DNA from: an uncultured Thermoanaerobaculia bacterium
GTDB taxonomy: Bacteria; Acidobacteriota; Thermoanaerobaculia; Thermoanaerobaculales; Sulfomarinibacteraceae
Length of the DNA: 64,000 bases
Direction: 5' to 3'
Assembly: GCA_964420405.1 (NCBI GenBank)
Contig: CAYQTL010000003.1
Coordinates: 73,154 to 137,153, forward strand
Shown here: piece after piece, positions 1 through 64,000 of the stretch
Layout of the letters: every line of letters begins with the position of its first letter
How positions within the stretch are numbered: position 1 is the stretch's first letter
Made by a program: the position numbers and the translations under genes
Notes under the pieces: model-generated
Databases searched by the model: none
The model's input: only the letters and a program-made list of their open reading frames with translations
What the model was told of the DNA's origin: nothing

Positions 1-18
1 CCGGTATACTCGGGCGTC

Positions 19-687
19 GTGGACGCACCCCTGATCGAGATCCTGAGCTGGATGGAGCCCCACGCCCTGCTGCTGGCGATGGCGCTGCCGCCGGTGATCC
101 GGGTCGTCGGCCACTGGCTGCCGGAGGAGCTGTTCATGGTCGCGATGGGGGTGCTCGCCGCCCGGGCCGACTCCGGGCCGGAAGCCGCCGGCCTGCTCGC
201 GGCGGTGCTTTTCAGCCACATGGCGGCCGACCACGGGGTCTACGGTGGCGGCTGCTGGCTGCGCTCGCGGCTGGAGCGGTTCCCGCGGATCGCGCCCCGG
301 CTGGGCAGGGTCGCGGACTGGCTCTCCCGCTCCCCGGCAGCCCTGCTCGGCTTCGTCCCGGCGCGGGTGTTCCCGCTCGGCCGGGGAGCCTGGCTCGCCG
401 GATGCGGCGTCGCCGGCGTTCGCTGGAGAACCTTCGCCGCGGTCGACCTGCTCGCGCTGCTGGCCCACGTGGCGTTCTGGTGCGGCCTCGGCTGGTGGCT
501 CCACACTGATCTGCCGCGGCTGATGGCGTCGGTCCAGCTCGGCGGCGGCACCGCGATCGGCCTGGTCGTGGCCACCGCCGCCCTCGCGAGCGCGACCCTG
601 GCCTGGACGCGACGGAACGACTGGTGGCCCGCGACCGGCCGGGCGCTGCGGCGGGCGGGGGCCACCGTCCGGCGGCTGGACGGCTGA
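19..687 (+). CDS. Polytopic membrane protein (DedA/VTT-like, tentative)
   Basis: 222-aa ORF with several hydrophobic helices and normal residue composition, unlike the Arg/Pro/Gly-rich overlapping frames. GTG start 8 nt after TATACT (5-10). Family assignment is a guess. Confidence 0.55.
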   Translation: MDAPLIEILSWMEPHALLLAMALPPVIRVVGHWLPEELFMVAMGVLAARADSGPEAAGLLAAVLFSHMAADHGVYGGGCWLRSRLERFPRIAPRLGRVADWLSRSPAALLGFVPARVFPLGRGAWLAGCGVAGVRWRTFAAVDLLALLAHVAFWCGLGWWLHTDLPRLMASVQLGGGTAIGLVVATAALASATLAWTRRNDWWPATGRALRRAGATVRRLDG

Positions 688-726
688 GAGCACGCCGCGG
701 TCCGCCGACCGTAGAATTGGGTGACC

Positions 727-2199
727 ATGCGGACGACACTCGACCAGATCCGGATCGCACTCGCCTCGGCCTACCCGCTGACCCTGTTGGTGAGCCTGGA
801 GGAGGAGCGACTCGAACGCCTGCTGATGCGCTTCGGCAAGGCCGCCCGCCCCGAGCCGCTGCCGGTCGTGACCTGGAACTGCGTCGACGGCTTCGTCGAC
901 AGCGACGGCGACGTCCACACCGAGCCGATGGAGGCGCTGCGCTGGGTCGAGCGGGAGGCGCCCCGCGGCATCTACCTGTTCAAGGACCTCGGCGCGTTCA
1001 TCTCCGACCGGCGGCTGCTGCGGCGGCTGCGCGACACGGCGATGCACATCCGCAACAGCGGCCGGTACCTGTTCCTGCTCACCCACAGCGCCGAGCTTCC
1101 CGAGCCGCTGAAACCGCTGACCTACGTGGTGGTGTCGCTCTTCCCCGACGAGTCGGAGCTGCAGGCCCTGGTGACCGGGTTGACCCAGGGGAGGTCGCCG
1201 TCGCCCGACATGATGGAGCGGCTCGTCATCGCCCTCAAGGGGATGAGCCTGACCGAGGCCGAGCACCTGCTGCGCCGGCTGCTCGACCGCCACCGCACCC
1301 TCGACGAGGCGTTCCTGGGCGCGGTGCTCGAGGAGAAGGAGCAGGTCAGCCGCAAGGAGGGGATCCTCGAGTTCGTGCTGCCCGACGAGTCGGTGTCCGA
1401 GCTCGGCGGGCTCGACCAGCTCAAGGACTGGGTCTCGGAGCGACGGCCGCTGTTCGAGCCCGCCGCCCGCAGGGCCGACATGCCGGTGCCCAAAGGGGTG
1501 CTGCTGATGGGCATCTCAGGCTGCGGCAAGAGCCTGGCGGTGAAGGTGATCGCCCGGGAGTGGCGGCTGCCGCTGTTCCGGCTCGACATGAACCTGGTGT
1601 TCGCCGGCGTCCAGGGCTCGCCCGAGTGGGTGTTCCACCGGGCGCTGGCGGCGATGGAGGCGGTGGCGCCGGCGGTGCTGTGGATCGACGAGATCGAGAT
1701 GGGGGTCGCCGGCTACCACGAGGGCGAGTCCGGCTCGCTGACGCGGATCTTCTCGACCTTCCTGACCTGGATGCAGGAGCACCGCGCCGAGGTGTTCGTG
1801 GCGGCGACCGCCAACCGCATCAACCTGCTGCCGGCCGAGGTGCTGCGCAAGGGCCGGTTCGACCAGGTGTTCTTCGTCGACCTTCCCAACGACGAGGAGC
1901 GCAAGGAGATCCTCCAGATCCACCTCCGCCGCAACCAGCTCGACCCGGCCCGATACGACCTCATCCTGCTGGCGTCAGCGACCCGCGCCTGGAACGGCGC
2001 CGAGATCGAGCAGGCGGTCGCCCAGGCCAGGATCACCGCCCACGCCCGCGGCACCGAGGTGACCCAGAACGACCTCCTGGCCGCCTTCGGCAAGACGATC
2101 CCGCTGTCGCGGACGATGGAGGACCAGCTCAAGGCGATCCGGTCGTGGGCGCGGACACGGGCGCTGCCGGCGACGACCGCCCACGTGCCCGAGATGTGA
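727..2199 (+). CDS. AAA+ ATPase, Ycf46-like
   Basis: Walker A GISGCGKS and Walker B VLWIDEIE. N-terminal YPLTLLVSLEEERLERLL segment resembles Ycf46-type AAA proteins. ORF opens at GTG 721, but ATG 727 lies 9 nt after TAGAAT (712-717). Confidence 0.85.
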   Translation: MRTTLDQIRIALASAYPLTLLVSLEEERLERLLMRFGKAARPEPLPVVTWNCVDGFVDSDGDVHTEPMEALRWVEREAPRGIYLFKDLGAFISDRRLLRRLRDTAMHIRNSGRYLFLLTHSAELPEPLKPLTYVVVSLFPDESELQALVTGLTQGRSPSPDMMERLVIALKGMSLTEAEHLLRRLLDRHRTLDEAFLGAVLEEKEQVSRKEGILEFVLPDESVSELGGLDQLKDWVSERRPLFEPAARRADMPVPKGVLLMGISGCGKSLAVKVIAREWRLPLFRLDMNLVFAGVQGSPEWVFHRALAAMEAVAPAVLWIDEIEMGVAGYHEGESGSLTRIFSTFLTWMQEHRAEVFVAATANRINLLPAEVLRKGRFDQVFFVDLPNDEERKEILQIHLRRNQLDPARYDLILLASATRAWNGAEIEQAVAQARITAHARGTEVTQNDLLAAFGKTIPLSRTMEDQLKAIRSWARTRALPATTAHVPEM

Positions 2200-2206
2200 G
2201 GCTCCC

Positions 2207-2875
2207 ATGTCCGACACGCCCGATACCGAGTGGCTCGTCAACCAGGTCGCCCACGCGCTGCGCAACCCGATCTTCGCCGCCATGGTCCAGGCGGATGCGA
2301 TCGCGATGCGCGCCGCCTCCGACCCGACCCTGACCCGTCCGGCGGCGACCCTCGCGGGCCAGCTCGAACGGCTCGAGAGGATCCTCGAGGAGATGCTGCT
2401 GTTCGGTCGGCCGGCACGGCTCGCGCCGCGACGGGCGAGGGCCGCCTCCCTGGCGGAGGAGCTCGCCGCGTCCTACGCGGAGGGCGTCCGCGGCGAGGCT
2501 GCCGAGGTCACCCTCAGGCTCGCCGACCCGTCCCTCGAGGTCGAGTGGGACCCGGACGCCGTCCGGGCGGTGCTGGAGCGGCTGCTCGACAACGCCGTCC
2601 AGCACACCGAGCCGCCCCACCGGGTCGAGCTGCGACTCGCACACACCGACTCCACGGTCGTGCTCGAGGTCCACGACGAGGGCCACGGGATGCCGCCAGA
2701 GATCCTCGAGCGGGCGACGGTGCCGTTCTTCCCCCAGCACCGGGGCCGGCCCGGCCTCGGGCTCGCGGTGGCCCGCAAGCTCGCCACCGCCCACGGCGGC
2801 AGGCTCGAGATCGCCTCGACCCCGGAGGTCGGCACCACCGTCAGGATCACCCTGCCGCGGCGGGTGGACGCCTGA
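2207..2875 (+). CDS. Soluble histidine kinase (HisKA-like + HATPase_c, no sensor domain)
   Basis: H-box VAHALRNPI; ATP-binding boxes HDEGHGMP and GLGLAVARKLATAHGG. 222 aa, no TM segment. Starts 8 nt after the AAA gene stop. Confidence 0.85.
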   Translation: MSDTPDTEWLVNQVAHALRNPIFAAMVQADAIAMRAASDPTLTRPAATLAGQLERLERILEEMLLFGRPARLAPRRARAASLAEELAASYAEGVRGEAAEVTLRLADPSLEVEWDPDAVRAVLERLLDNAVQHTEPPHRVELRLAHTDSTVVLEVHDEGHGMPPEILERATVPFFPQHRGRPGLGLAVARKLATAHGGRLEIASTPEVGTTVRITLPRRVDA

Positions 2876-2877
2876 AG

Positions 2878-3840
2878 GTGGTGTCGCGGGAGCGTCGCCA
2901 GCCGGACGACGCGGCGCAGGCGGCGTCCGGCGCCGTCACGCGGCTGGTCGCCCGCCGGGCCGACCGCGGCGAGCGGCTGGACCGCTTCCTGGCCGCCTGC
3001 GTCGGCCTGTCGCGCCGGGGGTGTCGGCAGCTGGTCGCCGACGGCGAGGTATGGCTCAACGGACGGCCCGTACGGGTCCAGTCGCGGCCGGTCGAGCCGG
3101 GCGACGTCGTCGACGTGCTGCGGGATCCGGCCGGGCTCGAGCCCGCGACCCGGCCGCCCGTGCCGCGCCCCGACCTGCTGTACCTGGACCGCTGCCTGCT
3201 CGTCGCCGACAAGCCGGCGGGAATGCTGTCGCAGCCGGCGGAGGACACGCCGCCCGACGAGACGACGCTGGACGAGGCCGTGCTGGTCCGGCTCGCCGCG
3301 GACACCGGCCGCAGGCCGTTCCTGCGGCTCGTCCACCGGATCGACCGGCTCACCAGCGGCGCCGTGCTGCTCGCCCGGACCCCCCAGGTGCTGCCGGTGC
3401 TCGCCGCGGCGTGGCGGACGGGCGCCGTCGAGCGCCGGTACCTGGCCGTGGTCGAGGGGGTCCCGGGGTGGCGGGAGGTGACCCTCGAGCAGCCGATCTC
3501 GCGGGACCCCGGCCACCGGTGGCGGTTCCGGGCGGGCGACGGCGGCCGGCAGGCGACCACCGAGGTCCGCGTGCTGGCGGCGCTGGCGGGCGGTCGATGC
3601 GCGGTCGAGTGCCGCCTGGTCACCGGCCGCACCCACCAGGTCCGCGTCCACCTCGCCGCGGCGGGCCATCCGGTGCTCGGGGACCGGCTCTACGGCGGGC
3701 CCGAAAGCGACGACACCGGCCGTCCGCTGCTCCATGCCGCCTCGCTCGCTCTGCCCCACCCCGTGACCGGCGACCGCCTCGAGGTCACGAGCCCGCTGCC
3801 GGCGGACATCCGGGCTCTGTGGCCGGAGGGCGCGACCTGA
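2878..3840 (+). CDS. RluA-family pseudouridine synthase with S4 domain (RluD-like)
   Basis: S4-like N-terminus (RLDRFLA..LVADGEVWLNGRP), catalytic HRIDRLTSG, GRTHQVRVHLA. In-frame GTG 3 nt after the kinase stop. The upstream part of the 2230-3840 ORF is Arg/Pro-rich noise. Confidence 0.85.
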   Translation: MVSRERRQPDDAAQAASGAVTRLVARRADRGERLDRFLAACVGLSRRGCRQLVADGEVWLNGRPVRVQSRPVEPGDVVDVLRDPAGLEPATRPPVPRPDLLYLDRCLLVADKPAGMLSQPAEDTPPDETTLDEAVLVRLAADTGRRPFLRLVHRIDRLTSGAVLLARTPQVLPVLAAAWRTGAVERRYLAVVEGVPGWREVTLEQPISRDPGHRWRFRAGDGGRQATTEVRVLAALAGGRCAVECRLVTGRTHQVRVHLAAAGHPVLGDRLYGGPESDDTGRPLLHAASLALPHPVTGDRLEVTSPLPADIRALWPEGAT

Positions 3841-3875
3841 GGCCGACGCGGTCCGGGTCCGTCGTCACGTCCCAC

Positions 3876-3931
3876 GTCATCCTGAGCGACCGGAGCGCCC
3901 TTGGGGACGCGGAGGGAGTCGAAGGACCTCC
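3876..3931. repeat. Intergenic repeat module M1, copy 1 (GTCATCCTGAGCGACCGGAGCGCCC..GGAGGGAGTCGAAGGACCTCC)
   Basis: Near-identical second copy at 52269-52324. Contains a short GCGCCC/GGGCGC hairpin. Confidence 0.9.
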
Positions 3932-3962
3932 TCCGGGCTCCGCAGGCCGGATGCCACCGCCT

Positions 3963-3996
3963 CCGATCCCGATCCCGATCCCGATCCCGATCCCGA
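3963..3996. repeat. (CCGATC)n hexamer array, 5 perfect units
   Basis: Read directly: ccgatc x5 then ccgac. Intergenic between the RluD-like and NfeD-like genes. Confidence 0.95.
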
Positions 3997-4040
3997 CGAG
4001 AGCGGACAGCGACGGGGGCAGCGGACGCGGCAGCCCGCCG

Positions 4041-4089
4041 GCGACCGCGGTCGCCCCCCTCCCCCGGTCCGCGTCCGTGCCCGCGTCCG
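4041..4089. repeat. Intergenic repeat module M3 (GCGACCGCGGTCGCCCCCCTCCCCCGGTCCGCGTCCGTGCCCGCGTCCG)
   Basis: Near-identical copy at 57627-57675, reverse-complement copy at 39972-40010, partial copy at 40206-40231. Confidence 0.85.
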
Positions 4090-4191
4090 ACGGGCGGCGG
4101 CGGCGCCGTTTCATCTTCCTCTCCCCGCCCGCTCACACCGGGCCGGCATCGGCGCCGGGAACGCCCCGTCCGCTCCCCGTATAATGTCCAC

Positions 4192-4734
4192 ATGACCCTC
4201 GGGTTCATCTACCTGATCCTGTTCCTCGGCGGCTTCCTGCTCGCCCTGGTGACCGGCCTGGTGCGGCGGCTGCTCCACCCGACCGCCTTGTTCGGGGACG
4301 TGGTGGCGCCGTCCCACGAGCACTGGCGAGCCCACCGCGCCCCTCTCACCGACCTGCTGGTGTCGTTCGTCACGGTGTTCGGGCTCGTCACCCTGGTGGT
4401 GCACGGCCTCGCGACGCTCGGGCCCCTGCGCGAGGTCGCGATCGGCGTCGGCGCCGGGCTGCTCGGGGCGCTCGCCCTCCGGGCGGCGCTCGGACGGGGG
4501 CGCGGGCCGGACCGGGGCGAGAACGACGGTCCCACCCACGCCACGGTCGTCCGGGAGATCCCGGTCCTCGGCTTCGGTCAGATCGAGGTGCCGGTCAGCG
4601 GGCGCACGGTCAGGCTGGCCGCCCGGGGCGAGAGCGCGGCGCCGATCCCCGTCGGCGCGACGGTGAGGATCCTCGACCGCCGGGAGTCGGTGGTGGTGGT
4701 GGCGCCGGTGGACGTCCCGGACGTGCGGAGCTGA
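4192..4734 (+). CDS. NfeD-like membrane protein
   Basis: N-terminal TM helices (FIYLILFLGGFLLALV) and C-terminal OB-like segment (GQIEVPVSGRTVRLAARGE..GATVRILD). ATG 6 nt after TATAAT (4180-4185). Confidence 0.65.
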   Translation: MTLGFIYLILFLGGFLLALVTGLVRRLLHPTALFGDVVAPSHEHWRAHRAPLTDLLVSFVTVFGLVTLVVHGLATLGPLREVAIGVGAGLLGALALRAALGRGRGPDRGENDGPTHATVVREIPVLGFGQIEVPVSGRTVRLAARGESAAPIPVGATVRILDRRESVVVVAPVDVPDVRS

Positions 4735-4741
4735 CGGCGGC

Positions 4742-5344
4742 GTGACTCCCCGCGGCCGCATCGTCCTCGCCAGCCGCTCGCCTCGCCGCCGCGAGCTCCT
4801 GACAGTGCTCGGGCTCGCGCACCACGTGGTGCCCGCCGGCGTGGACGAGTCGCAGGGCGCGGACGAGAGCCCGGCCGACCACGCCGGCCGGGTGGCCCGC
4901 GACAAGGCCACGGCGGTCGCGCGTCTGCACGCGGAAGAGCCGGTCCTCGCGGCCGACACGGTGGTCGACATCGACGGCCGGTCGCTCGGCAAGCCCAGCT
5001 CGGCCGACGACGCGGCCGCCATGCTGCGGCACCTGTCCGGCCGCTGCCACCGGGTCCATACCGGCGTGGCCCTGGTCGCCGGCGGCCGCACCGCCTGCCT
5101 CGTGGACACGGCGGAGGTCTGGTTCCGCCCCCTCACAGAGGATGCCGTCAGATGGTACGTGGCCACCGGTGAGCCGATGGACAAGGCCGGCGCCTACGCG
5201 GTCCAGGGGGCCGGCGGAGTCCTCGTGAAGCGGGTCGACGGCTCGCCGCACACCGTCATCGGCCTGCCGCTGCAGCGCCTTCCCGAGCTGTTCGAGGCGG
5301 TCGGCCTCGATCTCTGGTCCCTGCTGAGGTCGGCGGGCTCGTGA
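4742..5344 (+). CDS. maf: Maf-like nucleoside-triphosphate pyrophosphatase
   Basis: IVLASRSPRRRELL, KAGAYAVQG and TVIGLPL motifs typical of Maf/YhdE. 200 aa. Confidence 0.9.
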   Translation: MTPRGRIVLASRSPRRRELLTVLGLAHHVVPAGVDESQGADESPADHAGRVARDKATAVARLHAEEPVLAADTVVDIDGRSLGKPSSADDAAAMLRHLSGRCHRVHTGVALVAGGRTACLVDTAEVWFRPLTEDAVRWYVATGEPMDKAGAYAVQGAGGVLVKRVDGSPHTVIGLPLQRLPELFEAVGLDLWSLLRSAGS

Positions 5345-5500
5345 GGGGCGCGATGGGTCCGCGCAGTCGCGGCACGGCTGGCTGACGTGGACCGGGTCCC
5401 GTCGCGGTCGGACCCGGGAGCAACGACGGGCGCCGCGGAAGCCGTCGACCGACGCAGCTCCCGACGACGCGGCGGATGCTCTCCTGCCGAGCCCGGCCGC

Positions 5501-5827
5501 TCAACGCCCCTCGGTTCCTCCCCCGGCTCCGGAGCTGCCGCTGCACACGTACGGCTCCCCCAGGTCCACCAGCGAGAACGAGGTGAAGATGTGGTGGCCG
5601 TTGAAGTCGAGCACGCGCACGTCCTCGCGGCCCTCCAGGTCGTCCGCCAGAACCTCGTACGGCACCCCGTACACCTGCCGCACACGCTCGAGCGGCGCCT
5701 CGTAGGCGAGGAACCGGTCGATCCCCATCTGGCCGAGCTTCGTCACCAGTCGCCGGTCGGCGATGTCGGGATACGTGGTCAGGAGCAGGATCGGCCCGTT
5801 TCCCGTGAAGACGATGAACGAGCGCAC
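5501..5827 (-). CDS. Small conserved hypothetical protein (paralog B of tandem pair)
   Basis: 108 aa from GTG 5827, 8 nt after the upstream stop. Clearly homologous to the upstream gene (MRSFIVFTGNGPILLLTT.. vs MRSYMVLTETGPMLVMTS..; VYGVPYEVLADDLE vs VYGRPYDVVAAELE). Confidence 0.7.
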   Translation of the reverse strand: MRSFIVFTGNGPILLLTTYPDIADRRLVTKLGQMGIDRFLAYEAPLERVRQVYGVPYEVLADDLEGREDVRVLDFNGHHIFTSFSLVDLGEPYVCSGSSGAGGGTEGR

Positions 5828-5835
5828 CTCCGACC

Positions 5836-6123
5836 TCAGTGCGTGACCGGCCGGCCGAGCCGCGCGAGCGGAAGCGACGCCAGCACGTGCGGGCCGTCCA
5901 GGTCCAGGATCCGCATCGGGACGCCGCTCTCGAGCTCCGCGGCGACCACGTCGTACGGCCTGCCGTACACCCTGCGCACCTCCTCGACCGGCACCTCGTG
6001 CGCGATGAACGCCTCGACGCCCCGCCGCGACAGCGTCTCCAGCACCCGCCGGTCGTCGATCGAGGGACACGACGTCATCACCAGCATGGGACCGGTCTCG
6101 GTCAGCACCATGTACGACCGCAT
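5836..6123 (-). CDS. Small conserved hypothetical protein (paralog A of tandem pair)
   Basis: 95 aa. ATG 6123 is preceded by GGGAGG. The longer 160-aa ORF extension is Arg/Pro-rich and discarded. Confidence 0.7.
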   Translation of the reverse strand: MRSYMVLTETGPMLVMTSCPSIDDRRVLETLSRRGVEAFIAHEVPVEEVRRVYGRPYDVVAAELESGVPMRILDLDGPHVLASLPLARLGRPVTH

Positions 6124-6342
6124 GGCCCACCTCCCGTCTCGGGCCGGTCGAGCCGCGGGGACCGGTCCGACGTCGCCCCGCGGGATCGCGCGCCCGGGTC
6201 CGTCAGGCCCGGGCGGCGCCGTCGTCCGGCGCGGGGCGTTGCACCGACACGCCCGATGGAGCGGGTCACGGCGTGTCGCGGACCCGAACGAACGCTTCCG
6301 GCCGGCTGTCATCTCCAATGTGTGGCCCGGCAGGGGGGTTCG

Positions 6343-8136
6343 TCAACCGCCTGCGCCGTCGTAGGCGGCCGAGATCCCCTCCACGACGCTGCGGGCGAAG
6401 CGCTCCCTCCAGGCGGCCTCGAGCAGCAGAGCGCGGTCGGCGTCGTTGGCCATGTTGCAGGCCTCCACCAGCACCGCGTGCTGGGCGGCCGTGTAGCGCA
6501 GCACGGCGGGCACGAAGCTCCGCCGGCCCCGCAGAATCCGGTCGCGCACCGGCTGGTAGGGATGGGTCTCGACGTCGTTGGCCTCGAAACGGTCGACCAG
6601 CCGCTCGGCGAGGTGGCGGGAGGACGCCTCGACCCGAGCCTTGAACGACGGACCGAGCCGCACGGTGGGATGGTTGCGGTACTCCTGGTAACGGCCGATC
6701 TGCGGATGGCGGACGGTGAACGTCGGCGGACGCATGTAGCGGGACGGAACGTACACCATCGCCCCACGTACGCTCGGATGCAGCGAGTCGGCGTGGATCG
6801 AGACGAACACCGTCTTCGACCGGGGCACGTCCTCTCCGAGCCGGTTGAGGATGATGTCGTTGGTCAGGTACCAGCGCAGGTGCACGCCGATGACGCTGTC
6901 CCGGAGATCGTAGGTCGGCCGCGTCAGGAGGTACTGGTCGCGACGGTTCTCGAGCCGGTCGCGGTCCGGGATCCGGTCGCCGAGGGTACGGTCGAGGCGG
7001 GTCATCCAGACCGTCGCCCGGGTGTGGCGCTCCAGGATCCGCTTCACGCGGCAGGTGAGGTCGTAGACGTAGGTGGCCTCCCACACCCCCGCCACCACCG
7101 ATCCCGGGTCCGCTCCGCCGTGCCCTGCGTCGAGGACGACGTGGACGCCGCCGAGGTCGGCGGCCCGCACGACCTCCAGGAAGCGGTCGAGCTCGCGCCG
7201 CTCCGCCTCCCACGCCACCCGGCGCGGATCGTCCGCCGGCAGGTGCTCCGGCAGCAGGAGCTCGACGGGGATCTTGACCGGAAAGCCGATCGGAATCGAC
7301 GTCACGTCGTGGATTCCGGACCGCCGGGCGATGGCCGCCGCGGTGGCGTTGACCTGGTCGGCCTCGAGCTGACCGGTGAACCGCACGACCACAGCCGAGT
7401 ACAGGGCCTCGCCGGCCCGCAGCCGGTAGACGGCGAACCGGCCGTCGTCGTCCCGGCCGAAGCTCAGCGGCCCGGCAGACCCCGCCGGCGACTCCTCCGC
7501 GGGTGTCGGCGGCGGCGCGGGTGCCGCGACGGGCGTCGGCGTCGCCGGCGGGCGGACCTCGCGGAACACCGGCATCAGCAGCGCCTCTGGGACGACCACC
7601 GGCCGCCCGCGCTGCGGCGCCCCGTCCGGGTGCCCGGGGTTGGCCCGCCGCAGCTCCTCCGCCGCGCCGGCCCGTCCGGCGAAGAGCCCTGCCAGCCATC
7701 CCCAGCTCTCCTCGCCGTCGCCGAAGGGGTCGAGCGGCCAGTGCCGCCACCCTTCCGGCACCCGCTCGTCCATCGGAAACAGCCGTCGTACCACACCGAG
7801 GCGCACGGTCGGCGCGAGGGCCGTCAGCGGAACCCGCACCTCGCGGTCCCGCATCGGATCCACGAGACGCGGGTTGGCGGCACGCAGGCCGGGCGCACCG
7901 TCGGCCCCCCCCGTCCAGGTCCGGGCCAGCGAGATCCAGCCCTCTCCCCCGGCGGGCCGGACGAGCAGCATCGGAGGCTCGCCGCGGCGCCATCGCAGCA
8001 GGCCGTATCCCTCGACCTCCGTCTCCAGCAGGGAAGGCCCCTCGACGGTCGCCGCCGCAGGGAGCACGACCGCGAGGACGAGCAGGGCCCAGATGACGAC
8101 GCCGTCACCGCGGCGCGGCGTGCGCCCGCTCGTCAC
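6343..8136 (-). CDS. N-acetylmuramoyl-L-alanine amidase (Amidase_3) with long N-terminal region
   Basis: VVLDAGHGGADPG, VFVSIHADS and LVEACNMAN motifs of AmiA/B/C-type amidases. Start placed at GTG 8136, giving a signal-like TSGRTPRRGDGVVIWALLVLAVVLPAAA. Start uncertain. Confidence 0.8.
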   Translation of the reverse strand: MTSGRTPRRGDGVVIWALLVLAVVLPAAATVEGPSLLETEVEGYGLLRWRRGEPPMLLVRPAGGEGWISLARTWTGGADGAPGLRAANPRLVDPMRDREVRVPLTALAPTVRLGVVRRLFPMDERVPEGWRHWPLDPFGDGEESWGWLAGLFAGRAGAAEELRRANPGHPDGAPQRGRPVVVPEALLMPVFREVRPPATPTPVAAPAPPPTPAEESPAGSAGPLSFGRDDDGRFAVYRLRAGEALYSAVVVRFTGQLEADQVNATAAAIARRSGIHDVTSIPIGFPVKIPVELLLPEHLPADDPRRVAWEAERRELDRFLEVVRAADLGGVHVVLDAGHGGADPGSVVAGVWEATYVYDLTCRVKRILERHTRATVWMTRLDRTLGDRIPDRDRLENRRDQYLLTRPTYDLRDSVIGVHLRWYLTNDIILNRLGEDVPRSKTVFVSIHADSLHPSVRGAMVYVPSRYMRPPTFTVRHPQIGRYQEYRNHPTVRLGPSFKARVEASSRHLAERLVDRFEANDVETHPYQPVRDRILRGRRSFVPAVLRYTAAQHAVLVEACNMANDADRALLLEAAWRERFARSVVEGISAAYDGAGG

Positions 8137-8194
8137 GCCGGCGTCGCCGGCCGTCGGGTCCCGTATACTCGTCGCCACATCGACGGGCGCACCG

Positions 8195-9868
8195 ATGGTA
8201 CCACGCCACACCCACCGGGCCGGAGGGCTTCCCGGGCGCCTCCTCGAGCAGCTCGACGAGCTGCTGCGGGCGGCGGCCGAGGACGAGTCAGGGCGACAGC
8301 AGTACCTGCTCCGAGCCTCGCGGCTGCTCGCCGAGCAGCTCGACGCCGACCGCGTCACGCTGCTGGTGCCCGCCGGAGCGGACACCTACCGGGTGGTGGC
8401 CGGGACGGAGGCCGAGTCGGTGGGCGACGTGCTCACCGCTGTCGACCGGTACCCCGAGCTCGAGCGCGTCCGCAGCACCGGCCTGCCGGTGCTGGTGGGT
8501 GACGTCGCCACCAGCGAGCTGTTGGCCCCGGTCCTGGCCGAGCGGCGCCGGGACGACGAGGCGAGCCTGATGGCCGCCCCGGTCCGGCTGCCCGCCGTCG
8601 CGGCCGTGCTGCGCGCGGCGTCGGGTCGCCGGTCGTTCGGGCGCGACGACCTGCGCCGGCTGATCGAGGTCGCCGCCCATCTCGAGCAGACCCTCGAGAG
8701 CGTAACCGCGCTCGAGTCCCGGCCGGGTGGGTGGGCGGTGGTCGCGAGGATGCTGGCCGACGCCGTCCTCGAGGTGGCGGTCGACGGCCGCATCACCGCC
8801 GTCCATCGCGGGCCGTCCAACCGTCTCCCCTGGCCGGCGGACATCGCGGGCTCGCTGGTCGGGCGGGCGCTGCACCATGCCGACGGCACCGGACGGCCGG
8901 TGCCGACGACCGACATCGTCACCGCGCCCGACCAGGCCGTGCTGACGCTCGCCGCCGTCCTGCCCGGGCGGGAACCGGTCCCGGTCCGGGCCATCGTCTC
9001 CCGCACCAGCGGCCTGCCGCCGCGGGTGCTGGTGGCGCTGACGACGGTGCCGGCGGCAGTGTCGGCGGTGCGCGACGCGCCCTCGGCCGAGGAGCGGGAG
9101 GCGGGCCTGCGCGCCCGCCTCGGGGAGACGCTCGCGGAGCTGGAGCGGCTCGAGCACCGCCTGTCGCAGGTGGAGACATCCCGCCACCGGTTCGTGTCGG
9201 CCTCGGCCCACGAGCTGAAGACGCCGATCACCGTCATCCAGAGCTACCTCGAGATCGTGCTCGACGACCTCGGTGAGGGCCTCGGCGAGGAGCAGCGCTC
9301 GTTCCTGACGATCGCTCACGAGAACGTGCTCCGCCTGCGCCGCCTGGTGACGGACCTGGTGGACCTGGCCGCGATGGACTCGGGCAGGATCCAGCTCCAG
9401 ATCGGGCGGGTCGAGGTCGGGCCGCTGCTGGAGAGGATCGCGGCCGAGCTGTCGCCCCTTTCCCGGCGTGCCGACATCGACCTCGCCGTCGAGATCGAGC
9501 CGCCGCCGCCGGTGGTGCGGGGATCGGAGGAGCGGATCGAGCAGATCCTCCGCGGCCTGCTCGACAACGCGCTCAAGTTCACGCCTCCCGGCGGCCTGGT
9601 GACGTTGCGCGGGCGCACCCGGGAGGACTCGGTGCTGCTCGAGGTGGCCGACACCGGGCAGGGCATCGCCGCGGAACGGCTCGACACCCTGTTCGACGAG
9701 TTCGTCCAGGCGGGGCCGTCGCTCGACCCCCGCCGCCGCGGCGCCGGGCTCGGCCTGTCGATCGCCAGGCGGGTGGCGCTCGCCCTGGGCGGCAAGATCA
9801 CCGTCGCGAGCCGCGAGGGCGAGGGCTCGACCTTCACGGTGTGGCTCCCCCGCTGGCCGGGAGAGTAG
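8195..9868 (+). CDS. GAF-containing sensor histidine kinase
   Basis: N-terminal GAF-like region, H-box FVSASAHELKTPITVI, HATPase_c boxes (LLDNALKFTPPGG, DTGQGI, GAGLGLSIARR). ATG 8195 is 25 nt after TATACT (8164-8169). Confidence 0.85.
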   Translation: MVPRHTHRAGGLPGRLLEQLDELLRAAAEDESGRQQYLLRASRLLAEQLDADRVTLLVPAGADTYRVVAGTEAESVGDVLTAVDRYPELERVRSTGLPVLVGDVATSELLAPVLAERRRDDEASLMAAPVRLPAVAAVLRAASGRRSFGRDDLRRLIEVAAHLEQTLESVTALESRPGGWAVVARMLADAVLEVAVDGRITAVHRGPSNRLPWPADIAGSLVGRALHHADGTGRPVPTTDIVTAPDQAVLTLAAVLPGREPVPVRAIVSRTSGLPPRVLVALTTVPAAVSAVRDAPSAEEREAGLRARLGETLAELERLEHRLSQVETSRHRFVSASAHELKTPITVIQSYLEIVLDDLGEGLGEEQRSFLTIAHENVLRLRRLVTDLVDLAAMDSGRIQLQIGRVEVGPLLERIAAELSPLSRRADIDLAVEIEPPPPVVRGSEERIEQILRGLLDNALKFTPPGGLVTLRGRTREDSVLLEVADTGQGIAAERLDTLFDEFVQAGPSLDPRRRGAGLGLSIARRVALALGGKITVASREGEGSTFTVWLPRWPGE

Positions 9869-10030
9869 CACCTTCGCGCCCGTACCCCCCGCTTCCCGAT
9901 CCCGACGGTGCCGCCGGCGATAGCCCCCACGAGCGGCGCCACCCACACGATCGACGACAGCGACCGGGGGCGGGTGCGGCGACGAGCCGCGGTCCCGGCG
10001 TGCGCTGCTCTCCGGCGGGACAGAGCACGC

Positions 10031-10053
10031 ATCGGGATCGGGATCGGGATCGG
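10031..10053. repeat. (GGGATC)n hexamer array, about 3.5 units
   Basis: atcgggatcgggatcgggatcgg, between convergent kinase and AI-2E genes. Confidence 0.9.
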
Positions 10054-10076
10054 AGGAGGCCTCGGTGCGGCCTCCT
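10054..10076. terminator. Hairpin between convergent genes (AGGAGGCC-tcggtgc-GGCCTCCT)
   Basis: 8-bp GC-rich stem overlapping the AI-2E stop codon. No U-tract, so function is inferred only from position. Confidence 0.35.
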
Positions 10077-11202
10077 AGACGAGCTCCCGGACGTACTTCT
10101 CGCGCGCCAGGCGCCAGAAGACCACCAGGAAGGCGGTCAGGGGGATCGCCAGGATCATGCCGAGGATGCCGGACAACGCCGTTCCCCAGAAGAAGATGGC
10201 GACGATGATCACCATCGGGTGCAGCCCCGTCCGGTCGCCCATGATCTTGGGCGTCAGCAGGTAGCCCTCGATCATCTGCACCGCCGCGAACACCGCCAGC
10301 ACCAGGGCGACCCGGAGCCAGCCGCCGCCGTCCTGGAGGAACGCCAGCGGCAGCGCCGTGCCGAGCCCGACGATGTTGCCGAGGTACGGGATGATGTTCA
10401 GGAAGCCCAGCACCAGGCCGATCACGAACCCGTACCGGAGCCCGACCACGCTGAACCCGATCGCGAACAGCAGCCCCTGCAGGAAGGCGATGATCAGCTG
10501 GCCGCGGAAGAACGCCACGATGATGGCGACGAACTCGCGCACCAGGTAGACGACGTCCTCGCGGGTGCTCTGCTTGAGAAACGGCAGGTAGTTCTCGAGC
10601 CTCTGGAAACGCGGCTCGACCAGCAGGAAGAACGCGAAGTAGACCGGAGTCACCGCCCACGCCAGCAGCGTCGCCACCGCCGACAGCACGTCCCTGCCCG
10701 CCGACAGGGCACGGGTCCCGAACTGCTGCAGCCCCTGCACCAGATTCCCCTGGCCGCCCTCCACCGCCCCCGTCAGGCTCTGCAGGATCGGGTGGCTGCG
10801 GATGAACTCGGCGACCTGCGGCGCGTGCTGCCGGACCGCCTCCACCGCCGACCGCCAGTAGCCGGGGATGCGCTCCACGAGGTCGCCCACCTGCTCGACG
10901 ATGATCGCGCCGAAGAACCAGCCGAACGCCGCCAGCGGGATCAGCACCGACAGGAACACCGCCACGATCGCCGCGACCCGGGGCAGCCGGGCGCGTTCGT
11001 GGAGCCAGTCGAAGTAGGGCTTGAAGACCAGCGCGGCCACCGCGGCGACGGCGAGCGGCAGGAACACGTTGGAGAACCGCCCCACGAACAGGCCCAGCAA
11101 CCAGAACAGCCCGCCGATGGCGAGCAGGATCACGAGAGCGGCGAGGATCGTCACCGCGGCGGCCACCGTCGCCCGCTGCCGTTCGCTGAGGTCGAGCTGC
11201 AT
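10075..11202 (-). CDS. AI-2E family transporter (PerM/UPF0118)
   Basis: 375 aa with about 8 TM helices. C-terminal FFWGTALSGILGMILAIPLTA is typical of the family. ATG 6 nt after TATCAT (11214-11209, minus strand). Confidence 0.85.
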   Translation of the reverse strand: MQLDLSERQRATVAAAVTILAALVILLAIGGLFWLLGLFVGRFSNVFLPLAVAAVAALVFKPYFDWLHERARLPRVAAIVAVFLSVLIPLAAFGWFFGAIIVEQVGDLVERIPGYWRSAVEAVRQHAPQVAEFIRSHPILQSLTGAVEGGQGNLVQGLQQFGTRALSAGRDVLSAVATLLAWAVTPVYFAFFLLVEPRFQRLENYLPFLKQSTREDVVYLVREFVAIIVAFFRGQLIIAFLQGLLFAIGFSVVGLRYGFVIGLVLGFLNIIPYLGNIVGLGTALPLAFLQDGGGWLRVALVLAVFAAVQMIEGYLLTPKIMGDRTGLHPMVIIVAIFFWGTALSGILGMILAIPLTAFLVVFWRLAREKYVRELV

Positions 11203-11384
11203 GGTCGAATGATACCGCGGCGCCGTTCCGTCCGAGCGTCACGGCGGCATCCCGTCGCCCGCAGTCGCCGGCGATCAACCGCAGAGGGCGCGGAGATCGC
11301 GGAGACGGGTCCCGCAGCTCGACCGGAAACCCCGTCCCTGCACACTCCGCGCTCCCTGCGGTGATCCCGGAGCAGCGGGCGGAC

Positions 11385-12257
11385 TCACCGCCCGGGCGAC
11401 GACGCCTCGGTCCTTGCGTCCGACGGGTCCGTCTCCGACGGGGCCACGGACGCGGCCTGGCGGATGGTGCCCTCCGGAGGCCACGACCCGCCCGGCCGCG
11501 GCGGCCCGGCCTCCGCGAGCTCGTCACGCAGCTCCCGAAGGAACCCACGGACCACGGCCGCCTGCGTCTCGCCCATCCGCACCAGATGCTGCTGGGCGAG
11601 CGACAGCCCCTCGAGACCGTCGTCGGCGAACGCCCACCGCCGCACACGGCTCTCCATCTCCACGTCACCATCCACCACCGGTGTCGCGAGGAGATGGTCG
11701 GCGGCCACGATCGCCCGGCCCACGAGCCCCGGGTCGGCCGCCTCGTCCGTCCGGAGCATCGCGGCCACGTCCGCGGCGGAGGTGCCGCGGACCGCCTCGG
11801 CGAGCGGCGTGTACCGCCGGAAGGTGCCGGCTGCGAGCACCAGCCGACCGTCGTCGGCACGGCGCACGAGCACCTCGTGGTCGGCCTCGACGAGCTCGGC
11901 GAGCTGCCGGGGCAGCCGCCCGGCAGCGAGGGCGCCGACCGTCGCCACGACGAGCTCGACCCGGTCGTCGGCGGGAGGAACCGCCGCCGTCTCGGCGACC
12001 CACGCCGGCCCGGGACCGGTGGCCGCCACGACCTCCTCCGACGGCAGCCGGCGGCCGGCCTCCGGGCGGTGGACGAGGTCCCGGGTGACCGCAGGGGAGC
12101 GGGGCGCGGCCGCCGCCGGCGGCGCCGGCCGGACGACCTCCCCGGCCACCCCGCGCCGCCCGAGTCCGATGTCCATCGTGGACACGGCCCAGCCGGCGGC
12201 CGCGAGCGCCAGCAGCCCGGTTCCGATCATCGCGAACAGCCTGTCATCCTCGTGCAT
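11385..12257 (-). CDS. Membrane-anchored hypothetical protein
   Basis: 290 aa. N-terminal anchor LFAMIGTGLLALAAAGWAV, normal composition, AAGGAGG 6 nt before ATG 12257. No recognised domain. Confidence 0.6.
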   Translation of the reverse strand: MHEDDRLFAMIGTGLLALAAAGWAVSTMDIGLGRRGVAGEVVRPAPPAAAAPRSPAVTRDLVHRPEAGRRLPSEEVVAATGPGPAWVAETAAVPPADDRVELVVATVGALAAGRLPRQLAELVEADHEVLVRRADDGRLVLAAGTFRRYTPLAEAVRGTSAADVAAMLRTDEAADPGLVGRAIVAADHLLATPVVDGDVEMESRVRRWAFADDGLEGLSLAQQHLVRMGETQAAVVRGFLRELRDELAEAGPPRPGGSWPPEGTIRQAASVAPSETDPSDARTEASSPGR

Positions 12258-12350
12258 GCTCGCCTCCTTTCACCACCGATCGTCGGCGCCGGGTGTGGCG
12301 ATCCGGCGCCGGAGGTGCGCCGGAGCCGTGACGATCCGGAGGCGGTTACG

Positions 12351-14120
12351 ATGGCAGTCGTGGCGACAGGACGACGGCGGGTGTGCGAGCTGCTCCGGGC
12401 GGGCGAACGCTGGTGGGCGTCGCCTCTGGGCGAGCCGACGGAACGCGAGCCGGCACCGGTCGACGTCGGCGCCGGGAGGGTGCGCGACGGCGACCTGGCG
12501 CTGTGCGCGGCCGACGGCGCCCGGCACCGCTGGCGCGTTGTCGGCGCACCGCTCGCCCGGGCCGGCGGGCTGCGCGCCGAGCTGTACCGGATCGCGATCG
12601 ACGCCGGCGCGGACCCGACCTACCCTCCGGCGGTCGTCGCCGAGGCGGCCGCGGCCCCGCACCGGATGGCGCTCGACGACCCCACGTTGGCGGATCTGCG
12701 ACAGCTCCCGTTCGTCACCGTCGACGCCTCCGACGCCCGCGACCTCGACCAGGCTCTCCACCTCGCGCGCGAGCCCGACGGCTTCGTCCTGCGCTACGCC
12801 GTCGCCGACGCCAGCCACTTCGTCCGTCCCGGCTCGGCGTTGCTCGAGGAGGCGCTGACCCGGGGCGCCTCCTACTACCTGCCCGGGCTGTCGGTGCCGA
12901 TGCTGCCCCGCACCCTCTCCGAGGGCGTCATCTCGCTCAACCCGGGGGTCGACCGGCGGGCGGTGGTGCTCGAGCTCCGGCTCGGCGAGGACGGCTCCTG
13001 CCGCTCGGCCCGCCTGGCGAGAGCGCGCATCCGCAGCGTCCGCAAGCTGTCGTACCGGCAGGTGCAGCGCCTCTGGGACGACCCCGGGGGCAGCCCGCTG
13101 GGCGCCGCGCCGTTCGCCGACTCCCTCCTCCTGCTGCGTGCCGTCGGCGAGCTGCGGCTCGCCGAGGCCCGCCGCCGCCACGTGGTGTCGTACCACCGCC
13201 GCGAAACCGAGATCCGGCTGGACGGCGACCGCGGCGGCTTCGTGGTGCTGGTCCGCGACCGGCTCCCGGTGGAGCGGTGCAACGAGCAGGTCTCCCTGCT
13301 GTGCAACGTCGAGTGCGCGCGCATGCTGCTGGCCAGCAGCCGACACAGCCACGTGCAGCCGGTGTTCCGGGTCCACCCCGCGCCGCCGCCCGCGGCGCTC
13401 GATCGGCTCGAGGCGATGATCGAGACGGTGGCGGCGGACCGCGCCCTGGACTGGCGGTGGCGGCGCGACCGCGGCGAGCCGCTCGCCGACTGGCTCGAGC
13501 GACTGCCCCGCGGCGGCCGCGACCGGGGCGTCGCCCTCGCCCTCGAGCGGCAGGCGTTGCTCGCCAACCGCCGCTCGACCTTCGAGACGACGCCCGCTCC
13601 GCACCACGGGGTCGGCGCCCCGGTCTACGCCCGCTTCACCGCTCCGATGCGGGAGGTTGTCGGGGTGTTCACCCACAAGGAGGCGCTGGAGGCGCTGGCC
13701 GGCGCCGACGCGGCGGCGCCGGACGTGGCCGATGTCGAGCTACGGGAGCGGGTGGTCGTCGCCGCGAACCGCGCCCGCGAGCGGCAGCGTTCGCTGACCA
13801 AGCGGGCCAACCGCGCCATCCTCGACCGGGTCTTCGGCGCCGACCTTGCGGCGGCGGACGGGCCCCCGGCGCGCCGCGGCACGGTCCTGGGAGTGACGGC
13901 CCGGCGGCTCTACGTCGGCCTCGACGAGCCACCGGTGGAGGTCAAGGTCGAGCTGGGACGGGACGGCGGCGGCTGGACGGTGGACGAGAACGAGGTCCAC
14001 GCCACGCCCCCGCCGGGCTCCGGTCTGGATCCGATCCGCCTCGGCGACCGCGTCGAGGTGGCCGTCGTCGGGCTCGACCGGGACCGGGACCGCTGGCGGT
14101 TCTCGGTGCGCCGGCCGTGA
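12351..14120 (+). CDS. RNB-domain exoribonuclease (RNase II/R family)
   Basis: RNB motif I FVTVDASDARDLDQAL (the last Asp of the usual DxDD is Gln here), YYLPGLSVPMLP, C-terminal S1-like segment. GGAGG 8 nt before ATG 12351. Confidence 0.85.
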   Translation: MAVVATGRRRVCELLRAGERWWASPLGEPTEREPAPVDVGAGRVRDGDLALCAADGARHRWRVVGAPLARAGGLRAELYRIAIDAGADPTYPPAVVAEAAAAPHRMALDDPTLADLRQLPFVTVDASDARDLDQALHLAREPDGFVLRYAVADASHFVRPGSALLEEALTRGASYYLPGLSVPMLPRTLSEGVISLNPGVDRRAVVLELRLGEDGSCRSARLARARIRSVRKLSYRQVQRLWDDPGGSPLGAAPFADSLLLLRAVGELRLAEARRRHVVSYHRRETEIRLDGDRGGFVVLVRDRLPVERCNEQVSLLCNVECARMLLASSRHSHVQPVFRVHPAPPPAALDRLEAMIETVAADRALDWRWRRDRGEPLADWLERLPRGGRDRGVALALERQALLANRRSTFETTPAPHHGVGAPVYARFTAPMREVVGVFTHKEALEALAGADAAAPDVADVELRERVVVAANRARERQRSLTKRANRAILDRVFGADLAAADGPPARRGTVLGVTARRLYVGLDEPPVEVKVELGRDGGGWTVDENEVHATPPPGSGLDPIRLGDRVEVAVVGLDRDRDRWRFSVRRP

Positions 14121-14192
14121 GCGGCGGCGGGAGGCGGCGGGGGCGCCACCCACGAGCCGCCCGCGGCTGACGCGGCCGCCCCCTCCGGGACG

Positions 14193-14651
14193 TCACTCGA
14201 TGACCGGTATCCGCAGCTTCTGGCCGACCCTGATCAGGTCGGGATCGTCGAGGATGTCGCGGTTGGCCTCGAAGATTCGCATGTACATGTTGGCGTTGCC
14301 GTAGTACCTCTTCGCCAGCGCGCCGAGCGTGTCGCCGCCCACGACCTCGTGGTAGCGCTCCTCCTCCTCGACGACCTCGGGCGGCACCGGCTCGGGCTCG
14401 CGGGCGGCCGCCGGCGGCGGCTGCACCAGGTCGACCCGGTTGATGATGTTGTCGGCCTCGATGCGGCGGTCGAGCTCGGCCATGACCCGCCGCTTGGCCT
14501 CCATGTCCACGGCGGTGCCGTGCAGCGTCACCGTCTTGCCCTCGACCTGCGCCCGCAGGTTCTCCACCCCGATCGGCATCGCCTCGACCTCGGCGACCGC
14601 CTCCTGGACCTTCTTCTCGAACGAGCCTCCGAACATGTCGAACAGACCCAT
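14193..14651 (-). CDS. ygaU: BON + LysM protein (Kbp/YgaU-like)
   Basis: MGLFDMFGG N-terminus, BON-like middle, and LysM end YYGNANMYMRIFEANRDIL..GQKLRIP closely resemble E. coli YgaU/Kbp. GGAGGA SD. Confidence 0.85.
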   Translation of the reverse strand: MGLFDMFGGSFEKKVQEAVAEVEAMPIGVENLRAQVEGKTVTLHGTAVDMEAKRRVMAELDRRIEADNIINRVDLVQPPPAAAREPEPVPPEVVEEEERYHEVVGGDTLGALAKRYYGNANMYMRIFEANRDILDDPDLIRVGQKLRIPVIE

Positions 14652-14777
14652 CTCGTCCTCCTTCCAGGCGTTCCTGTCGGACCCTGCAACGACGGTGTGG
14701 TCCGCTGCATTCTACCCGCGAAGCCCGGCGGCGCGGGAGGCGCGGCTATACTCGCCCAGCCGCGGACGGAGGACGGG

Positions 14778-17084
14778 ATGGGAGACGCAGGTCTGTACGT
14801 GGGCACGCCGCTCGAGGGGCCGGGCCGGACCCTCCTCGACGCCGACCACCTGACGACCCACGCGATCTGCCTGGGCATGACCGGCTCGGGCAAGACCGGT
14901 CTCGGCGTGGTCGTGCTCGAGGAGCTCGCCCGTCGGAGGGTCCCGCTGCTCGTGGTCGACCTCAAGGGGGACATGGTCAACCTCCTGCTGACGTTTCCCG
15001 GTCTCGACGGCGGCAGCTTCGCGCCGTGGGTCCCCGCCGAGGACATCGCCGGCGACGACCGCGGCGCCGCGGGCGAGGCGGTCGCCACGACCTGGCGGAC
15101 GGGTCTCGAGCGGTCGGGACTCGGACCCGCCGACGTCGCCGCGGTCCGCGACGGTGTCCGCTGGCGGCTCGTCACCCCCGGCGTCTCCGCCGCCGCCCCC
15201 CTCGACATCCTCCCCTCGCTCGCACCGCCGCCGGCCGGGCTCGACGAGGACGGCCGCCGCTCACGGGCCGACGGCACCGTGGGAGCGCTGCTGTCGCTGC
15301 TCGGCCGGGGCGGCGACCCGCTCACGGACCGCGACCACGTGTTGGTGTCGTCGCTGCTGCTGGAGCACTGGCGCCGCGGCGAGGCGCTCGACCTCGCCGG
15401 GCTCGTGCGGTCGACGGCCGACCCGCCGCTGGCGGCCCTCGGGGCGCTCCCGCTGGAGACGTTCTACCCGCGGGACGAGCGCATGAAGCTGGTGCTCGCC
15501 ATGAACACCCTGCTGGCGAGCCCGGCATTCGCCGCCTGGACCCGCGGCACGCCGCTGGACATGGACGTGCTCCTCGGCTCGCCGGCGGAGCCCGCCGCCA
15601 CGATCCTCACCCTCGCCCACCTCGACGAGCGCCAGCGTCTGTTCGTGCTGTCGCTGCTGCTCGCCGAGCTGCTCGCGTGGACCCGGCGCCAGCCCGCCTC
15701 CGGCGGCCTGCGCGCGCTGCTGTACCTCGATGAGATCCAGGGGATCCTGCCGCCCCATCCGGCGAACCCGCCCACCAAGGCACCGCTGCTGACGCTGCTC
15801 AAGCAGGGCCGCGCCTTCGGCGTCGGCGCCTGGCTGGCGACCCAGAACCCGGTCGACCTCGACTACAAGGCGGCCGGCAACGCCGGCGTGCAGGTGATCG
15901 GCCGCCTGATCACCGAGCGCGACCGCGACCGCGCCATGGACGGCCTCGGCCTGCGCCGGCTGCCGGACGGACGCGACGCCGACGAGGTCGTCGCCGGCCT
16001 CGGCAAGCGCCAGTTCGTGCTGGTGGACGTGCGCGCCTCCGAGCGCGTCCGGACGTTCGGATCGCGCTGGGCGATGAGCTACCTGCGGGGACCTGTCGCG
16101 TTGGCCGAGCTCGAGCCGTTGCTCGCGAACGGCGGCACCGGGTCCGCCGCCCCCCCGACGGCGCACGCGGACGACGCCGGCGCGGACCGCCCGCCCGTGA
16201 TCACGGCCGACGTGACGGCGGCGTTCGAGCCCGGCGCCACCGGCCGGCTGGTGCCGTGGCTGGCGGTGGGCTGCACCGTGCACCTGGAGCGGTCGAGCCT
16301 CGCTCTCGACCGGACGCTCGAGGAACGGTGGTGGGTCCCGCTGGACGGGGACGGCCGCGCCGACTGGGGGGCCGCGCACCCGGACGACGCGACCGCCGAC
16401 CTTCTCGACGACCCGCCGTCCGGGGCCCGGTTCCCGACCGCCGCGCCGGCGGGCCTCGCCGACACGGCCGCGGGGGCCGAGAAGGCGTTCGTCGACTGGC
16501 GGGCGACCCGCCCGACGGCGATCCTCGCCAACCCTGAGCTGCGGCTGTCGGCGGCGCCCGACGAGACCCGCGACGGGTTCCACGAGCGCTGCCTCGAGGC
16601 CGCCGACCGCGCCGACGACGCCCGCCAGGAGCGCGTCCGCTCGAGGTACGAGAAGCGGATGGACACCCTCCGACGCCGGCTCGAGCGCGAGCGGGACGAG
16701 CTCGACCGCGACCGGGCCCAGCTCGAGTCGCGCCAGGCGGAGGAGAAGCTGAGCGTCGTCGAGGGCCTCTTCTCGGTCCTGCTCGGCTCGCGCAGCCTGC
16801 GGTCGGCCGCCGGCAAGGCGACGTCCCGGGTCCGCTCCGCGGCCACCAAGCGGCGGATGCGGCAGCGGGCCGAGGGCGCGGTCGTCGAGTCCGAGAACGA
16901 GATCGAACGCCTCGACGCCGAGCTCGAGGACCTCGCCGAGGAGATGCAGGACGAGGTCGACCGCATCGCGCTCGAGTCCGAGGCTCTCGCCGACCGGATC
17001 GAGACCGTCGAGCTGCGGCCGCCGAAGACGCGCATCGCCGTCCGCTCCGTCCGCCTGGTGTGGCGCAGCCGGCTGCCGACATGA
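14778..17084 (+). CDS. HerA/FtsK-like P-loop ATPase with C-terminal coiled coil
   Basis: Walker A GMTGSGKTG, Walker B LLYLDEIQG, ATQNPVDLDYKA motif; Glu/Arg-rich coiled-coil tail. GGAGGA before ATG 14778; TATACT at 14747-14752. Confidence 0.8.
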   Translation: MGDAGLYVGTPLEGPGRTLLDADHLTTHAICLGMTGSGKTGLGVVVLEELARRRVPLLVVDLKGDMVNLLLTFPGLDGGSFAPWVPAEDIAGDDRGAAGEAVATTWRTGLERSGLGPADVAAVRDGVRWRLVTPGVSAAAPLDILPSLAPPPAGLDEDGRRSRADGTVGALLSLLGRGGDPLTDRDHVLVSSLLLEHWRRGEALDLAGLVRSTADPPLAALGALPLETFYPRDERMKLVLAMNTLLASPAFAAWTRGTPLDMDVLLGSPAEPAATILTLAHLDERQRLFVLSLLLAELLAWTRRQPASGGLRALLYLDEIQGILPPHPANPPTKAPLLTLLKQGRAFGVGAWLATQNPVDLDYKAAGNAGVQVIGRLITERDRDRAMDGLGLRRLPDGRDADEVVAGLGKRQFVLVDVRASERVRTFGSRWAMSYLRGPVALAELEPLLANGGTGSAAPPTAHADDAGADRPPVITADVTAAFEPGATGRLVPWLAVGCTVHLERSSLALDRTLEERWWVPLDGDGRADWGAAHPDDATADLLDDPPSGARFPTAAPAGLADTAAGAEKAFVDWRATRPTAILANPELRLSAAPDETRDGFHERCLEAADRADDARQERVRSRYEKRMDTLRRRLERERDELDRDRAQLESRQAEEKLSVVEGLFSVLLGSRSLRSAAGKATSRVRSAATKRRMRQRAEGAVVESENEIERLDAELEDLAEEMQDEVDRIALESEALADRIETVELRPPKTRIAVRSVRLVWRSRLPT

Positions 17085-17317
17085 GGGCGTGAAGGAGGGC
17101 CGGCGCTTCCGGTACCCGCCCTCGGCCGAGACGATGCCGGAGACGCAACGGTTCCCGGCCGCGTCACCTCCGGGGGAGCCGGCGGACGCCGGACCGTATC
17201 CGCACAGAGCCCTCGCACTCTCACACCTTCGCACCCTCGCGCTCTCGCCCGATCAGCGCGGGGACGGCCACGACGACGCCTCCGGCCGCCCGTGCGCCGG
17301 GCTTGCGGACGCCTTCC

Positions 17318-18208
17318 TCACAGCCCCCGCGCCCACTCGGGCACCAGGCGCGAGGCGTCGCGATCGGCGAGGGTGCGCTCCAGCAGCGCGAGCGCCGGCT
17401 CCCGGTCGCGCGGAAGCCGCAGCTTGAGCGGAAGGTGGTTGGAGGCGTGGTTGGCGTGGAACGGGCCACGGAAGCCCGCCATCTCCTCGAGCATGAAGGC
17501 GAGCTCCCGCAGCATCCCCCACCGGTCCGGCAGCTCGAGCCGGCCGGCGCCGACCGCGTCGTCCAGCTCGGTGCCCGCCACCGGCGTGACGGTCAAGGCC
17601 GCGGCGTAGGTCGGCGCCGAGTCCACCAGGAAGCGGCCGGTGGCGCGGGCGTGCCTCTCGGATCCCGCGATCCCGGCGAGGCCGAGCAGCACCATGGTCG
17701 ACAGCTTCAGGCCGGCCTCCCGGACCGCCCGACTCGCCTCGAGCTGACGCTCGACGGTGGCGCCCTTGCGGATCGCCCGCAGGGTCTCGGGATCGCCCGT
17801 CTCGGGGCCGAAGTAGACGATGCCGAGGCCATCCCGGCGCAGCCTCTCGAGGCCGTCGACGCCGTGGCGCAGGATCGAGCGGGAGTCGCCGTACAGCCCG
17901 ACGCGCTGCACGGAGGGCAGCGCGTCACGGATCGCGGCCAGGACCTCCGCGAGCACCTCAGGCGGTGCTGCGAGGGCGTCCCCGTCAGCCAGGAACACCC
18001 GCCGGGCGTGGGGCGCCAGGGTCGCCACCGCCCGGATCTCGCCGACGACGTCGGCCACCGGGCGGACGCGGTAGGCCTTGTCCCGGTACATCGCACAGTA
18101 GGTGCAGCGGTTCCAGGAGCAGCCCACAGTCAGCTGCACGATCAGCGACGCCGCCTCCGACGGCGGCCGGAACACGGGCTCCTCGTAGCGCAGGGGCCAG
18201 CCGGGCAC
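17318..18208 (-). CDS. Radical SAM protein
   Basis: Cys cluster GCSWNRCTYCAMY near the N-terminus, TIM-barrel-like remainder. Start moved to GTG 18208, 6 nt after TACGAT (18220-18215, minus), instead of ORF start 18286. Confidence 0.75.
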   Translation of the reverse strand: MPGWPLRYEEPVFRPPSEAASLIVQLTVGCSWNRCTYCAMYRDKAYRVRPVADVVGEIRAVATLAPHARRVFLADGDALAAPPEVLAEVLAAIRDALPSVQRVGLYGDSRSILRHGVDGLERLRRDGLGIVYFGPETGDPETLRAIRKGATVERQLEASRAVREAGLKLSTMVLLGLAGIAGSERHARATGRFLVDSAPTYAAALTVTPVAGTELDDAVGAGRLELPDRWGMLRELAFMLEEMAGFRGPFHANHASNHLPLKLRLPRDREPALALLERTLADRDASRLVPEWARGL

Positions 18209-18501
18209 GGGGATATCGTAACGCGGCGCGCCGGCGCGCTCCGATCCCGGGCTCGGCCCCGGGCATGTGTGACGGCACGGAGGCACGAGGGCATGGCGGC
18301 GGAGCGGGTCGCCCGGTGCCCGCCGACGGCCGAGATGCTGCCGCAGACGTGGCGACCCGTCGCCGCTTCGTCCTCGGGTGGCAACGGCCGCCGGCGCTCA
18401 CCCCAAGCGAACTTCGCACCTGCGCACCCTGCGGCTCACGGACACGCGATCCGCTCCGGCCCGTCACGACCGACGTCACCCCGGTGCTAGACTCGCCCGC
18501 C

Positions 18502-19680
18502 GTGACGTCGCCGCAGGAGGCCCGCGGCCGCCTCCCCCAGCTGCTTGAGGAGCTGAGGGAGCTGGTGGAGATCGAGTCGCCGACCGGCGACGAGGACGCG
18601 ATCGGCCGGATCGCGGACCTCCTCGCACGGCGGCTGGCAGCCGTCGCGGACGTGGGCACCGTCGAGCTCCCGCGGTGGGGGCCCGCGCTGTGCGCCCGTC
18701 GCGACGGCGCCGGCGCCCGCGTGCTGCTGCTGGCCCACGCCGACACGGTGTGGCGGAACGGATCGTGGCCGACCCTCTGGCGCCGCGGCGGTGACCGGGT
18801 GTCCGGTCCCGGCGTCTACGACATGAAGAGCGGCCTGCTGCTCGGGGTGTGGGCACTCGAGGCTCTCGCCACGTCGGAGGGGCCCGCGCCGACCGTCGAG
18901 CTGCTGGTGACTCCGGACGAGGAGGTCGGGTCGCCCGGCTCACGCCCCCTGATCGAGGACGCGGCGCGCCGGGCCGACTTCGTGCTGGTCCTCGAGCCGA
19001 CCGTCGCCGGGCAGCCCCTCAAGGTCGCCCGCAAGGGCTCGGGCGAGTACGTCGTCCGGATCCGCGGGCGCTCGGCGCACCAGGGGGTCGAGCCCGAGAA
19101 GGGCGTCAACGCGGTGGTCGAGGCGGCCCACCAGGTGCTCGCCCTGAAGCGGCTGGAGGACCTGGAGGCGGGCACCACGGTCGGTCCCAACGTCGTGCGG
19201 GGCGGAACCGCCAGCAATGTGGTCCCGGAGTTTGCCGAGCTGCGGGTCGACGTCCGCGCCTGGCGGGCCTCCGAGCAGAGGAGGATCGGTCACGACCTGG
19301 CCGCGCTGCGGCCGATGCTCGACGGTGCCGCGCTCGAGCTCGACGGGGGCTGGAACCGGCCCCCGATGGAGACGACGCCGCTGTCGATGGCCCTGTTCGA
19401 GCGCGCCCGCGGGATCGCCGGCGGGCTCGGCCTCGATGTCGCGCCGGTCGCCTGGGGCGGCTCGTCGGACGCGAACCTCGCGGCCGCCGTGGGCGCCCCG
19501 ACGGTCGACGGATTCGGCCCCGAGGGCGGCGGCGCCCACCAGCGTACCGAGCACGTGGTGGTCGACTCGATCCCGGCCCGCCTCGCCCTGCTCGTCCACC
19601 TGCTGCGTGCTCTGGCATCTCCTCCGGAGACCTGGCTCCCCCCCGACGCCCTCCACCTCCACCGCACGCGCACCCGGTAG
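18502..19680 (+). CDS. M20 family metallopeptidase (carboxypeptidase G2-like)
   Basis: LLAHADTV, GVYDMKSG, TPDEEVGSPGS, GRSAHQG and GGSSDAN motifs. GTG 8 nt after TAGACT (18488-18493). Confidence 0.85.
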   Translation: MTSPQEARGRLPQLLEELRELVEIESPTGDEDAIGRIADLLARRLAAVADVGTVELPRWGPALCARRDGAGARVLLLAHADTVWRNGSWPTLWRRGGDRVSGPGVYDMKSGLLLGVWALEALATSEGPAPTVELLVTPDEEVGSPGSRPLIEDAARRADFVLVLEPTVAGQPLKVARKGSGEYVVRIRGRSAHQGVEPEKGVNAVVEAAHQVLALKRLEDLEAGTTVGPNVVRGGTASNVVPEFAELRVDVRAWRASEQRRIGHDLAALRPMLDGAALELDGGWNRPPMETTPLSMALFERARGIAGGLGLDVAPVAWGGSSDANLAAAVGAPTVDGFGPEGGGAHQRTEHVVVDSIPARLALLVHLLRALASPPETWLPPDALHLHRTRTR

Positions 19681-19739
19681 AACCCTCGAGGCGGCGCCGG
19701 CCGGCGTCGCCTCGGCCCTCTCTCGCTGTCTGACATTGA

Positions 19740-19802
19740 ACGACATCCGGAGGACGAAACAAGGGGCTCGTCGAGCCCCTTGTTTCGTCCTCCGGATGTC
19801 GT
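19740..19802. terminator. 63-nt perfect palindrome (31-bp arms) between convergent genes
   Basis: Positions 19740-19770 pair perfectly with 19772-19802 (checked base by base). Overlaps the rpmB stop codon, 60 nt after the M20 stop. No U-tract. Confidence 0.55.
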
Positions 19803-20041
19803 CAGGTGACGTCCTTCAGCCGCAGCCCCTCCGACCGAAGGAACGCCATCAGCCCCTTCTTGTCGATCGTGCGCAGGGCGCGGGTGGACGCCTTCACCCG
19901 GACGCTGCGCCCGAGCTCCTGGACGAAGACCTTCTTCTTCTGGATGTTCGGGAGCTGGCGGCGCTTGGTCTTCCGGTTCGAGTGGGAGACCCGGTTGCCC
20001 ACCAGCGGGCCCTTGCCGGTCAGTCTGCAGCGACGTGCCAT
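19802..20041 (-). CDS. rpmB: 50S ribosomal protein L28
   Basis: MARRCRLTGKGPLVGNRVSHSNRKTKRR.. is unmistakably L28. GGAGGGAG SD. Confidence 0.95.
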   Translation of the reverse strand: MARRCRLTGKGPLVGNRVSHSNRKTKRRQLPNIQKKKVFVQELGRSVRVKASTRALRTIDKKGLMAFLRSEGLRLKDVT

Positions 20042-20055
20042 GATCGGTCTCCCTC

Positions 20056-20217
20056 CTACCGGGACTCTTTGAACACCACGTGCTTGCGCACGATCGGGTC
20101 GTACTTCTTCAGCTCGAGCCGATCGGGGTGGTTCTGCTTGTTCTTCTTCATGTGGTACATGTACGTGCTCTCGGTGCTCTTCATCTTGACCGTAACCCGG
20201 TGGCCCTTGCCTGCCAT
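20056..20217 (-). CDS. rpmG: 50S ribosomal protein L33
   Basis: MAGKGHRVTVKMKSTESTYMYHMKKNKQNHPDRLELKKYDPIVRKHVVFKESR. GGGAGG SD. The longer ORF start is discarded. Confidence 0.95.
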   Translation of the reverse strand: MAGKGHRVTVKMKSTESTYMYHMKKNKQNHPDRLELKKYDPIVRKHVVFKESR

Positions 20218-20301
20218 CGCGACCTCCCGTCGCCCCGTGTGAGCGCAGGAACTCCCTGCGCACAAGGGTCCGGGGATGATACACGCCGTCCGGAAAGAGT
20301 G

Positions 20302-21477
20302 TCAACTCCGCTCGATGGCGTCGAGCCCGGGCAGCTCCGCCCCGGCGATGAAGAGCAGCGCCGCGGCACCGCCGAGCGACACGTGGGAGACGTCGGCGGC
20401 GTGGGGCGTGGCGAACAGCGCGCGCAGGGTGGAGGCGCCGGCCACCACCGAGTAGCCGTCGATCCCGGCGATCGCCGCGGCGACGGCGTTCGAGCCAGCT
20501 CCCGCCCGGCCGTCCTCCGGCCGACCCATCGTCCCGTTCCAGAACAGGGTCGCCGCACCGGCCACGGCTCGCGCCACACCCTCCCGGCTGCGCGGACCGA
20601 TGTCGAGCATCAGTGCACCCTCGGGGAGGGCGTCCACGGCCGCCGTCCGGATGGAGCCGTCCGGCAGCTCCACCTCGAGGTCGACCGGGAGCACCAGCTC
20701 GACGCCCCGCTCCCGGACCTTCGCCAGCAGCGAGCCGGCCGCCTCGTCGCAGCGTCCGGTCATCGTCGGACACCTGATCGGCCGCCCGAGAGCCGTGAGG
20801 ACCGCCGCCGCCACCCCGCCGCCGAGGACGAGCCGCCCGGCCTTCAGCGCCAGCCCCTCGACCGCCAGCATCTTGTCGGCCAGGCAGCGGCCGCCGACGA
20901 CGCCGACGAACGGCTCGTCGGGTCGGTTCATCAGGCAGGCGAGCGCGTCGACCTCGTTCTGCATGTGGCGCCCGACCGCCCGCCCGCGGGGGCCGATCCG
21001 CACCGCGACCGCGTGCATCACCGGGTGACGGACTCCGGCCTCGGCGAAGGCGTCGTCCACGAAGTGGGTGAACGAGCCGGCGATCGAGTGCAGGTCGTCG
21101 TCGGTCAGAGGCCGGTCGCCGACCGCGCGGGACAGGTTCTCGAGCAGCACGACGGTGCCAGGCGCGGCGCGTTCGACGGCCGCGGTGGACGCCTCCAGAC
21201 CCGCCCCGCCCACGAACTCGACCGATCGGCCGAGCGAGGCCGCGAGGGTGGCGGCCGCCCCCGCCAGGGTGGGCCCGACACCGGCGTCCCCGGGGACGTC
21301 GACCGCCATCGCGACCACCGCGCCGCGGTCCGCGAGCCAGTCGACGGTGGAGGAGATGGCGGTCCGGTGGAGATCGGCCACCGGGTCGTCGCCGCGGGCG
21401 ACCGCCGCGCCCGGGATGCGGACCAGCACCCGGCCGCCGTCGAGCCCGTCGAGATCCTCCAGACAGGTGATGCTCAT
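20302..21477 (-). CDS. Phosphoglycerate-kinase-fold protein with divergent active-site motifs
   Basis: Collinear with PGK over its length (LENL.., FVDDAF, WNGTMG, LGGAAALLFIAGAELPG), but several canonical substrate/ATP motifs are replaced (see finding). GGAGG SD. Confidence 0.75.
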   Translation of the reverse strand: MSITCLEDLDGLDGGRVLVRIPGAAVARGDDPVADLHRTAISSTVDWLADRGAVVAMAVDVPGDAGVGPTLAGAAATLAASLGRSVEFVGGAGLEASTAAVERAAPGTVVLLENLSRAVGDRPLTDDDLHSIAGSFTHFVDDAFAEAGVRHPVMHAVAVRIGPRGRAVGRHMQNEVDALACLMNRPDEPFVGVVGGRCLADKMLAVEGLALKAGRLVLGGGVAAAVLTALGRPIRCPTMTGRCDEAAGSLLAKVRERGVELVLPVDLEVELPDGSIRTAAVDALPEGALMLDIGPRSREGVARAVAGAATLFWNGTMGRPEDGRAGAGSNAVAAAIAGIDGYSVVAGASTLRALFATPHAADVSHVSLGGAAALLFIAGAELPGLDAIERS

Positions 21478-21566
21478 CTCGCCTCCGCGTCGCCGCGTTC
21501 TGAAGCGGTCCCATCGTAGAGCACTCCGGGGCCGTCGTCAGCCGGGGGAGCCGAGCCCCCGGCCCG

Positions 21567-22217
21567 TCATCCGCCGGACGCCAGCCTCTCGCCCACCGCG
21601 CGGCGGAGCTCCGCCTCGAGGTCGACCGCCAGATGGGGCGCCTCGTGGACCGCAAGCACCCCCGCACCCCGCGGGAACGCCACGAAGCCCAGCGCCCCGG
21701 CGAGCAAGAGGGTCCGGTGGATCAGGCGGGCGGCCTCGTCGCGGTCGCCACCACGGCACCTCTTCAGGACCACCCCCGCCAGCGACCTCAGCCGCTCCTG
21801 GTACCAGCGGGAGAAGCCGAGCGCGGCGGTGATGTCGCCGCACCCCTCGACCATGGTGCCCATCACGCCGAGCAGCCGGACCAGCTCCGGGCGTGCCGCC
21901 AGGCTGGCGGCGAGGTCGTCGGCGACGCGCCCGGCGCCCCCCCGCCCCCCGACCTTCGCGAGGCGCGTCTCCAGGTCCTGCTGCCACGTCTCGAGGCGCC
22001 GGCGCAGCACCGCCATGTACAGCTCCTCGCGGCTGCCGAAGTACATCGACACGATCCCTGCCTTGACGTCGGCGCGGCGGCCGATCACGTCGAGGTCGAC
22101 ATCGGCCGGCGGCAGCTCCACGAAGCTCCGGTCCGCCTCGGTCAGGATCCGGCGCCTGCGCTCCTCGCGGACCTCGCGCGCCCGCCTGCGACGTTCCGGG
22201 TCGATCAACCGTCCCAC
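21567..22217 (-). CDS. TetR/AcrR family transcriptional regulator
   Basis: HTH region ILTEADRSFVE..VDLDVIGRRADVKAGIVSMYFGSREELY. GTG 22217 preceded by GGAGGAG. Divergent from the 22253 operon. Confidence 0.8.
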   Translation of the reverse strand: MGRLIDPERRRRAREVREERRRRILTEADRSFVELPPADVDLDVIGRRADVKAGIVSMYFGSREELYMAVLRRRLETWQQDLETRLAKVGGRGGAGRVADDLAASLAARPELVRLLGVMGTMVEGCGDITAALGFSRWYQERLRSLAGVVLKRCRGGDRDEAARLIHRTLLLAGALGFVAFPRGAGVLAVHEAPHLAVDLEAELRRAVGERLASGG

Positions 22218-22252
22218 TGTCTCCTCCGACCGACCATTGTAGAGTGACCCCG

Positions 22253-23581
22253 ATGCACCCTGACCAGGTCTCACCCGACGCCGACGTCGCGGTTCTCGGC
22301 GCCGGCCTCGCCGGCCTCGCGGCCGCCCGCGACCTGGCGGCCGCCGGCCTCCGGGTGGTCGTCCTCGAGGCGGCCGGTGGGCTCGGCGGCCTGGCTTCTT
22401 CGATCGAGGTGCACGGCGAACGGGTCGAGCGCTTCCACCATTTCGTCTGCCGCGGAGACCGGGACCTGGTGGAGCTCATCGAGGAGCTCGGCATCGGCGA
22501 CGCGCTCCGGTGGCGACCCAGCCGCACCAGCTTCTTCCACCAGGGACGGCTGTACCCGTTCGGCACCCCGCTCGACCTGCTCCGATTCGGTCCCGTGCCG
22601 CCGCTGCAGCGGCTGCGGTTCGGCCTCAACGTGATCCACAGCCGCCACCGCCGGCACTGGGAGGATCTCGACCGGGTGGCCGCGGCCGACTGGCTCGAGG
22701 AGCGGATCGGTCGCGAGGCCTACGAGGTCATCTGGGATCCGTTGCTGCGGATCAAGTTCGGCGACGCCCATCGCTCGGTCTCGGCGGCGTGGATCTGGCA
22801 TCGGATCCACCGCGTCGCCACGTCCCGCTCGAGGTCGTGGCGACCCGAGCTGCTCGGCGTCCTCGACGGCGGCTCGGCGACCGTGATCGACGCCCTGGCC
22901 GGGGACCTCGGCCGGCGGGAGGGCGCCGAGATCAGGACCGCGACGCCGGCCGAGGAGATCGAGACCGCCGACGGCCGGGTGGCGGCGGTCCGCCTGGCCG
23001 GCGGCGGCCGCGTGCGCTGCCGGGCGGTGCTGTCGACCGTGGCGCTGCCCGTGCTGCTGCGGCTGGCTCCCGAGCTGCCCGACGGGGAGCGGCGCCGGCT
23101 CGCCGAGATCGACTACCTGGGCGTGGTCTGCATCCTGCTCGTGCTGCGGCACTCCATCAGCCCGAGCTTCTGGGTCAACGTCAACGACCCCGCGATCCCG
23201 TTCAACGGCTTCATCGAGTACTCCAACCTGAGCCGGCGCATCGCCGACCGCGCCATCGTCTACGTCCCCCACTACCTGCCGACCACCCACAGCCGTTTCG
23301 GCGCCGACGACGAGCAGCTCGTCGCCGAGGCGGTGGCGGGCCTCGCGCGGATCCGGCCCGGGGTCGACCGCTGCTGGGTCGACGAGGCCCACGTCTCGCG
23401 AGCCCGCCACGCGCAGGCGATCTGCACCGTCGGGTTCTCGCGGCTGGTACCCGGTCACCGCAGCGGCCTGCCCGGCCTCTACCTGACGGACTCGGCCCAG
23501 TTCTACCCGGAGGACCGGACCATCAGCGCCGCCATCCGCCTCGGGCGGGTGGTGGCCGACATGATCCGGCGCGACCTGTGA
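22253..23581 (+). CDS. NAD(P)/FAD-dependent oxidoreductase (amine-oxidase/desaturase-like)
   Basis: Dinucleotide fold VAVLGAGLAGLAAARDLAAAGLRVVVLEA..GGLGG. ATG 22253 is 7 nt after TAGAGT (22240-22245). ORF formally opens at GTG 22244. Confidence 0.8.
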   Translation: MHPDQVSPDADVAVLGAGLAGLAAARDLAAAGLRVVVLEAAGGLGGLASSIEVHGERVERFHHFVCRGDRDLVELIEELGIGDALRWRPSRTSFFHQGRLYPFGTPLDLLRFGPVPPLQRLRFGLNVIHSRHRRHWEDLDRVAAADWLEERIGREAYEVIWDPLLRIKFGDAHRSVSAAWIWHRIHRVATSRSRSWRPELLGVLDGGSATVIDALAGDLGRREGAEIRTATPAEEIETADGRVAAVRLAGGGRVRCRAVLSTVALPVLLRLAPELPDGERRRLAEIDYLGVVCILLVLRHSISPSFWVNVNDPAIPFNGFIEYSNLSRRIADRAIVYVPHYLPTTHSRFGADDEQLVAEAVAGLARIRPGVDRCWVDEAHVSRARHAQAICTVGFSRLVPGHRSGLPGLYLTDSAQFYPEDRTISAAIRLGRVVADMIRRDL

Positions 23582-23630
23582 CCCCCGCGCCCGCCGCACA
23601 CGGCCGGATCGCAGCTACACTACGACCCCA

Positions 23631-24296
23631 GTGGACGCCGACCTCGACCTGAGCGACCTGTACGGGCGCCGCTTCGGCGCCGACGCCCTGCCGGCCAAGT
23701 ACCGCGTCTGGAGGGTGCTCAGCCGCCACTTCTTCCAGCGCTACGTCCGACCCACCGACACGGTCCTCGACCTCGGTGCCGGCTTCTGCGAGTTCGTCAA
23801 CACGATCCGTTGCGCGCGCAAGCTCGCGGTCGACCGCAACCCCGACGTCGCCCGCTGGGCCGGGCCCGGCGTCGAGGTCGTGGTGGCGGACAGCACCGCC
23901 ATGGAACCGGTCGGCGACACGACCGTGGACGTGGTGTTCGCGAGCAACTTCTTCGAGCACCTGCCGAGCGTCGCGGCGCTCCTCACCACCCTGCGGGAGG
24001 TCCGGCGGGTGCTGCGGCCGGGCGGGCTGCTGCTCGTGCTGCAGCCGAACATCGCCGCCGTCGGCGGACGGTACTGGGACTTCCTCGACCACCACATCCC
24101 GCTCACCGAGCGCACCCTGGTGGAGGCGCTCGGCGCGACCGGATTCGAGGTCCGCGAGGTTCGCGCCCGGTTCCTCCCCTACACCACCAAGAGCCGCCTG
24201 CCGCAGCACCCGTTGCTGGTGTGGGCGTACCTCCATGTGCGCCCCGCACACCGGCTCCTCGGGGGTCAGGCGTGGGTCGTCGGAGTGAAGCGGTGA
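23631..24296 (+). CDS. Class I SAM-dependent methyltransferase
   Basis: Motif I VLDLGAGFCEF, post-I/II VDVVFASNFFEHL, LRPGGLLLVLQP. GTG 9 nt after TACACT (23616-23621). Confidence 0.85.
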   Translation: MDADLDLSDLYGRRFGADALPAKYRVWRVLSRHFFQRYVRPTDTVLDLGAGFCEFVNTIRCARKLAVDRNPDVARWAGPGVEVVVADSTAMEPVGDTTVDVVFASNFFEHLPSVAALLTTLREVRRVLRPGGLLLVLQPNIAAVGGRYWDFLDHHIPLTERTLVEALGATGFEVREVRARFLPYTTKSRLPQHPLLVWAYLHVRPAHRLLGGQAWVVGVKR

Positions 24297-25342
24297 GCGG
24301 CGGCGACCGCGCCACCGTGGCGGTCCTGCCGACGCGTCCCGTCCGGGACCGCGTGCTCGCCGACGTCGCCGAGGCGATGGAGCGCGCCGCCTGGAGGACG
24401 CACATCACCCGCGGCGCCGCCGTCGCCCTCAAGCCGAACCTCGGCTGGGACAAGCTCGTCCCCGGCGCGATCAGCGCCCCCTGGGTGGTGGAGGCCGTCG
24501 TCCGCACGATCCGCGACCATGTCGGCTCCATCGCCCTCGTCGAGTCCGACCAGGTCGTGCTCGACATGGAGCGGGGCTTCCGGATCTCCGGGCTCGAGCG
24601 GGTCTGCCGGGAGCTCGACGTCCGCTGGGTCAACATGTCACGAGGCGAGTTCGTGACCGTCGCGAGCCCGGACCGGACGATCCTGCAGGAGGTCCGGCTG
24701 CCCGAGATCCTCACCCGCAGCGAGCTGATCACCCTGCCGGTGATGAAGACCCACAACAAGACCACGATCACCGGCGCCCTGAAGAACCAGTGGGGCTGCC
24801 TCGAGACCCTCCGCCACCACTACCACCTGGTGCTGTCCGACGCGATCACCGACGTCAACGCCATCGTCCGCCCGCGGTTCGCGGTGATGGACGGCACCGT
24901 GGCGCTGGAGGGCAACGGCCCCAAGTCTGGCACGCCGCGCGACGCCGACGTGGTGCTCGCGAGCGCCGATCCCGTCGGCCTGGACGCGACGGCGGCGCGG
25001 ATCATGGGCTTCGACCCGCACCGGATCGACCACCTCCGGCGGGCGGCCGCCGCAGGCCTCGGCTCGCTCGACCCTCCGGTGACGGGGGAGGTCCGGCCCG
25101 CCGATCCGCCGTTCGTCCCGGCACGGCACAACGCCGTGTCGTGGCTCGAGCTGGTGCTGCGACGCTCGACCCTCCGCCGACTGGCGTTCCACACCCCCCT
25201 GTTCGGCATGCTGTGCTGGGGCGCCCGCCGGTACTACGACCTGTGGGACCTGATGGCCGGCCGGAGGATCCGGGCCCGGTTCTTCGCCTCCTCGCCCTGG
25301 GCGCCCCAGTGGCGTGCGGCGCCATCCCCGGAGGGCCCGTGA
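24293..25342 (+). CDS. DUF362 domain protein
   Basis: ALKPNLG.., LPVMKTHNKTTITGALKNQWGC, VMDGTVALEGNGP, ASADPVGLDATAARIMGFDP match the DUF362 pattern. GTGA overlap with the methyltransferase stop. Confidence 0.8.
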   Translation: MSGGDRATVAVLPTRPVRDRVLADVAEAMERAAWRTHITRGAAVALKPNLGWDKLVPGAISAPWVVEAVVRTIRDHVGSIALVESDQVVLDMERGFRISGLERVCRELDVRWVNMSRGEFVTVASPDRTILQEVRLPEILTRSELITLPVMKTHNKTTITGALKNQWGCLETLRHHYHLVLSDAITDVNAIVRPRFAVMDGTVALEGNGPKSGTPRDADVVLASADPVGLDATAARIMGFDPHRIDHLRRAAAAGLGSLDPPVTGEVRPADPPFVPARHNAVSWLELVLRRSTLRRLAFHTPLFGMLCWGARRYYDLWDLMAGRRIRARFFASSPWAPQWRAAPSPEGP

Positions 25343-26109
25343 GCGTTCCGGTCGCTCGACATCACGAGCTGCGCCTGTACGCGCACCGGGGCGCCTCCGC
25401 CCACCTCGCCGAGAACACCGTCGGCGCCTTCCGGCGGGCACTGGAGGACGGCGCGGACGCCCTCGAGCTCGACGTCCACCGCACCGCCGACGGGGTATTC
25501 GTCGTCGCCCACGACCCCGACGCGCGGCGGGTCGCGGGCCTCGACCGCCGGATCCGGGACGCGACCCTCGACGAGGTCCGCGGTTGGCGGCTGGCCGGCA
25601 GCGGAGGTGACGGCATCCCGACCCTCGACGAGGTGCTCGGTGCGTTCCCAGGCGTCGCCATGAGCATCGACCTGAAGCCCCGCGACCCCTCGGCGGTGCG
25701 CCCGCTGGTCGAGCTGGTCACGTCCCACGGCGGCGAGCGCCGGGTCACCCTGGCGAGCTTCCACGGCCCACTGGTGCGGCGGATGCGGCGCCGTGGCTGG
25801 CGAGGGCGCACCGCGCTGACCCGCGCCGAGGTGGCCGCCCTGCGGCTGCTGCCGCTGCCGCTGGCGCGCCGTCTGGTGCGCGGCGACGCCGCCCAGGTGC
25901 CGCGCCGGGCCGGGCCGTTCCGGCTCGACGGCCGGCGCTTCATCGCCGCCTGCCGCCGCCTCGGCCTGCGGGTGGACTACTGGGTGGTCAACGACCCCGT
26001 GGAGGCGGCCGAGCTGCTCGCGCGGGGTGCCACGGGGGTGATGAGCGACGACCCCGGGGTGGTGGCGAAGGCGTTCCCGGCCGACCGGGCGGCGACACCC
26101 CCGCCGTGA
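25339..26109 (+). CDS. Glycerophosphodiester phosphodiesterase family protein
   Basis: LYAHRGASAHLAENTVGAFRRALEDGADALELDVHRTADGVFVVAHD is a canonical GDPD N-terminus. GTGA overlap with the DUF362 stop. Confidence 0.85.
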   Translation: MSVPVARHHELRLYAHRGASAHLAENTVGAFRRALEDGADALELDVHRTADGVFVVAHDPDARRVAGLDRRIRDATLDEVRGWRLAGSGGDGIPTLDEVLGAFPGVAMSIDLKPRDPSAVRPLVELVTSHGGERRVTLASFHGPLVRRMRRRGWRGRTALTRAEVAALRLLPLPLARRLVRGDAAQVPRRAGPFRLDGRRFIAACRRLGLRVDYWVVNDPVEAAELLARGATGVMSDDPGVVAKAFPADRAATPPP

Positions 26110-27578
26110 CCCGCCGCCGGCTCCTGGCGCGGCTCGCCCTCGCCGCGGCCCTGCTGTGGACCGGCGCCTGCCTGACGGTCGGCGCGGTCCACGTCGCCAA
26201 GCCGCTGCCGGCGGGCGTCCCGTTCGACGGCGAGCCGATCGCCGTTGCGGGCGCCCGCATCCGGTTCCTGGCCGACCTCAGCTACGTGACGACGTCGGGA
26301 GTGCCGGTCCGCGAGCAGGAGGTGTTCGACGCCGTCCTCGCGGCCGTCCGCGCCGCCCGTCGCCGGCTGGTGCTCGACCTGTTCCTCTTCAATCCCCACC
26401 GCGGTGCCGCCGGAGAGGTCCACCGCCCCCTCAGCGACGAGCTCACCGCCGCGCTGGTCGAAGCCCGGCGGGCCCATCCGGGCCTCCTCGCCACGCTCGT
26501 GACCGACCCGATCAACGACGTCTACGGCGGCGACCCGTCGCCGCAGCTGGCGACCCTCGCCGGCGCCGGAGTCACGGTGGTCCGCACCGACCTCGGCCGG
26601 CTGCGCGACTCGAACCCCGCCTGGTCGGCGACGTGGCGGCTCGCGATGAGCTGGCTCGGCAACGACGCGGAGGGCGGCTGGCTGCCCCACCCGTTCGCCG
26701 AGGACGGCCCACCGGTGACGCTGCGGACCTGGCTGCGGCTGCTGAACTTCAAGGCCAACCACCGCAAGGTGGTGGTGGCCGACGACGACGGCGGCGGCTG
26801 GCGCGTCCTCGTGACCTCCATGAACCCACACGACGCCTCGAGCGCCCACTCCAACGTCGCGCTCGAGGTGTCCGACCCCCGCCTCGCCGCCCAGGCGGTC
26901 GCCGCCGAGGCGGCGGTGGTCGCCTTCTCCAGCGCCCTCCCCCTGCTGCCGCCGTTGCCGGATCCCTCGGCCCCGGCCACCGGGGGAGACCACACCGTCC
27001 GGGTCGTCACCGAGACCGCCATCCGCGACGCCCTGTTGGAGGCGCTGACGGCGGCCGGCGACGGCGACGAGGTCGACGTGGCGGTCTTCTACCTGTCCCA
27101 CGACCGCGTCATCGACGGCCTCGTCGGGGCCGCGCTGCGGGGTGCGGCGGTGCGGGTGGTGCTCGACCCGGCCCGGGACGCGTTCGGCCACACCAAGAGC
27201 GGCGTCCCCAACCGACAGGCCGCGCGCCGGCTGCTCGCGGCGTCGGACGGGCGCATCGCGATCCGCTGGTACGCCACCCGCGGCGAGCAGTTCCACACCA
27301 AGCTGCTGACCGTCCGGGGACGCGCCAGCACCCGCCTGCTGCTGGGCTCGGCCAACTTCACCCGCCGCAACCTCGACGGGTACAACCTCGAGGCGAACCT
27401 GGACGTGAGGATGCCCCGGGGATCGGTGCTCGACCTCCAGATCGCGTCGTACATGGACCGCATCTGGAGCAACCGCGACGGGACCTACACCGTGGGCTAC
27501 GCCGCGCTCCACGATCCGAGCCTGCTGCGTCGCGCCCTCGCCCGCTGGCAGGAGGCGACGGGGATGGGGACCTTCTAG
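26106..27578 (+). CDS. Phospholipase D-like protein (two HKD motifs)
   Basis: NHRKVVVADD and FHTKLLTV..LLGSANFTRRN HKD motifs. N-terminal signal/anchor LLARLALAAALLWTGAC. GTGA overlap with the GDPD stop. Confidence 0.8.
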   Translation: MTRRRLLARLALAAALLWTGACLTVGAVHVAKPLPAGVPFDGEPIAVAGARIRFLADLSYVTTSGVPVREQEVFDAVLAAVRAARRRLVLDLFLFNPHRGAAGEVHRPLSDELTAALVEARRAHPGLLATLVTDPINDVYGGDPSPQLATLAGAGVTVVRTDLGRLRDSNPAWSATWRLAMSWLGNDAEGGWLPHPFAEDGPPVTLRTWLRLLNFKANHRKVVVADDDGGGWRVLVTSMNPHDASSAHSNVALEVSDPRLAAQAVAAEAAVVAFSSALPLLPPLPDPSAPATGGDHTVRVVTETAIRDALLEALTAAGDGDEVDVAVFYLSHDRVIDGLVGAALRGAAVRVVLDPARDAFGHTKSGVPNRQAARRLLAASDGRIAIRWYATRGEQFHTKLLTVRGRASTRLLLGSANFTRRNLDGYNLEANLDVRMPRGSVLDLQIASYMDRIWSNRDGTYTVGYAALHDPSLLRRALARWQEATGMGTF

Positions 27579-27787
27579 CGCGAGGGATGCCGATCCGACC
27601 CCGCCCGCCGGTGCCAGCGTCCACTCCCGCGCACGGCCCCGATGCCCGCGATCGCAGCCCGCGGCGACGCCCCGACTCCGGTGCCGGCGGCCCCCCGCCT
27701 CCGTCGCCGCCGCTGCCGCCGGACCGAGGGCAGGGACGCGGGCGCCGGCTCCGCCGTCGCCGACCGGCGGATGCTACCCTCCGGCCC

Positions 27788-28216
27788 GTGGCGCGACGCG
27801 GACCTCCCCCGCCGTCCGATCCCGACGCCGGCGTCTACCAGGGCAGGCCGGTGGCGCGCGTGGCGACCTCCCCGGACGGCCTCGTGATCCTGGTCGGGCG
27901 GACCGCCGCCGACAACGACGTCCTCACCTTCAAGCTCGCGAGCCAGAACGACTTCTGGTTGCACGTGGCGGGCGGCTCCGGGTCCCACGTCGTGGTCCGC
28001 AACCCCGACAACCTGGAGCGGCTGCCGCGCGACACCAGGCAGCTCGCCGCGGGCCTCGCCGCCGGCTACTCCAAGGCCCGGGCCGGGGGCCGCCTCGCGG
28101 TGCACCTGTGCCGCGTCCGGGACGTCTCCAAGCCGCGCGGCTTCCCTCCCGGCAAGGTGAGCATCGGCCGGTTCGAGAGCCTGCGGGCGGCGCCCAGACG
28201 TCTCGACGAGCCGTGA
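27788..28216 (+). CDS. DUF814 (NFACT-R_1) domain protein
   Basis: GRTAADNDVLTFKLASQNDFWLHVAGGSGSHVVVRNP matches the DUF814 core. GTG 7 nt after TACCCT (27775-27780). Confidence 0.75.
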   Translation: MARRGPPPPSDPDAGVYQGRPVARVATSPDGLVILVGRTAADNDVLTFKLASQNDFWLHVAGGSGSHVVVRNPDNLERLPRDTRQLAAGLAAGYSKARAGGRLAVHLCRVRDVSKPRGFPPGKVSIGRFESLRAAPRRLDEP

Positions 28217-28271
28217 ACGACGACCGGCGGTCCGGCGCCGGCGGTCCGGGCGGGGACGGGCCGTGCCGAGG

Positions 28272-28799
28272 TCAGCCCGGCCGGCTCGGCGGGGTCGTCG
28301 AGGAGGGGCCCGGAGCCGACGGCCGCAGCTCGGGCAGGGTCTCGACCGGGAACGCGTATCGGCTGGAGGACCTGATGCCGTCGGACCGCCGCTCGAGACT
28401 GACCTCGATCTCGTCGAGCCGCATCAGCGGCATCACCTCGCCGCCGACCCGCACCGCCAGCTGCCGCGCCCAGACCGCCGGATCGACATCCTCCGGCAGC
28501 ACCGGGTCCACCACGACGACCGTCAGCCGGCGGCCCCGCTGGTCGATGGTGGCGCCGAGCTGCAGCCCGCCGGCGTCGACCTCCGACGCCAGCTCGGCCT
28601 CGATCCGCTGCAGCTCGACGACGGTCCGTTTGCCCTCCTCGAAGGTCTCCCGTGCCGACCGCACGAGGTCGGACGACGCGATCCGCTCCAGGTTGGCCAC
28701 CACCAGCACCACCGCGAGCACGGCCACCAGCGCCACCGCGAGGCAGCTGCACCCGATCCACTTCCAGCACCCGCCGCCGCCCCGCTCGCCGTCGCCCAT
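28272..28799 (-). CDS. Membrane-anchored hypothetical protein
   Basis: 175 aa. Single TM helix CLAVALVAVLAVVLVVA, normal composition. GGAGGTG SD 5 nt before ATG 28799. Confidence 0.6.
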   Translation of the reverse strand: MGDGERGGGGCWKWIGCSCLAVALVAVLAVVLVVANLERIASSDLVRSARETFEEGKRTVVELQRIEAELASEVDAGGLQLGATIDQRGRRLTVVVVDPVLPEDVDPAVWARQLAVRVGGEVMPLMRLDEIEVSLERRSDGIRSSSRYAFPVETLPELRPSAPGPSSTTPPSRPG

Positions 28800-29033
28800 G
28801 TCGCACCTCCGCCGCGGTCCCGGTCGTCGCCAGCCTACACCCGCCGCCGCACCCCGCCTCCCCGAACGTGCCCGCGGCCGCGCCCGGGACGGACCCGGAG
28901 CGTCCGCGCCGCGACGGCACGCAGCCGCACCGGGAGCGAACGCCGGAGCCGGCGCGGACCGCGCTCAACCGCGCGATCCGGCTGCGATATCCTCGCCGCC
29001 GTCGCGGCGCCGCCGCCGATCCCGGAGGCAACC

Positions 29034-29861
29034 ATGACCGACAGCGAGTTTCTCGAGCACCGGCGGCGTCTCGCCGCGGCGTGGCCCCTGACGAGCGCCG
29101 CGCTGCTGGCGCTGCTGGGCGGCCTGGTCGCCTGGCTCCTGGTCCACAGCCCGAACCTCATCCACCCCGGCCACGTCATCGACGGCCTCGCCGCAGGCAC
29201 CCTCGAGCAGCCGACGATGCAGCTCGCGTCGGTGATGCTGCCGGTCGTCGTGATCGCGTTGCTGGCGGTGGTCCTGGTCGGGATCGTGTTCATCTACGTG
29301 ATGTTCGCCGTCGAACGGCGGTATCTCGGGATCATCGGCGGGGCGGAGGGCCGGACCGGCGCGGAGGTCGCCGGCCCAGCCGTGACGTACCGTCCCATCG
29401 GCGTCGTCCGGAGCCCGTTCCGGGAGGCGTCCGGCGCACCGATCCAGCCGTCGCGGGCCGCCGGCGCTCGCGGCAGGGTCGAGCTGCGGCCGGATCTCGC
29501 CGACGGCCTGCGGGACCTCGACGGCTTCTCCCACGTCGTCCTCCTGTGCCATCTCGACCGCGCCCGACCCCACCGGCTGCGGGTGGTGCCCTACCTCGAC
29601 ACCGTGCCGCGCGGCGTCTTCGCCACCCGCGCGCCGTCGCGACCGAACCCGATCGGGCTGTCGGTGGTGCGGCTGGTCGGAGTCGACGGCGCGACCCTCG
29701 ACGTCGAGGACGTCGACCTGCTCGACGGCACACCGGTGCTCGACGTCAAGCCCTACGTCGACGACTTCGACCGTCCCGCCGAGGTCCGCACCGGCTGGCT
29801 CGAAGACGCCCGCCGGCGGGACGTCCGGGCCGACGACCGATTCGAGAGTCCGCGGGACTGA
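29034..29861 (+). CDS. TrmO/TsaA-like tRNA methyltransferase with N-terminal two-helix membrane extension
   Basis: C-terminal 160 aa match TsaA (PIGVVRSPF, FSHVVLLCHL, GVFATRAPSRPNPIGLSVVRL, LDGTPVLDVKPY). About 115 N-terminal residues contain two hydrophobic helices. GGAGG SD before ATG 29034. Confidence 0.75.
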   Translation: MTDSEFLEHRRRLAAAWPLTSAALLALLGGLVAWLLVHSPNLIHPGHVIDGLAAGTLEQPTMQLASVMLPVVVIALLAVVLVGIVFIYVMFAVERRYLGIIGGAEGRTGAEVAGPAVTYRPIGVVRSPFREASGAPIQPSRAAGARGRVELRPDLADGLRDLDGFSHVVLLCHLDRARPHRLRVVPYLDTVPRGVFATRAPSRPNPIGLSVVRLVGVDGATLDVEDVDLLDGTPVLDVKPYVDDFDRPAEVRTGWLEDARRRDVRADDRFESPRD

Positions 29862-29890
29862 GACGCCCGGGCGCCGGCGCGGCGGCGGCC

Positions 29891-32203
29891 TCAGGTGGCC
29901 GAGGGTGCCGGCGTCCGCCGGAGCACCGCCGACAGCCGGTGGCGGTCGCCGAGGGCCGCCACCAGCCGCGGGGGGGTCATCGGAAGCCGGTCCACCTCGA
30001 CACCGAGAGCGTCCACCACGGCGTTGCGGACGGCGGCCGCGGTGGGGATGAACGACGGCTCGCCGATCCCCTTCGAGCCGAACGGACCGGCTCCTCCGCC
30101 GCCCTCCAGCACCGCGATCCGCACCACCGGCACGTCGGCCGCGGTCGGCACCAGGTAGTCGGTGAAGCTGGGGTTACGGAGCCGGCCGCCGTCGACGGCG
30201 AGCTCCTCGCTCACCGCCCACCCGACCGCCTGGGCGACGCCACCCTCGATCTGTCCCTCGAGAGCGTCGCGGTGCAGCACCGTGCCCACGTCGTGCACGG
30301 CGCACAGCTCGCGCACGGTGACCAGCCCGAGGTCCGGGTCGACGCGCACCCGCGCCACGTGGCACGCGAAGGCGTACGAGCCGTACGGCGAGCCGCGGCC
30401 GGTGGCCGGGTCGAAGTCCCGCTCCGGCGGGCGGTACCAGCCGGTGGCCACGGCCTCGATCCGCCGCACCGCCATCTCGCCGGCGACCCGCTCCAGCGGC
30501 ACCACCGCGCCACCCGCGGCGACCCGCGCGACGCCGCCGGCGAGCTCCACCTGGTCGGGGCGGCAGCCGAGCAGCGCCGCCGCGACCGGGTCGAGCCGCT
30601 CGCGCAGCCGGCGCACCGCGTCGAGAATCGCCATCCCGGAGGCGTGGGCGCCGCGCGACGCCACCGTCGGCCCCGAGTCCCCGACGGTGGTGGTGTCCGG
30701 CTGCCACACCTCGACCCGGGACGGGTCGATGCCGAGGGCGGCGGCGGCCACCGTCTGACACGCCACGAGATTGCCCTGCCCCAGCTCGGTCAGGCCGACC
30801 CGCACCACCAACGAGCCGTCTGGCTGGAGGATGACCATAGCCGACGACCGGTCGAGGTGCTCGCCGCCGTGGTGGAGGCTGCAGCCGTACATGACGAGCG
30901 CCACGCCGAGCCCCTCCCTGGCGTCGGCCGCGGGCGGGGCCGGGCCGTCCTGCCAGCGCGAGAGCTCCACCGCGCGGTCCAGGCAGCGGCGAGCCAGCAC
31001 CGGCTCGGGCAGCTCCTGGCCGGTACAGGTGATCCGACGGTCGTCGTCGAGCACGTTGCGGTGCCGTATCTGGACCGGGTCGAGGCCGAGCTCCCGGCCG
31101 AGGCGGTCCATGGTCGCCTCGGCCGCCCACGTCACCTGCGGTGCTCCGAAGCCGCGGAACGCGCCGCCGAAGAGGTTGTTGGTGTAGGCGACGCGGGTCA
31201 CCACCCGCACGGCCGACACGTCGTAGGGACCGATGGCGGACACGTTGGCGCGCTCGGCGACGACGGTCGACAGGCCTGCGTAGGCGCCGGCGTCGAGCAC
31301 CGTGTCCACCTCGGCGAACAGCAGGCGGCCGTCGTCGTCGGCGCCCCACCGGTGGTGCACCACCACGGCGTGCCGCTTGGTGGTGACCTCGAGGTCGAGC
31401 TCGCGGGGGTACACCAGCCGGACCGGGTGGCCGGTCGCCCACGCCAGCAGCGCCGCACACGCGGCCGGCTCGGACGGGTAGTCCTCCTTGCCGCCGAACG
31501 CGCCGCCGGTGGGTGCCTGCTCGACCCGCACGGCGGCCAGCGGCAGGCCGAGGACCCGCGCCACCGCGTGCTGGACGTAGAACGGGCACTGGCACGACGC
31601 GACCACCGTGAGACGACGGCCACCCTCGGGCACGACCACGCAGCCCTGCGGCTCCAGGTAGGCGTGGTCCTGGCCGCCGATCCGGTAGCTGGCCTCCACC
31701 ACCACCGCGGCTCCGGCCCGGGCCGCCCGGACGTCGCCTCGCACCACCCGGAGCTCTCCGACCAGGTTGCCGCCGGGGTGGACCGACGGCGAGCCGGGGG
31801 CGAGCGCCGTCTCCGGATCGTGCACCCCCGGCAGCGCCTCGTACCGGCCCTCGACCTCCCTGGCCGCGTCCCACGCCGCCTCGGGCGTCCACGCCGCCAC
31901 CACGGCGAGCCGGTCGCCGACCATGCGGATCCGGTCCACCGCCAGCAGCGGCTGGTCGGGAAGGACCGCGCCCACCTGGTTGACACCGGGCACGTCGGCG
32001 GCCGTCAGGACCGCCGCCACGCCCGGCCGCCGCCGGGCCGCCTCCACGTCCACTCCCGTCAGCCGCGCCGAGGGGATCGGGGCCACGGCCACCGCCGCGT
32101 GGAGCATCCCCGGCATCGACAGGTCGGCCACGTACCGGGTCTGGCCCGCGACCTTCGCCCACGCGTCCGGCCGCGGCTGGCGGCCACCGACCGGCGAGCT
32201 CAC
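29891..32203 (-). CDS. Xanthine dehydrogenase family, molybdopterin-binding large subunit
   Basis: GQTRYVADL, GGAFGGKE, GGAFRGFGAPQ and GIGEPSFIP motifs. GTGA overlap with the 2Fe-2S subunit stop. The 886-aa ORF N-terminus is Arg/Gly noise. Confidence 0.9.
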   Translation of the reverse strand: MSSPVGGRQPRPDAWAKVAGQTRYVADLSMPGMLHAAVAVAPIPSARLTGVDVEAARRRPGVAAVLTAADVPGVNQVGAVLPDQPLLAVDRIRMVGDRLAVVAAWTPEAAWDAAREVEGRYEALPGVHDPETALAPGSPSVHPGGNLVGELRVVRGDVRAARAGAAVVVEASYRIGGQDHAYLEPQGCVVVPEGGRRLTVVASCQCPFYVQHAVARVLGLPLAAVRVEQAPTGGAFGGKEDYPSEPAACAALLAWATGHPVRLVYPRELDLEVTTKRHAVVVHHRWGADDDGRLLFAEVDTVLDAGAYAGLSTVVAERANVSAIGPYDVSAVRVVTRVAYTNNLFGGAFRGFGAPQVTWAAEATMDRLGRELGLDPVQIRHRNVLDDDRRITCTGQELPEPVLARRCLDRAVELSRWQDGPAPPAADAREGLGVALVMYGCSLHHGGEHLDRSSAMVILQPDGSLVVRVGLTELGQGNLVACQTVAAAALGIDPSRVEVWQPDTTTVGDSGPTVASRGAHASGMAILDAVRRLRERLDPVAAALLGCRPDQVELAGGVARVAAGGAVVPLERVAGEMAVRRIEAVATGWYRPPERDFDPATGRGSPYGSYAFACHVARVRVDPDLGLVTVRELCAVHDVGTVLHRDALEGQIEGGVAQAVGWAVSEELAVDGGRLRNPSFTDYLVPTAADVPVVRIAVLEGGGGAGPFGSKGIGEPSFIPTAAAVRNAVVDALGVEVDRLPMTPPRLVAALGDRHRLSAVLRRTPAPSAT

Positions 32204-32676
32204 CGGCACTCCTGCTCGACTGCCGCGGCGAGGGCGTCGAGCACCCGGGCGTAACCGGTGCACCGGCACAGGTTGCCGGCCATCCTCCGGCGCTGCTCGG
32301 CCCCGTCGGCGACCCGGTCCGCCACCACCCCCGCGCCGGTCACCGCCAGGCCCGGAGTGCAGAAGCCGCACTGGACGCCACCGCGGGCGACCAGCTCCCG
32401 CTGGAACGGGTGCAGCTCGCCCGGCGCGGCCCCGAGCCCCTCCACCGTCGTCACCTCCATGCCGTCGCACGACACCGCCAGCACCAGGCAGGAGGTCACG
32501 GGGCGGGTGTCGAGCAGCACGACGCACGCACCGCACTCGCCGGAGCCGCATCCCTCCTTCGCACCGATCAGGCCGGCGTCGTCGCGCAGCAGGTCGAGCA
32601 GCCGCCGCCCGGGCGGAACCTCGAAGACTCGGTGCTCGCCGTTGAGACGCATCCGGACCCGGACCTTCTCAGGCAT
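32200..32676 (-). CDS. Xanthine dehydrogenase family, (2Fe-2S)-binding small subunit
   Basis: GCGSGECGACVV and QCGFCTPG..CRCTGY cluster motifs. 158 aa. Confidence 0.9.
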   Translation of the reverse strand: MPEKVRVRMRLNGEHRVFEVPPGRRLLDLLRDDAGLIGAKEGCGSGECGACVVLLDTRPVTSCLVLAVSCDGMEVTTVEGLGAAPGELHPFQRELVARGGVQCGFCTPGLAVTGAGVVADRVADGAEQRRRMAGNLCRCTGYARVLDALAAAVEQECR

Positions 32677-33526
32677 CGGTCGCCCCCCGCAGGAACCGGT
32701 CGAGCAGCACCCCCGCCGCGATCCGCCGGTAGTCGGCCGGGGCGCGGACGTCGTCGATCGGCGCGATGTCGAGCTGGAGCGCCTCGGCCGCCTCGAGCCG
32801 CACGCCGTCGGTGGGGACGCGACCTTCCAGCACACGCTCGGCGTGGCGCGCCCGCACCGGCCGCGGCGCCGACGAGCCCACCGCGACCCGGACGTCCGTC
32901 AGCTCGCCACGGGGGCCGACCGCCGCGCGCCCCGCCAGGCTGACGACGGAGATCACCTGCTCCCGGCGCGGTCCGACCTTGGAGAACCGCTCGACGGACC
33001 GCGGACCGAGGCACGGCACCGTCACGGACCGGATCAGCTCGCCCGGCGCGAGGGCCGTCGTCCCGGGCCCGACGATCAGCTCCTCCACCGGGACCTCCCG
33101 GGCGCCCTGCTCGGACACCAGCTCGGCGGTCGCCTCGGCCACCAGCAGCGGCGGCGCCGTGTCGGCCGCCGGCGACGCGTTGGCCAGGTTGCCTCCGAGC
33201 GTGGCCCGGCACTGGATCGGCCACGCGCCGACGAGACCGGCGGCGTCGGCGAGGCCCGGCGCGGCGGCACGGACGAGCGGCGACCGGGAGATCATCTCCA
33301 TGGGGGTCGCGGCGCCGATCTCGATGCCGGCCTCCGACTCCCGGATCCACGCCAGCCCGAGCCGACCCAGGTCCACCAGCACCGGCGCCCGACGGCGGCC
33401 CCCGCGCAGCTGGACGACGAGGTCGGTGCCCCCGGCGATCGGAACGGCGGCGGGCTCCCGTGCGAGCAGCGCCAGCGCCTCCTCGACGCTGCCCGGACGC
33501 TCGACACGCTCCACCGGCAGGTCCAC
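32669..33526 (-). CDS. Xanthine dehydrogenase family, FAD-binding medium subunit
   Basis: IAGGTDLVVQL, ATLGGNLANASPAAD and RAPADYRR motifs (CoxM/XdhB-like). 8-nt overlap with the downstream subunit. Confidence 0.88.
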   Translation of the reverse strand: MDLPVERVERPGSVEEALALLAREPAAVPIAGGTDLVVQLRGGRRRAPVLVDLGRLGLAWIRESEAGIEIGAATPMEMISRSPLVRAAAPGLADAAGLVGAWPIQCRATLGGNLANASPAADTAPPLLVAEATAELVSEQGAREVPVEELIVGPGTTALAPGELIRSVTVPCLGPRSVERFSKVGPRREQVISVVSLAGRAAVGPRGELTDVRVAVGSSAPRPVRARHAERVLEGRVPTDGVRLEAAEALQLDIAPIDDVRAPADYRRIAAGVLLDRFLRGATDA

Positions 33527-33736
33527 GTCAGCCCCGCGACCCGCGGCCGTCTCCAGCTGTCACGCAGGGCGGCATCCGATGCTCCATGCGGCTGTGCTCG
33601 ATGCCATCATACCGCCGGCCCCGGGAGCATCCGATCCCGCGCCCGTTCCCGATGCACCGGGGCAGCGCGCGGCGGCACGCCGAGCCGGTTTTGCCGGCGG
33701 CTCGGTGTCGCCGCGGCCATCAGGCGCACGACGTCC

Positions 33737-33760
33737 ATCGGGAACGGGATCGGGATCGGG
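33737..33760. repeat. (GGGATC)n-type hexamer array (atcgggaacgggatcgggatcggg)
   Basis: Read directly; intergenic. Confidence 0.85.
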
Positions 33761-33794
33761 CGAGGATCACGATCGACGGAGGTCGCCGTCCCGC

Positions 33795-34268
33795 TCAGGG
33801 CTCCGCGACGCGACCCTCGTGGGAACGCTTCCGCATCCAGATCTCGGTGCCGCCGCGTTCGTAGCGGACGTCGTCCATGAGGCGGTTGATCAGGAACACG
33901 CCGCGGCCGTGGAACGAGTACAGGTTGCGGCCGGTGAGCGGGCTCGGCACGCTCGAAGGGTCGAACCCGGTGCCCGGATCGCGGACCACGATCACCAGCG
34001 CCCGCTCCAGGTCGCAGGCGACCCACACCTCGACCCGCTTGGACGGGTCGCCGCCGCAGCCGTGGGTCACGGCGTTGGCCAGCGCCTCGGTGACGGCGAG
34101 CTCGATCTCGAACTCCTCGCTCCCGCCGCAGCCCGCATCGCGGACGACGTCCATGATCCGGTCGACGACGCGCGGCAGCCGCCCGACGTCCGCCGGGATG
34201 CTCTCCCGGAGCATGACGTCGAGGTCGTCGGGGTCGAGGTCGAGACGGTCGGGCACGGAGTCGTTCAC
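33795..34268 (-). CDS. RsbW/SpoIIAB-like anti-sigma serine kinase (HATPase_c)
   Basis: ELAVTEALANAVTHG, VRDPGTGFDP and GRGVFLINRLMDDV motifs. AGGAG SD. A TATACT box (34303-34298, minus) lies in the 52-nt gap upstream. Confidence 0.8.
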   Translation of the reverse strand: MNDSVPDRLDLDPDDLDVMLRESIPADVGRLPRVVDRIMDVVRDAGCGGSEEFEIELAVTEALANAVTHGCGGDPSKRVEVWVACDLERALVIVVRDPGTGFDPSSVPSPLTGRNLYSFHGRGVFLINRLMDDVRYERGGTEIWMRKRSHEGRVAEP

Positions 34269-34320
34269 CGGCGGCTCCTGTGGGGTCCGAAGGCCGGAGT
34301 ATACACGCGGGACCTCCGCT

Positions 34321-35973
34321 TCACCGTCCGCTCCGACGGCGCAGCAGGACCAGCGTCCGGTCGTCGACGAACGGCACGCCCTGTGCGAACCCGTGAAGGT
34401 CGGTCTCGACGGCGGCGGCCAGACCGACCAGCGGCAGCTCGCGCTGGCTGGCGGTCAGCCGACGCAGGCGTTCCGGGCCGTACTCCTCGTCACCGGCGTT
34501 CTCCGCCTCGGTGATGCCGTCGGTGTACACGGCGACCAGGTCGCCCGGCAGCAAGGTCGTCTCGGACTGGGCGAACGTCCCCTGCTCGAGAATCCCGATC
34601 GGCATTCCCGTCGACTCGAGCCACCCTGTGGTGCCGTCGGCCCGGACCACCAGGCCCGGGGTGTGGCCGGCGTTGGCGTAGCGCATCCGGCCCGACTCCA
34701 GGTCGACCACGGCCAGGAACATGGTGGCGTACTTCTCCACCGGGGTGCGCTCCCACAGCAGTCGGGACACCCGGCGACAGACCGCGTCCGGCTCGTCGCC
34801 GGTCTCGAGTGCCGCCGCCGTCAACGCCTCCAGCGCCCCGGTGAGCAGCGCCGCGCCGATCCCCTTGCCGGAGACATCCGCCACCAGCATCACCAGCTCG
34901 GATCCGGCGCGCTCGACGATCTTGTGGATGTCGCCCGACACCCCGCGGGAAGGTTCGGTGGTCGCGTGGATCTCCCACCCGGCGGGCGACGGCAGCCGGT
35001 CGGGCAGCAGCGCCACCTGGATCCGCCGCGCGAGCTGCACCTCCTGCTCGAGGCGACGGCGCTCGGCGGCCTCCTCCGCCAGCCGCACGTTGCGGATGCG
35101 CATCGCCGCCACCGAGGCCAGCGGCGCCAGCAGCTCGAGGTCGCCGGGCGTGAACTCCCGGGCGTTCAGGCGCGAGCCGACCACCAGCATCCCGAGGGCG
35201 CCGCTGGGCGCCAGCAGCGGTGCCGCGCACAGGCTGCGCACGCCCGCACTGAGGATGCTGACAGCCTCGCGGAACCGGTCGTCAGCCGTGGTGTCGATGA
35301 CCAGCGCGGCCTGGCCCTCCTCGACGACGCGCTTCGCCAGGCTGCGGGAGAACAGCCATGACGGGTCGGCACCGCGGACCGAGCGGGCGGCCGCCACCTG
35401 GTACCCACCGCTGGCGGTACGCAGCACCACCGCCGCCTCCTCGGGCCGCAGGTGGTCGAACAGCCCGTCGAGGATCAGCTCGAGCAGGTCGTCCAGGGTG
35501 ATGGAGGTGTCGAGGGCCCGGTGGATCTCGGTCAGCATCCGGAGCCGGTCGGCGTAGCTGCGCAGGGTGTCCGGGTCCGCCTCGGGTCCGGCGTGGGAGT
35601 CGAGCAGCTCGGAGGCCGGTCGCAGCATCGTGTGGCTGTCGAAGCCGTCGGTCGGCACGTCGGCGGTACCCGGCTGGTCGCCCATGCCGGTCACCTCCAG
35701 CACGCTCCCGCCGAGAGTGATCCGCGTGCCGACACCGACCCTCGAGCGGTCGCCGATGGCGGTGCCGTCGACCACCGTGCCGTTGCGGGACCCGAGGTCC
35801 TCGACCATCCACCCGCCGTCGGCGGCCGCCACCAGCCGCGCGTGACGGCGCGACATCGAGCGGTCGAGGATCGGCAGGTCGCACTGGGAGGAGCGGCCGA
35901 CGACGATCTCTTCGCCGTCGAAGCTCCGCTCGGCCACCACTCCGTCCGAGGACGTCACACGCAACGCGATCAT
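34321..35973 (-). CDS. FHA-GAF-PP2C (SpoIIE/RsbU-like) serine phosphatase
   Basis: FHA (VVGRSSQCDLPILDRSMSRRHARL..EDLGSRNGTVVDG), central GAF-like region, PP2C/SpoIIE end (GVSGDIH..LVADVSGKGIGAAL..YANAGHTPG..YTDGITEA). ATGA overlap with the upstream gene. Confidence 0.88.
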   Translation of the reverse strand: MIALRVTSSDGVVAERSFDGEEIVVGRSSQCDLPILDRSMSRRHARLVAAADGGWMVEDLGSRNGTVVDGTAIGDRSRVGVGTRITLGGSVLEVTGMGDQPGTADVPTDGFDSHTMLRPASELLDSHAGPEADPDTLRSYADRLRMLTEIHRALDTSITLDDLLELILDGLFDHLRPEEAAVVLRTASGGYQVAAARSVRGADPSWLFSRSLAKRVVEEGQAALVIDTTADDRFREAVSILSAGVRSLCAAPLLAPSGALGMLVVGSRLNAREFTPGDLELLAPLASVAAMRIRNVRLAEEAAERRRLEQEVQLARRIQVALLPDRLPSPAGWEIHATTEPSRGVSGDIHKIVERAGSELVMLVADVSGKGIGAALLTGALEALTAAALETGDEPDAVCRRVSRLLWERTPVEKYATMFLAVVDLESGRMRYANAGHTPGLVVRADGTTGWLESTGMPIGILEQGTFAQSETTLLPGDLVAVYTDGITEAENAGDEEYGPERLRRLTASQRELPLVGLAAAVETDLHGFAQGVPFVDDRTLVLLRRRSGR

Positions 35974-37259
35974 GCCGCCACCTCCTCTCCCGCCGCCGCC
36001 TCGGCGGCGAGCAGCGAGTGCCCCCTGCGCCGCGGCACCAGCGCGAGCCCGCCCTGCAGCGCCACGAACAGGTCGAGCAGCTTCAGCCGCCACCGCAGCG
36101 CGAACGCGGGCCGCGGGAACACGTGCCCGGCGAGCACGCCGACCGCCGCCCGGTGCACGCCGAGCGGCCCTTCCGCCTCGAGGAACAGGTCGCGGAACGG
36201 GCGGCGGTAGAAGTGGTCCACCAGCCGGAAGAACACCCGCGAGCCGCCGTCCACGAAGCGGACGTAGCGCCGTCGCTCGGCGCCGGGATCGGCGCCGTCG
36301 AGCAGCCTTCCGACCGCCGCCGCCGCCTCGACCGCCGACATCATCCCGAGGCACACCCCGGTCGAGAACACCGGATCCACGAACGCCGCCGCGTCGCCGA
36401 GCAGGAAGTACCCGGGGCCCGCGTACGGCCGGCAGAGGTAGGAGAAATCGGCCTCCACCCTGGCCGGAACCTCGACCTCGGCGTCACGACACCGTCGGGC
36501 CATGACCGGGCAGCGGGCGACGGCCCACGCCAGCAGCTCGCGGGTCGGGACGCCCGCCGCCGCCGCCGTGTCCCGGTCGAGCACCACCCCGACCGAGGTC
36601 GTGCGCTCGTCGAGCGGGATGACCCAGAACCAGCCCTCGTCGCACATCACGACGGTGATGAAGCCCTCGCGCTCACCGGGGTTGCGCCACACGCCGCCCA
36701 TGTGGGCGAAGACGGCGAGCTTGCGGTGGTGCTCCAGCACCCGGCGGATGCCCAGGTGCCGGCCGACCACCGCGGCCTGCCCGCTGGCGTCGAGCAGCCA
36801 CCGTCCGTCGAGCCCGCCGGCGTCGGTGTCGACGCGGACGTGGCCGTCCTCCAGGCGTTCGACCCGGCGCACGCGGACCCCCTCACGGACCTCGGCACCC
36901 GCGTCGACGGCCGCGTCGAGCAGCATCCGGTCGAACGGAGCCCGCGCCACGTTGAACGCGGTCCGCCCCGGCCGGCCGAGGGCATCCGCGAACCACACCT
37001 CCGACGGCGGGTCGTCGCCGTGCCCCATGACGAACTCGGCGCCCGGCTTGGCGACGCGGGGCAGCTCCGCCAACCTCTCGCCGAGCCCGAGCTCGTCCAC
37101 CAGCTCCGCGGTGCGCGGCAGGAACGACTCGCCGACGTGGAAGCGCGGGTGGACAGCGCCGTCGGCGAGCACCACCGAGCGGCCGGCGAGGGCCAGCTGG
37201 CGGGCGGCGGTCGCGCCGGCGGGACCGCCCCCGATCACCACGACGTCATGGCGGGTCAT
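35970..37259 (-). CDS. Flavin-dependent halogenase-like FAD enzyme
   Basis: VVVIGGGPAGATAA, HPRFHVGESFLP, AKPGAEF, GWFWVIPL (WxWxIP) and GDAAAFVDPVFSTGV, the motif set of flavin-dependent halogenases. GGAGG SD before ATG 37259. Confidence 0.75.
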   Translation of the reverse strand: MTRHDVVVIGGGPAGATAARQLALAGRSVVLADGAVHPRFHVGESFLPRTAELVDELGLGERLAELPRVAKPGAEFVMGHGDDPPSEVWFADALGRPGRTAFNVARAPFDRMLLDAAVDAGAEVREGVRVRRVERLEDGHVRVDTDAGGLDGRWLLDASGQAAVVGRHLGIRRVLEHHRKLAVFAHMGGVWRNPGEREGFITVVMCDEGWFWVIPLDERTTSVGVVLDRDTAAAAGVPTRELLAWAVARCPVMARRCRDAEVEVPARVEADFSYLCRPYAGPGYFLLGDAAAFVDPVFSTGVCLGMMSAVEAAAAVGRLLDGADPGAERRRYVRFVDGGSRVFFRLVDHFYRRPFRDLFLEAEGPLGVHRAAVGVLAGHVFPRPAFALRWRLKLLDLFVALQGGLALVPRRRGHSLLAAEAAAGEEVAA

Positions 37260-37447
37260 ATGGTCGCCTCCAGAGAACGCGGCTCAGTGTCGTTTCCGAC
37301 CCGTCCCTTGTCAAACCCCCCGGGGGGCGCCGTTCGTCCCGCACCCGCGGCACCCACGACGCCGACCCCGTCCGGAGTCGACGCCCGCCCCTCTCCTTGC
37401 CGACCGCCGGCCGCGTCGCTACGATGGCCGACGGTCGGGAGGGCGCG

Positions 37448-39868
37448 ATGCGAGCTGCGGGGATCTGGTTGGTTCTGCTGTCAGTGGCGTTCGCCGCGGC
37501 TCCGGCCGCCGGCGCGGACTGCCCCACCGTGGTGCGGGTGGCACTCGAGGGCCGGTCGCAGCTGGAGGCCCTCGCCGCCTGGACCGAGCCCTGGGAGGTG
37601 GGCGCCGACGGCCGTTCCGCCCTGATCGCGGTCGGCCCGGAGGGGCTCGAGCGGCTCAGCCGGGAGGGCCTCCGGTACGAGGTCGACCGGCGCCGGACCG
37701 CGCGCTACTGCTCCCCGCTCGAGCCCCTCGAGGGGCAGCGCAGCGGCATTCCCGGCTACCCCTGCTACCGCACCGTGGACGAGACCTTCGCCGCCGCCGC
37801 GGCCCTCGTGGCCGACCACCCCGATCTCGCCGAGTGGCTCGACGTCGGCGACTCGTGGGAGCGGACCTCCGGCCTCGCCGGCCACGACATGGCTGTGCTG
37901 CGGCTCGGCAACGCCGCCACCGCCGGAACGCCGACGGGAACCGACCCCCCCCACGGCAAGCCGCGCCTGTTCGTCACCTCCGCGATCCACGCCCGCGAGC
38001 TGGCCACCGCCGAGCTGATGACCCGCTTCGCCGAGGAGCTGCTGGACGGCTACGGCACCGACGCCGACGCCACCTGGCTGCTCGACGAGCACGAGATCCA
38101 CCTCATGCTGCAGGCCAACCCGGACGCCCGGGTGCAGGCCGAGGCGGGCCAGCTGTGGCGCAAGAACACCAACCAGAGCTACTGCGGGCCCACCTCGTCG
38201 TCCCGGGGCGCCGACCTCAACCGGAACTTCGCCTACCGTTTTGGTTGCTGCGGCGGATCGTCGGGGCTGCAGTGCTCGGAGACCTACCGCGGTGCGGGCC
38301 CGGCGTCGGAGCCCGAGACCCAGGCGGTGCAGTCGTGGGCGCGGGCGATCTTCCCGGACCAGCGGGGCGGCTCCGACGGTGACCCGGCGCCGGACGGCGC
38401 CACCGGGCTGTACATCGACGTGCACAGCTACGGCGGCCTGGTGCTGTGGCCGTGGGGGTTCACGCCGACGCCGCCGCCCAACGGCGACGGGCTCGAGGCG
38501 CTCGGCCGCCGCCTCGCCGCCCGCACCGGCTACTCTCCGTCCCAGTCGACCGGGCTGTACACGACCGACGGCACCACCTGCGACTTCGTCTACGGCGACC
38601 TCGGGGTCGCCGCCATCACCTTCGAGATCGGCACCGATTTCTTCCAGGACTGCAGCGCCTTCGAGAGCCGGATCCTGCCCGACAACCTCGAGGCCCTGCG
38701 CTACGCGGCGAAGGTGGCCCGCGCGCCCTACCTGCTGTCCCAGGGCCCCGACGCGGCCGGCGTCGCACCGTCCAGCGCGGTGGTCGCCCCCGGCGAGCCG
38801 GTGGAGATCGTCGCCACCCTCGACGACACGCGCTCGCGCGGAGGTCCTTCGACCGACGTGGTGGTGTCCGCCCGCCTCACCGTCGACGTCCCACCGTGGC
38901 GCGACCCGGCGCCCCCGGAGGTCGCCATGGTCGCCGCCGACGGCGCCTTCGACTCGCCGGTCGAGCCGGCGTCGGCGGTCCTCGACACCACCGGCCTGGC
39001 CGACGGACGCCACGTCGTCTTCGTGCGGGGGACCGACGCCACCGGCGCCGACGGCCCGGTCTCGGCCGCGTTCTTCTGGGTCCTCGACCCCGCCAGCGCT
39101 CCCCGGGTGGCGGGGACGGTACGGGACGCCGCCGACGGCACGCCGCTGGCGGCGACGATCTCCAGCGGGCCGTTCTCGGCCGCGACCGATCCCGCGACCG
39201 GGACGTTCGACCTGGTGCTGCCCGCCGGCGAGTGGCTGCTCGAGGTCACCGCCGACGGCTACGCGCCGGCGCGGACCGGACCGGTCGCGCTGGCGAACGG
39301 CCAGACCGTGGTCCGCAACCTCGCCCTCGCGCCATATCAGACCCGGCTCGCGGACGACGTCGAGAGCGGCAACATCGGCTGGACGGCGGCCGGCGGCTGG
39401 GCGATCACCGCCGCCCACTCGGCCAGCCCGACCCACTCCTGGACCGACTCGCCCGGCGGCGACTACCCAGCCAACTCCGGCGCCACCCTGACGTCGCCCG
39501 AGCTCGTCCTGACGGGCGTGGCGGACGTCGCTCTCGGCTTCGCCCACCGCCACTGGACCGAGGCCGGCTGGGACTACGCCCGGGTCGAGGTGTCCGCGGA
39601 CGGCGGTGCGAGCTGGAGCGAGGTCGCCACCTTCGACGGCGCAAGCAATGGCTGGGAGACCGTCGAGCTCCCCCTGCCCGCGCTCGACGGCGCCGCGTCG
39701 GCCAGGATCCGCTTCCGGATGGACGCCGACTCCTGGATCGAGGACGACGGCTGGTACGTCGACGACGTGGTGGTGCGGGGCGTCGACGAGGGCCTGCTGG
39801 GGCCGCTGTTCGGCGACGGCTTCGAGAGCGGCGACGCCGGTGCCTGGTCGTCCGTCGCCGGAGGCTGA
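37448..39868 (+). CDS. Secreted M14 zinc carboxypeptidase with C-terminal CarboxypepD_reg and beta-sandwich domains
   Basis: Signal MRAAGIWLVLLSVAFAAAPAAG. M14 motifs SAIHARELAT, WRKNTN, GADLNRNF, IDVHSYGG. Later GTVRDAADGTPLAATI..DGYAP regulatory-like domain. GGGAGGG SD. Confidence 0.85.
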   Translation: MRAAGIWLVLLSVAFAAAPAAGADCPTVVRVALEGRSQLEALAAWTEPWEVGADGRSALIAVGPEGLERLSREGLRYEVDRRRTARYCSPLEPLEGQRSGIPGYPCYRTVDETFAAAAALVADHPDLAEWLDVGDSWERTSGLAGHDMAVLRLGNAATAGTPTGTDPPHGKPRLFVTSAIHARELATAELMTRFAEELLDGYGTDADATWLLDEHEIHLMLQANPDARVQAEAGQLWRKNTNQSYCGPTSSSRGADLNRNFAYRFGCCGGSSGLQCSETYRGAGPASEPETQAVQSWARAIFPDQRGGSDGDPAPDGATGLYIDVHSYGGLVLWPWGFTPTPPPNGDGLEALGRRLAARTGYSPSQSTGLYTTDGTTCDFVYGDLGVAAITFEIGTDFFQDCSAFESRILPDNLEALRYAAKVARAPYLLSQGPDAAGVAPSSAVVAPGEPVEIVATLDDTRSRGGPSTDVVVSARLTVDVPPWRDPAPPEVAMVAADGAFDSPVEPASAVLDTTGLADGRHVVFVRGTDATGADGPVSAAFFWVLDPASAPRVAGTVRDAADGTPLAATISSGPFSAATDPATGTFDLVLPAGEWLLEVTADGYAPARTGPVALANGQTVVRNLALAPYQTRLADDVESGNIGWTAAGGWAITAAHSASPTHSWTDSPGGDYPANSGATLTSPELVLTGVADVALGFAHRHWTEAGWDYARVEVSADGGASWSEVATFDGASNGWETVELPLPALDGAASARIRFRMDADSWIEDDGWYVDDVVVRGVDEGLLGPLFGDGFESGDAGAWSSVAGG

Positions 39869-39971
39869 TCGAGCCCGACAACCGCCCCGAGCCGCAGCGC
39901 GCCGGTCGTCGCGGTGCTCCGCCGTCTCTTCGGCGCCCCTGCGGCGAGCGTCGCGACCGGCCGTTTCGAGG

Positions 39972-40010
39972 GCACGGACGCGGACGCGGGAGGGGGGCGG
40001 GCGCGGTCGC
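39972..40010. repeat. Repeat module M3, reverse-complement copy
   Basis: gcacggacgcggacgcgggaggggggcgggcgcggtcgc is the inverse of the 4041-4089 / 57627-57675 module. Confidence 0.8.
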
Positions 40011-40017
40011 CCAGGCG

Positions 40018-40088
40018 GTCGCTGTCGCTGTCGCTGACCCTGTACGCTGCCGCTGACCCTGTCGCTGCCGCTGAACGTGACCGCTGCC
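40018..40088. repeat. Repeat module M4 (GTCGCTG/ACCCTG-type degenerate short tandem units)
   Basis: gtcgctgtcgctgtcgctgaccctgtacgctgccgctgaccctgtcgctgccgctg. Inverse versions at 52377-52417, 56760-56813 and 57685-57742; short piece at 62229-62242. Confidence 0.8.
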
Positions 40089-40117
40089 ATCGGGATCGGG
40101 ATCGGGATCGGGATGGG
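40089..40117. repeat. (GGGATC)n hexamer array, about 4.5 units
   Basis: atcgggatcgggatcgggatcgggatggg, read directly; intergenic. Confidence 0.95.
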
Positions 40118-40284
40118 AGGCCGGGGCGGCCGGAGCTGCACGGGTCGTCGTGCTGGGGTCGAACGGATGCGTGCCGGCTGGAAGCCGGCGCTACGGGGTG
40201 GCGCGCGGACGCGGGCACGGACGCGGGAGGGCCGGCACCGACATCGTTCCGCCCGGATCGGGTCCTCCGGCCTACAATCGCACC

Positions 40285-42918
40285 GTGCGGATCATCACGA
40301 CCCACCTGTCGGCCGACTTCGACGCGTTCGCGGCGGCGGTGTGCGCGGTGCGGCTGGATCCCGGCGCCCGGGTGCTCTTCCCGGGCTCGCAGGAGGCGGC
40401 GGTGCGGCGGTTCGTGACCGCGACCAACCTGCCGTATCCCGAGCTCAAGCTCCGGCAGGCGCGCCGCGAGCGGCTCGAGCACGCGCTCGTTGTCGACACC
40501 CGCAGCCCGGCCCGGCTCGGCGAGGTGTGGCAGCTGATCGAGCGTGACGGCTGCCCGATCACCCTGATCGACCACCACGTCACCGAGGAGGACGGGCTCC
40601 GGGCGCGGGAGCTGCACTCGCGCCCGGTCGGCGCCACCTGCACCATCGTGGCCCAGCTGCTCGACGAGCGCGGCCTGGTCCCGAGCCCCGAGGAGGCGTC
40701 GCTGCTGCTGATGGGGATCTACGAGGACACCGGCGCCCTGTCGTACCGGGAGACCACCCCCGAGGACATGCGGACCGCCGCCTGGCTGCTGTCGAGCGGC
40801 GGCTCGCTGACCTGGGTCCGCCGCTGGGTGCTCAAGGCCCTCGAGCCCGACCAGCTGGCGCTGCTCAACCGGCTGGTGGAGGCGACCGACCGGATCGACG
40901 TGGCCGGCGTGCCGGTGTCGCTGGCGATGGTCGAGGTGGACCGCTACCACGAGGAGGCTGCGTACGTCGTCCACCGCTGGATCGAGACCTTCGAGATCGG
41001 CGTCGGCGTGGCGATGCTGGTGCGTCCTCCCCACGTCAACCTCATCCTGCGCTCGCGGTTGCCCGGGCTGCACGCCGGCAGGGTGGCGCAGCGCTTCGGC
41101 GGCGGCGGCCATGCCACCGCGGCGTCGGCGAGGGTGTCGGACCGGATGCCGGTGGAGGTCCGCGAGGAGCTTCTCGGGGCCCTCGCGGAGGCCATGCCAC
41201 CGGCGCCACGGGCGGTCGACATCGCCACCACCACCATCTTCTCGGTCGACGCCGACGTCACCGTCAGCGACGCCAAGCAGCGGCTCAACCAGCTCCGGGT
41301 CAACGCGCTGCCCATTCGCGACCCGTCGGACGGCGAGCTCGTCGGCATGGTGACGCGGCAGCTGCTCGACCGTGCGGTGGTCCACGACCTCGGGTCCCGG
41401 CCGGTCGGCGCCGTGATGCATCCCGACCTGCCCACGGTCGCCGCCGACACCCCGCTGGAGGAGCTCAAGGAGGTGTTCCTCGAGCGCTCGCACCGGTTCG
41501 TGGTGATAGCCGACCGGGGGCGTCCGGTCGGGATCGTCACCCGGATGGACCTGTTCCGCCGGATGTTCGAGGCCTCGAGCCGCTCGGGCACGACCCTCGA
41601 CCACCGCATGGCCGGGGTCCGACCCGTCAGCCAGCCGATCCCCCGCCTGCTTCGTGAGGGCTCGGCGGGCTGGGTCCGGCACCTGCTGGAGACCGCGAAG
41701 GCGGTGGCCGACACGGTCGGCATCCATGTCTACCTGGTCGGCGGCATGGTCCGTGACCTGCTCCTCGGACGGCCCAACGAGGACGTCGACCTGGTGGTCG
41801 AGGGCAGCGGCATCGACTTCGCCCACGCCCTCGCGGCCTACACCGGCGGACGGTGCCACCCCCACGAGCCGTTTCTGACCGCTGTCGTGACCCTGCCGGA
41901 CGGCCACCGGGCGGACGTGGCATCGGCCCGGACCGAGTTCTACCGCACGCCGGCGGCCCTGCCGGAGGTGGCGACATCGCTGATCCGGCAGGACCTGTAC
42001 CGGCGGGACTTCACCGTCAACGCCCTCGCCGTCGACCTGTCCGGCGACCGGTTCGGCCAGCTGGTGGACTTCTTCGGCGGGCGCAAGGACCTCCAGCGCG
42101 GCGAGATCCGGGTCCTCCACAGCCTCAGCTTCATCGACGACCCGACCCGCGCCATCCGCGCCGTCCGCTACTCCCGCCGGCTCGGCTTCTCGATCGCGCA
42201 GGACACCCGCAACCTGATCGCCACCGCCGTCGCCGAGGGTGTTCTCGAGCGACTGTCGGGCCAGCGGCTGCGCCGGGAGCTCGACCAGCTGCTGGCCGAG
42301 CCGCACCCGACGCCGTCGATCGCCATGCTCGCCGAGCTCGACCTGCTGCGGGCGATCTGCGCGGAGCTGCGCTGGAGCGAGGCGACCCGCGAGCTGCTGC
42401 TCGAGATCGAGGGCCAGCTGGCGTGGTACACCCTCGAGCAGCTGGGGGAGCCGCCTCCCGCGTGGCTGCTGTTCCTCGGCGCCCTCGCCGCCGAAAGCGG
42501 ACCCGACGCGGGCGCAGCCCTCGCCGATCGCCTCCAGCTGACCGGGGAGCTGCACCGGAGGCTGCGCGGGCTGCGGCCCGCCGTGGCCCGCCTGCGGGCG
42601 GCGGTGGACGAGCCGCGGCGCTCCCGCCGCGCACGGCTGGTGGGTGAGGCGCCCCCGGAGGTCGTGCTGCTCGCCATGGCCGGCCTCGAGCTCGAGCCCC
42701 GCCGGCTGCTGGCCGACGCCCTCGACGCGGCCGTCCATGTCCGGGCCCCGGTTCGGGGTGCCGACCTGGTGGCGGCCGGCGTCGAGCCGGGGAGATGGAT
42801 CGGACGGGCCATCGAGGCGACCCGCGACGCCCTCGTCGACGGCGAGATCGCGGCCGAAGCGGCGCTGTCCTTCGCGATCCGGACGGCCCGCACGAGCCGC
42901 GGGGAGGCCGGCCCGTGA
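40285..42918 (+). CDS. DHH/DHHA1-CBS-tRNA nucleotidyltransferase (CCA-adding/poly(A) polymerase family) fusion protein
   Basis: DHH (TTHLSADFDAF..LIDHH), GGGGHATAA (DHHA1), two CBS-like repeats, then YLVGGMVRDLLLGRPNEDVDLVVEG and RRDFTVNAL nucleotidyltransferase motifs. GTG 6 nt after TACAAT (40273-40278). Confidence 0.85.
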   Translation: MRIITTHLSADFDAFAAAVCAVRLDPGARVLFPGSQEAAVRRFVTATNLPYPELKLRQARRERLEHALVVDTRSPARLGEVWQLIERDGCPITLIDHHVTEEDGLRARELHSRPVGATCTIVAQLLDERGLVPSPEEASLLLMGIYEDTGALSYRETTPEDMRTAAWLLSSGGSLTWVRRWVLKALEPDQLALLNRLVEATDRIDVAGVPVSLAMVEVDRYHEEAAYVVHRWIETFEIGVGVAMLVRPPHVNLILRSRLPGLHAGRVAQRFGGGGHATAASARVSDRMPVEVREELLGALAEAMPPAPRAVDIATTTIFSVDADVTVSDAKQRLNQLRVNALPIRDPSDGELVGMVTRQLLDRAVVHDLGSRPVGAVMHPDLPTVAADTPLEELKEVFLERSHRFVVIADRGRPVGIVTRMDLFRRMFEASSRSGTTLDHRMAGVRPVSQPIPRLLREGSAGWVRHLLETAKAVADTVGIHVYLVGGMVRDLLLGRPNEDVDLVVEGSGIDFAHALAAYTGGRCHPHEPFLTAVVTLPDGHRADVASARTEFYRTPAALPEVATSLIRQDLYRRDFTVNALAVDLSGDRFGQLVDFFGGRKDLQRGEIRVLHSLSFIDDPTRAIRAVRYSRRLGFSIAQDTRNLIATAVAEGVLERLSGQRLRRELDQLLAEPHPTPSIAMLAELDLLRAICAELRWSEATRELLLEIEGQLAWYTLEQLGEPPPAWLLFLGALAAESGPDAGAALADRLQLTGELHRRLRGLRPAVARLRAAVDEPRRSRRARLVGEAPPEVVLLAMAGLELEPRRLLADALDAAVHVRAPVRGADLVAAGVEPGRWIGRAIEATRDALVDGEIAAEAALSFAIRTARTSRGEAGP

Positions 42919-43568
42919 TCGCGGCGCTGCTGGCTGCCACCATCGTCTCGACGGTTCCGGGGGCGACGCCGACCGCCGCCCCTCCGCCGTCGGCTCCGGA
43001 GGTCGTGGTCGAGCGGATCGTGCAGGTCACCGGACGGACCACGCGGCTGACCCTGTTCGACAACCGGATCGCGGTGGTGTCCCGGCGTGAGGGCCGGTCG
43101 CACGTGCTGCGCCGCCGGTTGCTCACACCGGCCGAGCACCAGGGGTACCGGGTCACGCTGGCGCGCGAGATGCCCCTCGTCGTCGAGGACGAGGTCGCCG
43201 CCCCGGAGCCCGGCGACCCGACCCGCGGCGTGCTCCGTCTCGGCGGATCCGGGACCGGGCCACGGACGGTCGTCTACTCGGTGCTCGCGGTGCAGCCGCT
43301 GCCCCTGGCGCGGCTGCTGCGGGCTCTCGACGGCCTCGAGTCCGAGGTCCTCGCCACGCCGCCCGCCCAGGTCGAGCTGGCGGCCTGGCGGCCGCGGGTC
43401 GGCGACCGGCTGGAGCTGGCCGGCGGGACCCGGGGGACGATCATCCGGATCACCGACTCGGGATCGCTGGTGGTCGAGCACGACCGCACGCACATCCGCG
43501 AGGTGATCCCGCCAGGCGGATGGGTGACCGTCATCCACCGCCTGCTCGACGAGCGGTCGCCGCCATGA
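42915..43568 (+). CDS. Hypothetical exported protein
   Basis: 217 aa. N-terminal IAALLAATIVSTVPGATP signal-like segment. GTGA overlap upstream and ATGA overlap downstream argue for real translation. No recognised domain. Confidence 0.6.
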   Translation: MIAALLAATIVSTVPGATPTAAPPPSAPEVVVERIVQVTGRTTRLTLFDNRIAVVSRREGRSHVLRRRLLTPAEHQGYRVTLAREMPLVVEDEVAAPEPGDPTRGVLRLGGSGTGPRTVVYSVLAVQPLPLARLLRALDGLESEVLATPPAQVELAAWRPRVGDRLELAGGTRGTIIRITDSGSLVVEHDRTHIREVIPPGGWVTVIHRLLDERSPP

Positions 43569-44125
43569 GGGTGACCGGCGGCGAGCTGGGCTCCCGCCGC
43601 CTGCGCGGACCGTCGCGCGGGATGCCCCTGCGCCCGACCCCGGATGCGGTCCGCGAGCGGCTGTTCGCGGTGCTGGGCGACCGCGTCGCAGGCTGCCGGA
43701 TGCTGGACCTGTACGCCGGAACCGGCGCTGTCGGCATCGAGGCCCTGTCCCGCGGCGCCGCCGCGGTGACGTTCGTGGAGGCCCACCGGGCAGCGACGCG
43801 GTTGATCGCCGCCAACCTGGCGGACCTCGGCGTCGGGGGCGACCGCACGCGGATCCTGACCGGGCCCGCCCGCCGCGCCGTCGCGCGGCTCGCCCGACGC
43901 GGCGAGCCCTTCGACCTCGCGTGGGCCGACCCGCCGTTCGCGATCTGGGCCGACGGCGCCGCCGCGCTCGCCGAGGCGTTCGTGGCCGGCGTGCTCGGCG
44001 AGACCGCCGTGGGCTGCCTCGAGTGCCCCCCGGAGGCCGACCCCCGTGCGCTGCCGGCCCCGCTGGAGGTCGTCCGCGACCTGGCGGGCGGCGCGAGCCG
44101 CGTGCTCATCGTGCGGCGGGGGTGA
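43565..44125 (+). CDS. rsmD: 16S rRNA (guanine966-N2)-methyltransferase RsmD
   Basis: LRPTPDAVRERLF, LDLYAGTGAVGIEALSRGA and ADPPF motifs. Confidence 0.88.
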   Translation: MRVTGGELGSRRLRGPSRGMPLRPTPDAVRERLFAVLGDRVAGCRMLDLYAGTGAVGIEALSRGAAAVTFVEAHRAATRLIAANLADLGVGGDRTRILTGPARRAVARLARRGEPFDLAWADPPFAIWADGAAALAEAFVAGVLGETAVGCLECPPEADPRALPAPLEVVRDLAGGASRVLIVRRG

Positions 44126-44139
44126 GCCGGGAGCCCGCA

Positions 44140-44181
44140 CGATCCCGCCGTCCCGATCCCGTTCCCGATCCCGTTTCCGAT
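44140..44181. repeat. Degenerate (CCCGAT)n-type hexamer array
   Basis: cgatcccgccgtcccgatcccgttcccgatcccgtttccgat. Inverted relative to the array at 44349-44387. Confidence 0.85.
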
Positions 44182-44348
44182 GGTCCGGAAGGACCGAACC
44201 CTCCAGGGCGCCCGGGTCGGCAGGCATCGTCACGACTCGGGTCGCCGGTGACGGAAGCGGGCGCTGCCGCCACCGCAGGGGAACGCTGCGGTCGGACATC
44301 GCGGGCGGCGAAGAGCACGATCAGGCGCTGGTCGGTCCGCGCGACAGC

Positions 44349-44387
44349 ATCGGGACGGATCGGGATCGGAGATCCGGGATCGGGACC
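44349..44387. repeat. Degenerate (GGGATC)n-type hexamer array
   Basis: atcgggacggatcgggatcggagatccgggatcgggacc. Inverted partner of 44140-44181. Confidence 0.85.
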
Positions 44388-44402
44388 CGAGGCGGGCCGC
44401 CG

Positions 44403-45704
44403 CTACAGGTGCGATACCCGGTGCGCGGCGAGGATCTCCCGCTGGATGGCGATGTTGTCGCGGTGGCCCGTGAGGCGGGCGGTGACGCGGCCGCGGACAG
44501 GGTAGCCGAGCAGGTACAGGTCGCCGATCACGTCGAGCACCTTGTGGCGCACGAACTCGTCGGGGAACCGCAGCTCGGTGTTGAGGACGTTGTCCTCGCC
44601 GACGAGGATGAAGTTGTCGAGCCGCCCCCCCGAGCCGAGGCCGAGCTCGTTGATCATCTTGAGGTCGCGCATGAAGCCGAAGGTCCGGGCCGGCGCCACC
44701 TCGCGCATGTAGTCCTCGAAGCTCGACAGCCGGAACTCGAAGTGCTGCTCGCCCACCGGCGGTGGGTAGCGCAGCTGGTACGACACCTCGAACCCGTCAC
44801 ACGGCTCGACGACCAGGCTCTTGTCGCGGCCGCCGCCGACCTCGTAGCGGCGGTCGACCACCAGCTCCCGGCGCGGGCGGTCCTGGTCGACGACGCCGAT
44901 CGACGCCAGGTGGCGGCAGAACTCGAGAGCCGAGCCGTCGAGCACAGGGATCTCGCCGTGGACCTTGACCAGGATGTTCGTGATGCCGGCCGCGTGCAGC
45001 GCCGACAGGAGGTGCTCGACGGTGCGGATGCTCTCCCCGCCCGCGGTGAGGGTGGTCGCGTAGTCCGTGTCGGCCACCGCGTCGACGTGGGCCGGGATCA
45101 CGGTCCCCCTGGGAACGGTGACGAAATGGATCCCGCTGTCCGGCGGCAGCGGCTGGATCGCCATCCCGGTCCGCCCCCCGGAGTGGAGGCCGAGGCCGTA
45201 CAGGACGCTGGAGGCGCGGATCGTGCGCTGCGGCAGATCGGAGGTGCGCAGCACGGACAGCTCGGGCGCCGCCCTGAGGTCGCGGTCGACGTCCACCCGT
45301 TCCCGGATCCGCTCGAGGACTCCGCCGCCGGCCCGGGGCCGCTTCGCCGCGAGGGCCGTCCGGACAGCGTCGACCGTCTGGTCGTAGGACAGGGGCTTCT
45401 CGAGGTAGTCGTACGCCCCCATCTTGATCGAGGTGACGGCGGTGGCCGAGGTCCCGTGGCCGGACATCATGATGACCGTCGCGTCGGGATCCAGCTCGAG
45501 GATCGCCTGCAGCGCCTCGAGCCCGTCCCGGTCGGGCAGCCAGATGTCCAGGAACACCACGTCCGGCCGGTCCCGGCGGTACAGCTCGAGAGCCTCCTCG
45601 CCGCTGGCGGTCGTCAGCGTCCGGTAGCCCTCGTCCTCGAGGATGTCCGACATCGCCGTCAGGATGCCGGCCTCGTCGTCGACGATCAGGACGAGCTCGC
45701 TCAC
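44403..45704 (-). CDS. lpxC: Response-regulator receiver domain fused to UDP-3-O-acyl-GlcNAc deacetylase (REC-LpxC)
   Basis: REC: LIVDDE, VVFLDIWLPDRDG, YDYLEKP. LpxC: GLGLHSGG, TVEHLLSAL, FVRHKVLDVIGDLYLLG, TGHRDN. One uninterrupted frame. Start at GTG 45704 or ORF start 45758. Confidence 0.85.
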   Translation of the reverse strand: MSELVLIVDDEAGILTAMSDILEDEGYRTLTTASGEEALELYRRDRPDVVFLDIWLPDRDGLEALQAILELDPDATVIMMSGHGTSATAVTSIKMGAYDYLEKPLSYDQTVDAVRTALAAKRPRAGGGVLERIRERVDVDRDLRAAPELSVLRTSDLPQRTIRASSVLYGLGLHSGGRTGMAIQPLPPDSGIHFVTVPRGTVIPAHVDAVADTDYATTLTAGGESIRTVEHLLSALHAAGITNILVKVHGEIPVLDGSALEFCRHLASIGVVDQDRPRRELVVDRRYEVGGGRDKSLVVEPCDGFEVSYQLRYPPPVGEQHFEFRLSSFEDYMREVAPARTFGFMRDLKMINELGLGSGGRLDNFILVGEDNVLNTELRFPDEFVRHKVLDVIGDLYLLGYPVRGRVTARLTGHRDNIAIQREILAAHRVSHL

Positions 45705-45808
45705 CGTGCCAGTGTGGTTCGGACCACCGGTCCGGTCAAGGCGTCTGGCGCGCCGCACACGTCCGCTACAATGCGCGGCATTCGGCCGACGAGGGGAGGA
45801 TGTCGGAC

Positions 45809-48061
45809 ATGGGCTCGAGCTCGGGGGAGCGGCGCAACCTGGCGGTGCTGACCAGCGGCGGCGACGCTCCCGGCATGAACCCGGCGGTCCGGGCGGTGGT
45901 GCGCAGCGCGCTGGACTCCGGTGTCGACGTATGGGCGGTCCGCGAGGGCTTCCGGGGGCTGGTCCGGGGCGGCGAGCACTTCGTCCCCATGAGCTGGGAG
46001 TCGGTCGGCGGAGTCCTGCACCGCGGCGGAACCGTCATCGGCACCGCCCGCGCGCCCGAGTTCCGTGAGCGCGACGGCCGCCAACGCGCGGTCGCCCACC
46101 TGGTGGCGCACGACATCTCGCGCCTGATCGTGATCGGCGGGGACGGCTCGCTGGTGGCGGCGGACCTGCTCCACCGGGAGTGGTCGGAGCTGCTGGGCGA
46201 GCTGGTGGCGCACGGCGAAATCCCGCAGGAGGACGCCGGGCGCCATCCCACCCTCGCCATCGCCGGCCTCGTCGGCTCGATCGACAACGACATGATCGGC
46301 ACCGACATGACGATCGGCGCCGACACGGCCCTGCACCGCATCACGGAGGCGGTGGACGCCATCTCCAGCACCGCCTCGAGCCACCAGCGCACCTTCGTGG
46401 TGGAGGTCATGGGACGCAACTGCGGCTACCTCGCACTGATGTCCGCTCTCGCCACCGGGGCCGACTGGGCGCTGGTCCCGGAGCGGCCGCCGTCCCGCGA
46501 CGACTGGCCCGAGCGGATGGCGGCGCGGCTGCGCGCCGGCCGGGAGGTCGGACGGCGCGACTCGATCGTGATCGTCGCCGAGGGTGCCCGCGACCGCCAC
46601 GGGAAGCCGATCACGTCCACCGTCGTCAAGGAGCACCTCGAGCGGCTGCTCGAGGAGGAGGTCCGGCTCACGATCCTGGGACACGTCCAGCGCGGCGGCG
46701 CGCCGTCGGCGTTCGACCGCTACATGTCCACCCTGCTCGGCCACGCCGCGGTCCGCGAGGTGCTCGAGGCGCGACCCGACGACGCACCACGGCTGATCGG
46801 CGTGCGCAACAACCGCATCACCCGGCTGCCGCTGGCCGAGTGCGTCCAGGCGACCCGGACCGCCGCCGAGGCGATCGCCTCGGGGGACTACGACCGCGCC
46901 CTCGAGATGCGCGGCGGCAGCTTCCGCGAGAACCTCGCGACCTTCCGGACCCTGGGCCGCGCGCTGCCCCATCCGCCGCAGCCGGACCGGCGACGGCTGC
47001 GACTGGCGGTCCTGACCGCGGGAGGCCCCGCCCCGGGCATGAACACCGCCGCGCGGGTCGCCGTCCGGCTGGGGCTGGACGGCGGCCATGTGATGCTCGG
47101 CGTGCGCAACGGCTTCGAGGGGCTCGCGGCCGGCGAGATCGAGGAGCTCGGCTGGATGAGCGTCCGCGGCTGGGCGACCGCCGGCGGCTCGGAGCTCGGC
47201 ACCAACCGGCGGGTCCCCGACGGCAAGGACCTGTACGCCATCGCGCGCACCATCGAGGAGCACGCCGTCGACGGCATCCTGGTGATCGGCGGCTGGGCCG
47301 CCTACACCGCCGCCCATCGCCTGCGCTCGCGGCGCGACGCCTACCCGGCGTTCGACCTGCCGATCGTCTGCCTGCCGGCGACCATCAACAACAACCTGCC
47401 GGGCTCGGAGATCTCCATCGGCGCCGACACGGCGCTGAACAGCATCGTCCACGCGGTGGACAAGATCAAGCAGTCGGCGGTGGCGTCCCGGCGCTGCTTC
47501 GTGGTCGAGGTGATGGGCCGCTACTGCGGCTTCCTGGCCCTGATGAGCGGCCTCGCCACCGGCGCCGAGCGCGTCTACCTGCACGAGGAGGGGGTCGCGC
47601 TGGCCGACCTGCAGCGGGACATCGACCACCTCGTCACCGGCTTTCGGCACGGCAAGCGGCTCGGCCTGATGATCCGCAACGAGAACGCCAACCCGTGCTA
47701 CTCGACGTCGTTCATGGTGACCCTGTTCGAGCAGGAGAGCGGCGACCTCTTCGAGGCCCGTCAGGCGATCCTCGGCCATCTCCAGCAGGGCGGCAGCCCG
47801 AGCCCGTTCGACCGCATCCAGGCGACCCGACTCGCCCGCCGCTGCCTCGAGCACCTCGCCGAGCAGGTAGGCGGGGGCACCTCCGGCGCCTGGGCCATCG
47901 GCCTCACCCAGGGCCGGGTCGAGATGCTCGACCTGGAGGACCTGCCGCGGCTGGTCGACGCCCCCCACCAGCGTCCCAAGACCCAGTGGTGGATGCAGCT
48001 GCGCGAGGTCGCGCGGCTCCTCGCCCAGCCCGGCCCCGGTCTTCCCCGCGACCCGGGCTAG
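45809..48061 (+). CDS. Tandem-domain (eukaryote-type) 6-phosphofructokinase
   Basis: Two PFK halves in one 750-aa frame: N-half GGDAPGMN/IGGDGS/GSIDNDM/MGRNCGY, C-half GGPAPGMN/IGGWAA/ATINNNL/MGRYCGF. GGGGAGG 9 nt before ATG 45809 (an alternative ATG at 45800 overlaps the SD). TACAAT at 45767-45772. Confidence 0.85.
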   Translation: MGSSSGERRNLAVLTSGGDAPGMNPAVRAVVRSALDSGVDVWAVREGFRGLVRGGEHFVPMSWESVGGVLHRGGTVIGTARAPEFRERDGRQRAVAHLVAHDISRLIVIGGDGSLVAADLLHREWSELLGELVAHGEIPQEDAGRHPTLAIAGLVGSIDNDMIGTDMTIGADTALHRITEAVDAISSTASSHQRTFVVEVMGRNCGYLALMSALATGADWALVPERPPSRDDWPERMAARLRAGREVGRRDSIVIVAEGARDRHGKPITSTVVKEHLERLLEEEVRLTILGHVQRGGAPSAFDRYMSTLLGHAAVREVLEARPDDAPRLIGVRNNRITRLPLAECVQATRTAAEAIASGDYDRALEMRGGSFRENLATFRTLGRALPHPPQPDRRRLRLAVLTAGGPAPGMNTAARVAVRLGLDGGHVMLGVRNGFEGLAAGEIEELGWMSVRGWATAGGSELGTNRRVPDGKDLYAIARTIEEHAVDGILVIGGWAAYTAAHRLRSRRDAYPAFDLPIVCLPATINNNLPGSEISIGADTALNSIVHAVDKIKQSAVASRRCFVVEVMGRYCGFLALMSGLATGAERVYLHEEGVALADLQRDIDHLVTGFRHGKRLGLMIRNENANPCYSTSFMVTLFEQESGDLFEARQAILGHLQQGGSPSPFDRIQATRLARRCLEHLAEQVGGGTSGAWAIGLTQGRVEMLDLEDLPRLVDAPHQRPKTQWWMQLREVARLLAQPGPGLPRDPG

Positions 48062-48074
48062 GTTCGGGCCGGCG

Positions 48075-48096
48075 TCCCGATCCCGATCCCGATCAC
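48075..48096. repeat. (CCCGAT)n hexamer array, 3 units
   Basis: tcccgatcccgatcccgatcac, 14 nt after the PFK stop. Confidence 0.9.
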
Positions 48097-48236
48097 GACG
48101 TCGCGGCCCGCCGTGAGCCGGCACCCAGGTTCCGGCCGCAGGCGGGCGCTCTCGCCGCAAGCGGGCCCGCCGGCCGCGCGGAGTTGACGCCGGCTTCAAC
48201 GCCGGTTCACCGACCGCTGCCACCGTCGGACCGGAG

Positions 48237-48905
48237 ATGGAGACTCGCAGCGCCCGCTCCCGGGCTCCACACCCGGCAGAGCCCCACCCGCCGACCCGCC
48301 GCCGTGTGCTGGGCTGGCTGCCGGCGTTGATGGCGCTGGCGGCGCTCGGCTCGCCCGACCGGGTGCGCGCGGCGCCGCCGGACGCCGTCACAGTGTCCGC
48401 GAGGATCCGGGTTCTTCGCCTGCCGGACGGCACGCTCGGAGCGCGGCTGTTTCCGGACGGCTTCGACACCGCGCTGGCGGGCCGGCTCGAGGGACCGGCC
48501 GTCGACCTCGAGATGCCCATGCCCGGGATCCTGCCGACCTACCGGATCGCCGGCACGGCCGACGGCAGCCGGGTCACGCTCCGGGTCGACCGCGGTCCGC
48601 TGTCGCCGCGTCTGCTGACGGCCCGCCGCCCGGCTCCCGGCGAGCCCTGGCAGGTGGGGATCCACGCCGTCGACCGCCACTGGAGCCCCCGGCGGCTGAC
48701 CAACGCCGGCCTCGCGGTGGTCGCCCCGGGCCCCTCCTGGCTGACGCTGGTGCCGCAGAAGGACGAGCCGCGCTACCGCCGCTACGAGCTGCGGGGCCGG
48801 CTCGACGGCGCGAGGGTCTCCGGCGGCCTCGAGGGGGTGCGCCACGGGGACGACGGCGAGCACCGCGACCTGCTCGCCACCGTCGACGGACGGTTCGGCG
48901 ACTGA
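48237..48905 (+). CDS. Hypothetical exported protein with Tat-like signal
   Basis: TRRRVLGWLPALMALAALGSPDRVRA resembles a twin-arginine signal. Normal composition afterwards, no recognised domain. Start context weak (GGAG abuts the ATG). Confidence 0.5.
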   Translation: METRSARSRAPHPAEPHPPTRRRVLGWLPALMALAALGSPDRVRAAPPDAVTVSARIRVLRLPDGTLGARLFPDGFDTALAGRLEGPAVDLEMPMPGILPTYRIAGTADGSRVTLRVDRGPLSPRLLTARRPAPGEPWQVGIHAVDRHWSPRRLTNAGLAVVAPGPSWLTLVPQKDEPRYRRYELRGRLDGARVSGGLEGVRHGDDGEHRDLLATVDGRFGD

Positions 48906-48947
48906 CCCGATCCCCCGCCGGCGGTGTCGTCGCAAGCCGGTCGCCCG

Positions 48948-48996
48948 CTCCGATCCCGCTCCCGATCCCGATCCCGATCCCGATCCCGATCCCGAC
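48948..48996. repeat. (CCCGAT)n hexamer array, about 7-8 units (longest in window)
   Basis: ctccgatcccgctcccgatcccgatcccgatcccgatcccgatcccgac, read directly; intergenic. Confidence 0.95.
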
Positions 48997-49150
48997 GAAC
49001 GGTGCTCCCCACACCTCGGACGCGCCACCCTCGTACCCTCCGCAGCCCGCCGCCTGGAGCCACCCGCGATTCCCCGCTGGGTGTCGCCCCGACCCGCGGC
49101 GGGAACGCCGGCGGCCCTCCGACCGATACATGCACCAGGAGGATGCTGCC

Positions 49151-49723
49151 ATGAGCCTCGACATCCGTGACACCGACGCCCTGCTGGTGGTCGACCCGCA
49201 GGTCGACTTCTTTCCAGGCGGCGCGCTGCCGGCGCCGGACGGCGACGGCATCCTGCCCACCGTGAACCGCTGCTTCGAGCGGTTCGGAGAGCGCGGCCTG
49301 CCGATCGTCGTGACCCGCGACTGGCATCCGCCCAACCACTGCTCGTTCCAGGAGCAGGGCGGGCCGTGGCCGGTCCACTGCGTCCAGGGCACCGCCGGCG
49401 CCGAGCTGCACCCGGGCCTCGAGCCGCCGCTGCTGTTCACCATGGTCCACAAGGCGACCTCCCCCGAACGGGAGGCCTACTCGGACTTCGAGGGCACGGG
49501 GCTCGAGGACCTGCTGAAGGGGCTGGGCGTCGAGCGGGTCGTCGTCACCGGTCTCGTGGTGGAGTACTGCATCCGGGCCGCCTGCCTCGACGGCCGCACG
49601 GCCGGTTTCGAGGTCGTGCTGCTGACCGACGGCACCCGCGCGGTCGACGCCGAGGACGGCCGCGAGGTCCTCGACGAGCTGCGGGACGCGGGCGTCGAGC
49701 TTCTCGACGGGATGCCGTCGTGA
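49151..49723 (+). CDS. pncA: Nicotinamidase/pyrazinamidase (isochorismatase family)
   Basis: LLVVDPQVDFFPGGALP, TRDWHPPNHCSF and VVVTGLVVEYCIRA (catalytic Cys) motifs. AGGAGG 8 nt before ATG 49151. Confidence 0.88.
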   Translation: MSLDIRDTDALLVVDPQVDFFPGGALPAPDGDGILPTVNRCFERFGERGLPIVVTRDWHPPNHCSFQEQGGPWPVHCVQGTAGAELHPGLEPPLLFTMVHKATSPEREAYSDFEGTGLEDLLKGLGVERVVVTGLVVEYCIRAACLDGRTAGFEVVLLTDGTRAVDAEDGREVLDELRDAGVELLDGMPS

Positions 49724-51078
49724 GCGACGCCTGGCTGCATCCGTCGGGCCTGTTCACGGACCTGTACGAGCTGACGATGATGCAGGCGTACCAGCGCCAC
49801 GGGCCGCACGGTACGGCCACCTTCGACCTGTTCGTGCGCGACCTGCCGGAGGGGCGCGGCTTTCTCGTCGCCGCCGGCCTGGCGACGGTGCTCGAGCAGA
49901 TCGAGGCGCTCGCCTTCTCCGACGACGACCTCGACTACCTCGAGGACCGCGGGATGTTCCGGCCCGAGTTCCTGGACCGCCTGCGACGCTACCGGTTCTC
50001 GGGCGAGGTGTGGGCGGTGCCCGAGGGGACCGCGGTGTTCCGCAACGAGCCGATCCTGCGCGTCACCGGACCGATCTTCGAGGCCCAGCTGCTCGAGACG
50101 CTGGTCATGAACCAGGTCCACCTACAGACCCTGATCGCGTCCAAGGCGGCCCGGATCGTGCTCGCCGCCGCCGGCCGCGCCGGGCTGGTGGACTTCGGCC
50201 TGCGCCGGATGCACGGCCTCGACGCCGGGATGATGGGCGCCCGCGGGCTGTGGATCGCCGGCTTCGACGGCACCTCGAACGTCGCCGCCGGCAAGCTGCT
50301 GGGGATCCCGATCTCGGGCACCATGGCGCACAGCTTCGTGCAGTGCCACTCGAGCGAGGAGCAGGCGTTCCGGGACTTTCTGGAGGCCTACCCGGAGACC
50401 GTGCTGCTGGTCGACACCTACGACACCGAGCGCGGCGTCGAGCGGGTCGTCGAGCTCGCCCGCGAGCTGGGCGACGACTTCCGCGCGCGCGGGATCCGGC
50501 TCGACTCGGGCGACCTGGTGGAGCTGGCGCGCTCCTCCCGGCGGAAGCTCGACGAGGCCGGGCTCGACGGCGTCAGGATCTTCGCCTCGGGCAACCTCGA
50601 CGAGCACCGCGTCGCGGAGCTGCTCGGCCGCGGCGCGCCGATCGACGCGTTCGGGGTCGGCACCCGCCTCGGCACCTCCCAGGACGAGCCCAACCTCGAC
50701 ATCGTCTACAAGCTCGCCCAGCTCGACGACCGGCCGCTGCTCAAGCTCTCCACCGACAAGGCGACCCTGCCCGGTGTCAAGCAGGTGTGGCGCCGGTCCG
50801 ACGACGGCGGGCGCTTCGACCGCGACGTCATCGGGCTCGCTGACGAGGAGCTCGACGGCGAGGCGCTGCTGCGCCCGGTGATGCGCGACGGCCGCCGCCT
50901 CGAGGACGCCCGCGAGGACCTCGACACGATCCGCCGGCGGGCCGCCGACCAGCTCCGGCGTCTGCCCGACGCGGTCCGCTCCCTCGAGCCGGCCGATCCT
51001 CCGTTCCCTGTCGAGGTGTCGGACCGTCTCCGCGGGCTGCGCGACGAGGTCGCGGCCGAGATCGCGGAGGGGCGGTGA
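49720..51078 (+). CDS. pncB: Nicotinate phosphoribosyltransferase
   Basis: FTDLYELTMMQAY, GTSNVAAG, GTMAHSF, RLDSGDL and FGVGTRL motifs. GTGA overlap with pncA. Confidence 0.9.
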   Translation: MSDAWLHPSGLFTDLYELTMMQAYQRHGPHGTATFDLFVRDLPEGRGFLVAAGLATVLEQIEALAFSDDDLDYLEDRGMFRPEFLDRLRRYRFSGEVWAVPEGTAVFRNEPILRVTGPIFEAQLLETLVMNQVHLQTLIASKAARIVLAAAGRAGLVDFGLRRMHGLDAGMMGARGLWIAGFDGTSNVAAGKLLGIPISGTMAHSFVQCHSSEEQAFRDFLEAYPETVLLVDTYDTERGVERVVELARELGDDFRARGIRLDSGDLVELARSSRRKLDEAGLDGVRIFASGNLDEHRVAELLGRGAPIDAFGVGTRLGTSQDEPNLDIVYKLAQLDDRPLLKLSTDKATLPGVKQVWRRSDDGGRFDRDVIGLADEELDGEALLRPVMRDGRRLEDAREDLDTIRRRAADQLRRLPDAVRSLEPADPPFPVEVSDRLRGLRDEVAAEIAEGR

Positions 51079-51136
51079 GGCGGCGCTTGCGGCGCCGCCC
51101 GGCGGGATCCACACTCCACATGGAGGGGGCGCGCCG

Positions 51137-52228
51137 GTGAGCGACACGGCGACCGCAGAGCGGCATCCCACCCGCCACTGGACCCGGCTGGAGGACGGCC
51201 GCGTGCTGTGCGAGGTGTGCCCGCGGCTGTGCCGGCTCCGCGACGGCCAGCGCGGCCTGTGCTTCGTCCGCATGGCGGCGGACGGCGAGATCGTGCTCGC
51301 CACCTACGGCCGCTCGTCGGGGTTCTGCATCGACCCGATCGAGAAGAAGCCCCTCAACCACTTTCTGCCGGGCACCCCGGTGCTGTCGTTCGGCACCGCC
51401 GGCTGCAACCTCGCGTGCCGGTTCTGCCAGAACTGGGACATCTCCAAGTCCCGCGAGATCGACACGCTGGCCGACGAGGCGTCGCCCGGCGCGATCGCGG
51501 CGGCAGCCGAGCGGACCGGCTGCCGGTCGGTGGCGTTCACGTACAACGACCCGGTGGTCTTCATGGAGTACGCGATCGACACCGCCGCCGCGTGCCACGC
51601 CCGGGGGATCGCGACCGTCGCCGTCACCGCCGGCGAGATCCTGCCCGAGCCGCGCCGCGAGCTGTTCGCCGCCATCGACGCCGCCAACGTCGACCTGAAG
51701 TCGTTCCGCGAGGAGTTCTACCGGAAGCTCACCGGCGGCGGCCGCCTGGAGCCGGTGCTCGACACGCTGCGGTACCTGCGGCACGAGACCGACGTCTGGT
51801 TCGAGCTGACGACCCTGCTGATCCCGGGTCACAACGACTCCGACGAGGAGCTCGACGAGATGACCCGGTGGGTGGTCGCCGAGCTGGGTCCCGACGTGCC
51901 GATGCACTTCACCGCGTTCCATCCGGACTACAAGATGCTCGACGTGGCGCCGACGCCCCCCGAGACCCTCCGTCGGGCGCGCCGGATCGCCATCGCCAAC
52001 GGGGTCCGCTACGCCTACACCGGAAACGTCCACGACGCCGACGGCGGCTCGACCCGCTGCCACCGCTGCGGCACGGTGCTCATCGGCCGCGACTGGTACC
52101 GGCTGAGCGACTGGCGGCTCGACGATGAGGGCGCCTGCCGTGAGTGCGGCGAGCCGCTTCCCGGCCGGTTCGAGCCACAGCCTGGCAGCTGGGGACCCCG
52201 CCGCCAGCCGGTACGGATCGGCCGGTAG
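51137..52228 (+). CDS. amrS: AmmeMemoRadiSam-system radical SAM enzyme (AmrS-like)
   Basis: CEVCPRLCRLRDGQRGLCFVR N-terminal Cys motif, IDPIEKKPLNHF, GCNLACRFCQNWDIS radical SAM cluster, C-terminal CHRCG..CRECG. GGAGGGGG SD. Confidence 0.85.
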   Translation: MSDTATAERHPTRHWTRLEDGRVLCEVCPRLCRLRDGQRGLCFVRMAADGEIVLATYGRSSGFCIDPIEKKPLNHFLPGTPVLSFGTAGCNLACRFCQNWDISKSREIDTLADEASPGAIAAAAERTGCRSVAFTYNDPVVFMEYAIDTAAACHARGIATVAVTAGEILPEPRRELFAAIDAANVDLKSFREEFYRKLTGGGRLEPVLDTLRYLRHETDVWFELTTLLIPGHNDSDEELDEMTRWVVAELGPDVPMHFTAFHPDYKMLDVAPTPPETLRRARRIAIANGVRYAYTGNVHDADGGSTRCHRCGTVLIGRDWYRLSDWRLDDEGACRECGEPLPGRFEPQPGSWGPRRQPVRIGR

Positions 52229-52268
52229 AACCGCCCCCCCCCGCACCCCCCCTCCCGATCCCGCTCCC

Positions 52269-52324
52269 GTCATCCTGAGCGACCGGAGCGCCCGTCAGGG
52301 CGCGGAGGGAGTCGAAGGACCTCC
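52269..52324. repeat. Intergenic repeat module M1, copy 2
   Basis: Matches 3876-3931 except for the central loop (cccgtcagggcgcgg vs cccttggggacgcgg). Confidence 0.9.
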
Positions 52325-52376
52325 ACACTCGCTGCGCCGCCGTTCACGGAGGTCGGAACAGCCACGGAGCCAGGAT

Positions 52377-52417
52377 CAGCGGCAGCGACAGGGTCAGCGA
52401 CAGGGTCAGCCGCAGCG
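52377..52417. repeat. Repeat module M4 (CAGCGACAGGGTCAGC units)
   Basis: cagcggcagcgacagggtcagcgacagggtcagccgcagcg. Runs into the 221-bp repeat. Confidence 0.8.
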
Positions 52418-52621
52418 TGCAGCCCCCGGGCGACCTCGGTCTCCCCTCTCTCGCGTCCTCTCCCCCGTCCGCACCGATGCGGCGGCAGGAGCAGCGGCAG
52501 CGACGACACCGGATCCCGAATCCCGCCGCCCGCCACCTGCCGCCCGGATCCCAAGCTCCGGGCGGCGGGTGGCCGGAATCGGGAGCCGGGCTTCGGGTTC
52601 CGGCGGTCGCGGCCCGGCTGC
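52401..52621. repeat. 221-bp perfect direct repeat, left copy
   Basis: Identical base for base to 56797-57017 (offset 4396, checked by eye). Contains a 16-bp-stem hairpin at 52533-52572. Confidence 0.95.
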
Positions 52622-52634
52622 TTGCGGGTTGCGG

Positions 52635-52813
52635 GTGCCCGGTCCGACGATTTGGCGATCTTGAAGTCTGCCTCCGCGCCGTGGTGACCCGCTCATCAAG
52701 CCGTCGAACTGCGTCGTGGCCTCGAAACGGTGGAGAGGAACCGGGACGAGCCCACGCTCGAGAGCCGACCCAGGAACCGTCCCAGGGAATCGCCAGATCG
52801 TCGGGCCCGGCAC
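52635..52813. mobile_element. MITE-like element, left copy (about 179 bp with about 26-bp terminal inverted repeats)
   Basis: Ends GTGCCCGGTCCGACGATTTGGCGATC and GAATCGCCAGATCGTCGGGCCCGGCAC are inverted repeats (about 22/26 match). Second copy at 56237-56422. No ORF inside. Confidence 0.55.
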
Positions 52814-52858
52814 CGCAAGCCACAAGCGTGGACACCATTACGAGGAAGCCCCCGAAGT

Positions 52859-52946
52859 GTCCGCGTTCGCTCGAATCACTGTCCGCGTTCCCTCGAGTTC
52901 GTGTCCACGTTCGCTCGGAACCCTGTCCGCGTTGCGTCGGCCTCCG
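52859..52946. repeat. Four direct repeats with exact 22-bp period (core GTCC[G/A]CGTT[C/G])
   Basis: Cores start at 52859, 52881, 52903 and 52925. The units share GTCCGCGTTCGCTCG-like heads and variable tails. Confidence 0.85.
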
Positions 52947-53124
52947 CAGTGAAGGACCTTGTGCCGACATGGCCGTGTTGTGAGGTTGTTATCAGTGGCA
53001 CCTTTGACTGGCACGGTTTCACCAACCGGCTATTGAAACCGGCGGACGGGTGCCTGGCATCCGCCGATCGCCATGGGGCGCGGGATGGCCGGTTCTGCTT
53101 CAGCGGTGCCCCACCTTCTGAGAA

Positions 53125-55563
53125 TCAACCCGCGGTGGCGTCGCTTTCCGAACCCTCCTCGAGTTCGAGGCGAAGCAGACCGCCTGGCGGGAGAAGGCCC
53201 TCTGCGCAGCGGGCATCTGGAGGAGTGGCGCCTAGGAGGGCTGCGACGGCTTCATCGGCGCTTGAGAACAGACACGCCCGGTAGTGTCCCGGGGCGAGCT
53301 GGGGGATCCTCGCCCGATCGCTCGTGGGGTTCAGCGTGGCGCCAACGTAACGCGCCCATCCAAGAAGCTCAATCATTGGCAGCGGGAGACCGTCGGCCCA
53401 CGCCAACCAGCCTCCTTGGGGTAGTCCAGTCCCCGCGTCCGTAGCTGGCGCCGCCCGTCGCACGTCTATCTCGAGGGTCCCCCCTGCGGCCGTGACCGGG
53501 AGGATGACGTCGGTCCCCTCGCCAAACTGCACCAAACGTACCGTGAGTGCATAGGGTGGAGGCGCCACAATAGCAAGGGCGCGGGTAGCGTGGCGCGGCA
53601 TTACGAGCCTGAACCTGCCGTTGGCATCGGTGACCGCAGACTCGGTGGCGGCCTGCGTCAGGTTGTCCCAATCGGTGGTCATCGTGACCCGTGCGCCGAC
53701 TACCGGCCGGCCCTCCCCGATCACAGTTCCGGTGACCTCACGCCGGTCAAGGAGCTTCAGCTCCACAGGGGCGGCCGCACCTCGTGTAGGGATTTCGACG
53801 TGGGTGTACTCCGACTGCCGGATTCCGTCGTCGAGGCCGCTGTGCGCGACGAGCCACACTGGACCGGGCGTAATGCCAACGAATTGAAAGCTCCCGTCGC
53901 CTTCGGACTGTCGGGACGTAAGCGGGACAAAATCGATGCCAAGCATGGTGACCATCGCCCCCTCAACCATCCGACCACCTTCATCGACTACCACGCCCCG
54001 AGCCCCACTGTCGGGAACGCGAAGCTCGACCTCGCTGCACTCACCTTCTCTTTCTTCAACCTCCACGTCGCGCAGGAGGGCGTCGAGGCCCGTTTCCGGG
54101 TCCCGCACTTGGACGGTCCATGACCCCGATCTGGGGAGCAGGCCAGCGAATCGCCCGTCCTCGTCAGCCTGAAGGTGCGCGCCAGGGCTGGCGCCGGCCC
54201 CGCCGAAGTGGACGAAGGCCTGCACAGGCAGGTCCCCGGAGAGCACCGTGCCGCACACCTCGACCGAAACGACCTCCAGCCGCACGAACGGCGAATCTGG
54301 CTGCACGTCGATCCCCACGGTCAGCATGACACCCTGGTCTGCCAGAAGGGTCACCTCGACCAGGCCAGGCGCCAGATTCGGAACCATCACCGTGCCGTCC
54401 AGCGGGACACTGAGGTCGAAGAGTACCGGTCGCTCGAGGGCGCCTCTGGGGGGATGGCCCTGGAGCCTCCAGGGCACACCCCCTGGCGCGGTGGGCGGGG
54501 CGATTTGCACCTCGAGTTCTACCGGTCTCTCCAGGACCACGAACTGGGTGATCTGGGTCTCGTCGCCCTCGTACACCGGCAGCGGCCCTATCCGGGTTGG
54601 CAGGAAGCCTGGCTGCTCCGCGGTCACGACGTAGCTGCCCGCACCGACGCCTTCAACGACGAAGTTGCCGCGATCGTCGGGACTCGTTGTTCGGCGCTGG
54701 GCCGCCCGTCGGGTCATCTCTTCCGCCGAGGGCGGCGCCGTTGCGGGTGATGGCGCGGGTTCAAGGGTGACAGCACACAACGAGGGCTCCGCCGGTCCCT
54801 CCGCCGTGCGTACCCGGCCGAGCACCGAGCCCCCCGGGACGAAGGTCACGGTTCCTATGTCTCGTGTCACACCGGACGTCAGCTCTTGCTGCAGCACAAG
54901 AACGGATGCGAAGCCCTGGGACCGCAGCCGGAGATCGAGAGTGGTGGCAGGGACACTACAGCGAAAGGCCAGGTCTTCCACCAGGCATCGGGTTTCCCCA
55001 CGCGGTTCCGTCTCCTCTACCACCTGTTCGAAGGTCTGGCCGTTTTCATCGCCAATCGCCTGACGTTTGACCACGGTCGCGCCACGAAATTCCACAAGGA
55101 TCTCCTGGGGAACGGGGGCTCGCGCCGGCGTCTCGATCCGCCCGGAGACCCCAGTCAGCGGCCAAGCGACCACCTCGGTCCGGCCGCTCTCGTCGCTTGC
55201 CATCACCGTCGTTGGCGCGGCCCACCACGATGGGTTGGTCAACGTCACTGTCCACAGGCTCCCGGTGGGAACCTCGACGGTGACCGAGCCGGGGATCGTC
55301 ACCTCGAGCGTCAGGTCCGCTTCTATTGCATCGCCGTGACCGCCCGCCCAGGACAGCACCAGGCTGGCCTGGGCGGGCTCAGTGTCCTCGGGCAGGCTCA
55401 GGCTCGTTGCCGCCGTCACGACGACCTCGACGCGACTGGCCTCGAATCCGTCGGCCCCAGCCGACATCCCCACCATCGCGAGCATCGCTGCAACCGCGGT
55501 GCTCCGCAGCCGACTCCGTCTCGTCCTCACCTTCCTGCGAACGGCAGCCATGAGCCCGCCCAT
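53125..55563 (-). CDS. Secreted 812-aa protein with multiple CarboxypepD_reg-like (Ig-like beta-sandwich) domains
   Basis: Signal-like RSTAVAAMLAMVGMSAGADG. At least four segments fit the regulatory-domain pattern (e.g. VTGTVIGEGRPVVGARVTMT..TDANGRFRLV; ARGVVVDEGGRMVEGAMVTM..GDGSFQFVGI). GC lower than neighbours. A start at 55551 is also possible. Confidence 0.8.
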   Translation of the reverse strand: MGGLMAAVRRKVRTRRSRLRSTAVAAMLAMVGMSAGADGFEASRVEVVVTAATSLSLPEDTEPAQASLVLSWAGGHGDAIEADLTLEVTIPGSVTVEVPTGSLWTVTLTNPSWWAAPTTVMASDESGRTEVVAWPLTGVSGRIETPARAPVPQEILVEFRGATVVKRQAIGDENGQTFEQVVEETEPRGETRCLVEDLAFRCSVPATTLDLRLRSQGFASVLVLQQELTSGVTRDIGTVTFVPGGSVLGRVRTAEGPAEPSLCAVTLEPAPSPATAPPSAEEMTRRAAQRRTTSPDDRGNFVVEGVGAGSYVVTAEQPGFLPTRIGPLPVYEGDETQITQFVVLERPVELEVQIAPPTAPGGVPWRLQGHPPRGALERPVLFDLSVPLDGTVMVPNLAPGLVEVTLLADQGVMLTVGIDVQPDSPFVRLEVVSVEVCGTVLSGDLPVQAFVHFGGAGASPGAHLQADEDGRFAGLLPRSGSWTVQVRDPETGLDALLRDVEVEEREGECSEVELRVPDSGARGVVVDEGGRMVEGAMVTMLGIDFVPLTSRQSEGDGSFQFVGITPGPVWLVAHSGLDDGIRQSEYTHVEIPTRGAAAPVELKLLDRREVTGTVIGEGRPVVGARVTMTTDWDNLTQAATESAVTDANGRFRLVMPRHATRALAIVAPPPYALTVRLVQFGEGTDVILPVTAAGGTLEIDVRRAAPATDAGTGLPQGGWLAWADGLPLPMIELLGWARYVGATLNPTSDRARIPQLAPGHYRACLFSSADEAVAALLGATPPDARCAEGLLPPGGLLRLELEEGSESDATAG

Positions 55564-55677
55564 GTCAGTCTTTCGCGGTCGGTAACGGAAGTACCCGGGT
55601 CGAAGCTGAGTCGGCTGGCTGCGGTTGAGGGAAGGCGGCGGCGCATCCAGCCTTATTGGTTGATCCCTCGATGATGA

Positions 55678-55962
55678 TCACCTCGCAGAACGACCCCCCA
55701 GAGTGCACATGGTGCCCATGGGGAAGATCTGGTCCTCGTCGCAATTGCATTTGCCCACGACTCCAGGCAAGGTCGTAATGCAGCGAGAACCGAACAGTGG
55801 TATGTACATACACTTATAGCAATCGTACGGCGGGCTCCAACAGGTATACGACCCTCCTTCGGCGTCAACCTGTCCTGTTCCCAGACACGCGGCTCCAAAA
55901 GCAAGCGTCAGGATCGTCACCTTCAGCGAAGTACGTAACCCAACAAAGGTCGTCGTTTTCAT
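55678..55962 (-). CDS. Cys-rich secreted mini-protein (94 aa), no recognised family
   Basis: AAAGGAGG 5 nt before ATG 55962. Signal MKTTTFVGLRTSLKVTILTLAFGAACLG. Remainder has Cys pattern C-x6-C-x2-C-x9-C-x10-C-x-C-x11-C. Directly upstream of, and co-oriented with, the 812-aa gene. Confidence 0.75.
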   Translation of the reverse strand: MKTTTFVGLRTSLKVTILTLAFGAACLGTGQVDAEGGSYTCWSPPYDCYKCMYIPLFGSRCITTLPGVVGKCNCDEDQIFPMGTMCTLGGRSAR

Positions 55963-55980
55963 CCGTGCCTCCTTTTCTGA

Positions 55981-56009
55981 ATTTTGGCGTTTCCCATTTT
56001 CGTGGTCAA
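55981..56009 (-). promoter_or_regulatory. Sigma70-like promoter for the Cys-rich gene (TTGACC-17 nt-CAAAAT)
   Basis: On the minus strand, TTGACC (56009-56004), a 17-nt spacer, then CAAAAT (55986-55981), about 18 nt before the ATG. A direct repeat CTAGAG-CG-CTAGAG (plus-strand reading) lies just upstream, at about 56029-56042. Confidence 0.4.
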
Positions 56010-56236
56010 CTGTTTTCTTGGCAACAGCTAGAGCGCTAGAGATAGTAAGTTCTTTTTCAGTCATCCTGCGGAGATTATTCCCAAGTCGGGATACACCTGC
56101 GTGAGCCGCGTGCTCGGGCCGTGTTGAGCGCCCGGACGGAGGCGTTCGACCGCGGCCGAGGCGCCTGGGGACTGGGGGCTCCCGCGATCGTGGGCGGACG
56201 AACACGGGAGCATTCAGCATTCCCTAAATGTTGCGG

Positions 56237-56422
56237 ATGCCTGGTCCGACGATTTGGCGATCTTGAAGTCTGCCTCCGCGCCGTGGTGACCCGCTCATCA
56301 AGCCGTCGAACTGCGTCGTGGCCTCGAAACGGTGGAGAGGAACCGGGACGAGCCCACGCTCGAGAGCCAACCCAGGAACCGTCCCCCGTCCCAGGGAATC
56401 GCCAAATCGTCGGGCCCGGCAC
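56237..56422. mobile_element. MITE-like element, right copy
   Basis: Collinear with 52635-52813 (same orientation). A few substitutions plus a 6-7 bp insertion (ccccgt) near the right end. Same inverted termini. Confidence 0.55.
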
Positions 56423-56453
56423 CGAAACCGAAACCCGAAACCCGGCACCGAAA

Positions 56454-56759
56454 ATGGCCATGTCAGGCAGAACGTCGGTCGGGCACTCCTCGCCCGGCGC
56501 CGGCTGCGGGTCAACGACCTCGGGGCCGGCCGGGATCCTCGCCGGCGCGGCGAGCGTGATCAGCAACGACACCGGCCCCGCCCACCTCGGCGCGGCGCTC
56601 GGCCGCCCGAGACTGACCCTCTTCGGCGACAAGGACCCGAACTGGCCCGCGGCGCGAGGGTCCCGGGCCGTGGCCCTCGGCGCTCTCGGAGCGCGGCCCT
56701 GCCTCGACGATGCCTGGGATGCCTGGCGCGGGCTCGCGACCCTTCCGATCCGTTCCTGA
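56454..56759 (+). pseudogene. 3-prime remnant of a GT9 (heptosyltransferase-like) glycosyltransferase
   Basis: ASVISNDTGPAHLGAALGRPRLTLFGDKDPNWP matches the conserved C-terminal GT9 block (..NDSGPMHLAAALG.P.V.LFG..). Only about 100 codons remain, and the upstream sequence is the MITE copy. Confidence 0.5.
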
Positions 56760-56813
56760 CAGCGGCAGCGGCAGGGACAGCGACAGGAGGCAGCGTCAGG
56801 GTCAGCCGCAGCG
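56760..56813. repeat. Repeat module M4
   Basis: cagcggcagcggcagggacagcgacaggaggcagcgtcagggtcagccgcagcg. Runs into the right 221-bp repeat. Confidence 0.8.
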
Positions 56814-57017
56814 TGCAGCCCCCGGGCGACCTCGGTCTCCCCTCTCTCGCGTCCTCTCCCCCGTCCGCACCGATGCGGCGGCAGGAGCAGCGGCAGCGAC
56901 GACACCGGATCCCGAATCCCGCCGCCCGCCACCTGCCGCCCGGATCCCAAGCTCCGGGCGGCGGGTGGCCGGAATCGGGAGCCGGGCTTCGGGTTCCGGC
57001 GGTCGCGGCCCGGCTGC
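56797..57017. repeat. 221-bp perfect direct repeat, right copy
   Basis: Identical to 52401-52621. Hairpin at 56929-56968. Confidence 0.95.
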
Positions 57018-57109
57018 GGCGCGCTGCGCCGGATGTGGACGCCTCATGCCGGCTCGACGACGGGACAGGGATCGGGAGACGCAGCCGCGGTCCGCGACCG
57101 CCCGGCCCC

Positions 57110-57520
57110 TCACTCCCCGACCCGGCCCTCCCCGGCCAGCTCCGCCTCGGCCTCGATCTCGACCCGCCAGGCGGGGTCGAGCAGCCCCCGGACGACGACC
57201 ATCGTCGCCGCCGGCCGGACCTCCCGGAACACCTCGCCGTGGGCGCGCCCGACCGCCTCCCAGTCGGCGGCGTCCACGAGGAACATGCGCGTGCGCACGA
57301 CGTCGGCGGCCGACCCGCCGAGCGCCTCGACGGCCTCCACGATGATCTCGAAGCAGCGCCGCGCCTGGGCGAAGGCGTCGCCGTCGACGGTGCGGCCGTC
57401 GCGACCGATCGGCGCGGTCCCCGCCACCACGATCCGCGAGCCGCGCCGCACCGCCCGCGAGAACCCGATCTCGGCCTCGTACGGCGACGCGGACCCCACG
57501 CGCCGGATGTCGTCGCTCAT
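57110..57520 (-). CDS. RidA/YjgF family protein
   Basis: SPYEAEIGFSRAVRRGSRIVVAGT.. and C-terminal WRVEIEAEA are typical of the family. GGAGGTG SD before ATG 57520. Confidence 0.8.
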   Translation of the reverse strand: MSDDIRRVGSASPYEAEIGFSRAVRRGSRIVVAGTAPIGRDGRTVDGDAFAQARRCFEIIVEAVEALGGSAADVVRTRMFLVDAADWEAVGRAHGEVFREVRPAATMVVVRGLLDPAWRVEIEAEAELAGEGRVGE

Positions 57521-57626
57521 CGCCCACCTCCGGACCCGATGGTGCGCCGTCCGCCCCGCCCTGTCCACGGTCGCTGCACCGTCGCGCCCGGCGGACGCAC
57601 TCCACAGCGACAGCCACGTCCCTCCA

Positions 57627-57675
57627 GCGACCGCGGTCGCCCCCCCTCCCCCGTCCGCGTCCGTGCCCGCGTCCG
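57627..57675. repeat. Repeat module M3
   Basis: gcgaccgcggtcgccccccctcccccgtccgcgtccgtgcccgcgtccg, near-identical to 4041-4089. Confidence 0.85.
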
Positions 57676-57684
57676 CGCCCGGTG

Positions 57685-57742
57685 CAGCGGCAGCGACAGG
57701 GCCAGCGGCAGATGGCAGGGACAGCGTCAGCGACGGTCAGCC
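57685..57742. repeat. Repeat module M4
   Basis: cagcggcagcgacagggccagcggcagatggcagggacagcgtcagcgacggtcagcc. Confidence 0.8.
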
Positions 57743-57872
57743 ACCCGCTCGCCGCGGGCGGACCTCCGCACCCATCGGGAGCGGATCGGGTTCGGAACGG
57801 AGGCGTCCGACGGAAGATCGCCCCCGGGAGGTGTCACGTCCCGGGGGCGACGGAGGCCGTCGCGGGCCGCTT

Positions 57873-59111
57873 TCAGCGCCCGAGGTCGATCCGGCGGATC
57901 TCCTTCCACGGCACGTAGGTCTCGCCGCCGTCGCCGAGCACGACGACGCCGGCGTTGCGGTCGGTCACGTCCTGTCCGTCCTCGAGCCGCAGCTCCTCTG
58001 CGGAGGTCAGCCTGACCACGGCGCCGCCGCGGCGGTCGGGCTCGATCGACGCCACCATCGCGAACGGGATCGCGTACTCGATCCCGTCGGCGCCGCCGTG
58101 CAGCATCTCCCAGCCCTCCGCCTCGTCGAGGTCGTAGACCAGCCGGCCCGAGTGGGTCGCGCCGTCGACCGTCGTCACCCGCCCCTCGATCGGACCGCCG
58201 CCGTCGAAGGCGTCGTACCCCCGGCCGGAGCCCGATGCCGGGCGCAGCTCGACACGACGGAAGCCGCCCCAGTCGAGCTCGACGCGGCCGAAGCGTGGAT
58301 CCTCCACGAAGATCCCCCGGATGGAGGAGTCCACGTCGTTGGTGCCGTCGAGGACCAGCTCGCGGCCGTCGGCGAGGGTCACCTTCGCGCTCGAGCGGCT
58401 GTGGCGCTCGATCACCGCGATCCGGCCCATCGGGATCGACATCCGGCCGTCCTCCGAGTCGCCGTCGAGCTCGTCGCTGGAGAGGCACTCCTGCGAGTCC
58501 CACATGACGAAGCCGTCGAAGGTGCCGTCGTCGCCGACCACCGTTCCCTCGAGCCTCCGGGCGGGTGCGGGGGTCCCCGCGGGTGCCGCCGAGAAACGGA
58601 TGCGCTCGATCTTGCCCCACGGCACCTCGATGGCGCCGAGGGTGGCGTCGGCGACGTGGATCGTCGCGGTGACGTCGTTGGCGTAGCCCTCGACCCGGTA
58701 GGTCGAACCGGTCTTCATCCGGACCTCGGCCTCGCCGTCGCCCGGCACCGCGATCTCGGCGATGTCGCCGAACCGCGCGGCGAAGATGCGCCCGCCGGCG
58801 CCGTCCTCCCACGACACCCGGAACCGCTTGCCGAAGAGGTCCCACCAGCGCTCCTGGCGGCCGCCGTCGCCAGCCGCCTCGTCCTCGTACCGCTCGAGGT
58901 ACTCCAGCCCCTGCTTGGCGGAGTGGAACACGTCGTCCCAGAACGCCTCCTCGTCGTCCCAGCGCAGCACTCCGGTGTACTCGCCGCCGCTGCGGGTGGT
59001 CACGGTGCCGTGGATGAAGCCCGCGGCGTCATCCGCCGCAGCCGGTGCCGCCGCGACGGCGAGCAGGCCGGCGACGATCGCGATCGGAATCCGTCTCGTG
59101 ATGGTGGTCAT
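57873..59111 (-). CDS. Secreted protein with three internal repeats, unknown function (ECF operon member)
   Basis: Signal MTTITRRIPIAIVAGLLAVAAAPAAA. The repeat G-x-V-x-T..G..-[YF]-x-G-x-[LV]-x-[WY]-D..E occurs three times (GFIHGTVTTRSGGEYTGVLRWDDEE; LEGTVVGDDGTFDGFVMWDSQE; IEGRVTTVDGATHSGRLVYDLDE). GGAGGA SD. Confidence 0.75.
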   Translation of the reverse strand: MTTITRRIPIAIVAGLLAVAAAPAAADDAAGFIHGTVTTRSGGEYTGVLRWDDEEAFWDDVFHSAKQGLEYLERYEDEAAGDGGRQERWWDLFGKRFRVSWEDGAGGRIFAARFGDIAEIAVPGDGEAEVRMKTGSTYRVEGYANDVTATIHVADATLGAIEVPWGKIERIRFSAAPAGTPAPARRLEGTVVGDDGTFDGFVMWDSQECLSSDELDGDSEDGRMSIPMGRIAVIERHSRSSAKVTLADGRELVLDGTNDVDSSIRGIFVEDPRFGRVELDWGGFRRVELRPASGSGRGYDAFDGGGPIEGRVTTVDGATHSGRLVYDLDEAEGWEMLHGGADGIEYAIPFAMVASIEPDRRGGAVVRLTSAEELRLEDGQDVTDRNAGVVVLGDGGETYVPWKEIRRIDLGR

Positions 59112-59128
59112 CGTGGTCCTCCGTTCCC

Positions 59129-59755
59129 TCAGTCCCAGGTCCGCGTGCCGCCGGCAGGGTCGTCCGCCCGGGCGCGCCGGAGCGCCGGGCCGTCGTCGAC
59201 CAGCGGCAGCGGGCCCTCGGCACTCCCCTCGAGGCTCGGACGATGCACGGCCTGGAGGATCTGGTACATCTGCCGGTGGAAGCTCCGGTCGGCCCGGAGC
59301 AGCTCGGTGGTGATCTCCAGGAAGCGGCGCTCGGTCATCCGGTCGGGCTCGCTGGCCAGCGCCACCGACACCACGTCGCTCCCGGCAAGGTCGAGCGGGC
59401 CGCCCGGGCGCTGGGCCGACGGCGCCAGCAGCCAGGTCGCGACGGCGACCAGCACCACCGCGGCGGCCTGCAGGGCCCATCGCCAGACGGGCGGCCGCGG
59501 TCGGGACGCGGCCGCCTTCCCACGGTCCGGCAGGGTGGCGGCGGCGGCGATCCGGCTCCACAGCTCGGACGGAGGAGCACCCTCCGCGTCGCCGCCGCGG
59601 AGCTCTCCGAGCGCCACGTCGAGCCGCCGGCCGGCACGGTAGAACCGCTGCAGCGCCGGCGATTCGAGCAGCTGGTCGACGACCGCCAGCGTCTCCTCCC
59701 GGCCGAGCTCGCCGTCGAGCAGGGCCGAGACCTGGATCTCGGGGATGTGGGTCAT
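59129..59755 (-). CDS. Membrane-spanning anti-sigma factor
   Basis: N-terminal anti-sigma-like helix (IQVSALLDGELGREE), central TM WRWALQAAAVVLVAVATWLL. ATGA overlap with the sigma-factor stop. Confidence 0.75.
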   Translation of the reverse strand: MTHIPEIQVSALLDGELGREETLAVVDQLLESPALQRFYRAGRRLDVALGELRGGDAEGAPPSELWSRIAAAATLPDRGKAAASRPRPPVWRWALQAAAVVLVAVATWLLAPSAQRPGGPLDLAGSDVVSVALASEPDRMTERRFLEITTELLRADRSFHRQMYQILQAVHRPSLEGSAEGPLPLVDDGPALRRARADDPAGGTRTWD

Positions 59756-60276
59756 GGGCGCGCCTCCGCTGCGAGCGCGTCGATCACCCGCCGACGCGCC
59801 CGGTAGACGTTGATCTTCACCTTCGACAGCGACCAGCCGGTACGCGACGCCACGTCGCGGTACGCCATCCGGTCGAGCACCGCGAGCTCGAACGCCTGAC
59901 GGTGCTCCACCGACAATGTCTCGAGCACGTCGCCGAGCCGCTCGACCAGCGCCCGCAGACGCGCGCGCCCGTCGGCCGCCTCGCCGTCGGCCGCCTCCTC
60001 GGGCATCTCGGCGGCCACCAACGGCGACACCGCCGACCGACGGTAGTGGTTGCGCACCAGGTTGTGGGCGACGGTGAACAGGTAGCTCCGCACCGACTCG
60101 ATGCCGTCGCCGTCGGAGCGCGTCCGGATCGCGCGCACGAAGGTCTCCTGGAGCAGCTCCTCGGCGTCCTCCACCGACCCGAGCCGGCTTCGCAGGAACG
60201 CCATGACCTCCGCGCCGTGGGTCCGATAGGCCTCGTGCCAGAACGCGGTCCCGTCAGTCATGGCGATGCTCATCAC
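59752..60276 (-). CDS. ECF-type RNA polymerase sigma factor
   Basis: Region 2 (EDAEELLQETFVRA..YLFTVAHNLVRNHYRR) and region 4 (AFELAVLDRMAYRDVASRTGWSLSKVKINVYRARRR). Exact start (GTG 60276 / ATG 60273 / ATG 60261) unresolved. Confidence 0.88.
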   Translation of the reverse strand: MMSIAMTDGTAFWHEAYRTHGAEVMAFLRSRLGSVEDAEELLQETFVRAIRTRSDGDGIESVRSYLFTVAHNLVRNHYRRSAVSPLVAAEMPEEAADGEAADGRARLRALVERLGDVLETLSVEHRQAFELAVLDRMAYRDVASRTGWSLSKVKINVYRARRRVIDALAAEARP

Positions 60277-60283
60277 CCTCTAG

Positions 60284-60308
60284 GACACTCGAGGTCCCGT
60301 TCGGTTAC
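60284..60308 (-). promoter_or_regulatory. Possible ECF-type autoregulated promoter (GTAACC-N16-GTC)
   Basis: Minus strand: GTAACC (60308-60303), 16 nt, GTC (60286-60284), ending 7 nt before the sigma ORF. Resembles the AAC..N16-17..GTC/CGT ECF pattern. Weak evidence. Confidence 0.3.
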
Positions 60309-60348
60309 AGCCGGCGAAGCTCCACGGGATCCGGGGCGAGTGACGGGG

Positions 60349-60951
60349 TCATCGGTCCGCCGAGAGGGTGAACGGGATCACGGCGTCGCTCTCCTCGAGC
60401 CCGATCTCGAGGCGCCAGCGGCCCGGCTGGACGCCGCCGGGCACCTCGAAGACCAGCGGGCCGGAGCAGGTACGGAACGGGCTCACGGCGACCCGGTCGT
60501 GGGCGAAGCCCTCGAACGGTCCGGCCAGGAACCAGCGGTCGCACGGCAGCTGGTCGGGCTCGGGCCAGGACGGCTCGGGCAGCTGGCCGATGGCGCGCTC
60601 GATCTGGAGCCGGTGGCGGCCGTAGCCTTCCCGGTAGGTCTCCTGGTCGACAAGGGGCAGTCGTCGGCCGTCGGGAGTGCTCACCGAGATCGCCGAGCGC
60701 TCCACCGCGACCACGCCGCCGGCGCTCGCGAGCTCGGCGGCGAGCACCAGCCACTCGTCGCCGAGCCCGCGCCGGGCGGCGACGGTCCCGACCATCACCA
60801 CCAGGTCGGGCCCGACGTACTCGACCGCCGAGCCGCCGAGCTGCCGGACTCCGTCGGGTCCGAGGACGGGCTGCCGGGCGCTGCCGCAGGCCGCCGCCGC
60901 CAGCAGCAGGGCTGCGGCCGCCGTGGACACGGTTGCCTTCCACCATCCCAT
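60349..60951 (-). CDS. Hypothetical lipoprotein
   Basis: MGWWKATVSTAAAALLLAAAACG signal with lipobox-like AAAC. ATG 6 nt after TAGCAT (60963-60958, minus). No recognised domain. Confidence 0.65.
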   Translation of the reverse strand: MGWWKATVSTAAAALLLAAAACGSARQPVLGPDGVRQLGGSAVEYVGPDLVVMVGTVAARRGLGDEWLVLAAELASAGGVVAVERSAISVSTPDGRRLPLVDQETYREGYGRHRLQIERAIGQLPEPSWPEPDQLPCDRWFLAGPFEGFAHDRVAVSPFRTCSGPLVFEVPGGVQPGRWRLEIGLEESDAVIPFTLSADR

Positions 60952-61214
60952 GGACGGATGCTACCAGGAGCCCCGGTCTCCGATCCCGTTCCCGACGCCC
61001 GACCCGCGGCGTGGTCCGCAGGTCGCGGAACCCGGCGCTGCGGCGCCCGACCTCCCGAAGCAGCAGGTCGCCACCTTCACACCCTCACACCGTCCCCACC
61101 GTGGCACTCGGACACATGTCCCGCGCCGGGATCGGGACGCCACGAAGAAGCCCCGCGGCGCGCACGCCGCGGGGCTCCGTCGCACGGGGGGTGAGCCCGT
61201 TCACACGCGGTCTG

Positions 61215-61982
61215 TCAGCCCTGGTTGATCCGGATCGACCCGTTGACGGTCTCGATCGAGATCTCGGCCCCGCCGCCGCCGACCGTGCCGCGGAGGTCGC
61301 GGCCGACGTACGTGCCCTTGTGGACCGGCAACCCGAAGTCGTTCCGGATCGAGCCGTTGACGGTCTCCACGTCGAGGTCGGCACCGACGCCCGGTGCCAG
61401 GAACAGCTCGATCCGGCCGTTGACGGAGTCGAGCTCCACCTCGTCTCCGGGAGCGAGCACATCGAGACGGACGTCGATCGTCCCGTTGACGGTCTCCAGG
61501 ACGATCGGCGGACGCACACCCTCCAGCTCGATGTCCCCGTTGACGCTGTCGACCTCGACGCCCCCTTCGACGCCGACCACCCGGAGGTTGCCGTTGATCA
61601 GGTCGAAGCCGTCGATCTCGGCGCCTCGCGGGACCGTCAGGCTGTACTCCACCTCGCTGTGGCCGCGCTCGCCGGCGCCGACACCGCGGGACGACGGGTA
61701 CTCGGTCCGGATGCGCAGGTCGCGGTCGCTCGCGTCGACCTCGATCCTGAGGTCCCGCAGTCGGTCGGCGTCGCTCGCCCGCTTGACCGCCCACACCCGC
61801 ACCTCGGCGTTGTCCCATACCTCGACGGTGACGTCGCCGTTGATGTTGTCCAGCGAGATCCGCCCGTCCCGCGCGAGCGGGTAGGTCCGGTCGAAGGTCT
61901 CCTCCACCTGGGCGAGGGCGATCCCCGCCGCGCCGATCACCAGCACCGCCACCGCGGCCGAGAGGCGACTCCTGAGGGTCAT
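61215..61982 (-). CDS. DUF4097-like repeat protein (putative adhesin fold)
   Basis: Signal LSAAVAVLVIGAAGIALA. Recurrent VNG[DS]I / NG[NR][IL] beta-strand repeats (INGDVTVEV, VNGDIELEG, VNGTIDVRL, VNGRIELFL, VNGSIRND, VNGSIRIN). AAGGAG 9 nt before ATG 61982. Confidence 0.75.
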   Translation of the reverse strand: MTLRSRLSAAVAVLVIGAAGIALAQVEETFDRTYPLARDGRISLDNINGDVTVEVWDNAEVRVWAVKRASDADRLRDLRIEVDASDRDLRIRTEYPSSRGVGAGERGHSEVEYSLTVPRGAEIDGFDLINGNLRVVGVEGGVEVDSVNGDIELEGVRPPIVLETVNGTIDVRLDVLAPGDEVELDSVNGRIELFLAPGVGADLDVETVNGSIRNDFGLPVHKGTYVGRDLRGTVGGGGAEISIETVNGSIRINQG

Positions 61983-62254
61983 GGTCGAGCTCCTTTCCGT
62001 CCTCATGCCCCTTCGATGCCGGAGACGAGCCCAGGGTTGAAAGGCGCCCGGCGCAGCCGAGAAACGGCATCGCTCCGACCCGCGGCAGGCGACCATCCGC
62101 CGCACCCGTCCCGTTCCCGAACCCGCGCCCGAGCGAGGTCCTCCAGTCGCGGCAGCTTCTCACCGCAGAGGCGGGGGTACTGAGGGGCCATGCGCCACGC
62201 CTGCCCGGCGACCCTGCCGCTGGGGCCTGTCGCTGTCGCTGACACACCGCCACC

Positions 62255-62283
62255 ATCGGGATCGGAATCGGGATCGGAATCGG
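62255..62283. repeat. (GGGATC/GGAATC)n hexamer array
   Basis: atcgggatcggaatcgggatcggaatcgg, in the divergent spacer between the DUF4097-like and FKBP genes. Confidence 0.9.
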
Positions 62284-62366
62284 AGGCGCGGAGACGGCGA
62301 CACGCGGCCCGGCCTCCGGTGGCCCCCGGTTGCGCGCCGACCGCCGTCGCGGTAGCCTCCGCAGCC

Positions 62367-63164
62367 ATGAGAAACCGCACTCTCGCGACGCTCGCCTGCC
62401 TGCTTCTCGCCACCGCCGCACTCGCCGGCGACCCGATCCCGGCGCCGGCCGACGTCGAAGCCCCGCCCGAGGACGCCGAGGTGACGGCCTCCGGCCTCGC
62501 CTCCAAGGTGCTCGAGGAGGGCGACGGCGACGTGCATCCCGGCCCGAGCGACGCCGTCACCGTCCACTACACGGGATGGACGACCGACGGGAAGATGTTC
62601 GACTCGTCCGTCCAGCGCGGGCAGCCCGCGACGTTTCCGCTCAACCGTGTCATCGCCGGCTGGACCGAGGGCCTCCAGCTGATGGTCGAGGGCGAGACGC
62701 GGCGGATCTGGATTCCCGAGGAGCTCGCCTACAAGGGCCAGCCGGGCCGGCCCGCCGGGATGCTGGTCTTCGACGTCGAGCTGCTCGAGATCCACACCGC
62801 ACCGAAGGCACCGGCCGACGTCGCCGCACCGCCGGAGGACGCCGCGGTCACGAAGAGCGGTCTCGCGTCGAAGGTGATCGCGAAGGGGACCGGCACCGGA
62901 CACCCGAAGGCGTCGAGCCGCGTCACCGTCCACTACACCGGCTGGACCACCGACGGCGAGATGTTCGACTCGTCGATCACCCGGGGCAAGCCTGCGACCT
63001 TCCCCCTCAACCGGGTGATCGCCGGCTGGACCGAGGGCCTGCAGCTGATGGTCGTCGGCGAGACGCGCCGCTTCTGGATCCCCGAGGAGCTCGCCTACGA
63101 AGGCCGACCCGGCGCACCGCAGGGAATGCTGGTGTTCGACGTCGAGCTGCTGTCGTTCGAGTAG
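62367..63164 (+). CDS. Secreted tandem-domain FKBP-type peptidyl-prolyl isomerase
   Basis: Two FKBP domains (VTVHYTGWTTDG[KE]MFDSS..FPLNRVIAGWTEGLQLM..LVFDVELL, twice). Signal MRNRTLATLACLLLATAALAG. ATG 8 nt after TAGCCT (62353-62358). Confidence 0.88.
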   Translation: MRNRTLATLACLLLATAALAGDPIPAPADVEAPPEDAEVTASGLASKVLEEGDGDVHPGPSDAVTVHYTGWTTDGKMFDSSVQRGQPATFPLNRVIAGWTEGLQLMVEGETRRIWIPEELAYKGQPGRPAGMLVFDVELLEIHTAPKAPADVAAPPEDAAVTKSGLASKVIAKGTGTGHPKASSRVTVHYTGWTTDGEMFDSSITRGKPATFPLNRVIAGWTEGLQLMVVGETRRFWIPEELAYEGRPGAPQGMLVFDVELLSFE

Positions 63165-63184
63165 CCGGCCCCGCCGGAACCGCC

Positions 63185-63574
63185 ATGGCCGACCTTGACG
63201 ACGTCCTGGTGGTGGAGGACAACCCGCAGAACCTCGAGCTGGTGACCTACCTGCTCGAAGAGGCCGGGATCCGCGTCCGTTCGGCGGGGGACGCGGGCAC
63301 GACCCATCTCGTCCTCGCCGCCGGCCTGCCCGATGCGGTCCTGATGGACATGCAGCTCCCGGGAACCGACGGCCTCGGGTTGGTGGCCCGGCTGCGGGCC
63401 GACCCACGGACCGCCCACCTGCCCATCATCGCGCTCACCGCCCACGCCATGCGCGGCGACCGCGAGCGCTTCCTCGCGGGCGGCTGCGACGGCTACCTCG
63501 CCAAGCCGATCGACACCGCCACCTTCGTCGACGACGTCCGCCGGCTCGTCGCCGAGGTGCGCCGCCGCCGCTGA
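63185..63574 (+). CDS. Single-domain response regulator (CheY-like)
   Basis: VLVVEDNPQN, AVLMDMQLPGTDG, IIALTAHAM and GYLAKPID receiver motifs. 129 aa. Confidence 0.88.
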   Translation: MADLDDVLVVEDNPQNLELVTYLLEEAGIRVRSAGDAGTTHLVLAAGLPDAVLMDMQLPGTDGLGLVARLRADPRTAHLPIIALTAHAMRGDRERFLAGGCDGYLAKPIDTATFVDDVRRLVAEVRRRR

Positions 63575-63601
63575 GCCCCGCGCTCCTGGTCACGATCGCG
63601 G

Positions 63602-63624
63602 CCCGTTCCGATCCCGATCCCGAG
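63602..63624. repeat. (CCCGAT)n hexamer array
   Basis: cccgttccgatcccgatcccgag. Inverted relative to 63710-63742. Confidence 0.9.
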
Positions 63625-63709
63625 GGGGACGATGTGATCGGCGACGGCGAACGGGCCGGTCAGCACTGTCCGACTCGAACCGCACCACCGGTGCGCATTC
63701 CTGCGCGGC

Positions 63710-63742
63710 ATCGGGATCGGGATCGGGATCGGGATCGGATCG
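63710..63742. repeat. (GGGATC)n hexamer array, about 5 units
   Basis: atcgggatcgggatcgggatcgggatcggatcg, read directly. Confidence 0.95.
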
Positions 63743-63812
63743 ACTGACCGGCCCGCCTCTCCGCGTGCGGTCGACCCGGCGTGCAGACGCGGTTCGGCTA
63801 GCATGGTTGGCG

Positions 63813-64000
63813 ATGGCCGAGCCCCGCGACCCCCCGCCGTCGTCCCGCCACGAGATGGTGCGGCTGCTGCGGTGGCCGCTGCTGCTGCTCGCCGTGGTCG
63901 TCCTCGCCGCGCTGCTGGCGATGCGGGCATGCTGGACCGTGGAGCGGGGCGGCGACGCCGCCGCGGGCGCGGTGGACGCCGCCGGCGCCAGGGTCGCCGA
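63813..64000 (+). CDS. Partial membrane protein (5-prime end only)
   Basis: ATG 63813 lies 8 nt after TAGCAT (63799-63804). Encodes MAEPRDPPPSSRHEMVRLLRWPLLLLAVVVLAALLAM.. and runs off the window. Not in the ORF track because it is open-ended. Confidence 0.4.
   Translation, partial: MAEPRDPPPSSRHEMVRLLRWPLLLLAVVVLAALLAMRACWTVERGGDAAAGAVDAAGARVA

Follow-up and report, generated by a model that had tools for sequence, protein, structure and literature searches.

REP, BIME and REPIN repeats of Enterobacteria and Pseudomonas are high-copy, strictly extragenic and species-specific sequences located mostly just past stop codons. They occur as singles and as inverted doublets folding into long hairpins, they form fixed-order mosaics with other short motifs, and their presence or absence varies among close relatives. 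In all of these respects they resemble the GGGATC arrays in the stretch of 64,000 nucleotides analysed here (the window) from an uncultured Thermoanaerobaculia bacterium. However, the arrays are non-palindromic tandem hexamers of variable length, while the REP unit is an imperfect palindrome of 20-40 nt; their paired arms are 28-201 nt apart with unique sequence in between, and the interiors of the window pairs are longer than those of REPINs; and no gene for a RAYT (REP-associated transposase) or other transposase was found on the Pfam-checked gene map of the window. The GTAG head, a hallmark of REP, was not present at array ends.

The arrays also share features with MITEs, such as terminal inverted repeats of fixed polarity, with the C-rich arm first in 12 of 12 pairs of the lineage, a size of 100-260 bp and an intergenic location. 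A homologous interior was found only in two copies in the related MAG Prado016, where the whole arm-interior-arm unit is dispersed (L026 7519-7693 and L103 6539-6713, 80% identity over 176 nt), and a Desulfobacteraceae MAG contains a palindromic MITE-like element of 150-185 bp with an (ATCGGG)n/(GATCCC)n hexamer stem and copies that are 82-92% identical. Unlike in MITEs, the interiors in the window are all unrelated and the number of units in the arms varies. DUS and USS of Neisseria and Haemophilus are short, over-represented sequences with lineage-specific "dialects", and they often form hairpins, as inverted pairs, past the ends of genes. The inverted pairs and lineage-specific dialects of the arrays may be regarded as analogous, but DUS and USS are single 10-12-mers, whereas the arrays are tandem. 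In maize, the Ac/Ds elements (eukaryotic hAT) carry subterminal AAACGG hexamers, tandem or clustered and inverted at both ends, which are read by the transposase; the inverted hexamer clusters at both ends of the array pairs would be comparable by analogy only, with no transposase in the window. Compared with rut sites, the unit has a C:G ratio of 3:1 and single arrays are unstructured, but the arrays are 18-48 nt long versus about 60-80 nt, and across the lineage C is not generally enriched past stop codons. According to the Quadrupia catalogue (PMC12581993), G-quadruplex (G4) motifs show a bacteria-wide enrichment on the template strand beyond the ends of genes. The arrays are likewise G3N3 repeats whose G-rich strand is the template past stops. 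However, what the catalogue documents is a statistical enrichment and no family of repeats, the G4 motif is lacking in several arrays and in several dialects of relatives, and G4 folding has to compete with the C-arm for the G-rich strand.

Occurrence and placement of the arrays

GGGATC and CCGATC are one hexamer, read on the opposite strand or in a shifted phase, and the building block is a tandem YCCGNN hexamer array, here CCCGAT, and not a single palindrome. The earlier note had claimed at least 11 arrays, and all 11 were confirmed at the coordinates given there (Table 1); Tandem Repeats Finder gave a period of 6, 2.7-7.7 copies and 77-100% matches; across sites, the copy number ranges from 2 to 12. 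The short traces reported at about 9889, 60978 and 61128 proved to be real, each being one arm of a pair, and at 52252 there is an array of three cores. Arms beyond that list are marked in the table.

Table 1. Hexamer arrays, paired arms and short traces in the window
Feature	Positions	Strand	Context
(CCGATC)5.7, single	3963-3996	+	C-rich on + strand; 123 nt past pseudouridine synthase stop (2878-3840); read on - strand, A module of C-B-A mosaic 3955-4090
Short C-arm CCCGATCCCGAC	9895-9908	+	26 nt past histidine kinase stop (8195-9868); partner 10031-10053
G-arm, (ATCGGG)3.8 on + strand	10031-10053	-	CCCGAT on - strand; convergent spacer; 22 nt past stop of AI-2E transporter gene (10075-11202, -)
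C-arm CCGATCCCGCGCCCGTTCCCGAT	33631-33653	+	Partner 33737-33760; overlooked in the earlier note
G-arm ATCGGGAACGGGATCGGGATCGGG	33737-33760	-	C-rich on - strand; 34 nt past stop of gene 33795-34268 (-)
(ATCGGG)4.5, single G-type	40089-40117	-	168 nt upstream of start 40285; 3' module of C-B-A mosaic 39970-40117; (GTCGCT/GACCCT/GCCGCT)n at 40018-40088 precedes this module
C-arm, CCCGAT/CCCGTT units	44140-44181	+	15 nt past stop of gene 43571-44125; convergent spacer; partner 44349-44387, interior 167 nt
G-arm, interrupted ATCGGG units	44349-44387	-	16 nt past LpxC-REC stop (44403-45704, -)
(CCCGAT)3.5, single	48075-48096	+	14 nt past phosphofructokinase stop (45800-48061)
Extra CCCGATCCC	48906-48914		Same spacer as array 48948-48996; not in the earlier list
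(CCCGAT)7.7, single, longest array	48948-48996	+	43 nt past stop at 48905
CCCGATCCCGCTCCCG	52254-52269	+	25 nt past radical SAM stop (51137-52228); followed directly by 57-nt repeat module D
Short G-type trace ATCGGGAGCGGATCGGG	57774-57790	-	Spacer side adjoining stop of gene 57873-59111 (-); not in the earlier list
Short C-arm CCGATCCCGTTCCCGAC	60980-60996	+	Partner 61128-61139
Short G-arm GGGATCGGGACG	61128-61139	-	76 nt past stop of gene 61215-61982 (-)
C-arm CCCGTTCCCGAACCCGCGCCCGAG	62110-62133	+	Divergent spacer; partner 62255-62283; overlooked in the earlier note
(GTCGCT)2.5	62227-62241		Precedes G-arm 62255-62283
G-arm, (ATCGGG/ATCGGA)5	62255-62283	-	84 nt upstream of FKBP gene start (62367)
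C-arm CCCGTTCCGATCCCGATCCCGAG	63602-63624	+	28 nt past response-regulator stop (63185-63574); partner 63710-63742, interior 85 nt
G-arm, (ATCGGG)5.5	63710-63742	-	71 nt upstream of start 63813

The frequency of the hexamer is far from random. The window contains 22 matches to CCCGNNCCCGNNCCCG, against 0.44 expected, and 34 matches to GGGATCGGGATC with at most one mismatch, against 1.38 expected, and none of 100 shuffles reached either number. Exact period-6 arrays of at least 15 nt number 17 in the window; 8 of them are of the GGGATC class, and any other hexamer class accounts for at most 2. The arrays are not assembly artefacts, as an independently assembled contig (L198, Logan SRR15425350) matches the window at 100% identity over 61966-63622, a segment that contains the array at 62255-62283; that contig terminates within the array at 63602-63624, which suggests multi-copy behaviour. 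The density of arrays, 11 in 64 kb, is about tenfold higher than in relatives (13 in about 770 kb).

The gene map was drawn from codon bias and checked with Pfam hits on most genes. Although 82.4% of the window is coding, 11 of 11 arrays fall in spacers (p about 5e-9), in agreement with the claim that all of them are intergenic, and the same is true of every one of the about 17 arms in 64 kb. In 860 kb of DNA from the lineage, 22 of 24 CCCGNN arrays are intergenic (p about 6e-11). The arrays hug spacer edges and in most cases start 2-52 nt past stop codons, and numerous genes in the window end without an array. The tandem-hexamer trait is shared with simple microsatellites, but position at the spacer edge and polarity are strongly constrained, which is not the case for simple microsatellites.

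Polarity, pairing and modular structure

Seen from whichever gene edge is nearer, the C-rich strand, (CCCGAT)n, runs into the spacer without exception, and therefore two arrays in one spacer are ordered CCCGAT…ATCGGG. Both orientations do occur, as had been stated, but orientation is not random and is set by the polarity relative to the spacer edges. This polarity, the inverted pairing and the hairpins, on which the earlier note is silent, are the chief features of the arrays' anatomy. In the lineage, a strict regular expression found 9 C-first and no G-first pairs, a unit-agnostic detector gave 8:0, and the ratio was 12:0 when weaker arms were counted. The C-first rule is common to at least four unit dialects, for which a constraint imposed by function would be as good an explanation as shared ancestry.

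The paired arms are predicted to form stems of 17-32 bp around a unique interior of 28-201 nt with no T-run after them, so that, strong as they are, these stems do not have the form of intrinsic terminators. Canonical U-tract terminators were found neither in the intergenic parts of the 40 kb scanned nor at the arrays. For the six pairs in the window, whose interiors are 83-167 nt, the minimum-free-energy fold joined arm to arm in 6 of 6 cases on either strand (lowest z, -5.5). Structure in spacers with a single array, including that of the longest one, was at the level of shuffles (z +0.78 and -0.97).

CCCGAT arrays are also joined in fixed order to other hexamer modules. The order C-B-A is found twice, at 39970-40117 (+) and 3955-4090 (-), module B again directly precedes a G-arm at 62227-62283 and, in the MAG Bin_252, at locus L030, and modules C and D recur with 91-94% identity.

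Dialects, turnover and possible mobility

The same architecture is present in relatives with other units, namely CCCGTT (L139), CCCGAG/CCCGTG (L116, L122 and L125), CCGCTT (L139 and L183) and CCGCGT (L116), and GGGATC arrays also occur in three other Thermoanaerobaculia MAGs. The core common to these dialects is CCG or CCCG at a 6-nt period, not GATC, and the 2-nt variable part differs by genome, which argues against a role as methylation clusters. It had been pointed out that each canonical unit carries GATC, and this is correct; however, the proposal that GATC or methylation clusters are the point of the arrays was not supported, because units without GATC are found in relatives at the same kinds of place. 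GATC is therefore not the conserved element that a Dam/SeqA-type cluster would require. In addition, GATC is frequent across the whole window (494 sites versus about 151 expected from base composition by hand calculation), and no Dam-type methyltransferase is encoded on its Pfam-checked gene map. From these comparisons, the GATC sites look incidental, a by-product of the CCCGAT dialect rather than a selected feature.

Array-bearing spacers turn over fast. For instance, the window spacer at 44128-44386 could not be aligned with its orthologue in L115, even though identity in the flanking genes is 88-91% and the spacer at 45705-45799, which has no array, is conserved in L115 inside a 91% HSP (BLAST); the array-bearing spacer has been replaced completely in this relative, which has about 91% nucleotide identity. 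Among LpxC orthologues, an array was found in only 2 of 64 3' flanks. The idea that the arrays are remnants of a mobile module gains real support from the replaced spacers, the dispersed Prado016 unit and the Desulfobacteraceae MITE-like element. The unrelated interiors and the lack of a transposase in the window speak against REP- or MITE-like repeats. The six window interiors have no similarity to each other or to any fetched locus, contrary to what would be expected if whole units transposed. Inspection of the flanks by eye revealed no target-site duplications, although fuzzy array ends could hide short ones. Furthermore, in the orthologous spacer upstream of the DHH-CBS-polyA-polymerase gene, pairs of hexamer arrays with differing units are present in 3 of 4 genomes, and this looks more like a maintained structure than random insertion.

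Possible origin and function

Our tentative interpretation is that the arrays are REP/BIME/REPIN- or MITE-like extragenic mosaic repeats made from slippage-prone hexamer modules, which would form strong hairpins, and G-quadruplex-capable tracts, at the boundaries of transcription units. It seems rather unlikely that they are instead boundary elements that evolved in place, in which Rho would land on unstructured, C-rich (CCCGAU)n past a stop and, together with a G-arm, a long hairpin would stop or insulate against transcription that enters the spacer from either side, the unit drifting while the structure is maintained. The location of most arrays shortly past stops, the 3:1 C:G ratio, the shuffle-level structure of single-array spacers, the C-first polarity across dialects, the orthologous spacer with different hexamer pairs and the absence of canonical intrinsic terminators from the scanned spacers are consistent with such elements, and classical terminator stems (trp t, thr attenuator) likewise have CCCG… in the 5' arm and …CGGG in the 3' arm. 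However, there is no lineage-wide C excess past stop codons, LpxC 3' ends rarely have an array and many gene ends in the window are bare, the arrays are shorter than the typical 60-80 nt of rut sites (Rho-loading tracts), the stems lack a U-tract and enclose interiors far exceeding the 3-8 nt of terminator loops, and one pair lies between divergent promoters (61983-62366), where there is nothing to terminate.

G-quadruplex or i-motif elements that modulate transcription or absorb supercoiling are an improbable alternative, in which (GGGATC)n of at least four units, a canonical G3N3 motif, would be placed on the template strand where it follows a gene and on the sense strand where it lies upstream of a promoter. 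The motif (at least four G3 runs, loops of at most 7 nt) is predicted from sequence in about 10 arrays, which make up about 10 of the 11 intergenic motifs among 17 in the window; the GGG run is retained in most dialects; and the template-strand location of the G-runs in post-stop arrays matches the enrichment in PMC12581993. Yet there are fewer than four G3 runs at 48075, 63602, 9895 and 61128 and, through the ATCGGA variant, at 62255, the CCGCTT and CCGCGT dialects of relatives have GG runs only, the conserved C beside the G-run is left unexplained, and paired arms would prefer the duplex stem. We consider it very unlikely that the arrays are neutral microsatellites, produced by replication slippage and purged from genes as protein-disrupting. 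The unit length of 6, the variation in copy number between sites, and the finding that in other phyla about half of the (GGGATC)n arrays with 4 or more units lie in genes and about half between them, as for a plain repeat, are in line with this origin, but slippage alone does not explain the dominance of one hexamer class in the window, the edge-relative polarity and 12:0 pair order, the stereotyped C-B-A mosaic or the tenfold density over relatives. The earlier view that recurrence of a single hexamer points to a specific mechanism, and not to assorted microsatellites, is upheld: the arrays do not occur at random, lie exclusively between genes, have a polarity and in many cases form pairs. 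There is similarly little reason to expect arrays of binding sites on double-stranded DNA, read by a GATC-reading system (Dam-type methylation, SeqA-like) or by another cooperative binder of tandem hexamers. Cooperative binders such as Fur and MetJ use tandem short units, one GATC per canonical unit gives dense GATC clusters, and a protein co-evolving with the repeats could account for dialects that are specific to a genome; but the same architecture exists without GATC in relatives, the arrays are no special sinks among the many GATC sites of the window, the gene map of the window shows neither a methyltransferase nor an obvious candidate for a binder, and a 6-bp spacing puts successive sites on different helix faces.

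If the arrays are REP- or MITE-like mosaic repeats, they may spread or be rebuilt by a copy mechanism, possibly helped by a trans-acting enzyme that reads the hexamers, and slippage would alter their length. They would survive where they are tolerated, past stop codons and upstream of promoters. As for the function that we infer, transcribed pairs would form very stable hairpins at the ends of transcription units, and these, like REP elements, could block 3' exonucleases, hinder read-through and shield adjacent units from each other, while single C-rich arrays would remain unstructured. Judging from the units found in relatives, the GGGATC arrays would represent one genome's dialect of a (CCCGNN)n repeat family that extends across its acidobacterial lineage.

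Hexamer arrays and their arrangement in spacers

All 11 arrays listed in the earlier note were recovered, with a period of 6, 2.7-7.7 copies and 77-100% matches, and its GGGATC and CCGATC are one hexamer that differs in strand or phase only. The window has a G+C content of 73.5%; it contains 34 copies of GGGATCGGGATC with at most one mismatch, where 1.38 are expected, and 22 of the looser pattern CCCGNNCCCGNNCCCG, where 0.44 are; neither count was reached in any of 100 shuffles. The recurrence of a single hexamer, also claimed in that note, holds as well: of the 17 arrays in the window that are exact at period 6 and 15 nt or longer, 8 belong to it, and other classes have at most two each. The stretch 61966-63622 is matched at 100% identity by an independent assembly (L198, from Logan SRR15425350), whose contig end falls within the array at 63602-63624. 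Because L198 is identical and breaks inside an array, the arrays are real and behave as multi-copy sequence in assembly. With regard to length polymorphism between strains, L198, the sole contig of the same genome, is identical, and among the loci fetched from related metagenomes L139/L141 and L116/L117 are identical duplicates. Short-read contigs often start or stop within arrays (the end of L198, the starts of L102, L054 and L104, and the end of L100), which suggests that assembly graphs are tangled by them.

Genes were called by codon bias and checked against reference calls where these were present (L116, where the stop codons agree except for two short genes missed by the caller), and Pfam matches back most of the called genes in the window. 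These are ordinary chromosomal genes: pfk, pgk, rpmB/rpmG, histidine kinases, a molybdopterin dehydrogenase, and a fusion of an N-terminal response-regulator receiver domain to LpxC, which is kept in all of the best 120 of 4,712 homologues; the source names, present on few of these homologues only, are Holophagae, Thermoanaerobaculia or Acidobacteriota. No transposase, RAYT (REP-associated transposase), Dam-type methylase or Rho gene was found in the Pfam-checked gene map of the window, and exact-protein look-ups with two window proteins returned no match. Of the 33 genes whose spacer measures 40 nt or more, 8 have a TANNNT box that ends 4-13 nt before the predicted start (~0.6 expected), which suggests leaderless transcripts from these genes, and other window genes carry GGAGG-type ribosome-binding sites; that most window genes are leaderless would be too strong a statement, since this -10-like box lies just before the start in those eight only.

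The coding fraction of the window is 82.4% and all 11 arrays lie in spacers (p ~5e-9), as had been noted before. Coding or read-through into a peptide was ruled out, as arrays are found on either strand, lack the codon bias of genes and lie at stop-to-array distances that are uniform modulo 3. Both orientations had been reported and both do occur, but not at random, for the side of the spacer fixes the orientation: on the plus strand (CCCGAT)n stands at the left of spacers (C-arm) and (ATCGGG)n at the right (G-arm). Therefore, the C-rich strand always runs from the closer gene boundary into the spacer, at stops and starts alike. C-type arrays mostly start 14-49 nt past a stop (76-127 nt in two cases), and G-type arrays end 48-172 nt ahead of the next start, so that room is left for a promoter. 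Six spacers of convergent, tandem and divergent types carry two arms, with the C-arm first in every one, and five arrays are single. For the whole lineage set, the ratio of C-first to G-first pairs was 9:0 with a strict CCCG regular expression, 8:0 with a detector open to any hexamer unit, and 12:0 when weaker arms were counted (two-sided p ~5e-4). The inner ends of the arms in the window differ by strand: plus-strand C-arms mostly end in CCCGA followed by CG, and a CCCGAT/G boundary is found in one of eight, versus all six of those read on the minus strand (Fisher p = 0.005), an asymmetry that is unexplained in a pair that ought to be symmetric.

In the minimum-free-energy folds the C-arm pairs with the G-arm in all six cases, with the terminal segments joined by 17-32 bp on either strand, and the CCCG:CGGG cores are paired in every predicted stem. 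The two variable positions of the unit are matched in some stems (CCCGTT with AACGGG at 33631/33737) and form small internal loops in others. The folds have energies between -71 and -139 kcal/mol and z-scores between -0.6 and -5.5; the z-scores are weaker where the interior is long and the signal therefore diluted. Where a spacer has one array only, its structure does not exceed that of shuffled sequence (z +0.78 and -0.97). The interiors enclosed by the arms in the window, 83-167 nt long, have no similarity to one another, to the rest of the window or to any fetched locus, and a whole-unit MITE in the window was therefore rejected. The Rfam scan of the window gave no match at gathering thresholds, and the single match at E<0.1 is a false miRNA on an ordinary hairpin (19740-19803). 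Its source is a perfect long hairpin located where the M20 peptidase and rpmB genes converge (…GGAGGACGAAACAAGGGGCTCG…CGAGCCCCTTGTTTCGTCCTCC…), the sole classical-looking bidirectional terminator seen in window spacers.

Positions of the arrays, repeat modules and other features (window coordinates unless a locus is named)
Feature	C-arm or first copy	G-arm or second copy	Remark
Pair 1	9895-9908	10031-10053	
Pair 2	33631-33653	33737-33760	
Pair 3	44140-44181	44349-44387	
Pair 4	60980-60996	61128-61139	
Pair 5	62110-62133	62255-62283	
Pair 6	63602-63624	63710-63742	
Single array	3963-3996		CCCGAT, adjoins module D
Single array	40089 (G-type)		
Single array	48075		
Single array	48948		
Single array	52254-52269		CCCGAT, adjoins module D
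Module C	4041-4089	57627-57675	49-nt repeat, 94% identity
Module C, reverse complement	39970-40011		91% identity
Module C, further piece	40203-40226		
Module C in L116	1971-2008, 7042-7127, 9912-9964		
Module D	3875-3931	52268-52324	57-nt repeat GTCATCCTGAGCGACCGGAGCGCCC…GGAGGGAGTCGAAGGACCTCC, 93% identity
C-B-A order	39970-40117 (+)	3955-4090 (-)	
B directly before G-arm	62227-62283		also in L030 (a different MAG, Bin_252)
DHH-CBS-polyA-polymerase upstream spacer, window			C-B-A mosaic
Same spacer, L183	about 4940-5150		CTTCCG…CGGAAG, C-rich-first
Same spacer, L186			GTCTCC…GGAGAC, C-rich-first
Other spacer tandem repeat	17210-17248		(CCCTCGCA)4.9
Other spacer tandem repeat	52858-52933		22-nt unit x3.5 (TGTCCGCGTTCGCTCGAATCCC)
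Region without host-like codon bias	52229-57109		4.9 kb
Direct repeat	52383-52621	56778-57017	240 bp, 98.75% identity
Second bracketing repeat	52628-52815	56230-56424	94% identity
812-aa ORF	53125-55563 (-)		CarboxypepD_reg repeats
LpxC-receiver fusion gene	44403-45704 (-)		
Perfect long hairpin	19681-19801		
TANNNT-box starts	4192, 11202(-), 18208(-), 18502, 23631, 40285, 62367, 63813		
S24.Bin080 element	L015, L018, L036, L085, L095, L098, L110		Desulfobacteraceae MAG

Mosaics, dialects and turnover

The arrays (module A) are one module amid several intergenic repeats, which include module B, (GTCGCT/GACCCT/GCCGCT)n, the G/C-skewed module C (…CCCCCGTCCGCGTCCGTGCCCGCGTCCG…) and module D, for which no match was found in the literature. 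Module C is common to the window and L116, a related locus with an LpxC identity of 83%, at non-orthologous places. The order C-B-A recurs in the window, and thus two of the "single" arrays belong to a larger stereotyped mosaic. Other tandem repeats also occur in spacers, and a region of 4.9 kb with a G+C content of 57-67% (74% elsewhere), which holds an 812-aa ORF and is bracketed by two repeats, looks like an insertion or duplication.

No exact GGGATC array was found in the relatives, ~800 kb from 80 related metagenome loci with protein identities of 65-78%. Arrays of (CCCGNN)n with at least three cores occur there with other variable dinucleotides, namely CCCGTT (L139), CCCGAG/CCCGTG (L116, L122, L125) and CCCGCG/CCCGTG (L115), as do the related units CCGCTT (L139, L183) and CCGCGT (L116). 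This spread of dialects indicates that the shared core is CCG or CCCG at a 6-nt period and that GATC is restricted to one dialect. In 860 kb, 22 of 24 CCCGNN arrays are intergenic (p ~6e-11); 14 of these 22 are C-rich in the sense strand and lie 2-127 nt past a stop, 12 of them within 49 nt. GGGATC arrays themselves were also found in the Thermoanaerobaculia MAGs Bin_252, bin.607 and Prado016, where they are intergenic, post-stop and in C-first pairs.

The flanking genes of the window and L115 share 88-91% nucleotide identity, and the divergent spacer at 45705-45799, which has no array, is covered by an uninterrupted HSP (aligned BLAST segment) of 91%. For the convergent spacer at 44128-44386, which bears arrays, there is no alignable counterpart in L115, where the orthologous spacer is 106 nt long with CCCGCG/CCCGTG and GCCGCT hexamers; homology between the two was dismissed because their alignment is noise. 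Nor are arrays conserved at the 3' ends of the LpxC orthologues, as a CCCGNN array is present in 2 of 64 such flanks (the window and L122 only); several of the others carry unrelated short tandem repeats. In the first 100 nt past the LpxC stop, L120, L121, L131 and L184 have genome-specific repeats such as (AAATTCC)n, (AATTGAG)n and (ACGCAAAG)n, and tandem repeats after stops may be a general habit of the lineage. By contrast, hexamer-array pairs with differing units are present in three of four genomes in the spacer that precedes the DHH-CBS-polyA-polymerase gene, and L183 and L186 are 90% identical yet have different pairs in it. Dispersal of one unit is established in a relative: in Prado016 the whole arm-interior-arm unit is repeated (L026 versus L103, 80% identity over 176 nt).

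A (GGGATC)4 scan of species-representative genomes, a sample rather than a census, found among the matches listed arrays of at least 4 units spread over many phyla, some genomes with many arrays, and about half of the arrays of other phyla coding and half intergenic by approximate gene calls; a search of viral contigs gave one match only. The Desulfobacteraceae MAG S24.Bin080 (~48% G+C) carries a palindromic MITE-like element of 150-185 bp with a central (ATCGGG)n/(GATCCC)n stem and outer arms GGCATCCTTCAT…GTTTACA, at no fewer than six loci with 82-92% identity and always G-first. Both orders are present in a Gemmatimonadetes MAG. The order is thus fixed within a lineage and not universal, which speaks against a purely physical cause of C-first.

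Origin and possible role of the arrays

Among known systems, REP/BIME/REPIN elements and MITEs come closest. Like these, the arrays are extragenic and species-specific, occur as hairpin-forming inverted doublets and mosaics, and turn over fast. They differ from REP in having no palindromic unit and no GTAG head, and from MITEs in having no common interior in the window; no RAYT was found in the window, and no target-site duplication was seen by eye in the flanks, where fuzzy array ends could hide short ones. Such arrays in bacteria were not found described in the literature on repeat strings, hexanucleotide repeats of bacterial spacers and Thermoanaerobaculia repeats. We rank first, tentatively and a little short of calling it probable, the explanation that they are a REP/BIME/MITE-like dispersed extragenic mosaic repeat family, because it covers most observations, from copy number and dialects through fixed polarity and mosaics to spacer replacement, assembly breaks and the Prado016 unit. 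It is weakest on the interiors, which are unrelated in the window and do not suit transposition of whole units. Remnants of a mobile module, an earlier suggestion, are favored by the Prado016 unit, the spacer replacement and the Desulfobacteraceae element. Hairpins at transcription-unit boundaries would then likely be a physical consequence of the repeat family, possibly with a co-opted role. A copying mechanism, slippage, and effects of the arrays on transcripts, on the structure of DNA or on the binding of proteins are inferred.

That the arrays are boundary elements evolved in place ranks second and appears unlikely to us. A role as terminator or in Rho action fits the location of arrays past stops, the lack of canonical terminators in the scanned spacers and the absence of structure in single arrays; however, there is no general C excess (rut-like composition) after stops across the lineage, presence at orthologous gene ends is sporadic, the stems have no following U-tract, and one pair sits between divergent promoters. 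G-quadruplex formation fits the strand rule, as ~10 of 11 intergenic G-quadruplex motifs in the window are arrays with their G-runs on the template strand past stops, matching a bacteria-wide trend past gene ends (PMC12581993), but it fails for short arms and for dialects with GG runs. Plain slippage microsatellites do not explain the polarity and leave pairing and mosaics unaccounted for. Clusters of GATC methylation, proposed in the earlier note, are the least supported reading: the architecture persists in relatives without GATC, and GATC is frequent everywhere in the window, not only in arrays (494 sites versus ~151 expected by a hand calculation from base composition). It is quite improbable, in our judgment, that the arrays are cis-acting boundary elements under an orientation rule, with the C-rich strand into the spacer regardless of the direction of the flanking genes, read by a dedicated factor that co-evolves with the 2-nt dialect; candidates for it would be Rho or an RNA- or DNA-binding protein specific to the lineage. 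If true, this would account for the same spacer having different hexamer pairs in 90%-identical genomes, and Thermoanaerobaculia would possess a transcription-unit insulation system made of fast-evolving hexamer satellites.

In practice, the arrays appear to break short-read assemblies and give rise to spurious ORFs (PIPIPI / GIGIGI runs) in MAG annotation, and GATC clusters should not be taken as methylation signals when GATC is a mere by-product of the repeat unit. If the arrays are indeed a dispersed repeat family, the boundaries of transcription units in an uncultured-rich class of Acidobacteriota would be filled with extragenic repeats of a kind not described before, polar hairpin-forming YCCGNN hexamer arrays whose unit differs between 90%-identical genomes. 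This would offer a tractable example of how non-coding repeats evolve in concert in bacteria, and a candidate for gene-end marking in high-GC genomes without U-tract terminators.

Follow-up and report, generated by a model that had tools for sequence, protein, structure and literature searches.

Results

Gene, reading frame, and start site

The window, that is, the whole 64-kb stretch of Thermoanaerobaculia DNA analyzed here (73.5% GC), carries on its minus strand an open reading frame (ORF; 44403-45758, 451 amino acids, GTG start) that is free of stops and frame breaks and encodes a receiver (REC) domain followed by LpxC, the UDP-3-O-acyl-GlcNAc deacetylase of lipid A synthesis. The original prediction of a single uninterrupted frame with two domains has been borne out, and all the motifs it quoted are present in the translation. 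It had also placed the ORF at the right coordinates; the strand, which is minus, and a likely downstream start were absent from it. Read mechanically, the ORF extends upstream to a GTG at 45758. In homologs of 428-435 amino acids, the first residue aligns with codon 19 of the ORF ('MNELVLIVDDE'), and the true start is therefore probably the GTG at that codon (45704), giving a protein of 433 amino acids. The probable REC-LpxC coding sequence, delimited from the ORF, the homolog starts, and the GC content at third codon positions (GC3), thus spans 44403..45704 on the minus strand, with the stop codon at 44403-44405. GC3 is 0.96 throughout the ORF, which fits the expectation for a real gene.

Reading of the sequence places a divergent intergenic region (45705..45808) between the fusion gene and a tandem phosphofructokinase (PFK) gene. 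The PFK ORF starts with an ATG at 45800, and an alternative ATG at 45809 is better spaced from a GGAGG motif (45795-45799). No match to a sigma-70-like promoter was found in 45705..45808, and scans for promoters, terminators, and hairpins around the fusion gene returned nothing useful in DNA of such high GC content.

Receiver domain

The receiver occupies residues 23-132 of the 451-residue ORF (45363..45692, minus strand). It matches Pfam Response_reg (PF00072) with an E-value of 9.4e-30 and 103.5 bits against a cutoff of 30.2, over profile positions 1-110 of 111. Among NCBIfam models, its best match is NtrX (E 1.8e-32), on which the fusion scores 113 bits against a 600-bit cutoff. The PDB entries that it matches best are the receivers of Brucella NtrX (4d6x) and Aquifex NtrC4 (1zit), and with NtrX receivers of Rickettsiales it shares 43-48% identity. 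By these sequence matches, the CheY-like domain is of the NtrX/NtrC type.

The predicted phospho-acceptor is D71 of the ORF (codon 45546..45548, minus strand), equivalent to D53 of the 433-residue protein, in the motif VVFLDIWLP. It aligns with the acceptor aspartate of the solved NtrX and NtrC4 receivers, and alignment to solved receivers locates the full phosphorylation set, D27, D28, D71, S99, Y118, and K121. Conservation was assessed in two sets, 36 close homologs and 67 diverse fused proteins reaching down to ~30% identity. In the close set, D27, D28, D71, S99, and K121 are invariant and Y118 is nearly so; in the diverse set, D71 is kept in 65 of the 67 proteins and the residues of the phosphorylation set in 63-67 of them. 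D71 is likewise invariant in a further alignment. A complete receiver with a properly aligned acceptor aspartate, as originally predicted, is therefore present, with all key residues in place over a nearly full-length domain.

LpxC domain

LpxC corresponds to residues 177-443 (44430..45230, minus strand). The domain matches PF03331 with an E-value of 1.4e-82 (277.6 bits, profile positions 1-267 of 268) and the NCBIfam equivalog model TIGR00325 with 229 bits against a cutoff of 187.25. The phmmer comparison with Pseudomonas aeruginosa LpxC gave an E-value of 1.9e-52. Foldseek matched the predicted structure to P. aeruginosa and Aquifex aeolicus LpxC with E-values down to 2.5e-27 and target-normalized TM scores of 0.75-0.85; the LpxC fold is present, and the domain is modeled confidently with a deeper alignment.

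Alignment to P. aeruginosa LpxC located the active-site motifs, all on the minus strand and all kept in 67 of 67 fused proteins: E248-H249 in TVEHLL (codons 45012..45017; TVEHLL in P. aeruginosa), H405-K406-V-L-D409-V-I-G-D413 in HKVLDVIGD (44520..44546; HKILDAIGD), and H432 in TGHRDN (44463..44465; SGHALN). We take E248 and H249 to be the counterparts of the Escherichia coli catalytic Glu78 and zinc ligand His79, H405, K406, D409, and D413 those of His238, Lys239, Asp242, and Asp246, H432 that of the catalytic His265, and T359 that of T191. In E. coli LpxC, H79, H238, and D242 are the zinc ligands and E78, H265, T191, K239, and D246 the catalytic residues. The whole set (E248, H249, T359, H405, K406, D409, D413, and H432) is invariant in the 36 homologs, and each member is kept in 66-67 of the 67 fused proteins. 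The predicted complete LpxC has thus been confirmed at the level of profile coverage, family cutoff, and intact zinc and catalytic residues, and the domain is most likely catalytically competent, as judged from these residues. Since the receiver and catalytic sites are kept in 63-67 of 67 proteins at such divergence, the alignments indicate that both are under purifying selection.

Compared with E. coli LpxC, the fused domain ends ~27 residues short at the C-terminus, and it is in this missing stretch, past the aligned region, that the FtsH degron of the E. coli enzyme sits. The original prediction had raised the matter of a stand-alone lpxC; tblastn with the LpxC domain found no second LpxC in the 64-kb window or in 553 kb of related loci, which is the range that was covered.

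Linker and predicted structure

Alignment of homologs places the inter-domain linker at residues 133-176 (45231..45362, minus strand), and its length of ~44 residues is close to the ~50 originally estimated. It contains neither a stop nor a frameshift. The linker varies in length and sequence, with a partly conserved 'PPPELP.L...D.PQRTI' immediately before LpxC, and its pLDDT is below 50 in both AlphaFold models. The pTM was 0.82 with a shallow alignment and 0.72 with a deeper one. Residues 361-397 had low confidence in the first model only, an artifact of the shallow alignment that is gone with the deeper one. The predicted orientation of the two domains is not robust between models, and because of the unstable pTM we make no claim of docking. 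A disordered, variable linker, as modeled, is in keeping with a CheB-like mechanism in which the domains are tethered.

Longer forms and NtrX ancestry

Each of the best 120 database matches, drawn from independent NCBI, JGI, ENA, and Logan assemblies, combines the two domains in a single protein, at 69-92% identity to the window protein; the same fused layout is found at 23 full-length genomic loci. Sequences that carry the fusion include a 5.12-Mb chromosome (OZ243123.1) and a 3.48-Mb contig (CAVSQV010000003.1). The fusion is present in 25 species-level genomes of Thermoanaerobaculia (Acidobacteriota), which makes it class-wide, and it has relatives in other uncultured groups.

Among a series of related architectures, that of the window protein is the shortest. 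The series also includes REC-HTH-LpxC proteins of ~490-505 amino acids, one of them from Entotheonellia, and REC-AAA+-HTH-LpxC proteins of ~730 amino acids from Desulfobacterota-like metagenome-assembled genomes (representative clusters, in not all of which the HTH was found). The long relatives carry a receiver, then an AAA+ module with a degenerate Walker B and its lid, then a Fis-type HTH that precedes LpxC (HTH_8 in P0131, P0142, and P0145), and they lack the GAFTGA motif, as is reported for NtrX. In the window protein, Pfam searches at E<=0.01 returned no match to Sigma54_activat, AAA_lid, or HTH_8, the linker included. A kinase with NtrY_N-HAMP-PAS-HisKA-HATPase_c architecture is encoded immediately upstream of the long form in five of six contexts; one such long-form operon has its NtrY at 5757-7991 of L088. 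The fused LpxC domains of Acidobacteriota, Desulfobacterota-like genomes, and Entotheonellia form a single clade in the neighbor-joining tree (bootstrap 89/100), apart from 62 of 65 stand-alone LpxC sequences. Since the receiver and LpxC are each ~50% identical to those of the long forms, both domains were inherited together. Sequence relationships indicate that the fusion descends from a whole NtrX regulator joined to LpxC. The NtrX origin and the longer architectures were not visible to the original reader of the DNA.

Genomic neighborhood

No histidine kinase adjoins the fusion gene in the 64-kb window, as was correctly noted at the outset; the nearest full kinase ORFs (HisKA plus HATPase_c), at 2207-2875 and within 7640-9868, are at least 34 kb away. 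The only matches to NtrY in the window were to the generic kinase cores of two ORFs far from the gene. No adjacent NtrY-type kinase was found in the short-form contexts examined, the one exception to the lack of a neighboring kinase being a divergently oriented HAMP-PAS kinase in L018. PFK is also the divergent neighbor in L081, the closest relative with context data, and across four annotated short-form contexts and the window it was the only conserved neighbor, restricted to the closest relatives. Three ORFs without Pfam matches, located immediately upstream in L018, L084, and L085, share no homology with one another. In the contexts examined, the fusion gene does not stand beside other lipid A genes. 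Two contexts have protease genes near the fusion: Lon is encoded 1.3 kb away in L085, and L086 has a Lon-ClpX-ClpP cluster at a distance of 3.5 kb.

Discussion

Comparison with known systems

By sequence, the receiver is closest to those of NtrX/NtrC regulators (Brucella NtrX, 4d6x and 5m7n; Aquifex NtrC4, 1zit); unlike them, the window protein has no AAA+ module, HTH, or adjacent ntrY, and an enzyme replaces the DNA-binding output. With stand-alone LpxC (E. coli, P. aeruginosa, A. aeolicus) it shares the full-length catalytic domain, its residues, and its fold, but it adds an N-terminal receiver and a linker, is truncated at the C-terminus, and belongs to a separate clade. The layout of N-terminal receiver, flexible linker, and C-terminal hydrolase is that of CheB, in which the unphosphorylated receiver blocks the active site. 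For the mechanism, CheB offers the best analogy to work with, although its catalytic domain is unrelated and its receiver belongs to another subfamily; the fusion matches only PF00072 and PF03331. The bifunctional LpxC-FabZ (NF009667, PRK13188) is also a natural LpxC fusion, whose partner is a C-terminal metabolic enzyme and not an N-terminal signaling domain. Its representatives P0207 and P0208 (459 and 466 amino acids; LpxC plus ~180 C-terminal residues) were among our search matches.

The same signaling family and enzyme are connected in Alphaproteobacteria. Deletion of ntrYX in Rhodobacter sphaeroides raised lpxC mRNA 8.8-fold and led to ~2-fold more LPS, and lpxC is repressed by NtrYX in Caulobacter crescentus too; in R. 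sphaeroides the effect on lpxC is indirect, and an NtrX site is absent upstream of the gene (PMC7240162, PMC12444477). Control there operates on transcription, within a large regulon, whereas here both partners are in one polypeptide, and since it is transcriptional, and indirect in R. sphaeroides, we regard it only as a thematic parallel. Two recent reviews of LpxC regulation mention no REC-LpxC or NtrX-LpxC fusion (PMC12444477, PMC13333357), and our search of open-access papers and preprints found no description of one.

Proposed function

The most likely function of the fusion would be two-component control acting directly on the LpxC protein. We favor, with reasonable though far from complete confidence, a response regulator of a reduced NtrX lineage that has a catalytically competent LpxC as its output and is controlled by a kinase. 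A whole NtrX-type regulator, comprising a receiver, a degenerate sigma-54-type AAA+ module, and a Fis-type HTH, would have been joined to LpxC first and would have lost its AAA+ and HTH modules later, yielding REC-LpxC. Asp71 (Asp53 in the 433-residue protein) would be phosphorylated by a histidine kinase from another locus, for which an NtrY-like protein is the most plausible candidate. This would change the α4-β5-α5 face of the receiver, and the changed face may alter either receiver dimerization or docking on the flexibly tethered LpxC domain. We infer the phosphorylation, its effect on the activity or availability of LpxC, the direction of that effect, and the identity of the kinase. The case for the phosphorylation-controlled LpxC envisaged by the original prediction is strengthened by the purifying selection on both sites, the NtrX-derived receiver, and the ancestral-looking forms in ntrY operons. 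Against it, the short forms mostly have no adjacent kinase (L018 excepted), and the length and variability of the linker speak against rigid allosteric coupling.

Alternative explanations

The fused clade spans several phyla, which implies horizontal transfer or great age, and the gene could therefore be an accessory, horizontally acquired second LpxC used under particular conditions, with a stand-alone lpxC doing the housekeeping elsewhere. We consider this unlikely, though it deserves serious weight. The separation of the fused domains from nearly all stand-alone sequences in the tree would agree with it, as would the lack of a conserved neighborhood and of other lipid A genes nearby; in other bacteria, however, stand-alone lpxC too is frequently found apart from the remaining lpx genes. 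The empty search for a second LpxC in the window and the 553 kb of related loci also speaks against an accessory role, as do the passed TIGR00325 equivalog cutoff and the 70-92% conservation throughout the class, a level usual for an essential enzyme.

The receiver may instead set the amount of LpxC and not its rate, with phosphorylation exposing the protein to, or hiding it from, a protease or adaptor, or shifting its localization. RssB and CpdR link phosphorylation to proteolysis, and control of this kind would extend the classical proteolytic control of LpxC, which is exerted by FtsH/LapB in enterobacteria and in which Lon has been implicated in some Alphaproteobacteria (PMC12444477, PMC13333357). 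Since the fused LpxC is without the C-terminal residues of the E. coli enzyme, another control handle would be needed, and the flexible linker would suit a tethered degron or adaptor. Proteases lie near the gene in L085 and L086, but these are only two of 11 contexts and chance may account for them, and no degron is identifiable in the sequence. We think such control rather improbable; it departs from the favored kinase-driven control only in the last step.

Persistence of the receiver as a structural leftover of NtrX, a constitutive dimerization or scaffold module without phosphorylation input, appears very improbable. Phosphorylation-independent receivers are known in other families, the short forms have no adjacent partner kinase, and the loss of AAA+ and HTH makes reductive evolution evident; yet retention of the full phosphorylation set in 63-67 of 67 fused proteins would be unexpected without phosphorylation chemistry.

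Reverse flow, in which the LpxC domain senses its substrate, the receiver acts as a phosphate sink or signaling partner, and the protein thereby informs an NtrY-type pathway of lipid A precursor flux, is in our judgment very improbable. The long forms would then be trigger enzymes that also regulate transcription. Their Fis-type HTH could allow DNA binding, and bifunctional enzyme-regulators such as PutA exist. The window protein, however, has no DNA-binding or other output module, which leaves LpxC as the only possible output, and the conservation of all catalytic residues argues that the LpxC domain is an enzyme and not a mere binding module.

An assembly or frameshift artifact joining two separate genes can be ruled out with near certainty: one related assembly (L020) does have a frame break inside the gene, but the window frame is uninterrupted with uniformly high GC3, and well over 100 independent assemblies, those of the best 120 matches, carry both domains in one protein, as do the 23 full-length loci.

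Implications for control of lipid A synthesis

[quoted passage not shown] What is understood of its regulation comes mostly from enterobacteria, with their FtsH/LapB/YejM proteolysis, and from a few other proteobacteria, and to our knowledge almost nothing has been established about LPS balance in Acidobacteriota, Desulfobacterota, and other environmental diderms. A widespread natural fusion of an NtrX-type regulator, or of its receiver only, to LpxC is a Rosetta-stone clue that two-component signaling acts on LpxC itself, and it lends independent support to the connection between NtrYX and the envelope known from alphaproteobacterial genetics. It also offers a simple experimental system, with one protein, one aspartate, and one assay.

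The fusion suggests a mode of control over outer-membrane synthesis that has not been described. We propose, tentatively and as a possibility only, that in several uncultured diderm phyla NtrY/NtrX-type signaling gates the committed step of LPS synthesis directly, the regulator being covalently joined to LpxC. If so, post-translational control of LpxC would extend beyond FtsH/LapB proteolysis and the other reviewed mechanisms, the long forms would combine a DNA-binding regulator and an enzyme in one polypeptide, and the alphaproteobacterial link between NtrYX and lpxC would reflect an old and general functional coupling.

Identification of the fused receiver-LpxC gene

A single unbroken open frame (44403..45758, minus strand, GTG start) encodes 451 amino acids, and its third-position GC content of 0.96, in a window of 73.5% GC, is the signature of a genuine coding frame in this genome. 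Pfam assigns to the product a full-length CheY-like receiver (REC) domain (PF00072, residues 23-132, E 9.4e-30) and a full-length LpxC domain (PF03331, residues 177-443, E 1.4e-82, profile positions 1-267 of 268), separated by a 44-residue linker (residues 133-176); the protein scores 229 bits against the NCBIfam lpxC equivalog TIGR00325 (cutoff 187). The original prediction that REC and LpxC are fused in one frame is thus confirmed, and every motif quoted in its support is found in the ORF. The N-terminus of homologs of 428-435 amino acids, MNELVLIVDDE, aligns with codon 19, which indicates that translation most likely begins at the GTG at 45704 and yields a protein of 433 amino acids.

Searching 5.8 billion clustered proteins, we found both Pfam domains combined in a single polypeptide in each of the best 120 matches (69-92% identity to the query). 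An assembly artifact is rejected, since the fusion is intact across NCBI, JGI, ENA, and Logan assemblies, from which these matches are drawn. With each GTDB species represented by one genome, a scan identified 23 full-length fused genes and two cut off by contig ends, in genomes labeled Thermoanaerobaculia, Thermoanaerobaculales, 'Holophagae', 'Candidatus Multivoradales', or unclassified Acidobacteriota/bacterial MAGs. Judged solely by these names of homologs, the source organism most likely belongs to the class Thermoanaerobaculia (Acidobacteriota). Databases annotate the fused proteins as plain LpxC or NtrX. At one homologous locus (L020, 10463-11274), the fused gene appears as two tblastn segments overlapping at 10936-10942, probably owing to an assembly frameshift.

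Conservation of functional sites and predicted structure

Alignment to solved structures places the receiver sites at D27 and D28 (acidic pocket), D71 (phospho-acceptor), S99, Y118 (aromatic switch), and K121, and the LpxC sites at E248/H249, T359, H405/K406, D409, D413, and H432, the latter corresponding to E78/H79, T191, H238/K239, D242, D246, and H265 of Escherichia coli LpxC. Except for Y118, all are invariant in 36 close homologs. In a broader set of 67 fused proteins of all architectures, with identity down to ~30%, the acceptor Asp is retained in 65, the Lys in 66, the Ser/Thr in all 67, and the Tyr/Phe in 65, while each LpxC zinc or catalytic residue is present in 66-67, a pattern indicative of purifying selection on the chemistry of both halves.

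The C-terminal domain of the AlphaFold model superposes on solved LpxC (TM 0.75-0.85, normalized to target), and no PDB entry among the structural matches spans both domains. Both models show a disordered linker. Because pTM drops from 0.82 (36-sequence alignment) to 0.72 (92-sequence alignment), we claim no fixed receiver-LpxC docking.

NtrX ancestry and architectural series

By its closest matches, the receiver is assigned to the NtrX/NtrC subtype: the top NCBIfam match is NtrX (E 1.8e-32), the top PDB matches are the receivers of Brucella NtrX and Aquifex NtrC4, and non-fused genomic matches are mostly NtrX genes of Rickettsiales and other alphaproteobacteria. An exhaustive search of 1.84 billion cluster representatives placed the protein at the short end of a series running from a long form (REC-sigma54-type AAA+-AAA lid-(HTH_8)-LpxC, ~650-740 amino acids) through a middle form (REC-HTH_8-LpxC, ~490-505 amino acids, one from Candidatus Entotheonellia) to the short form (REC-linker-LpxC, ~410-460 amino acids). 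Long forms are abundant: the best 120 matches (90%-identity clusters), named as Deltaproteobacteria, Desulfobacterota, or Thermodesulfobacteriota and labeled NtrX by JGI, all combine AAA+ with LpxC, nearly all with a receiver. They possess Walker A (GESGTGKE), a degenerate Walker B, no GAFTGA loop, and a Fis-type HTH immediately before LpxC.

In a neighbor-joining tree of 123 LpxC domains (49 fused and 65 stand-alone among them), all 49 fused domains fall into one clade (bootstrap 89/100), together with six N-terminally truncated AAA+-LpxC calls and three proteins that appear to stand alone, two encoded on ~900-bp contigs; the other 62 of the 65 stand-alone proteins lie outside. Within the clade, P0175 (292 amino acids, 89-kb contig) appears to be a genuine stand-alone LpxC and could be a fission product. 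Four AAA+-LpxC proteins lacking a receiver (P0152, P0162, P0163, and P0166) may be truncated gene calls or another architecture. Short forms are scattered several times within the long-form part of the tree, suggesting repeated loss of AAA+ and HTH, but the internal branches there are short. The window's protein shares ~50% identity with long forms in the receiver and LpxC alike; therefore, the two domains were inherited together.

Genomic context

In five of six long-form contexts, two of them near-identical, an NtrY_N-HAMP-PAS-HisKA-HATPase_c kinase is encoded directly upstream on the same strand, in one case overlapping the fused gene at the stop/start codons, from which we infer an ancestral ntrY-ntrX::lpxC operon. 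In four of the six (L087 10806-11489, L089 7806-8489, L090 7340-7987, L091 7204-7905; two near-identical), the next gene after the long-form fusion encodes a His_Phos_1 (histidine phosphatase superfamily) protein; this gene may represent a third member of the cluster or, because a CobA/CobO/BtuR-family gene adjoins it in L087 and L089, an unrelated cobalamin gene.

The short form is now an orphan response regulator. The four annotated short-form contexts have no adjacent kinase and no common neighbor except phosphofructokinase (PFK), which the closest relatives share. Among short-form loci, a kinase lies nearby only in L018, where a divergent gene 1.4 kb upstream (4868-7648, minus strand) encodes a 926-amino-acid HAMP-PAS-HisKA-HATPase_c protein with the C-terminal domain order of NtrY, but in which Pfam does not find NtrY_N. 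The nearness of Lon (L085 12649-15273, 1.3 kb from a short-form gene) and of a Lon-ClpX-ClpP cluster (L086 13761-18229, 3.5 kb from a long-form gene) may be due to chance, but proteases do act on LpxC in other bacteria.

Housekeeping genes flank the fused gene in the window: rsmD (43520-44125, plus strand), convergent with it, and a 753-amino-acid PFK gene (45800-48061, plus strand; two PF00365 stretches, E 4.5e-190), divergent from it across ~100 nt when the GTG at 45704 is taken as the start. This PFK is a tandem duplication whose layout resembles eukaryotic PFK-1; ATG 45809 is better spaced than the first ATG, 45800, from GGAGG at 45795-45799, and PFK genes of 746-750 amino acids also lie near the fused gene in L081 and L083. 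Farther away, 40150-42918 (plus strand) encodes a 922-amino-acid protein with DHH/DHHA1, two CBS domains, and a poly(A) polymerase/CCA-adding head with its RNA-binding domain.

The 64-kb window contains no other lipid A gene and no second lpxC, and no kinase adjoins the fused gene. Two orphan histidine kinases are encoded on the plus strand at 2207-2875 and 7640-9868, the latter probably starting further in because it overlaps another good ORF. Other signaling genes, at 63185-63571 (plus), 33795-34268 (minus), and 59752-60276 (minus), encode a stand-alone CheY-like regulator (preceded by a tandem-FKBP gene), an RsbW-type HATPase_c_2 protein, and an ECF-type sigma factor. The hexamer GGGATC forms short tandem arrays in intergenic stretches and at the ends of many genes (3963-3994, 10028-10053, 33740-33759, 40086-40117, 44153-44178, 44356-44389, 48077-48096, 48950-48993, 52249-52268, 62258-62283, and 63608-63738), two of them between the converging rsmD and fused genes; GGGATCGGGATCGG has 44 matches in the window (≤2 mismatches) compared with 3.4 expected.

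Discussion

The fused gene encodes a conserved single polypeptide in which the predicted phosphorylation site and the predicted deacetylase are both intact, and which derives from an NtrX-LpxC ancestor partnered with NtrY. Sequence-level evidence supports the original proposal that phosphorylation may control LpxC. Asp71 (Asp53 in the 433-amino-acid protein) would be the target of a kinase encoded elsewhere, probably NtrY-like, the switch face of the receiver would then alter dimerization or contact with the tethered LpxC domain, and LpxC output would shift through catalytic rate, as in CheB, or through stability or localization, as in RssB and CpdR. The physiological meaning depends mainly on whether the fused gene is the sole lpxC; because a fused clade spanning phyla implies horizontal transfer or great age, the gene may have an accessory role.

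As to the direction of phosphorylation control, alphaproteobacteria may offer a weak hint by analogy. Deletion of ntrYX in Rhodobacter sphaeroides raises lpxC mRNA 8.8-fold and LPS ~2-fold, and lpxC has no upstream NtrX site (PMC7240162). According to a 2025 review, NtrYX inhibits transcription of lpxC both in that species and in C. crescentus (PMC12444477). The searchable full-text literature yielded no account of a REC-LpxC or NtrX-LpxC protein, and the words receiver, fused, and fusion are absent in this sense from the 2025 review and a 2026 review of LpxC control (PMC13333357). The fused protein can be placed among response regulators with enzymatic outputs, a known kind, but its LpxC output and its NtrX ancestry both appear to be undescribed in the searchable literature, and it bears on the active question of what regulates LPS synthesis in bacteria other than the model proteobacteria.

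Follow-up and report, generated by a model that had tools for sequence, protein, structure and literature searches.

Adjacent deletions mediated by insertion sequences (IS), and RecA-dependent deletion or gene conversion between direct repeats, are established processes. In Acinetobacter, pairs of identical MITEs flank class 1 integrons in a composite-transposon-like arrangement, and copies of MITE-297 flank a 76-kb mer region (PMC6382973). The window analysed here, a stretch of 64,000 nucleotides from an uncultured Thermoanaerobaculia bacterium, contains a comparable layout. The best overall explanation, held with slightly better than even confidence, is an acquired islet framed by MITE-like copies in a composite-transposon-like arrangement. 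The core would be a horizontally acquired islet of ~3.8 kb (52628-56427), and its cargo would form one operon with its own σ70-like promoter, the Cys-rich small gene coming first.

The locus was compared with those of relatives. L085, L086 and L087 are syntenic with the window from 63586 to 57879. In L086 and L087, where GC is 72.8% and GC3 0.92-0.96, amrS is joined directly to the 412-aa gene across 392 bp, with no ridA, GT9 or cassette between; the AmrS proteins are 83% identical to that of the window. The interval is thus absent from a syntenic relative, as is usual for genomic islands, with the reservation that this relative is distant and also lacks ridA. As ridA has a native composition but no counterpart at the L086 locus, the empty site defined by comparison extends beyond the islet defined by composition. 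L085, whose 412-aa protein is 90% identical, departs from the window just beyond the terminator of that gene. An independent metagenome contig, L081, is 97% identical and carries part of the amrS flank followed by MITE_L, cassette, MITE_R, GT9 stub, right copy of the outer repeat (R) and ridA in that order. All junctions between the amrS flank and ridA thus recur in a second assembly, and the cassette is not an assembly chimera, a concern that the original prediction had raised.

Table 1. Features of the locus, in window coordinates.
Feature	Position	Strand	Basis and remarks
amrS-like radical SAM gene, left conserved anchor	51137..52228	+	Pfam Radical_SAM
Strain-specific segment with left R copy	52359..52627	+	Hexamer block (CAGCGR)n, then 221-bp repeat 52401-52621; missing in L081
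MITE_L, ~190-nt non-coding element	52628..52818	+	26-nt terminal inverted repeats; also in L081
180-nt segment with 22-nt tandem repeat x3.5 (52858-52933)	52834..53012	+	Missing in L081
812-aa secreted protein, ~eight beta-sandwich domains	53125..55563	-	Pfam CarboxypepD_reg x3, DUF6795
Small Cys-rich secreted-protein gene	55565..55962	-	Annotated 94 aa (55678-55962); full-length frame goes on in ORF 55565-55813
AT-rich cassette promoter region	55981..56046	-	TTGACC-17-CAAAAT; AAGGAGG Shine-Dalgarno 55968-55974
MITE_R, right copy, direct orientation	56230..56427	+	Repeat comparison
GT9 (heptosyltransferase-like) 3′ stub	56428..56759	+	CCGAAAC microsatellite at MITE border, then Pfam/NCBIfam match
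Right R copy	56760..57017	+	Hexamer block, then perfect 221-bp repeat 56797-57017
ridA	57110..57568	-	Native composition, GC3 0.98; missing at L086 locus
412-aa secreted protein, right conserved anchor	57873..59111	-	Synteny

No part of the 64 kb deviated more in composition than the cassette. The 3-kb interval 53501-56500 had both the lowest GC (0.645; median 0.739) and the most distant tetranucleotide profile (distance 0.41; median 0.153, robust sd 0.020, hence ~13 robust sd above the median). Relative to 26 host genes (mean GC3 0.925, sd 0.045), the 812-aa gene had a GC3 of 0.750 (z = -3.9) and the small gene one of 0.621 (z = -6.8). The G+C counts made by hand in the original prediction (27/60, 34/60 and 45/60) were exact, and its description of the cassette as AT-richer was borne out. 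The atypical composition expected of a genomic island was therefore present; an integrase and a tRNA or tmRNA target were not found, as had also been predicted. Pfam identified no transposase or integrase domain among 41 ORFs across the window, including every sizeable ORF of the interval (the scan left out a few ORFs at the far right, the FKBP-like 62190-63164 and a 116-aa ORF at 63095-63445), ARAGORN found no tRNA or tmRNA in the window, and Rfam gave no match.

The pair of cassette genes recurs beside mipA, free of the repeats, in at least three other assemblies of lower GC. It is present at ~80% DNA identity in L082, L168, L169 and L170 and is divergent from mipA in L082, L168 and L170, the three contigs that reach upstream. 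None of the four copies is accompanied by the MITE; their GC is 66-68% and their GC3 the same as that of their neighbours. Homology with the window ends at 53114 and ~56040, and so spans only the operon and its promoter. The mipA-linked pairs of L082, L168 and L170 have the same two genes, order, promoter box and translational coupling as the window, whereas the window lacks the mipA neighbour and has MITE-like copies, a lower GC3 and a frameshift in the small gene. Since GC3 of the cassette (0.75) is below that of the mipA-linked copies (0.85), those genomes are not the direct donors. The consistent linkage to mipA hints at an outer-membrane or envelope role for the cargo. Taken together, the composition, the absence of the whole interval from L086 and the mipA-linked context elsewhere make horizontal acquisition of the cassette into a GC-rich chromosome well supported, in agreement with the original prediction. 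The cassette is an ordinary small genomic islet and not a new kind of mobile element.

The AlphaFold2 model of the 812-aa protein is all-beta (pLDDT 76.8), and Foldseek returned domain-level matches only (TIE proteins, pilins, CnaB and alpha-2-macroglobulin). Only 7 homologues were found among 5.8 × 10⁹ proteins, and dN/dS relative to L082, L084 and L168 was ~0.3. A phmmer search with the small protein against 1.84 × 10⁹ cluster representatives gave two homologous clusters besides its own and no more. The predicted coordinates of the two-gene cassette were confirmed, but the 94-aa protein was not: this ORF is a frameshifted, truncated form of a 129-132-aa protein, broken in the window by a -1 frameshift at a G6 tract (plus-strand C6 at 55694-55699). 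Across seven aligned assemblies the tract is G6, G7 or G8, and in the in-frame forms of 129-132 aa the stop codon is followed by the start codon of the large gene (TGAcATG). In L081 it is the large gene that is frameshifted. Decay of the cargo, phase variation or sequencing errors in homopolymers may account for these frameshifts. Three promoter-like sites were found where 0.3 were expected, and the -35 box GTTGAC aligns with the copies in L082, L168 and L170.

The two direct MITE-like copies that had been predicted were found, together with their terminal inverted repeats. Identity between the copies is 98% over 156 nt and 95% over 42 nt, with one 7-nt indel, and in both the inverted repeats are 24-26 nt long and 92% complementary. 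A 16-nt core of these repeats occurs four times at ≤1 mismatch in the 64 kb, always at MITE ends, against a chance expectation of 0.59 matches even with three mismatches allowed. As single-stranded DNA, MITE_L is predicted to form a terminal stem of ~45 bp (z = -3.3). The element has the size, non-coding character and terminal inverted repeats of a MITE: at ~190 nt, or ~215 nt with the heptamer-repeat extensions that take MITE_L to ~52621-52836, it is under about 500 bp and contains spurious ORFs only. Two copies of one element thus surround the cargo, as in a composite transposon. No further copy was found elsewhere in the 64 kb, and among 170 fetched loci only L081 carried the element. Viral sequences gave no match, nor did a plasmid search for a parent IS or transposase; a JGI metagenome scan was also negative, although it carries little weight since it missed the known copies of L081. 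A MITE-bounded unit was not found at another location; because the cassette elsewhere is always without these repeats, movement of such a unit has never been seen, and its mobility is something we infer. In an extended reading that is speculative and rather unlikely, the ~190-nt elements, with their 26-nt inverted repeats and subterminal heptamer repeats, would be a new non-autonomous transposon family of Thermoanaerobaculia or Acidobacteriota, which took up the complete operon and transposed it as a composite between two MITEs. The cargo would, on this view, be a very rare secreted two-protein module whose small Cys-rich part is switched by poly-G slippage, uncoupling translation of its large partner.

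No target-site duplication was detected around either MITE copy or the composite: no direct repeat is common to the flanks of any of the four copies, two in the window and two in L081. Heptamer repeats and indels obscure the exact MITE ends, however, and a short or eroded duplication may have escaped notice. For the whole unit, GGTCGGAA(AA) in the left outer flank of L081 and CCGAAACCC in the right outer flank show a weak resemblance at best. Window and L081 differ by an indel at each of the four MITE borders (269, 180, 11 and 78 nt). Foreign DNA flanked by direct repeats, the missing duplication and this heavy indel activity, which suggests decay, would also suit the remnant of a site-specifically integrated island, with the ~190-nt copies as attL and attR and the integrase and remainder since deleted. 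Each copy, however, has its own terminal inverted repeats of 26 to 45 bp, ~130 nt apart, which is the anatomy of transposon ends; neither a tRNA or tmRNA nor a recombinase remnant among the ORFs was found; and the ~190-nt sequence is missing from the empty L086 locus and is therefore not a duplicated chromosomal target. An origin in att sites is accordingly considered improbable.

The 3′ remnant of a GT9 gene predicted at 56454-56759 is real. It matches Pfam Glyco_transf_9 over profile positions 180-237 of 247 only (E = 3e-11) and the NCBIfam heptosyltransferase models RfaC/RfaF over ~245-299 of 320-348, the C-terminal match of a truncated gene, and its composition is host-like (GC3 0.88, z = -0.9). 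The N-terminal part is absent throughout the interval, and no close homologue of full length was found. A resident LPS-core gene may have been destroyed at this site, as the original prediction suggested; L086, the sole relative with both flanks, has neither GT9 nor ridA at the locus. At the MITE border the stub is 78 nt shorter in L081.

Outside the MITE-like copies, the predicted 221-bp direct repeat (52401-52621 and 56797-57017) was verified as a perfect match of exactly 221 bp, which a repeat-finding tool stretched to 227 nt by accepting a mismatch at 52400. An 88-nt imperfect palindrome (52509-52596) lies inside the left R segment (fold z = -3.8). The nested architecture that had been proposed for the two repeat pairs did not hold, since L081 has the remaining order of elements but no left R copy: its MITE_L adjoins sequence equal to window 52340-52358, and 52359-52627 is missing, as seen in the 21 nt of flank before the contig stops. 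The outer pair therefore appears to be specific to the strain of the window and to lie outside the islet structure common to both. The left copy could have been gained in the lineage of the window, or lost in L081 with later homogenisation of the two copies. In the right copy, identity to L081 falls from 97-99% in the flanks to 77% over 56791-56870, exactly at the start of the perfect repeat, and this sharp boundary looks like the product of gene conversion. A 4.4-kb circle or segment (MITE-cassette-MITE-GT9 stub-R) might instead have entered by homologous recombination at a resident R, giving R-X-R, with the GT9 stub as hitch-hiking DNA from an earlier location rather than a gene destroyed in place. 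The boundary between left R and the outer end of MITE_L is exact (52621/52622), right R comes after the stub and gives an R-X-R pattern with a 4396-bp period, the R copies have clearly recombined, and L086 has no GT9 at the locus. Against such an entry, L081 holds the cassette and GT9 stub with right R only, so that R-X-R is unnecessary for the presence of the cassette and a precise secondary loss of left R would be demanded in L081; R is moreover not a dispersed family, with two full copies only in the 64 kb. Entry through R is accordingly judged a poor candidate.

It is very unlikely that the operon is old, vertically inherited and lineage-specific, its low GC due to relaxed selection or decay, its repeats to local duplication, and the L086 arrangement to loss of the region. 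L081 is indeed arranged in the same way, and its GT9 stub is shorter still; each strain has a frameshift in one cassette gene, dN/dS indicates moderate constraint only, and ridA, of native composition, is also missing from L086. A GC3 4-7 sd under that of host genes and the tetranucleotide deviation nonetheless argue against inheritance of this kind, as do ~80% identical copies in genomes of clearly different GC3 in another, conserved mipA context, a family that is extremely sparse in large databases, and the departure of the related L085 just past the terminator of the 412-aa gene. It is highly improbable that left R, which creates the perfect outer bracket, arose through misassembly of the source genome, since, although left R is found in the window only, matches right R perfectly and is missing from the independent L081, its left flank (52359-52400) is unlike that of the right copy, L081 offers just 21 nt of flank against it, and right R differs from its L081 orthologue exactly over the first 80 nt of the repeat, the pattern expected from real conversion between two real copies.

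In the favoured reading of an acquired, MITE-framed islet, the small gene in its intact form is translationally coupled (TGAcATG) to the gene of the beta-sandwich-repeat protein, and the operon, between two direct ~190-nt non-coding copies, is laid out like a composite transposon bounded by MITEs. If a transposase were provided in trans, it could use the two outermost inverted repeats as its substrate and transpose the entire unit. The unit occupies a variable spacer between amrS and the 412-aa gene, beside ridA and the last quarter of GT9. The stub begins right where MITE_R ends on its outer side, and its shortening in L081 is compatible with deletions that proceeded from the element end. The cassette could be lost as a loop if either pair of repeats underwent RecA-type recombination; no excision product, deletion or circular variant was seen.

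The locus is a small, clean example of a GC-rich, poorly studied lineage gaining and then eroding foreign genes, combining an element-framed foreign operon, indels at each element border, an LPS gene stub and homogenised repeats. It gives no pointer to a new mobilisation mechanism, and the cargo, a Cys-rich peptide and a beta-sandwich-repeat protein almost free of homologues in several billion proteins, is perhaps the more interesting part. With classical genomic islands and islets it shares atypical GC, codon usage and tetranucleotides, direct repeats on either side, a syntenic relative that lacks it and a truncated neighbouring gene; it differs in that its cargo is just two genes (~3 kb) and that neither an integrase nor a tRNA or tmRNA target is present. 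The truncation of GT9 at an element end, with the additional 78-nt loss there in L081, resembles IS-adjacent deletion, and the identity boundary in R resembles RecA-dependent repeat conversion, whereas no active transposase was identified and no deletion product was seen. Compared with the MITE-bounded composites of Acinetobacter, the window has no target-site duplication, other element copies or known cognate IS, its host replicon is a chromosome, probably of the Acidobacteriota, rather than a Moraxellaceae plasmid, the islet carries an operon for secreted proteins in place of resistance genes, and movement of the unit was not observed. In common with those composites, two near-identical non-coding elements of a few hundred bp bearing terminal inverted repeats surround foreign cargo that is missing in relatives, with no transposase inside.

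The stretch 53501-56500 proved to be the compositional extreme of the window in both GC content (0.645 against a median of 0.739) and tetranucleotide distance (0.41, compared with a median of 0.153 and a robust sd of 0.020), and the G+C counts made by hand in the original prediction were exact. At third codon positions the minus-strand cassette genes also fall below the 26 host genes used as a reference (GC3 0.925 ± 0.045), with values of 0.75 for the large gene, which encodes an 812-aa protein (z = -3.9), and 0.62 for the small Cys-rich gene (z = -6.8). The neighbouring GT9 glycosyltransferase stub is host-like (GC3 0.88, z = -0.9) and matches only the C-terminal quarter of the GT9 and heptosyltransferase profiles; the sole match in a homologue search was the stub itself, with no intact orthologue. 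As predicted, no tRNA was found in the window and no transposase or integrase domain in the 41 ORFs scanned across it, which are housekeeping genes, e.g. PGK, PFK, LpxC, RNB nuclease and NAPRTase. LpxC, the enzyme of the committed step in lipid A synthesis, has an unusual architecture here, being fused at its N terminus to a response-regulator receiver domain.

Features of the window, with differences from the sister-strain contig L081
Feature	Window position (nt)	Remarks
amrS	51137-52228	left anchor
R, left copy	52401-52621	outer repeat
MITE_L	52628-52818	MITE-like copy
22-nt tandem repeat x3.5	52858-52933	TGTCCGCGTTCGCTCGAATCCC; beside relatively AT-rich stretch
Large gene	53125-55563 (-)	812 aa
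Small gene	55678-55962 (-)	94-aa ORF
Poly-G tract	55694-55699	C6 on plus strand
MITE_R	56230-56427	MITE-like copy
GT9 stub	56454-56759	
R, right copy	56797-57017	outer repeat
ridA	57110-57568	
412-aa gene	57873-59111 (-)	right anchor
MITE_L outer border	52359-52627	missing in L081; its MITE_L abuts equivalent of 52340-52358
MITE_L inner side	52834-53012	180 nt missing in L081; includes 22-nt tandem repeat
MITE_R inner border		11-nt indel, L081 vs window
MITE_R outer border		78 nt more of GT9 stub gone in L081
Perfect (CCCGAT)n or (ATCGGG)n arrays	3968-3991, 10031-10048, 40089-40112, 48076-48093, 48961-48990, 63710-63733	3-5 units, all intergenic
57-nt intergenic repeat	3875-3931, 52268-52324	93% identical: CGTCATCCTGAGCGACCGGAGCGCCC...GGAGGGAGTCGAAGGACCTCC
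CAGCGR / CAGGGN hexamer blocks	52377-52423, 56760-56819, 57684-57732	directly after gene ends
lpxC	44403-45758 (-)	receiver fusion
FKBP-like gene	62190-63164	366-nt tandem duplication at 62441-63151

Homologues of the cassette genes are few. Only seven were found for the large protein among 5.8e9 proteins, with no match in viral contigs, and phmmer against 1.84e9 cluster representatives returned for the small protein only its own cluster and two homologous clusters. Four loci from other assemblies (L082, L168 of GCA_964512045.1, L169 and L170) carry the two genes side by side, with ~80% DNA identity to those of the window. The three of these contigs that reach upstream (L082, L168 and L170) have the pair divergent from mipA, no remnant of which lies 5′ of the small gene in the window, and no MITE copies were found at the pair in any of the four. 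The genomes concerned have 66-68% GC, and the GC3 of the pair there (0.85) is like that of its neighbours. Homology to the window extends from 53114, 10 nt past the large-gene stop, to ~70 nt upstream of the small-gene start and includes a GTTGAC -35 box common to the copies; judged by sequence, the operon and its predicted promoter are all that is shared. Since L168 carries a second, paralogous pair at 4125-6773, encoding a 78-aa protein with 16 Cys and a 764-aa CarboxypepD_reg protein and having a cytochrome c gene alone between it and mipA, the pairing of the two genes is a recurring module.

Assembly error was considered through L081, a 4.3-kb JGI metagenome contig with ~97% DNA identity to the window. 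L081 comes from JGI sample 3300017698, L084 from SRR22808025 and L085 from SRR7048221. Its order of amrS flank, MITE_L, cassette, MITE_R, GT9 stub, R and ridA is the same, which shows that the cassette and its junctions are real and not the chimera envisaged in the original prediction. Differences between the two strains occur at every MITE border, where indels concentrate. The 22-nt tandem repeat present in the window may serve as a set of binding sites for a protein. A single-A insertion around L081 2384-2428 (window 54842) shifts the reading frame of the large gene by +1 nt, leaving ORFs of 263 and 530 aa in its place.

The locus is empty in one more distant relative (L086/L087), whose AmrS and 412-aa protein are 83% and 69% identical to those of the window and whose composition is like the window's (GC 72.8%, GC3 0.92-0.96). 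L086/L087 is collinear with window 63586-57879 through genes for a response regulator, an FKBP, an ECF sigma factor, a downstream 203-aa ORF and the 412-aa protein. The last is followed by a 392-bp spacer and then directly by amrS, with no ridA, GT9 or cassette in between, and homology to the window stops ~20 nt or less from both stop codons. A further contig, L085 (412-aa protein 90% identical), loses homology to the window just past the gene's terminator and continues into an L086-like spacer; as the contig ends inside hexamer repeats, this tail is only suggestive of an L086-like junction. A scan of genome contigs with AmrS, too conserved a protein, gave a best match of 75% identity and a sole locus with both anchors (L069, ~5.6 kb apart, 412-aa protein 48% identical); a metagenome scan with RidA gave a best match of 74% and no close relatives. 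The 412-aa secreted protein has 433 homologues at E <= 0.001 and no match in Pfam or NCBIfam, and its neighbouring ECF sigma factor and downstream 203-208-aa ORF are conserved in the three syntenic relatives, L085-L087. The repeated halves of the window's FKBP-like gene (83% and 74% identical) both align to the FKBP of L086.

The direct repeats and their coordinates were confirmed, namely a perfect outer pair (R) of exactly 221 bp by direct comparison, or 227 nt with one mismatch by repeat finder, and two MITE-like copies of ~190 nt. Nested bracketing as a feature of the island did not hold. Because L081 lacks the left R, the whole of 52359-52627 being missing there, the outer bracket appears strain-specific and outside the islet structure common to both strains. 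The left R may have been gained on the branch leading to the window, or L081 may have lost it. The right R of L081 is 77% identical to the window over 56791-56870, compared with 97-99% in the GT9 stub, distal R and ridA side, and this stretch coincides exactly with the start of identity to the window's left R; we read the drop as a sign that, in one lineage, R copies underwent gene conversion or replacement with each other. A high-copy dispersed family was ruled out for R, which has two full copies only within the 64 kb, the remaining matches being hexamer blocks. One such block in L086, the distant relative, adjoins amrS in opposite orientation (5750-5850). The (CCCGAT)n/(ATCGGG)n arrays, looser copies of which lie at further gene boundaries, look like a genome-wide intergenic microsatellite.

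The MITE-like copies lie in direct orientation; their identity is 98% across 156 nt and 95% across 42 nt, and their alignment contains a 7-nt indel. Each has terminal inverted repeats of 24-26 nt, whose 16-nt core is confined in the 64 kb to the four ends of the copies (chance expectation 0.59 matches with up to three mismatches). Folded as DNA, MITE_L closes in a terminal stem of ~45 bp, the inverted repeat being lengthened by heptamer repeats (CTTGCGG / GTTGCGG ... CCGCAAG / CCACAAG). Rfam gave no match at the gathering cut-off or at E <= 1, so the repeats belong to no known RNA family. Plasmids searched with R and the MITE, and viral contigs searched with the inverted repeat, gave no match; nor did a metagenome scan with both inverted repeats, a weak result since the known L081 copies were also missed. 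No target-site duplication and no third copy of the ~190-nt element were found.

The large protein has, by eye, a Sec-type signal peptide, and its AlphaFold2 model (pLDDT 76.8) is all-beta with approximately eight beta-sandwich domains, resembling TIE, pilin, CnaB and alpha-2-macroglobulin domains at the domain level only. A fold search returned generic beta-sandwich arrays (whole-chain TM <= 0.15), no catalytic domain was found, and neither PADLOC nor NCBIfam matched the cargo. dN/dS against three orthologues is ~0.3. The "94-aa" ORF of the original prediction is a frameshifted 129-132-aa gene: in L081, L084, L168 and L169 the small protein has 129-132 aa and a conserved C-terminal extension (FCExIIIEGSxNxAGCAAAFPQPQ), and the stop of this longer form overlaps the large-gene start (TGAcATG), indicating translational coupling. 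Seven Cys of the small protein are invariant; its AlphaFold2 model (pLDDT 34) is unusable. A poly-G tract in the gene is G6 in the window, G7 in L081 and G8 in L082/L170, and over seven assemblies is G6, G7, G8 or interrupted, with three of the seven out of frame. Given its G6 tract, the window's protein is a -1 frameshift product, and those of L082 and L170 are +1 products. This variation could mean that the tract is phase-variable or that the gene is genuinely decaying, or it could stem from homopolymer error.

Taken together, the foreign composition, the empty locus in a syntenic relative and the different conserved context of the operon elsewhere uphold the predicted horizontal acquisition, and we infer that the operon entered the lineage by horizontal transfer and is flanked in the manner of a MITE-bounded composite transposon. 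A transposase acting in trans could mobilise such a unit, no instance of which was found at another location, and recombination between the ~190-nt or the 221-bp copies could remove the cassette. The missing 5′ part of GT9 and the extra 78 nt gone from L081 resemble deletions that start at the element's end. The stub, with its C-terminal quarter only, is as described; disruption of a resident GT9 (there is none in L086) and excisability, both suggested in the original prediction, are unproven, leaving its interpretation supported only in part. Most worth following up are the rare cargo module and its variable poly-G tract, the islet being of modest interest. The MITE-bounded composite transposon layout is already known (PMC6382973), and the locus is a small MITE-framed genomic islet of a known kind.
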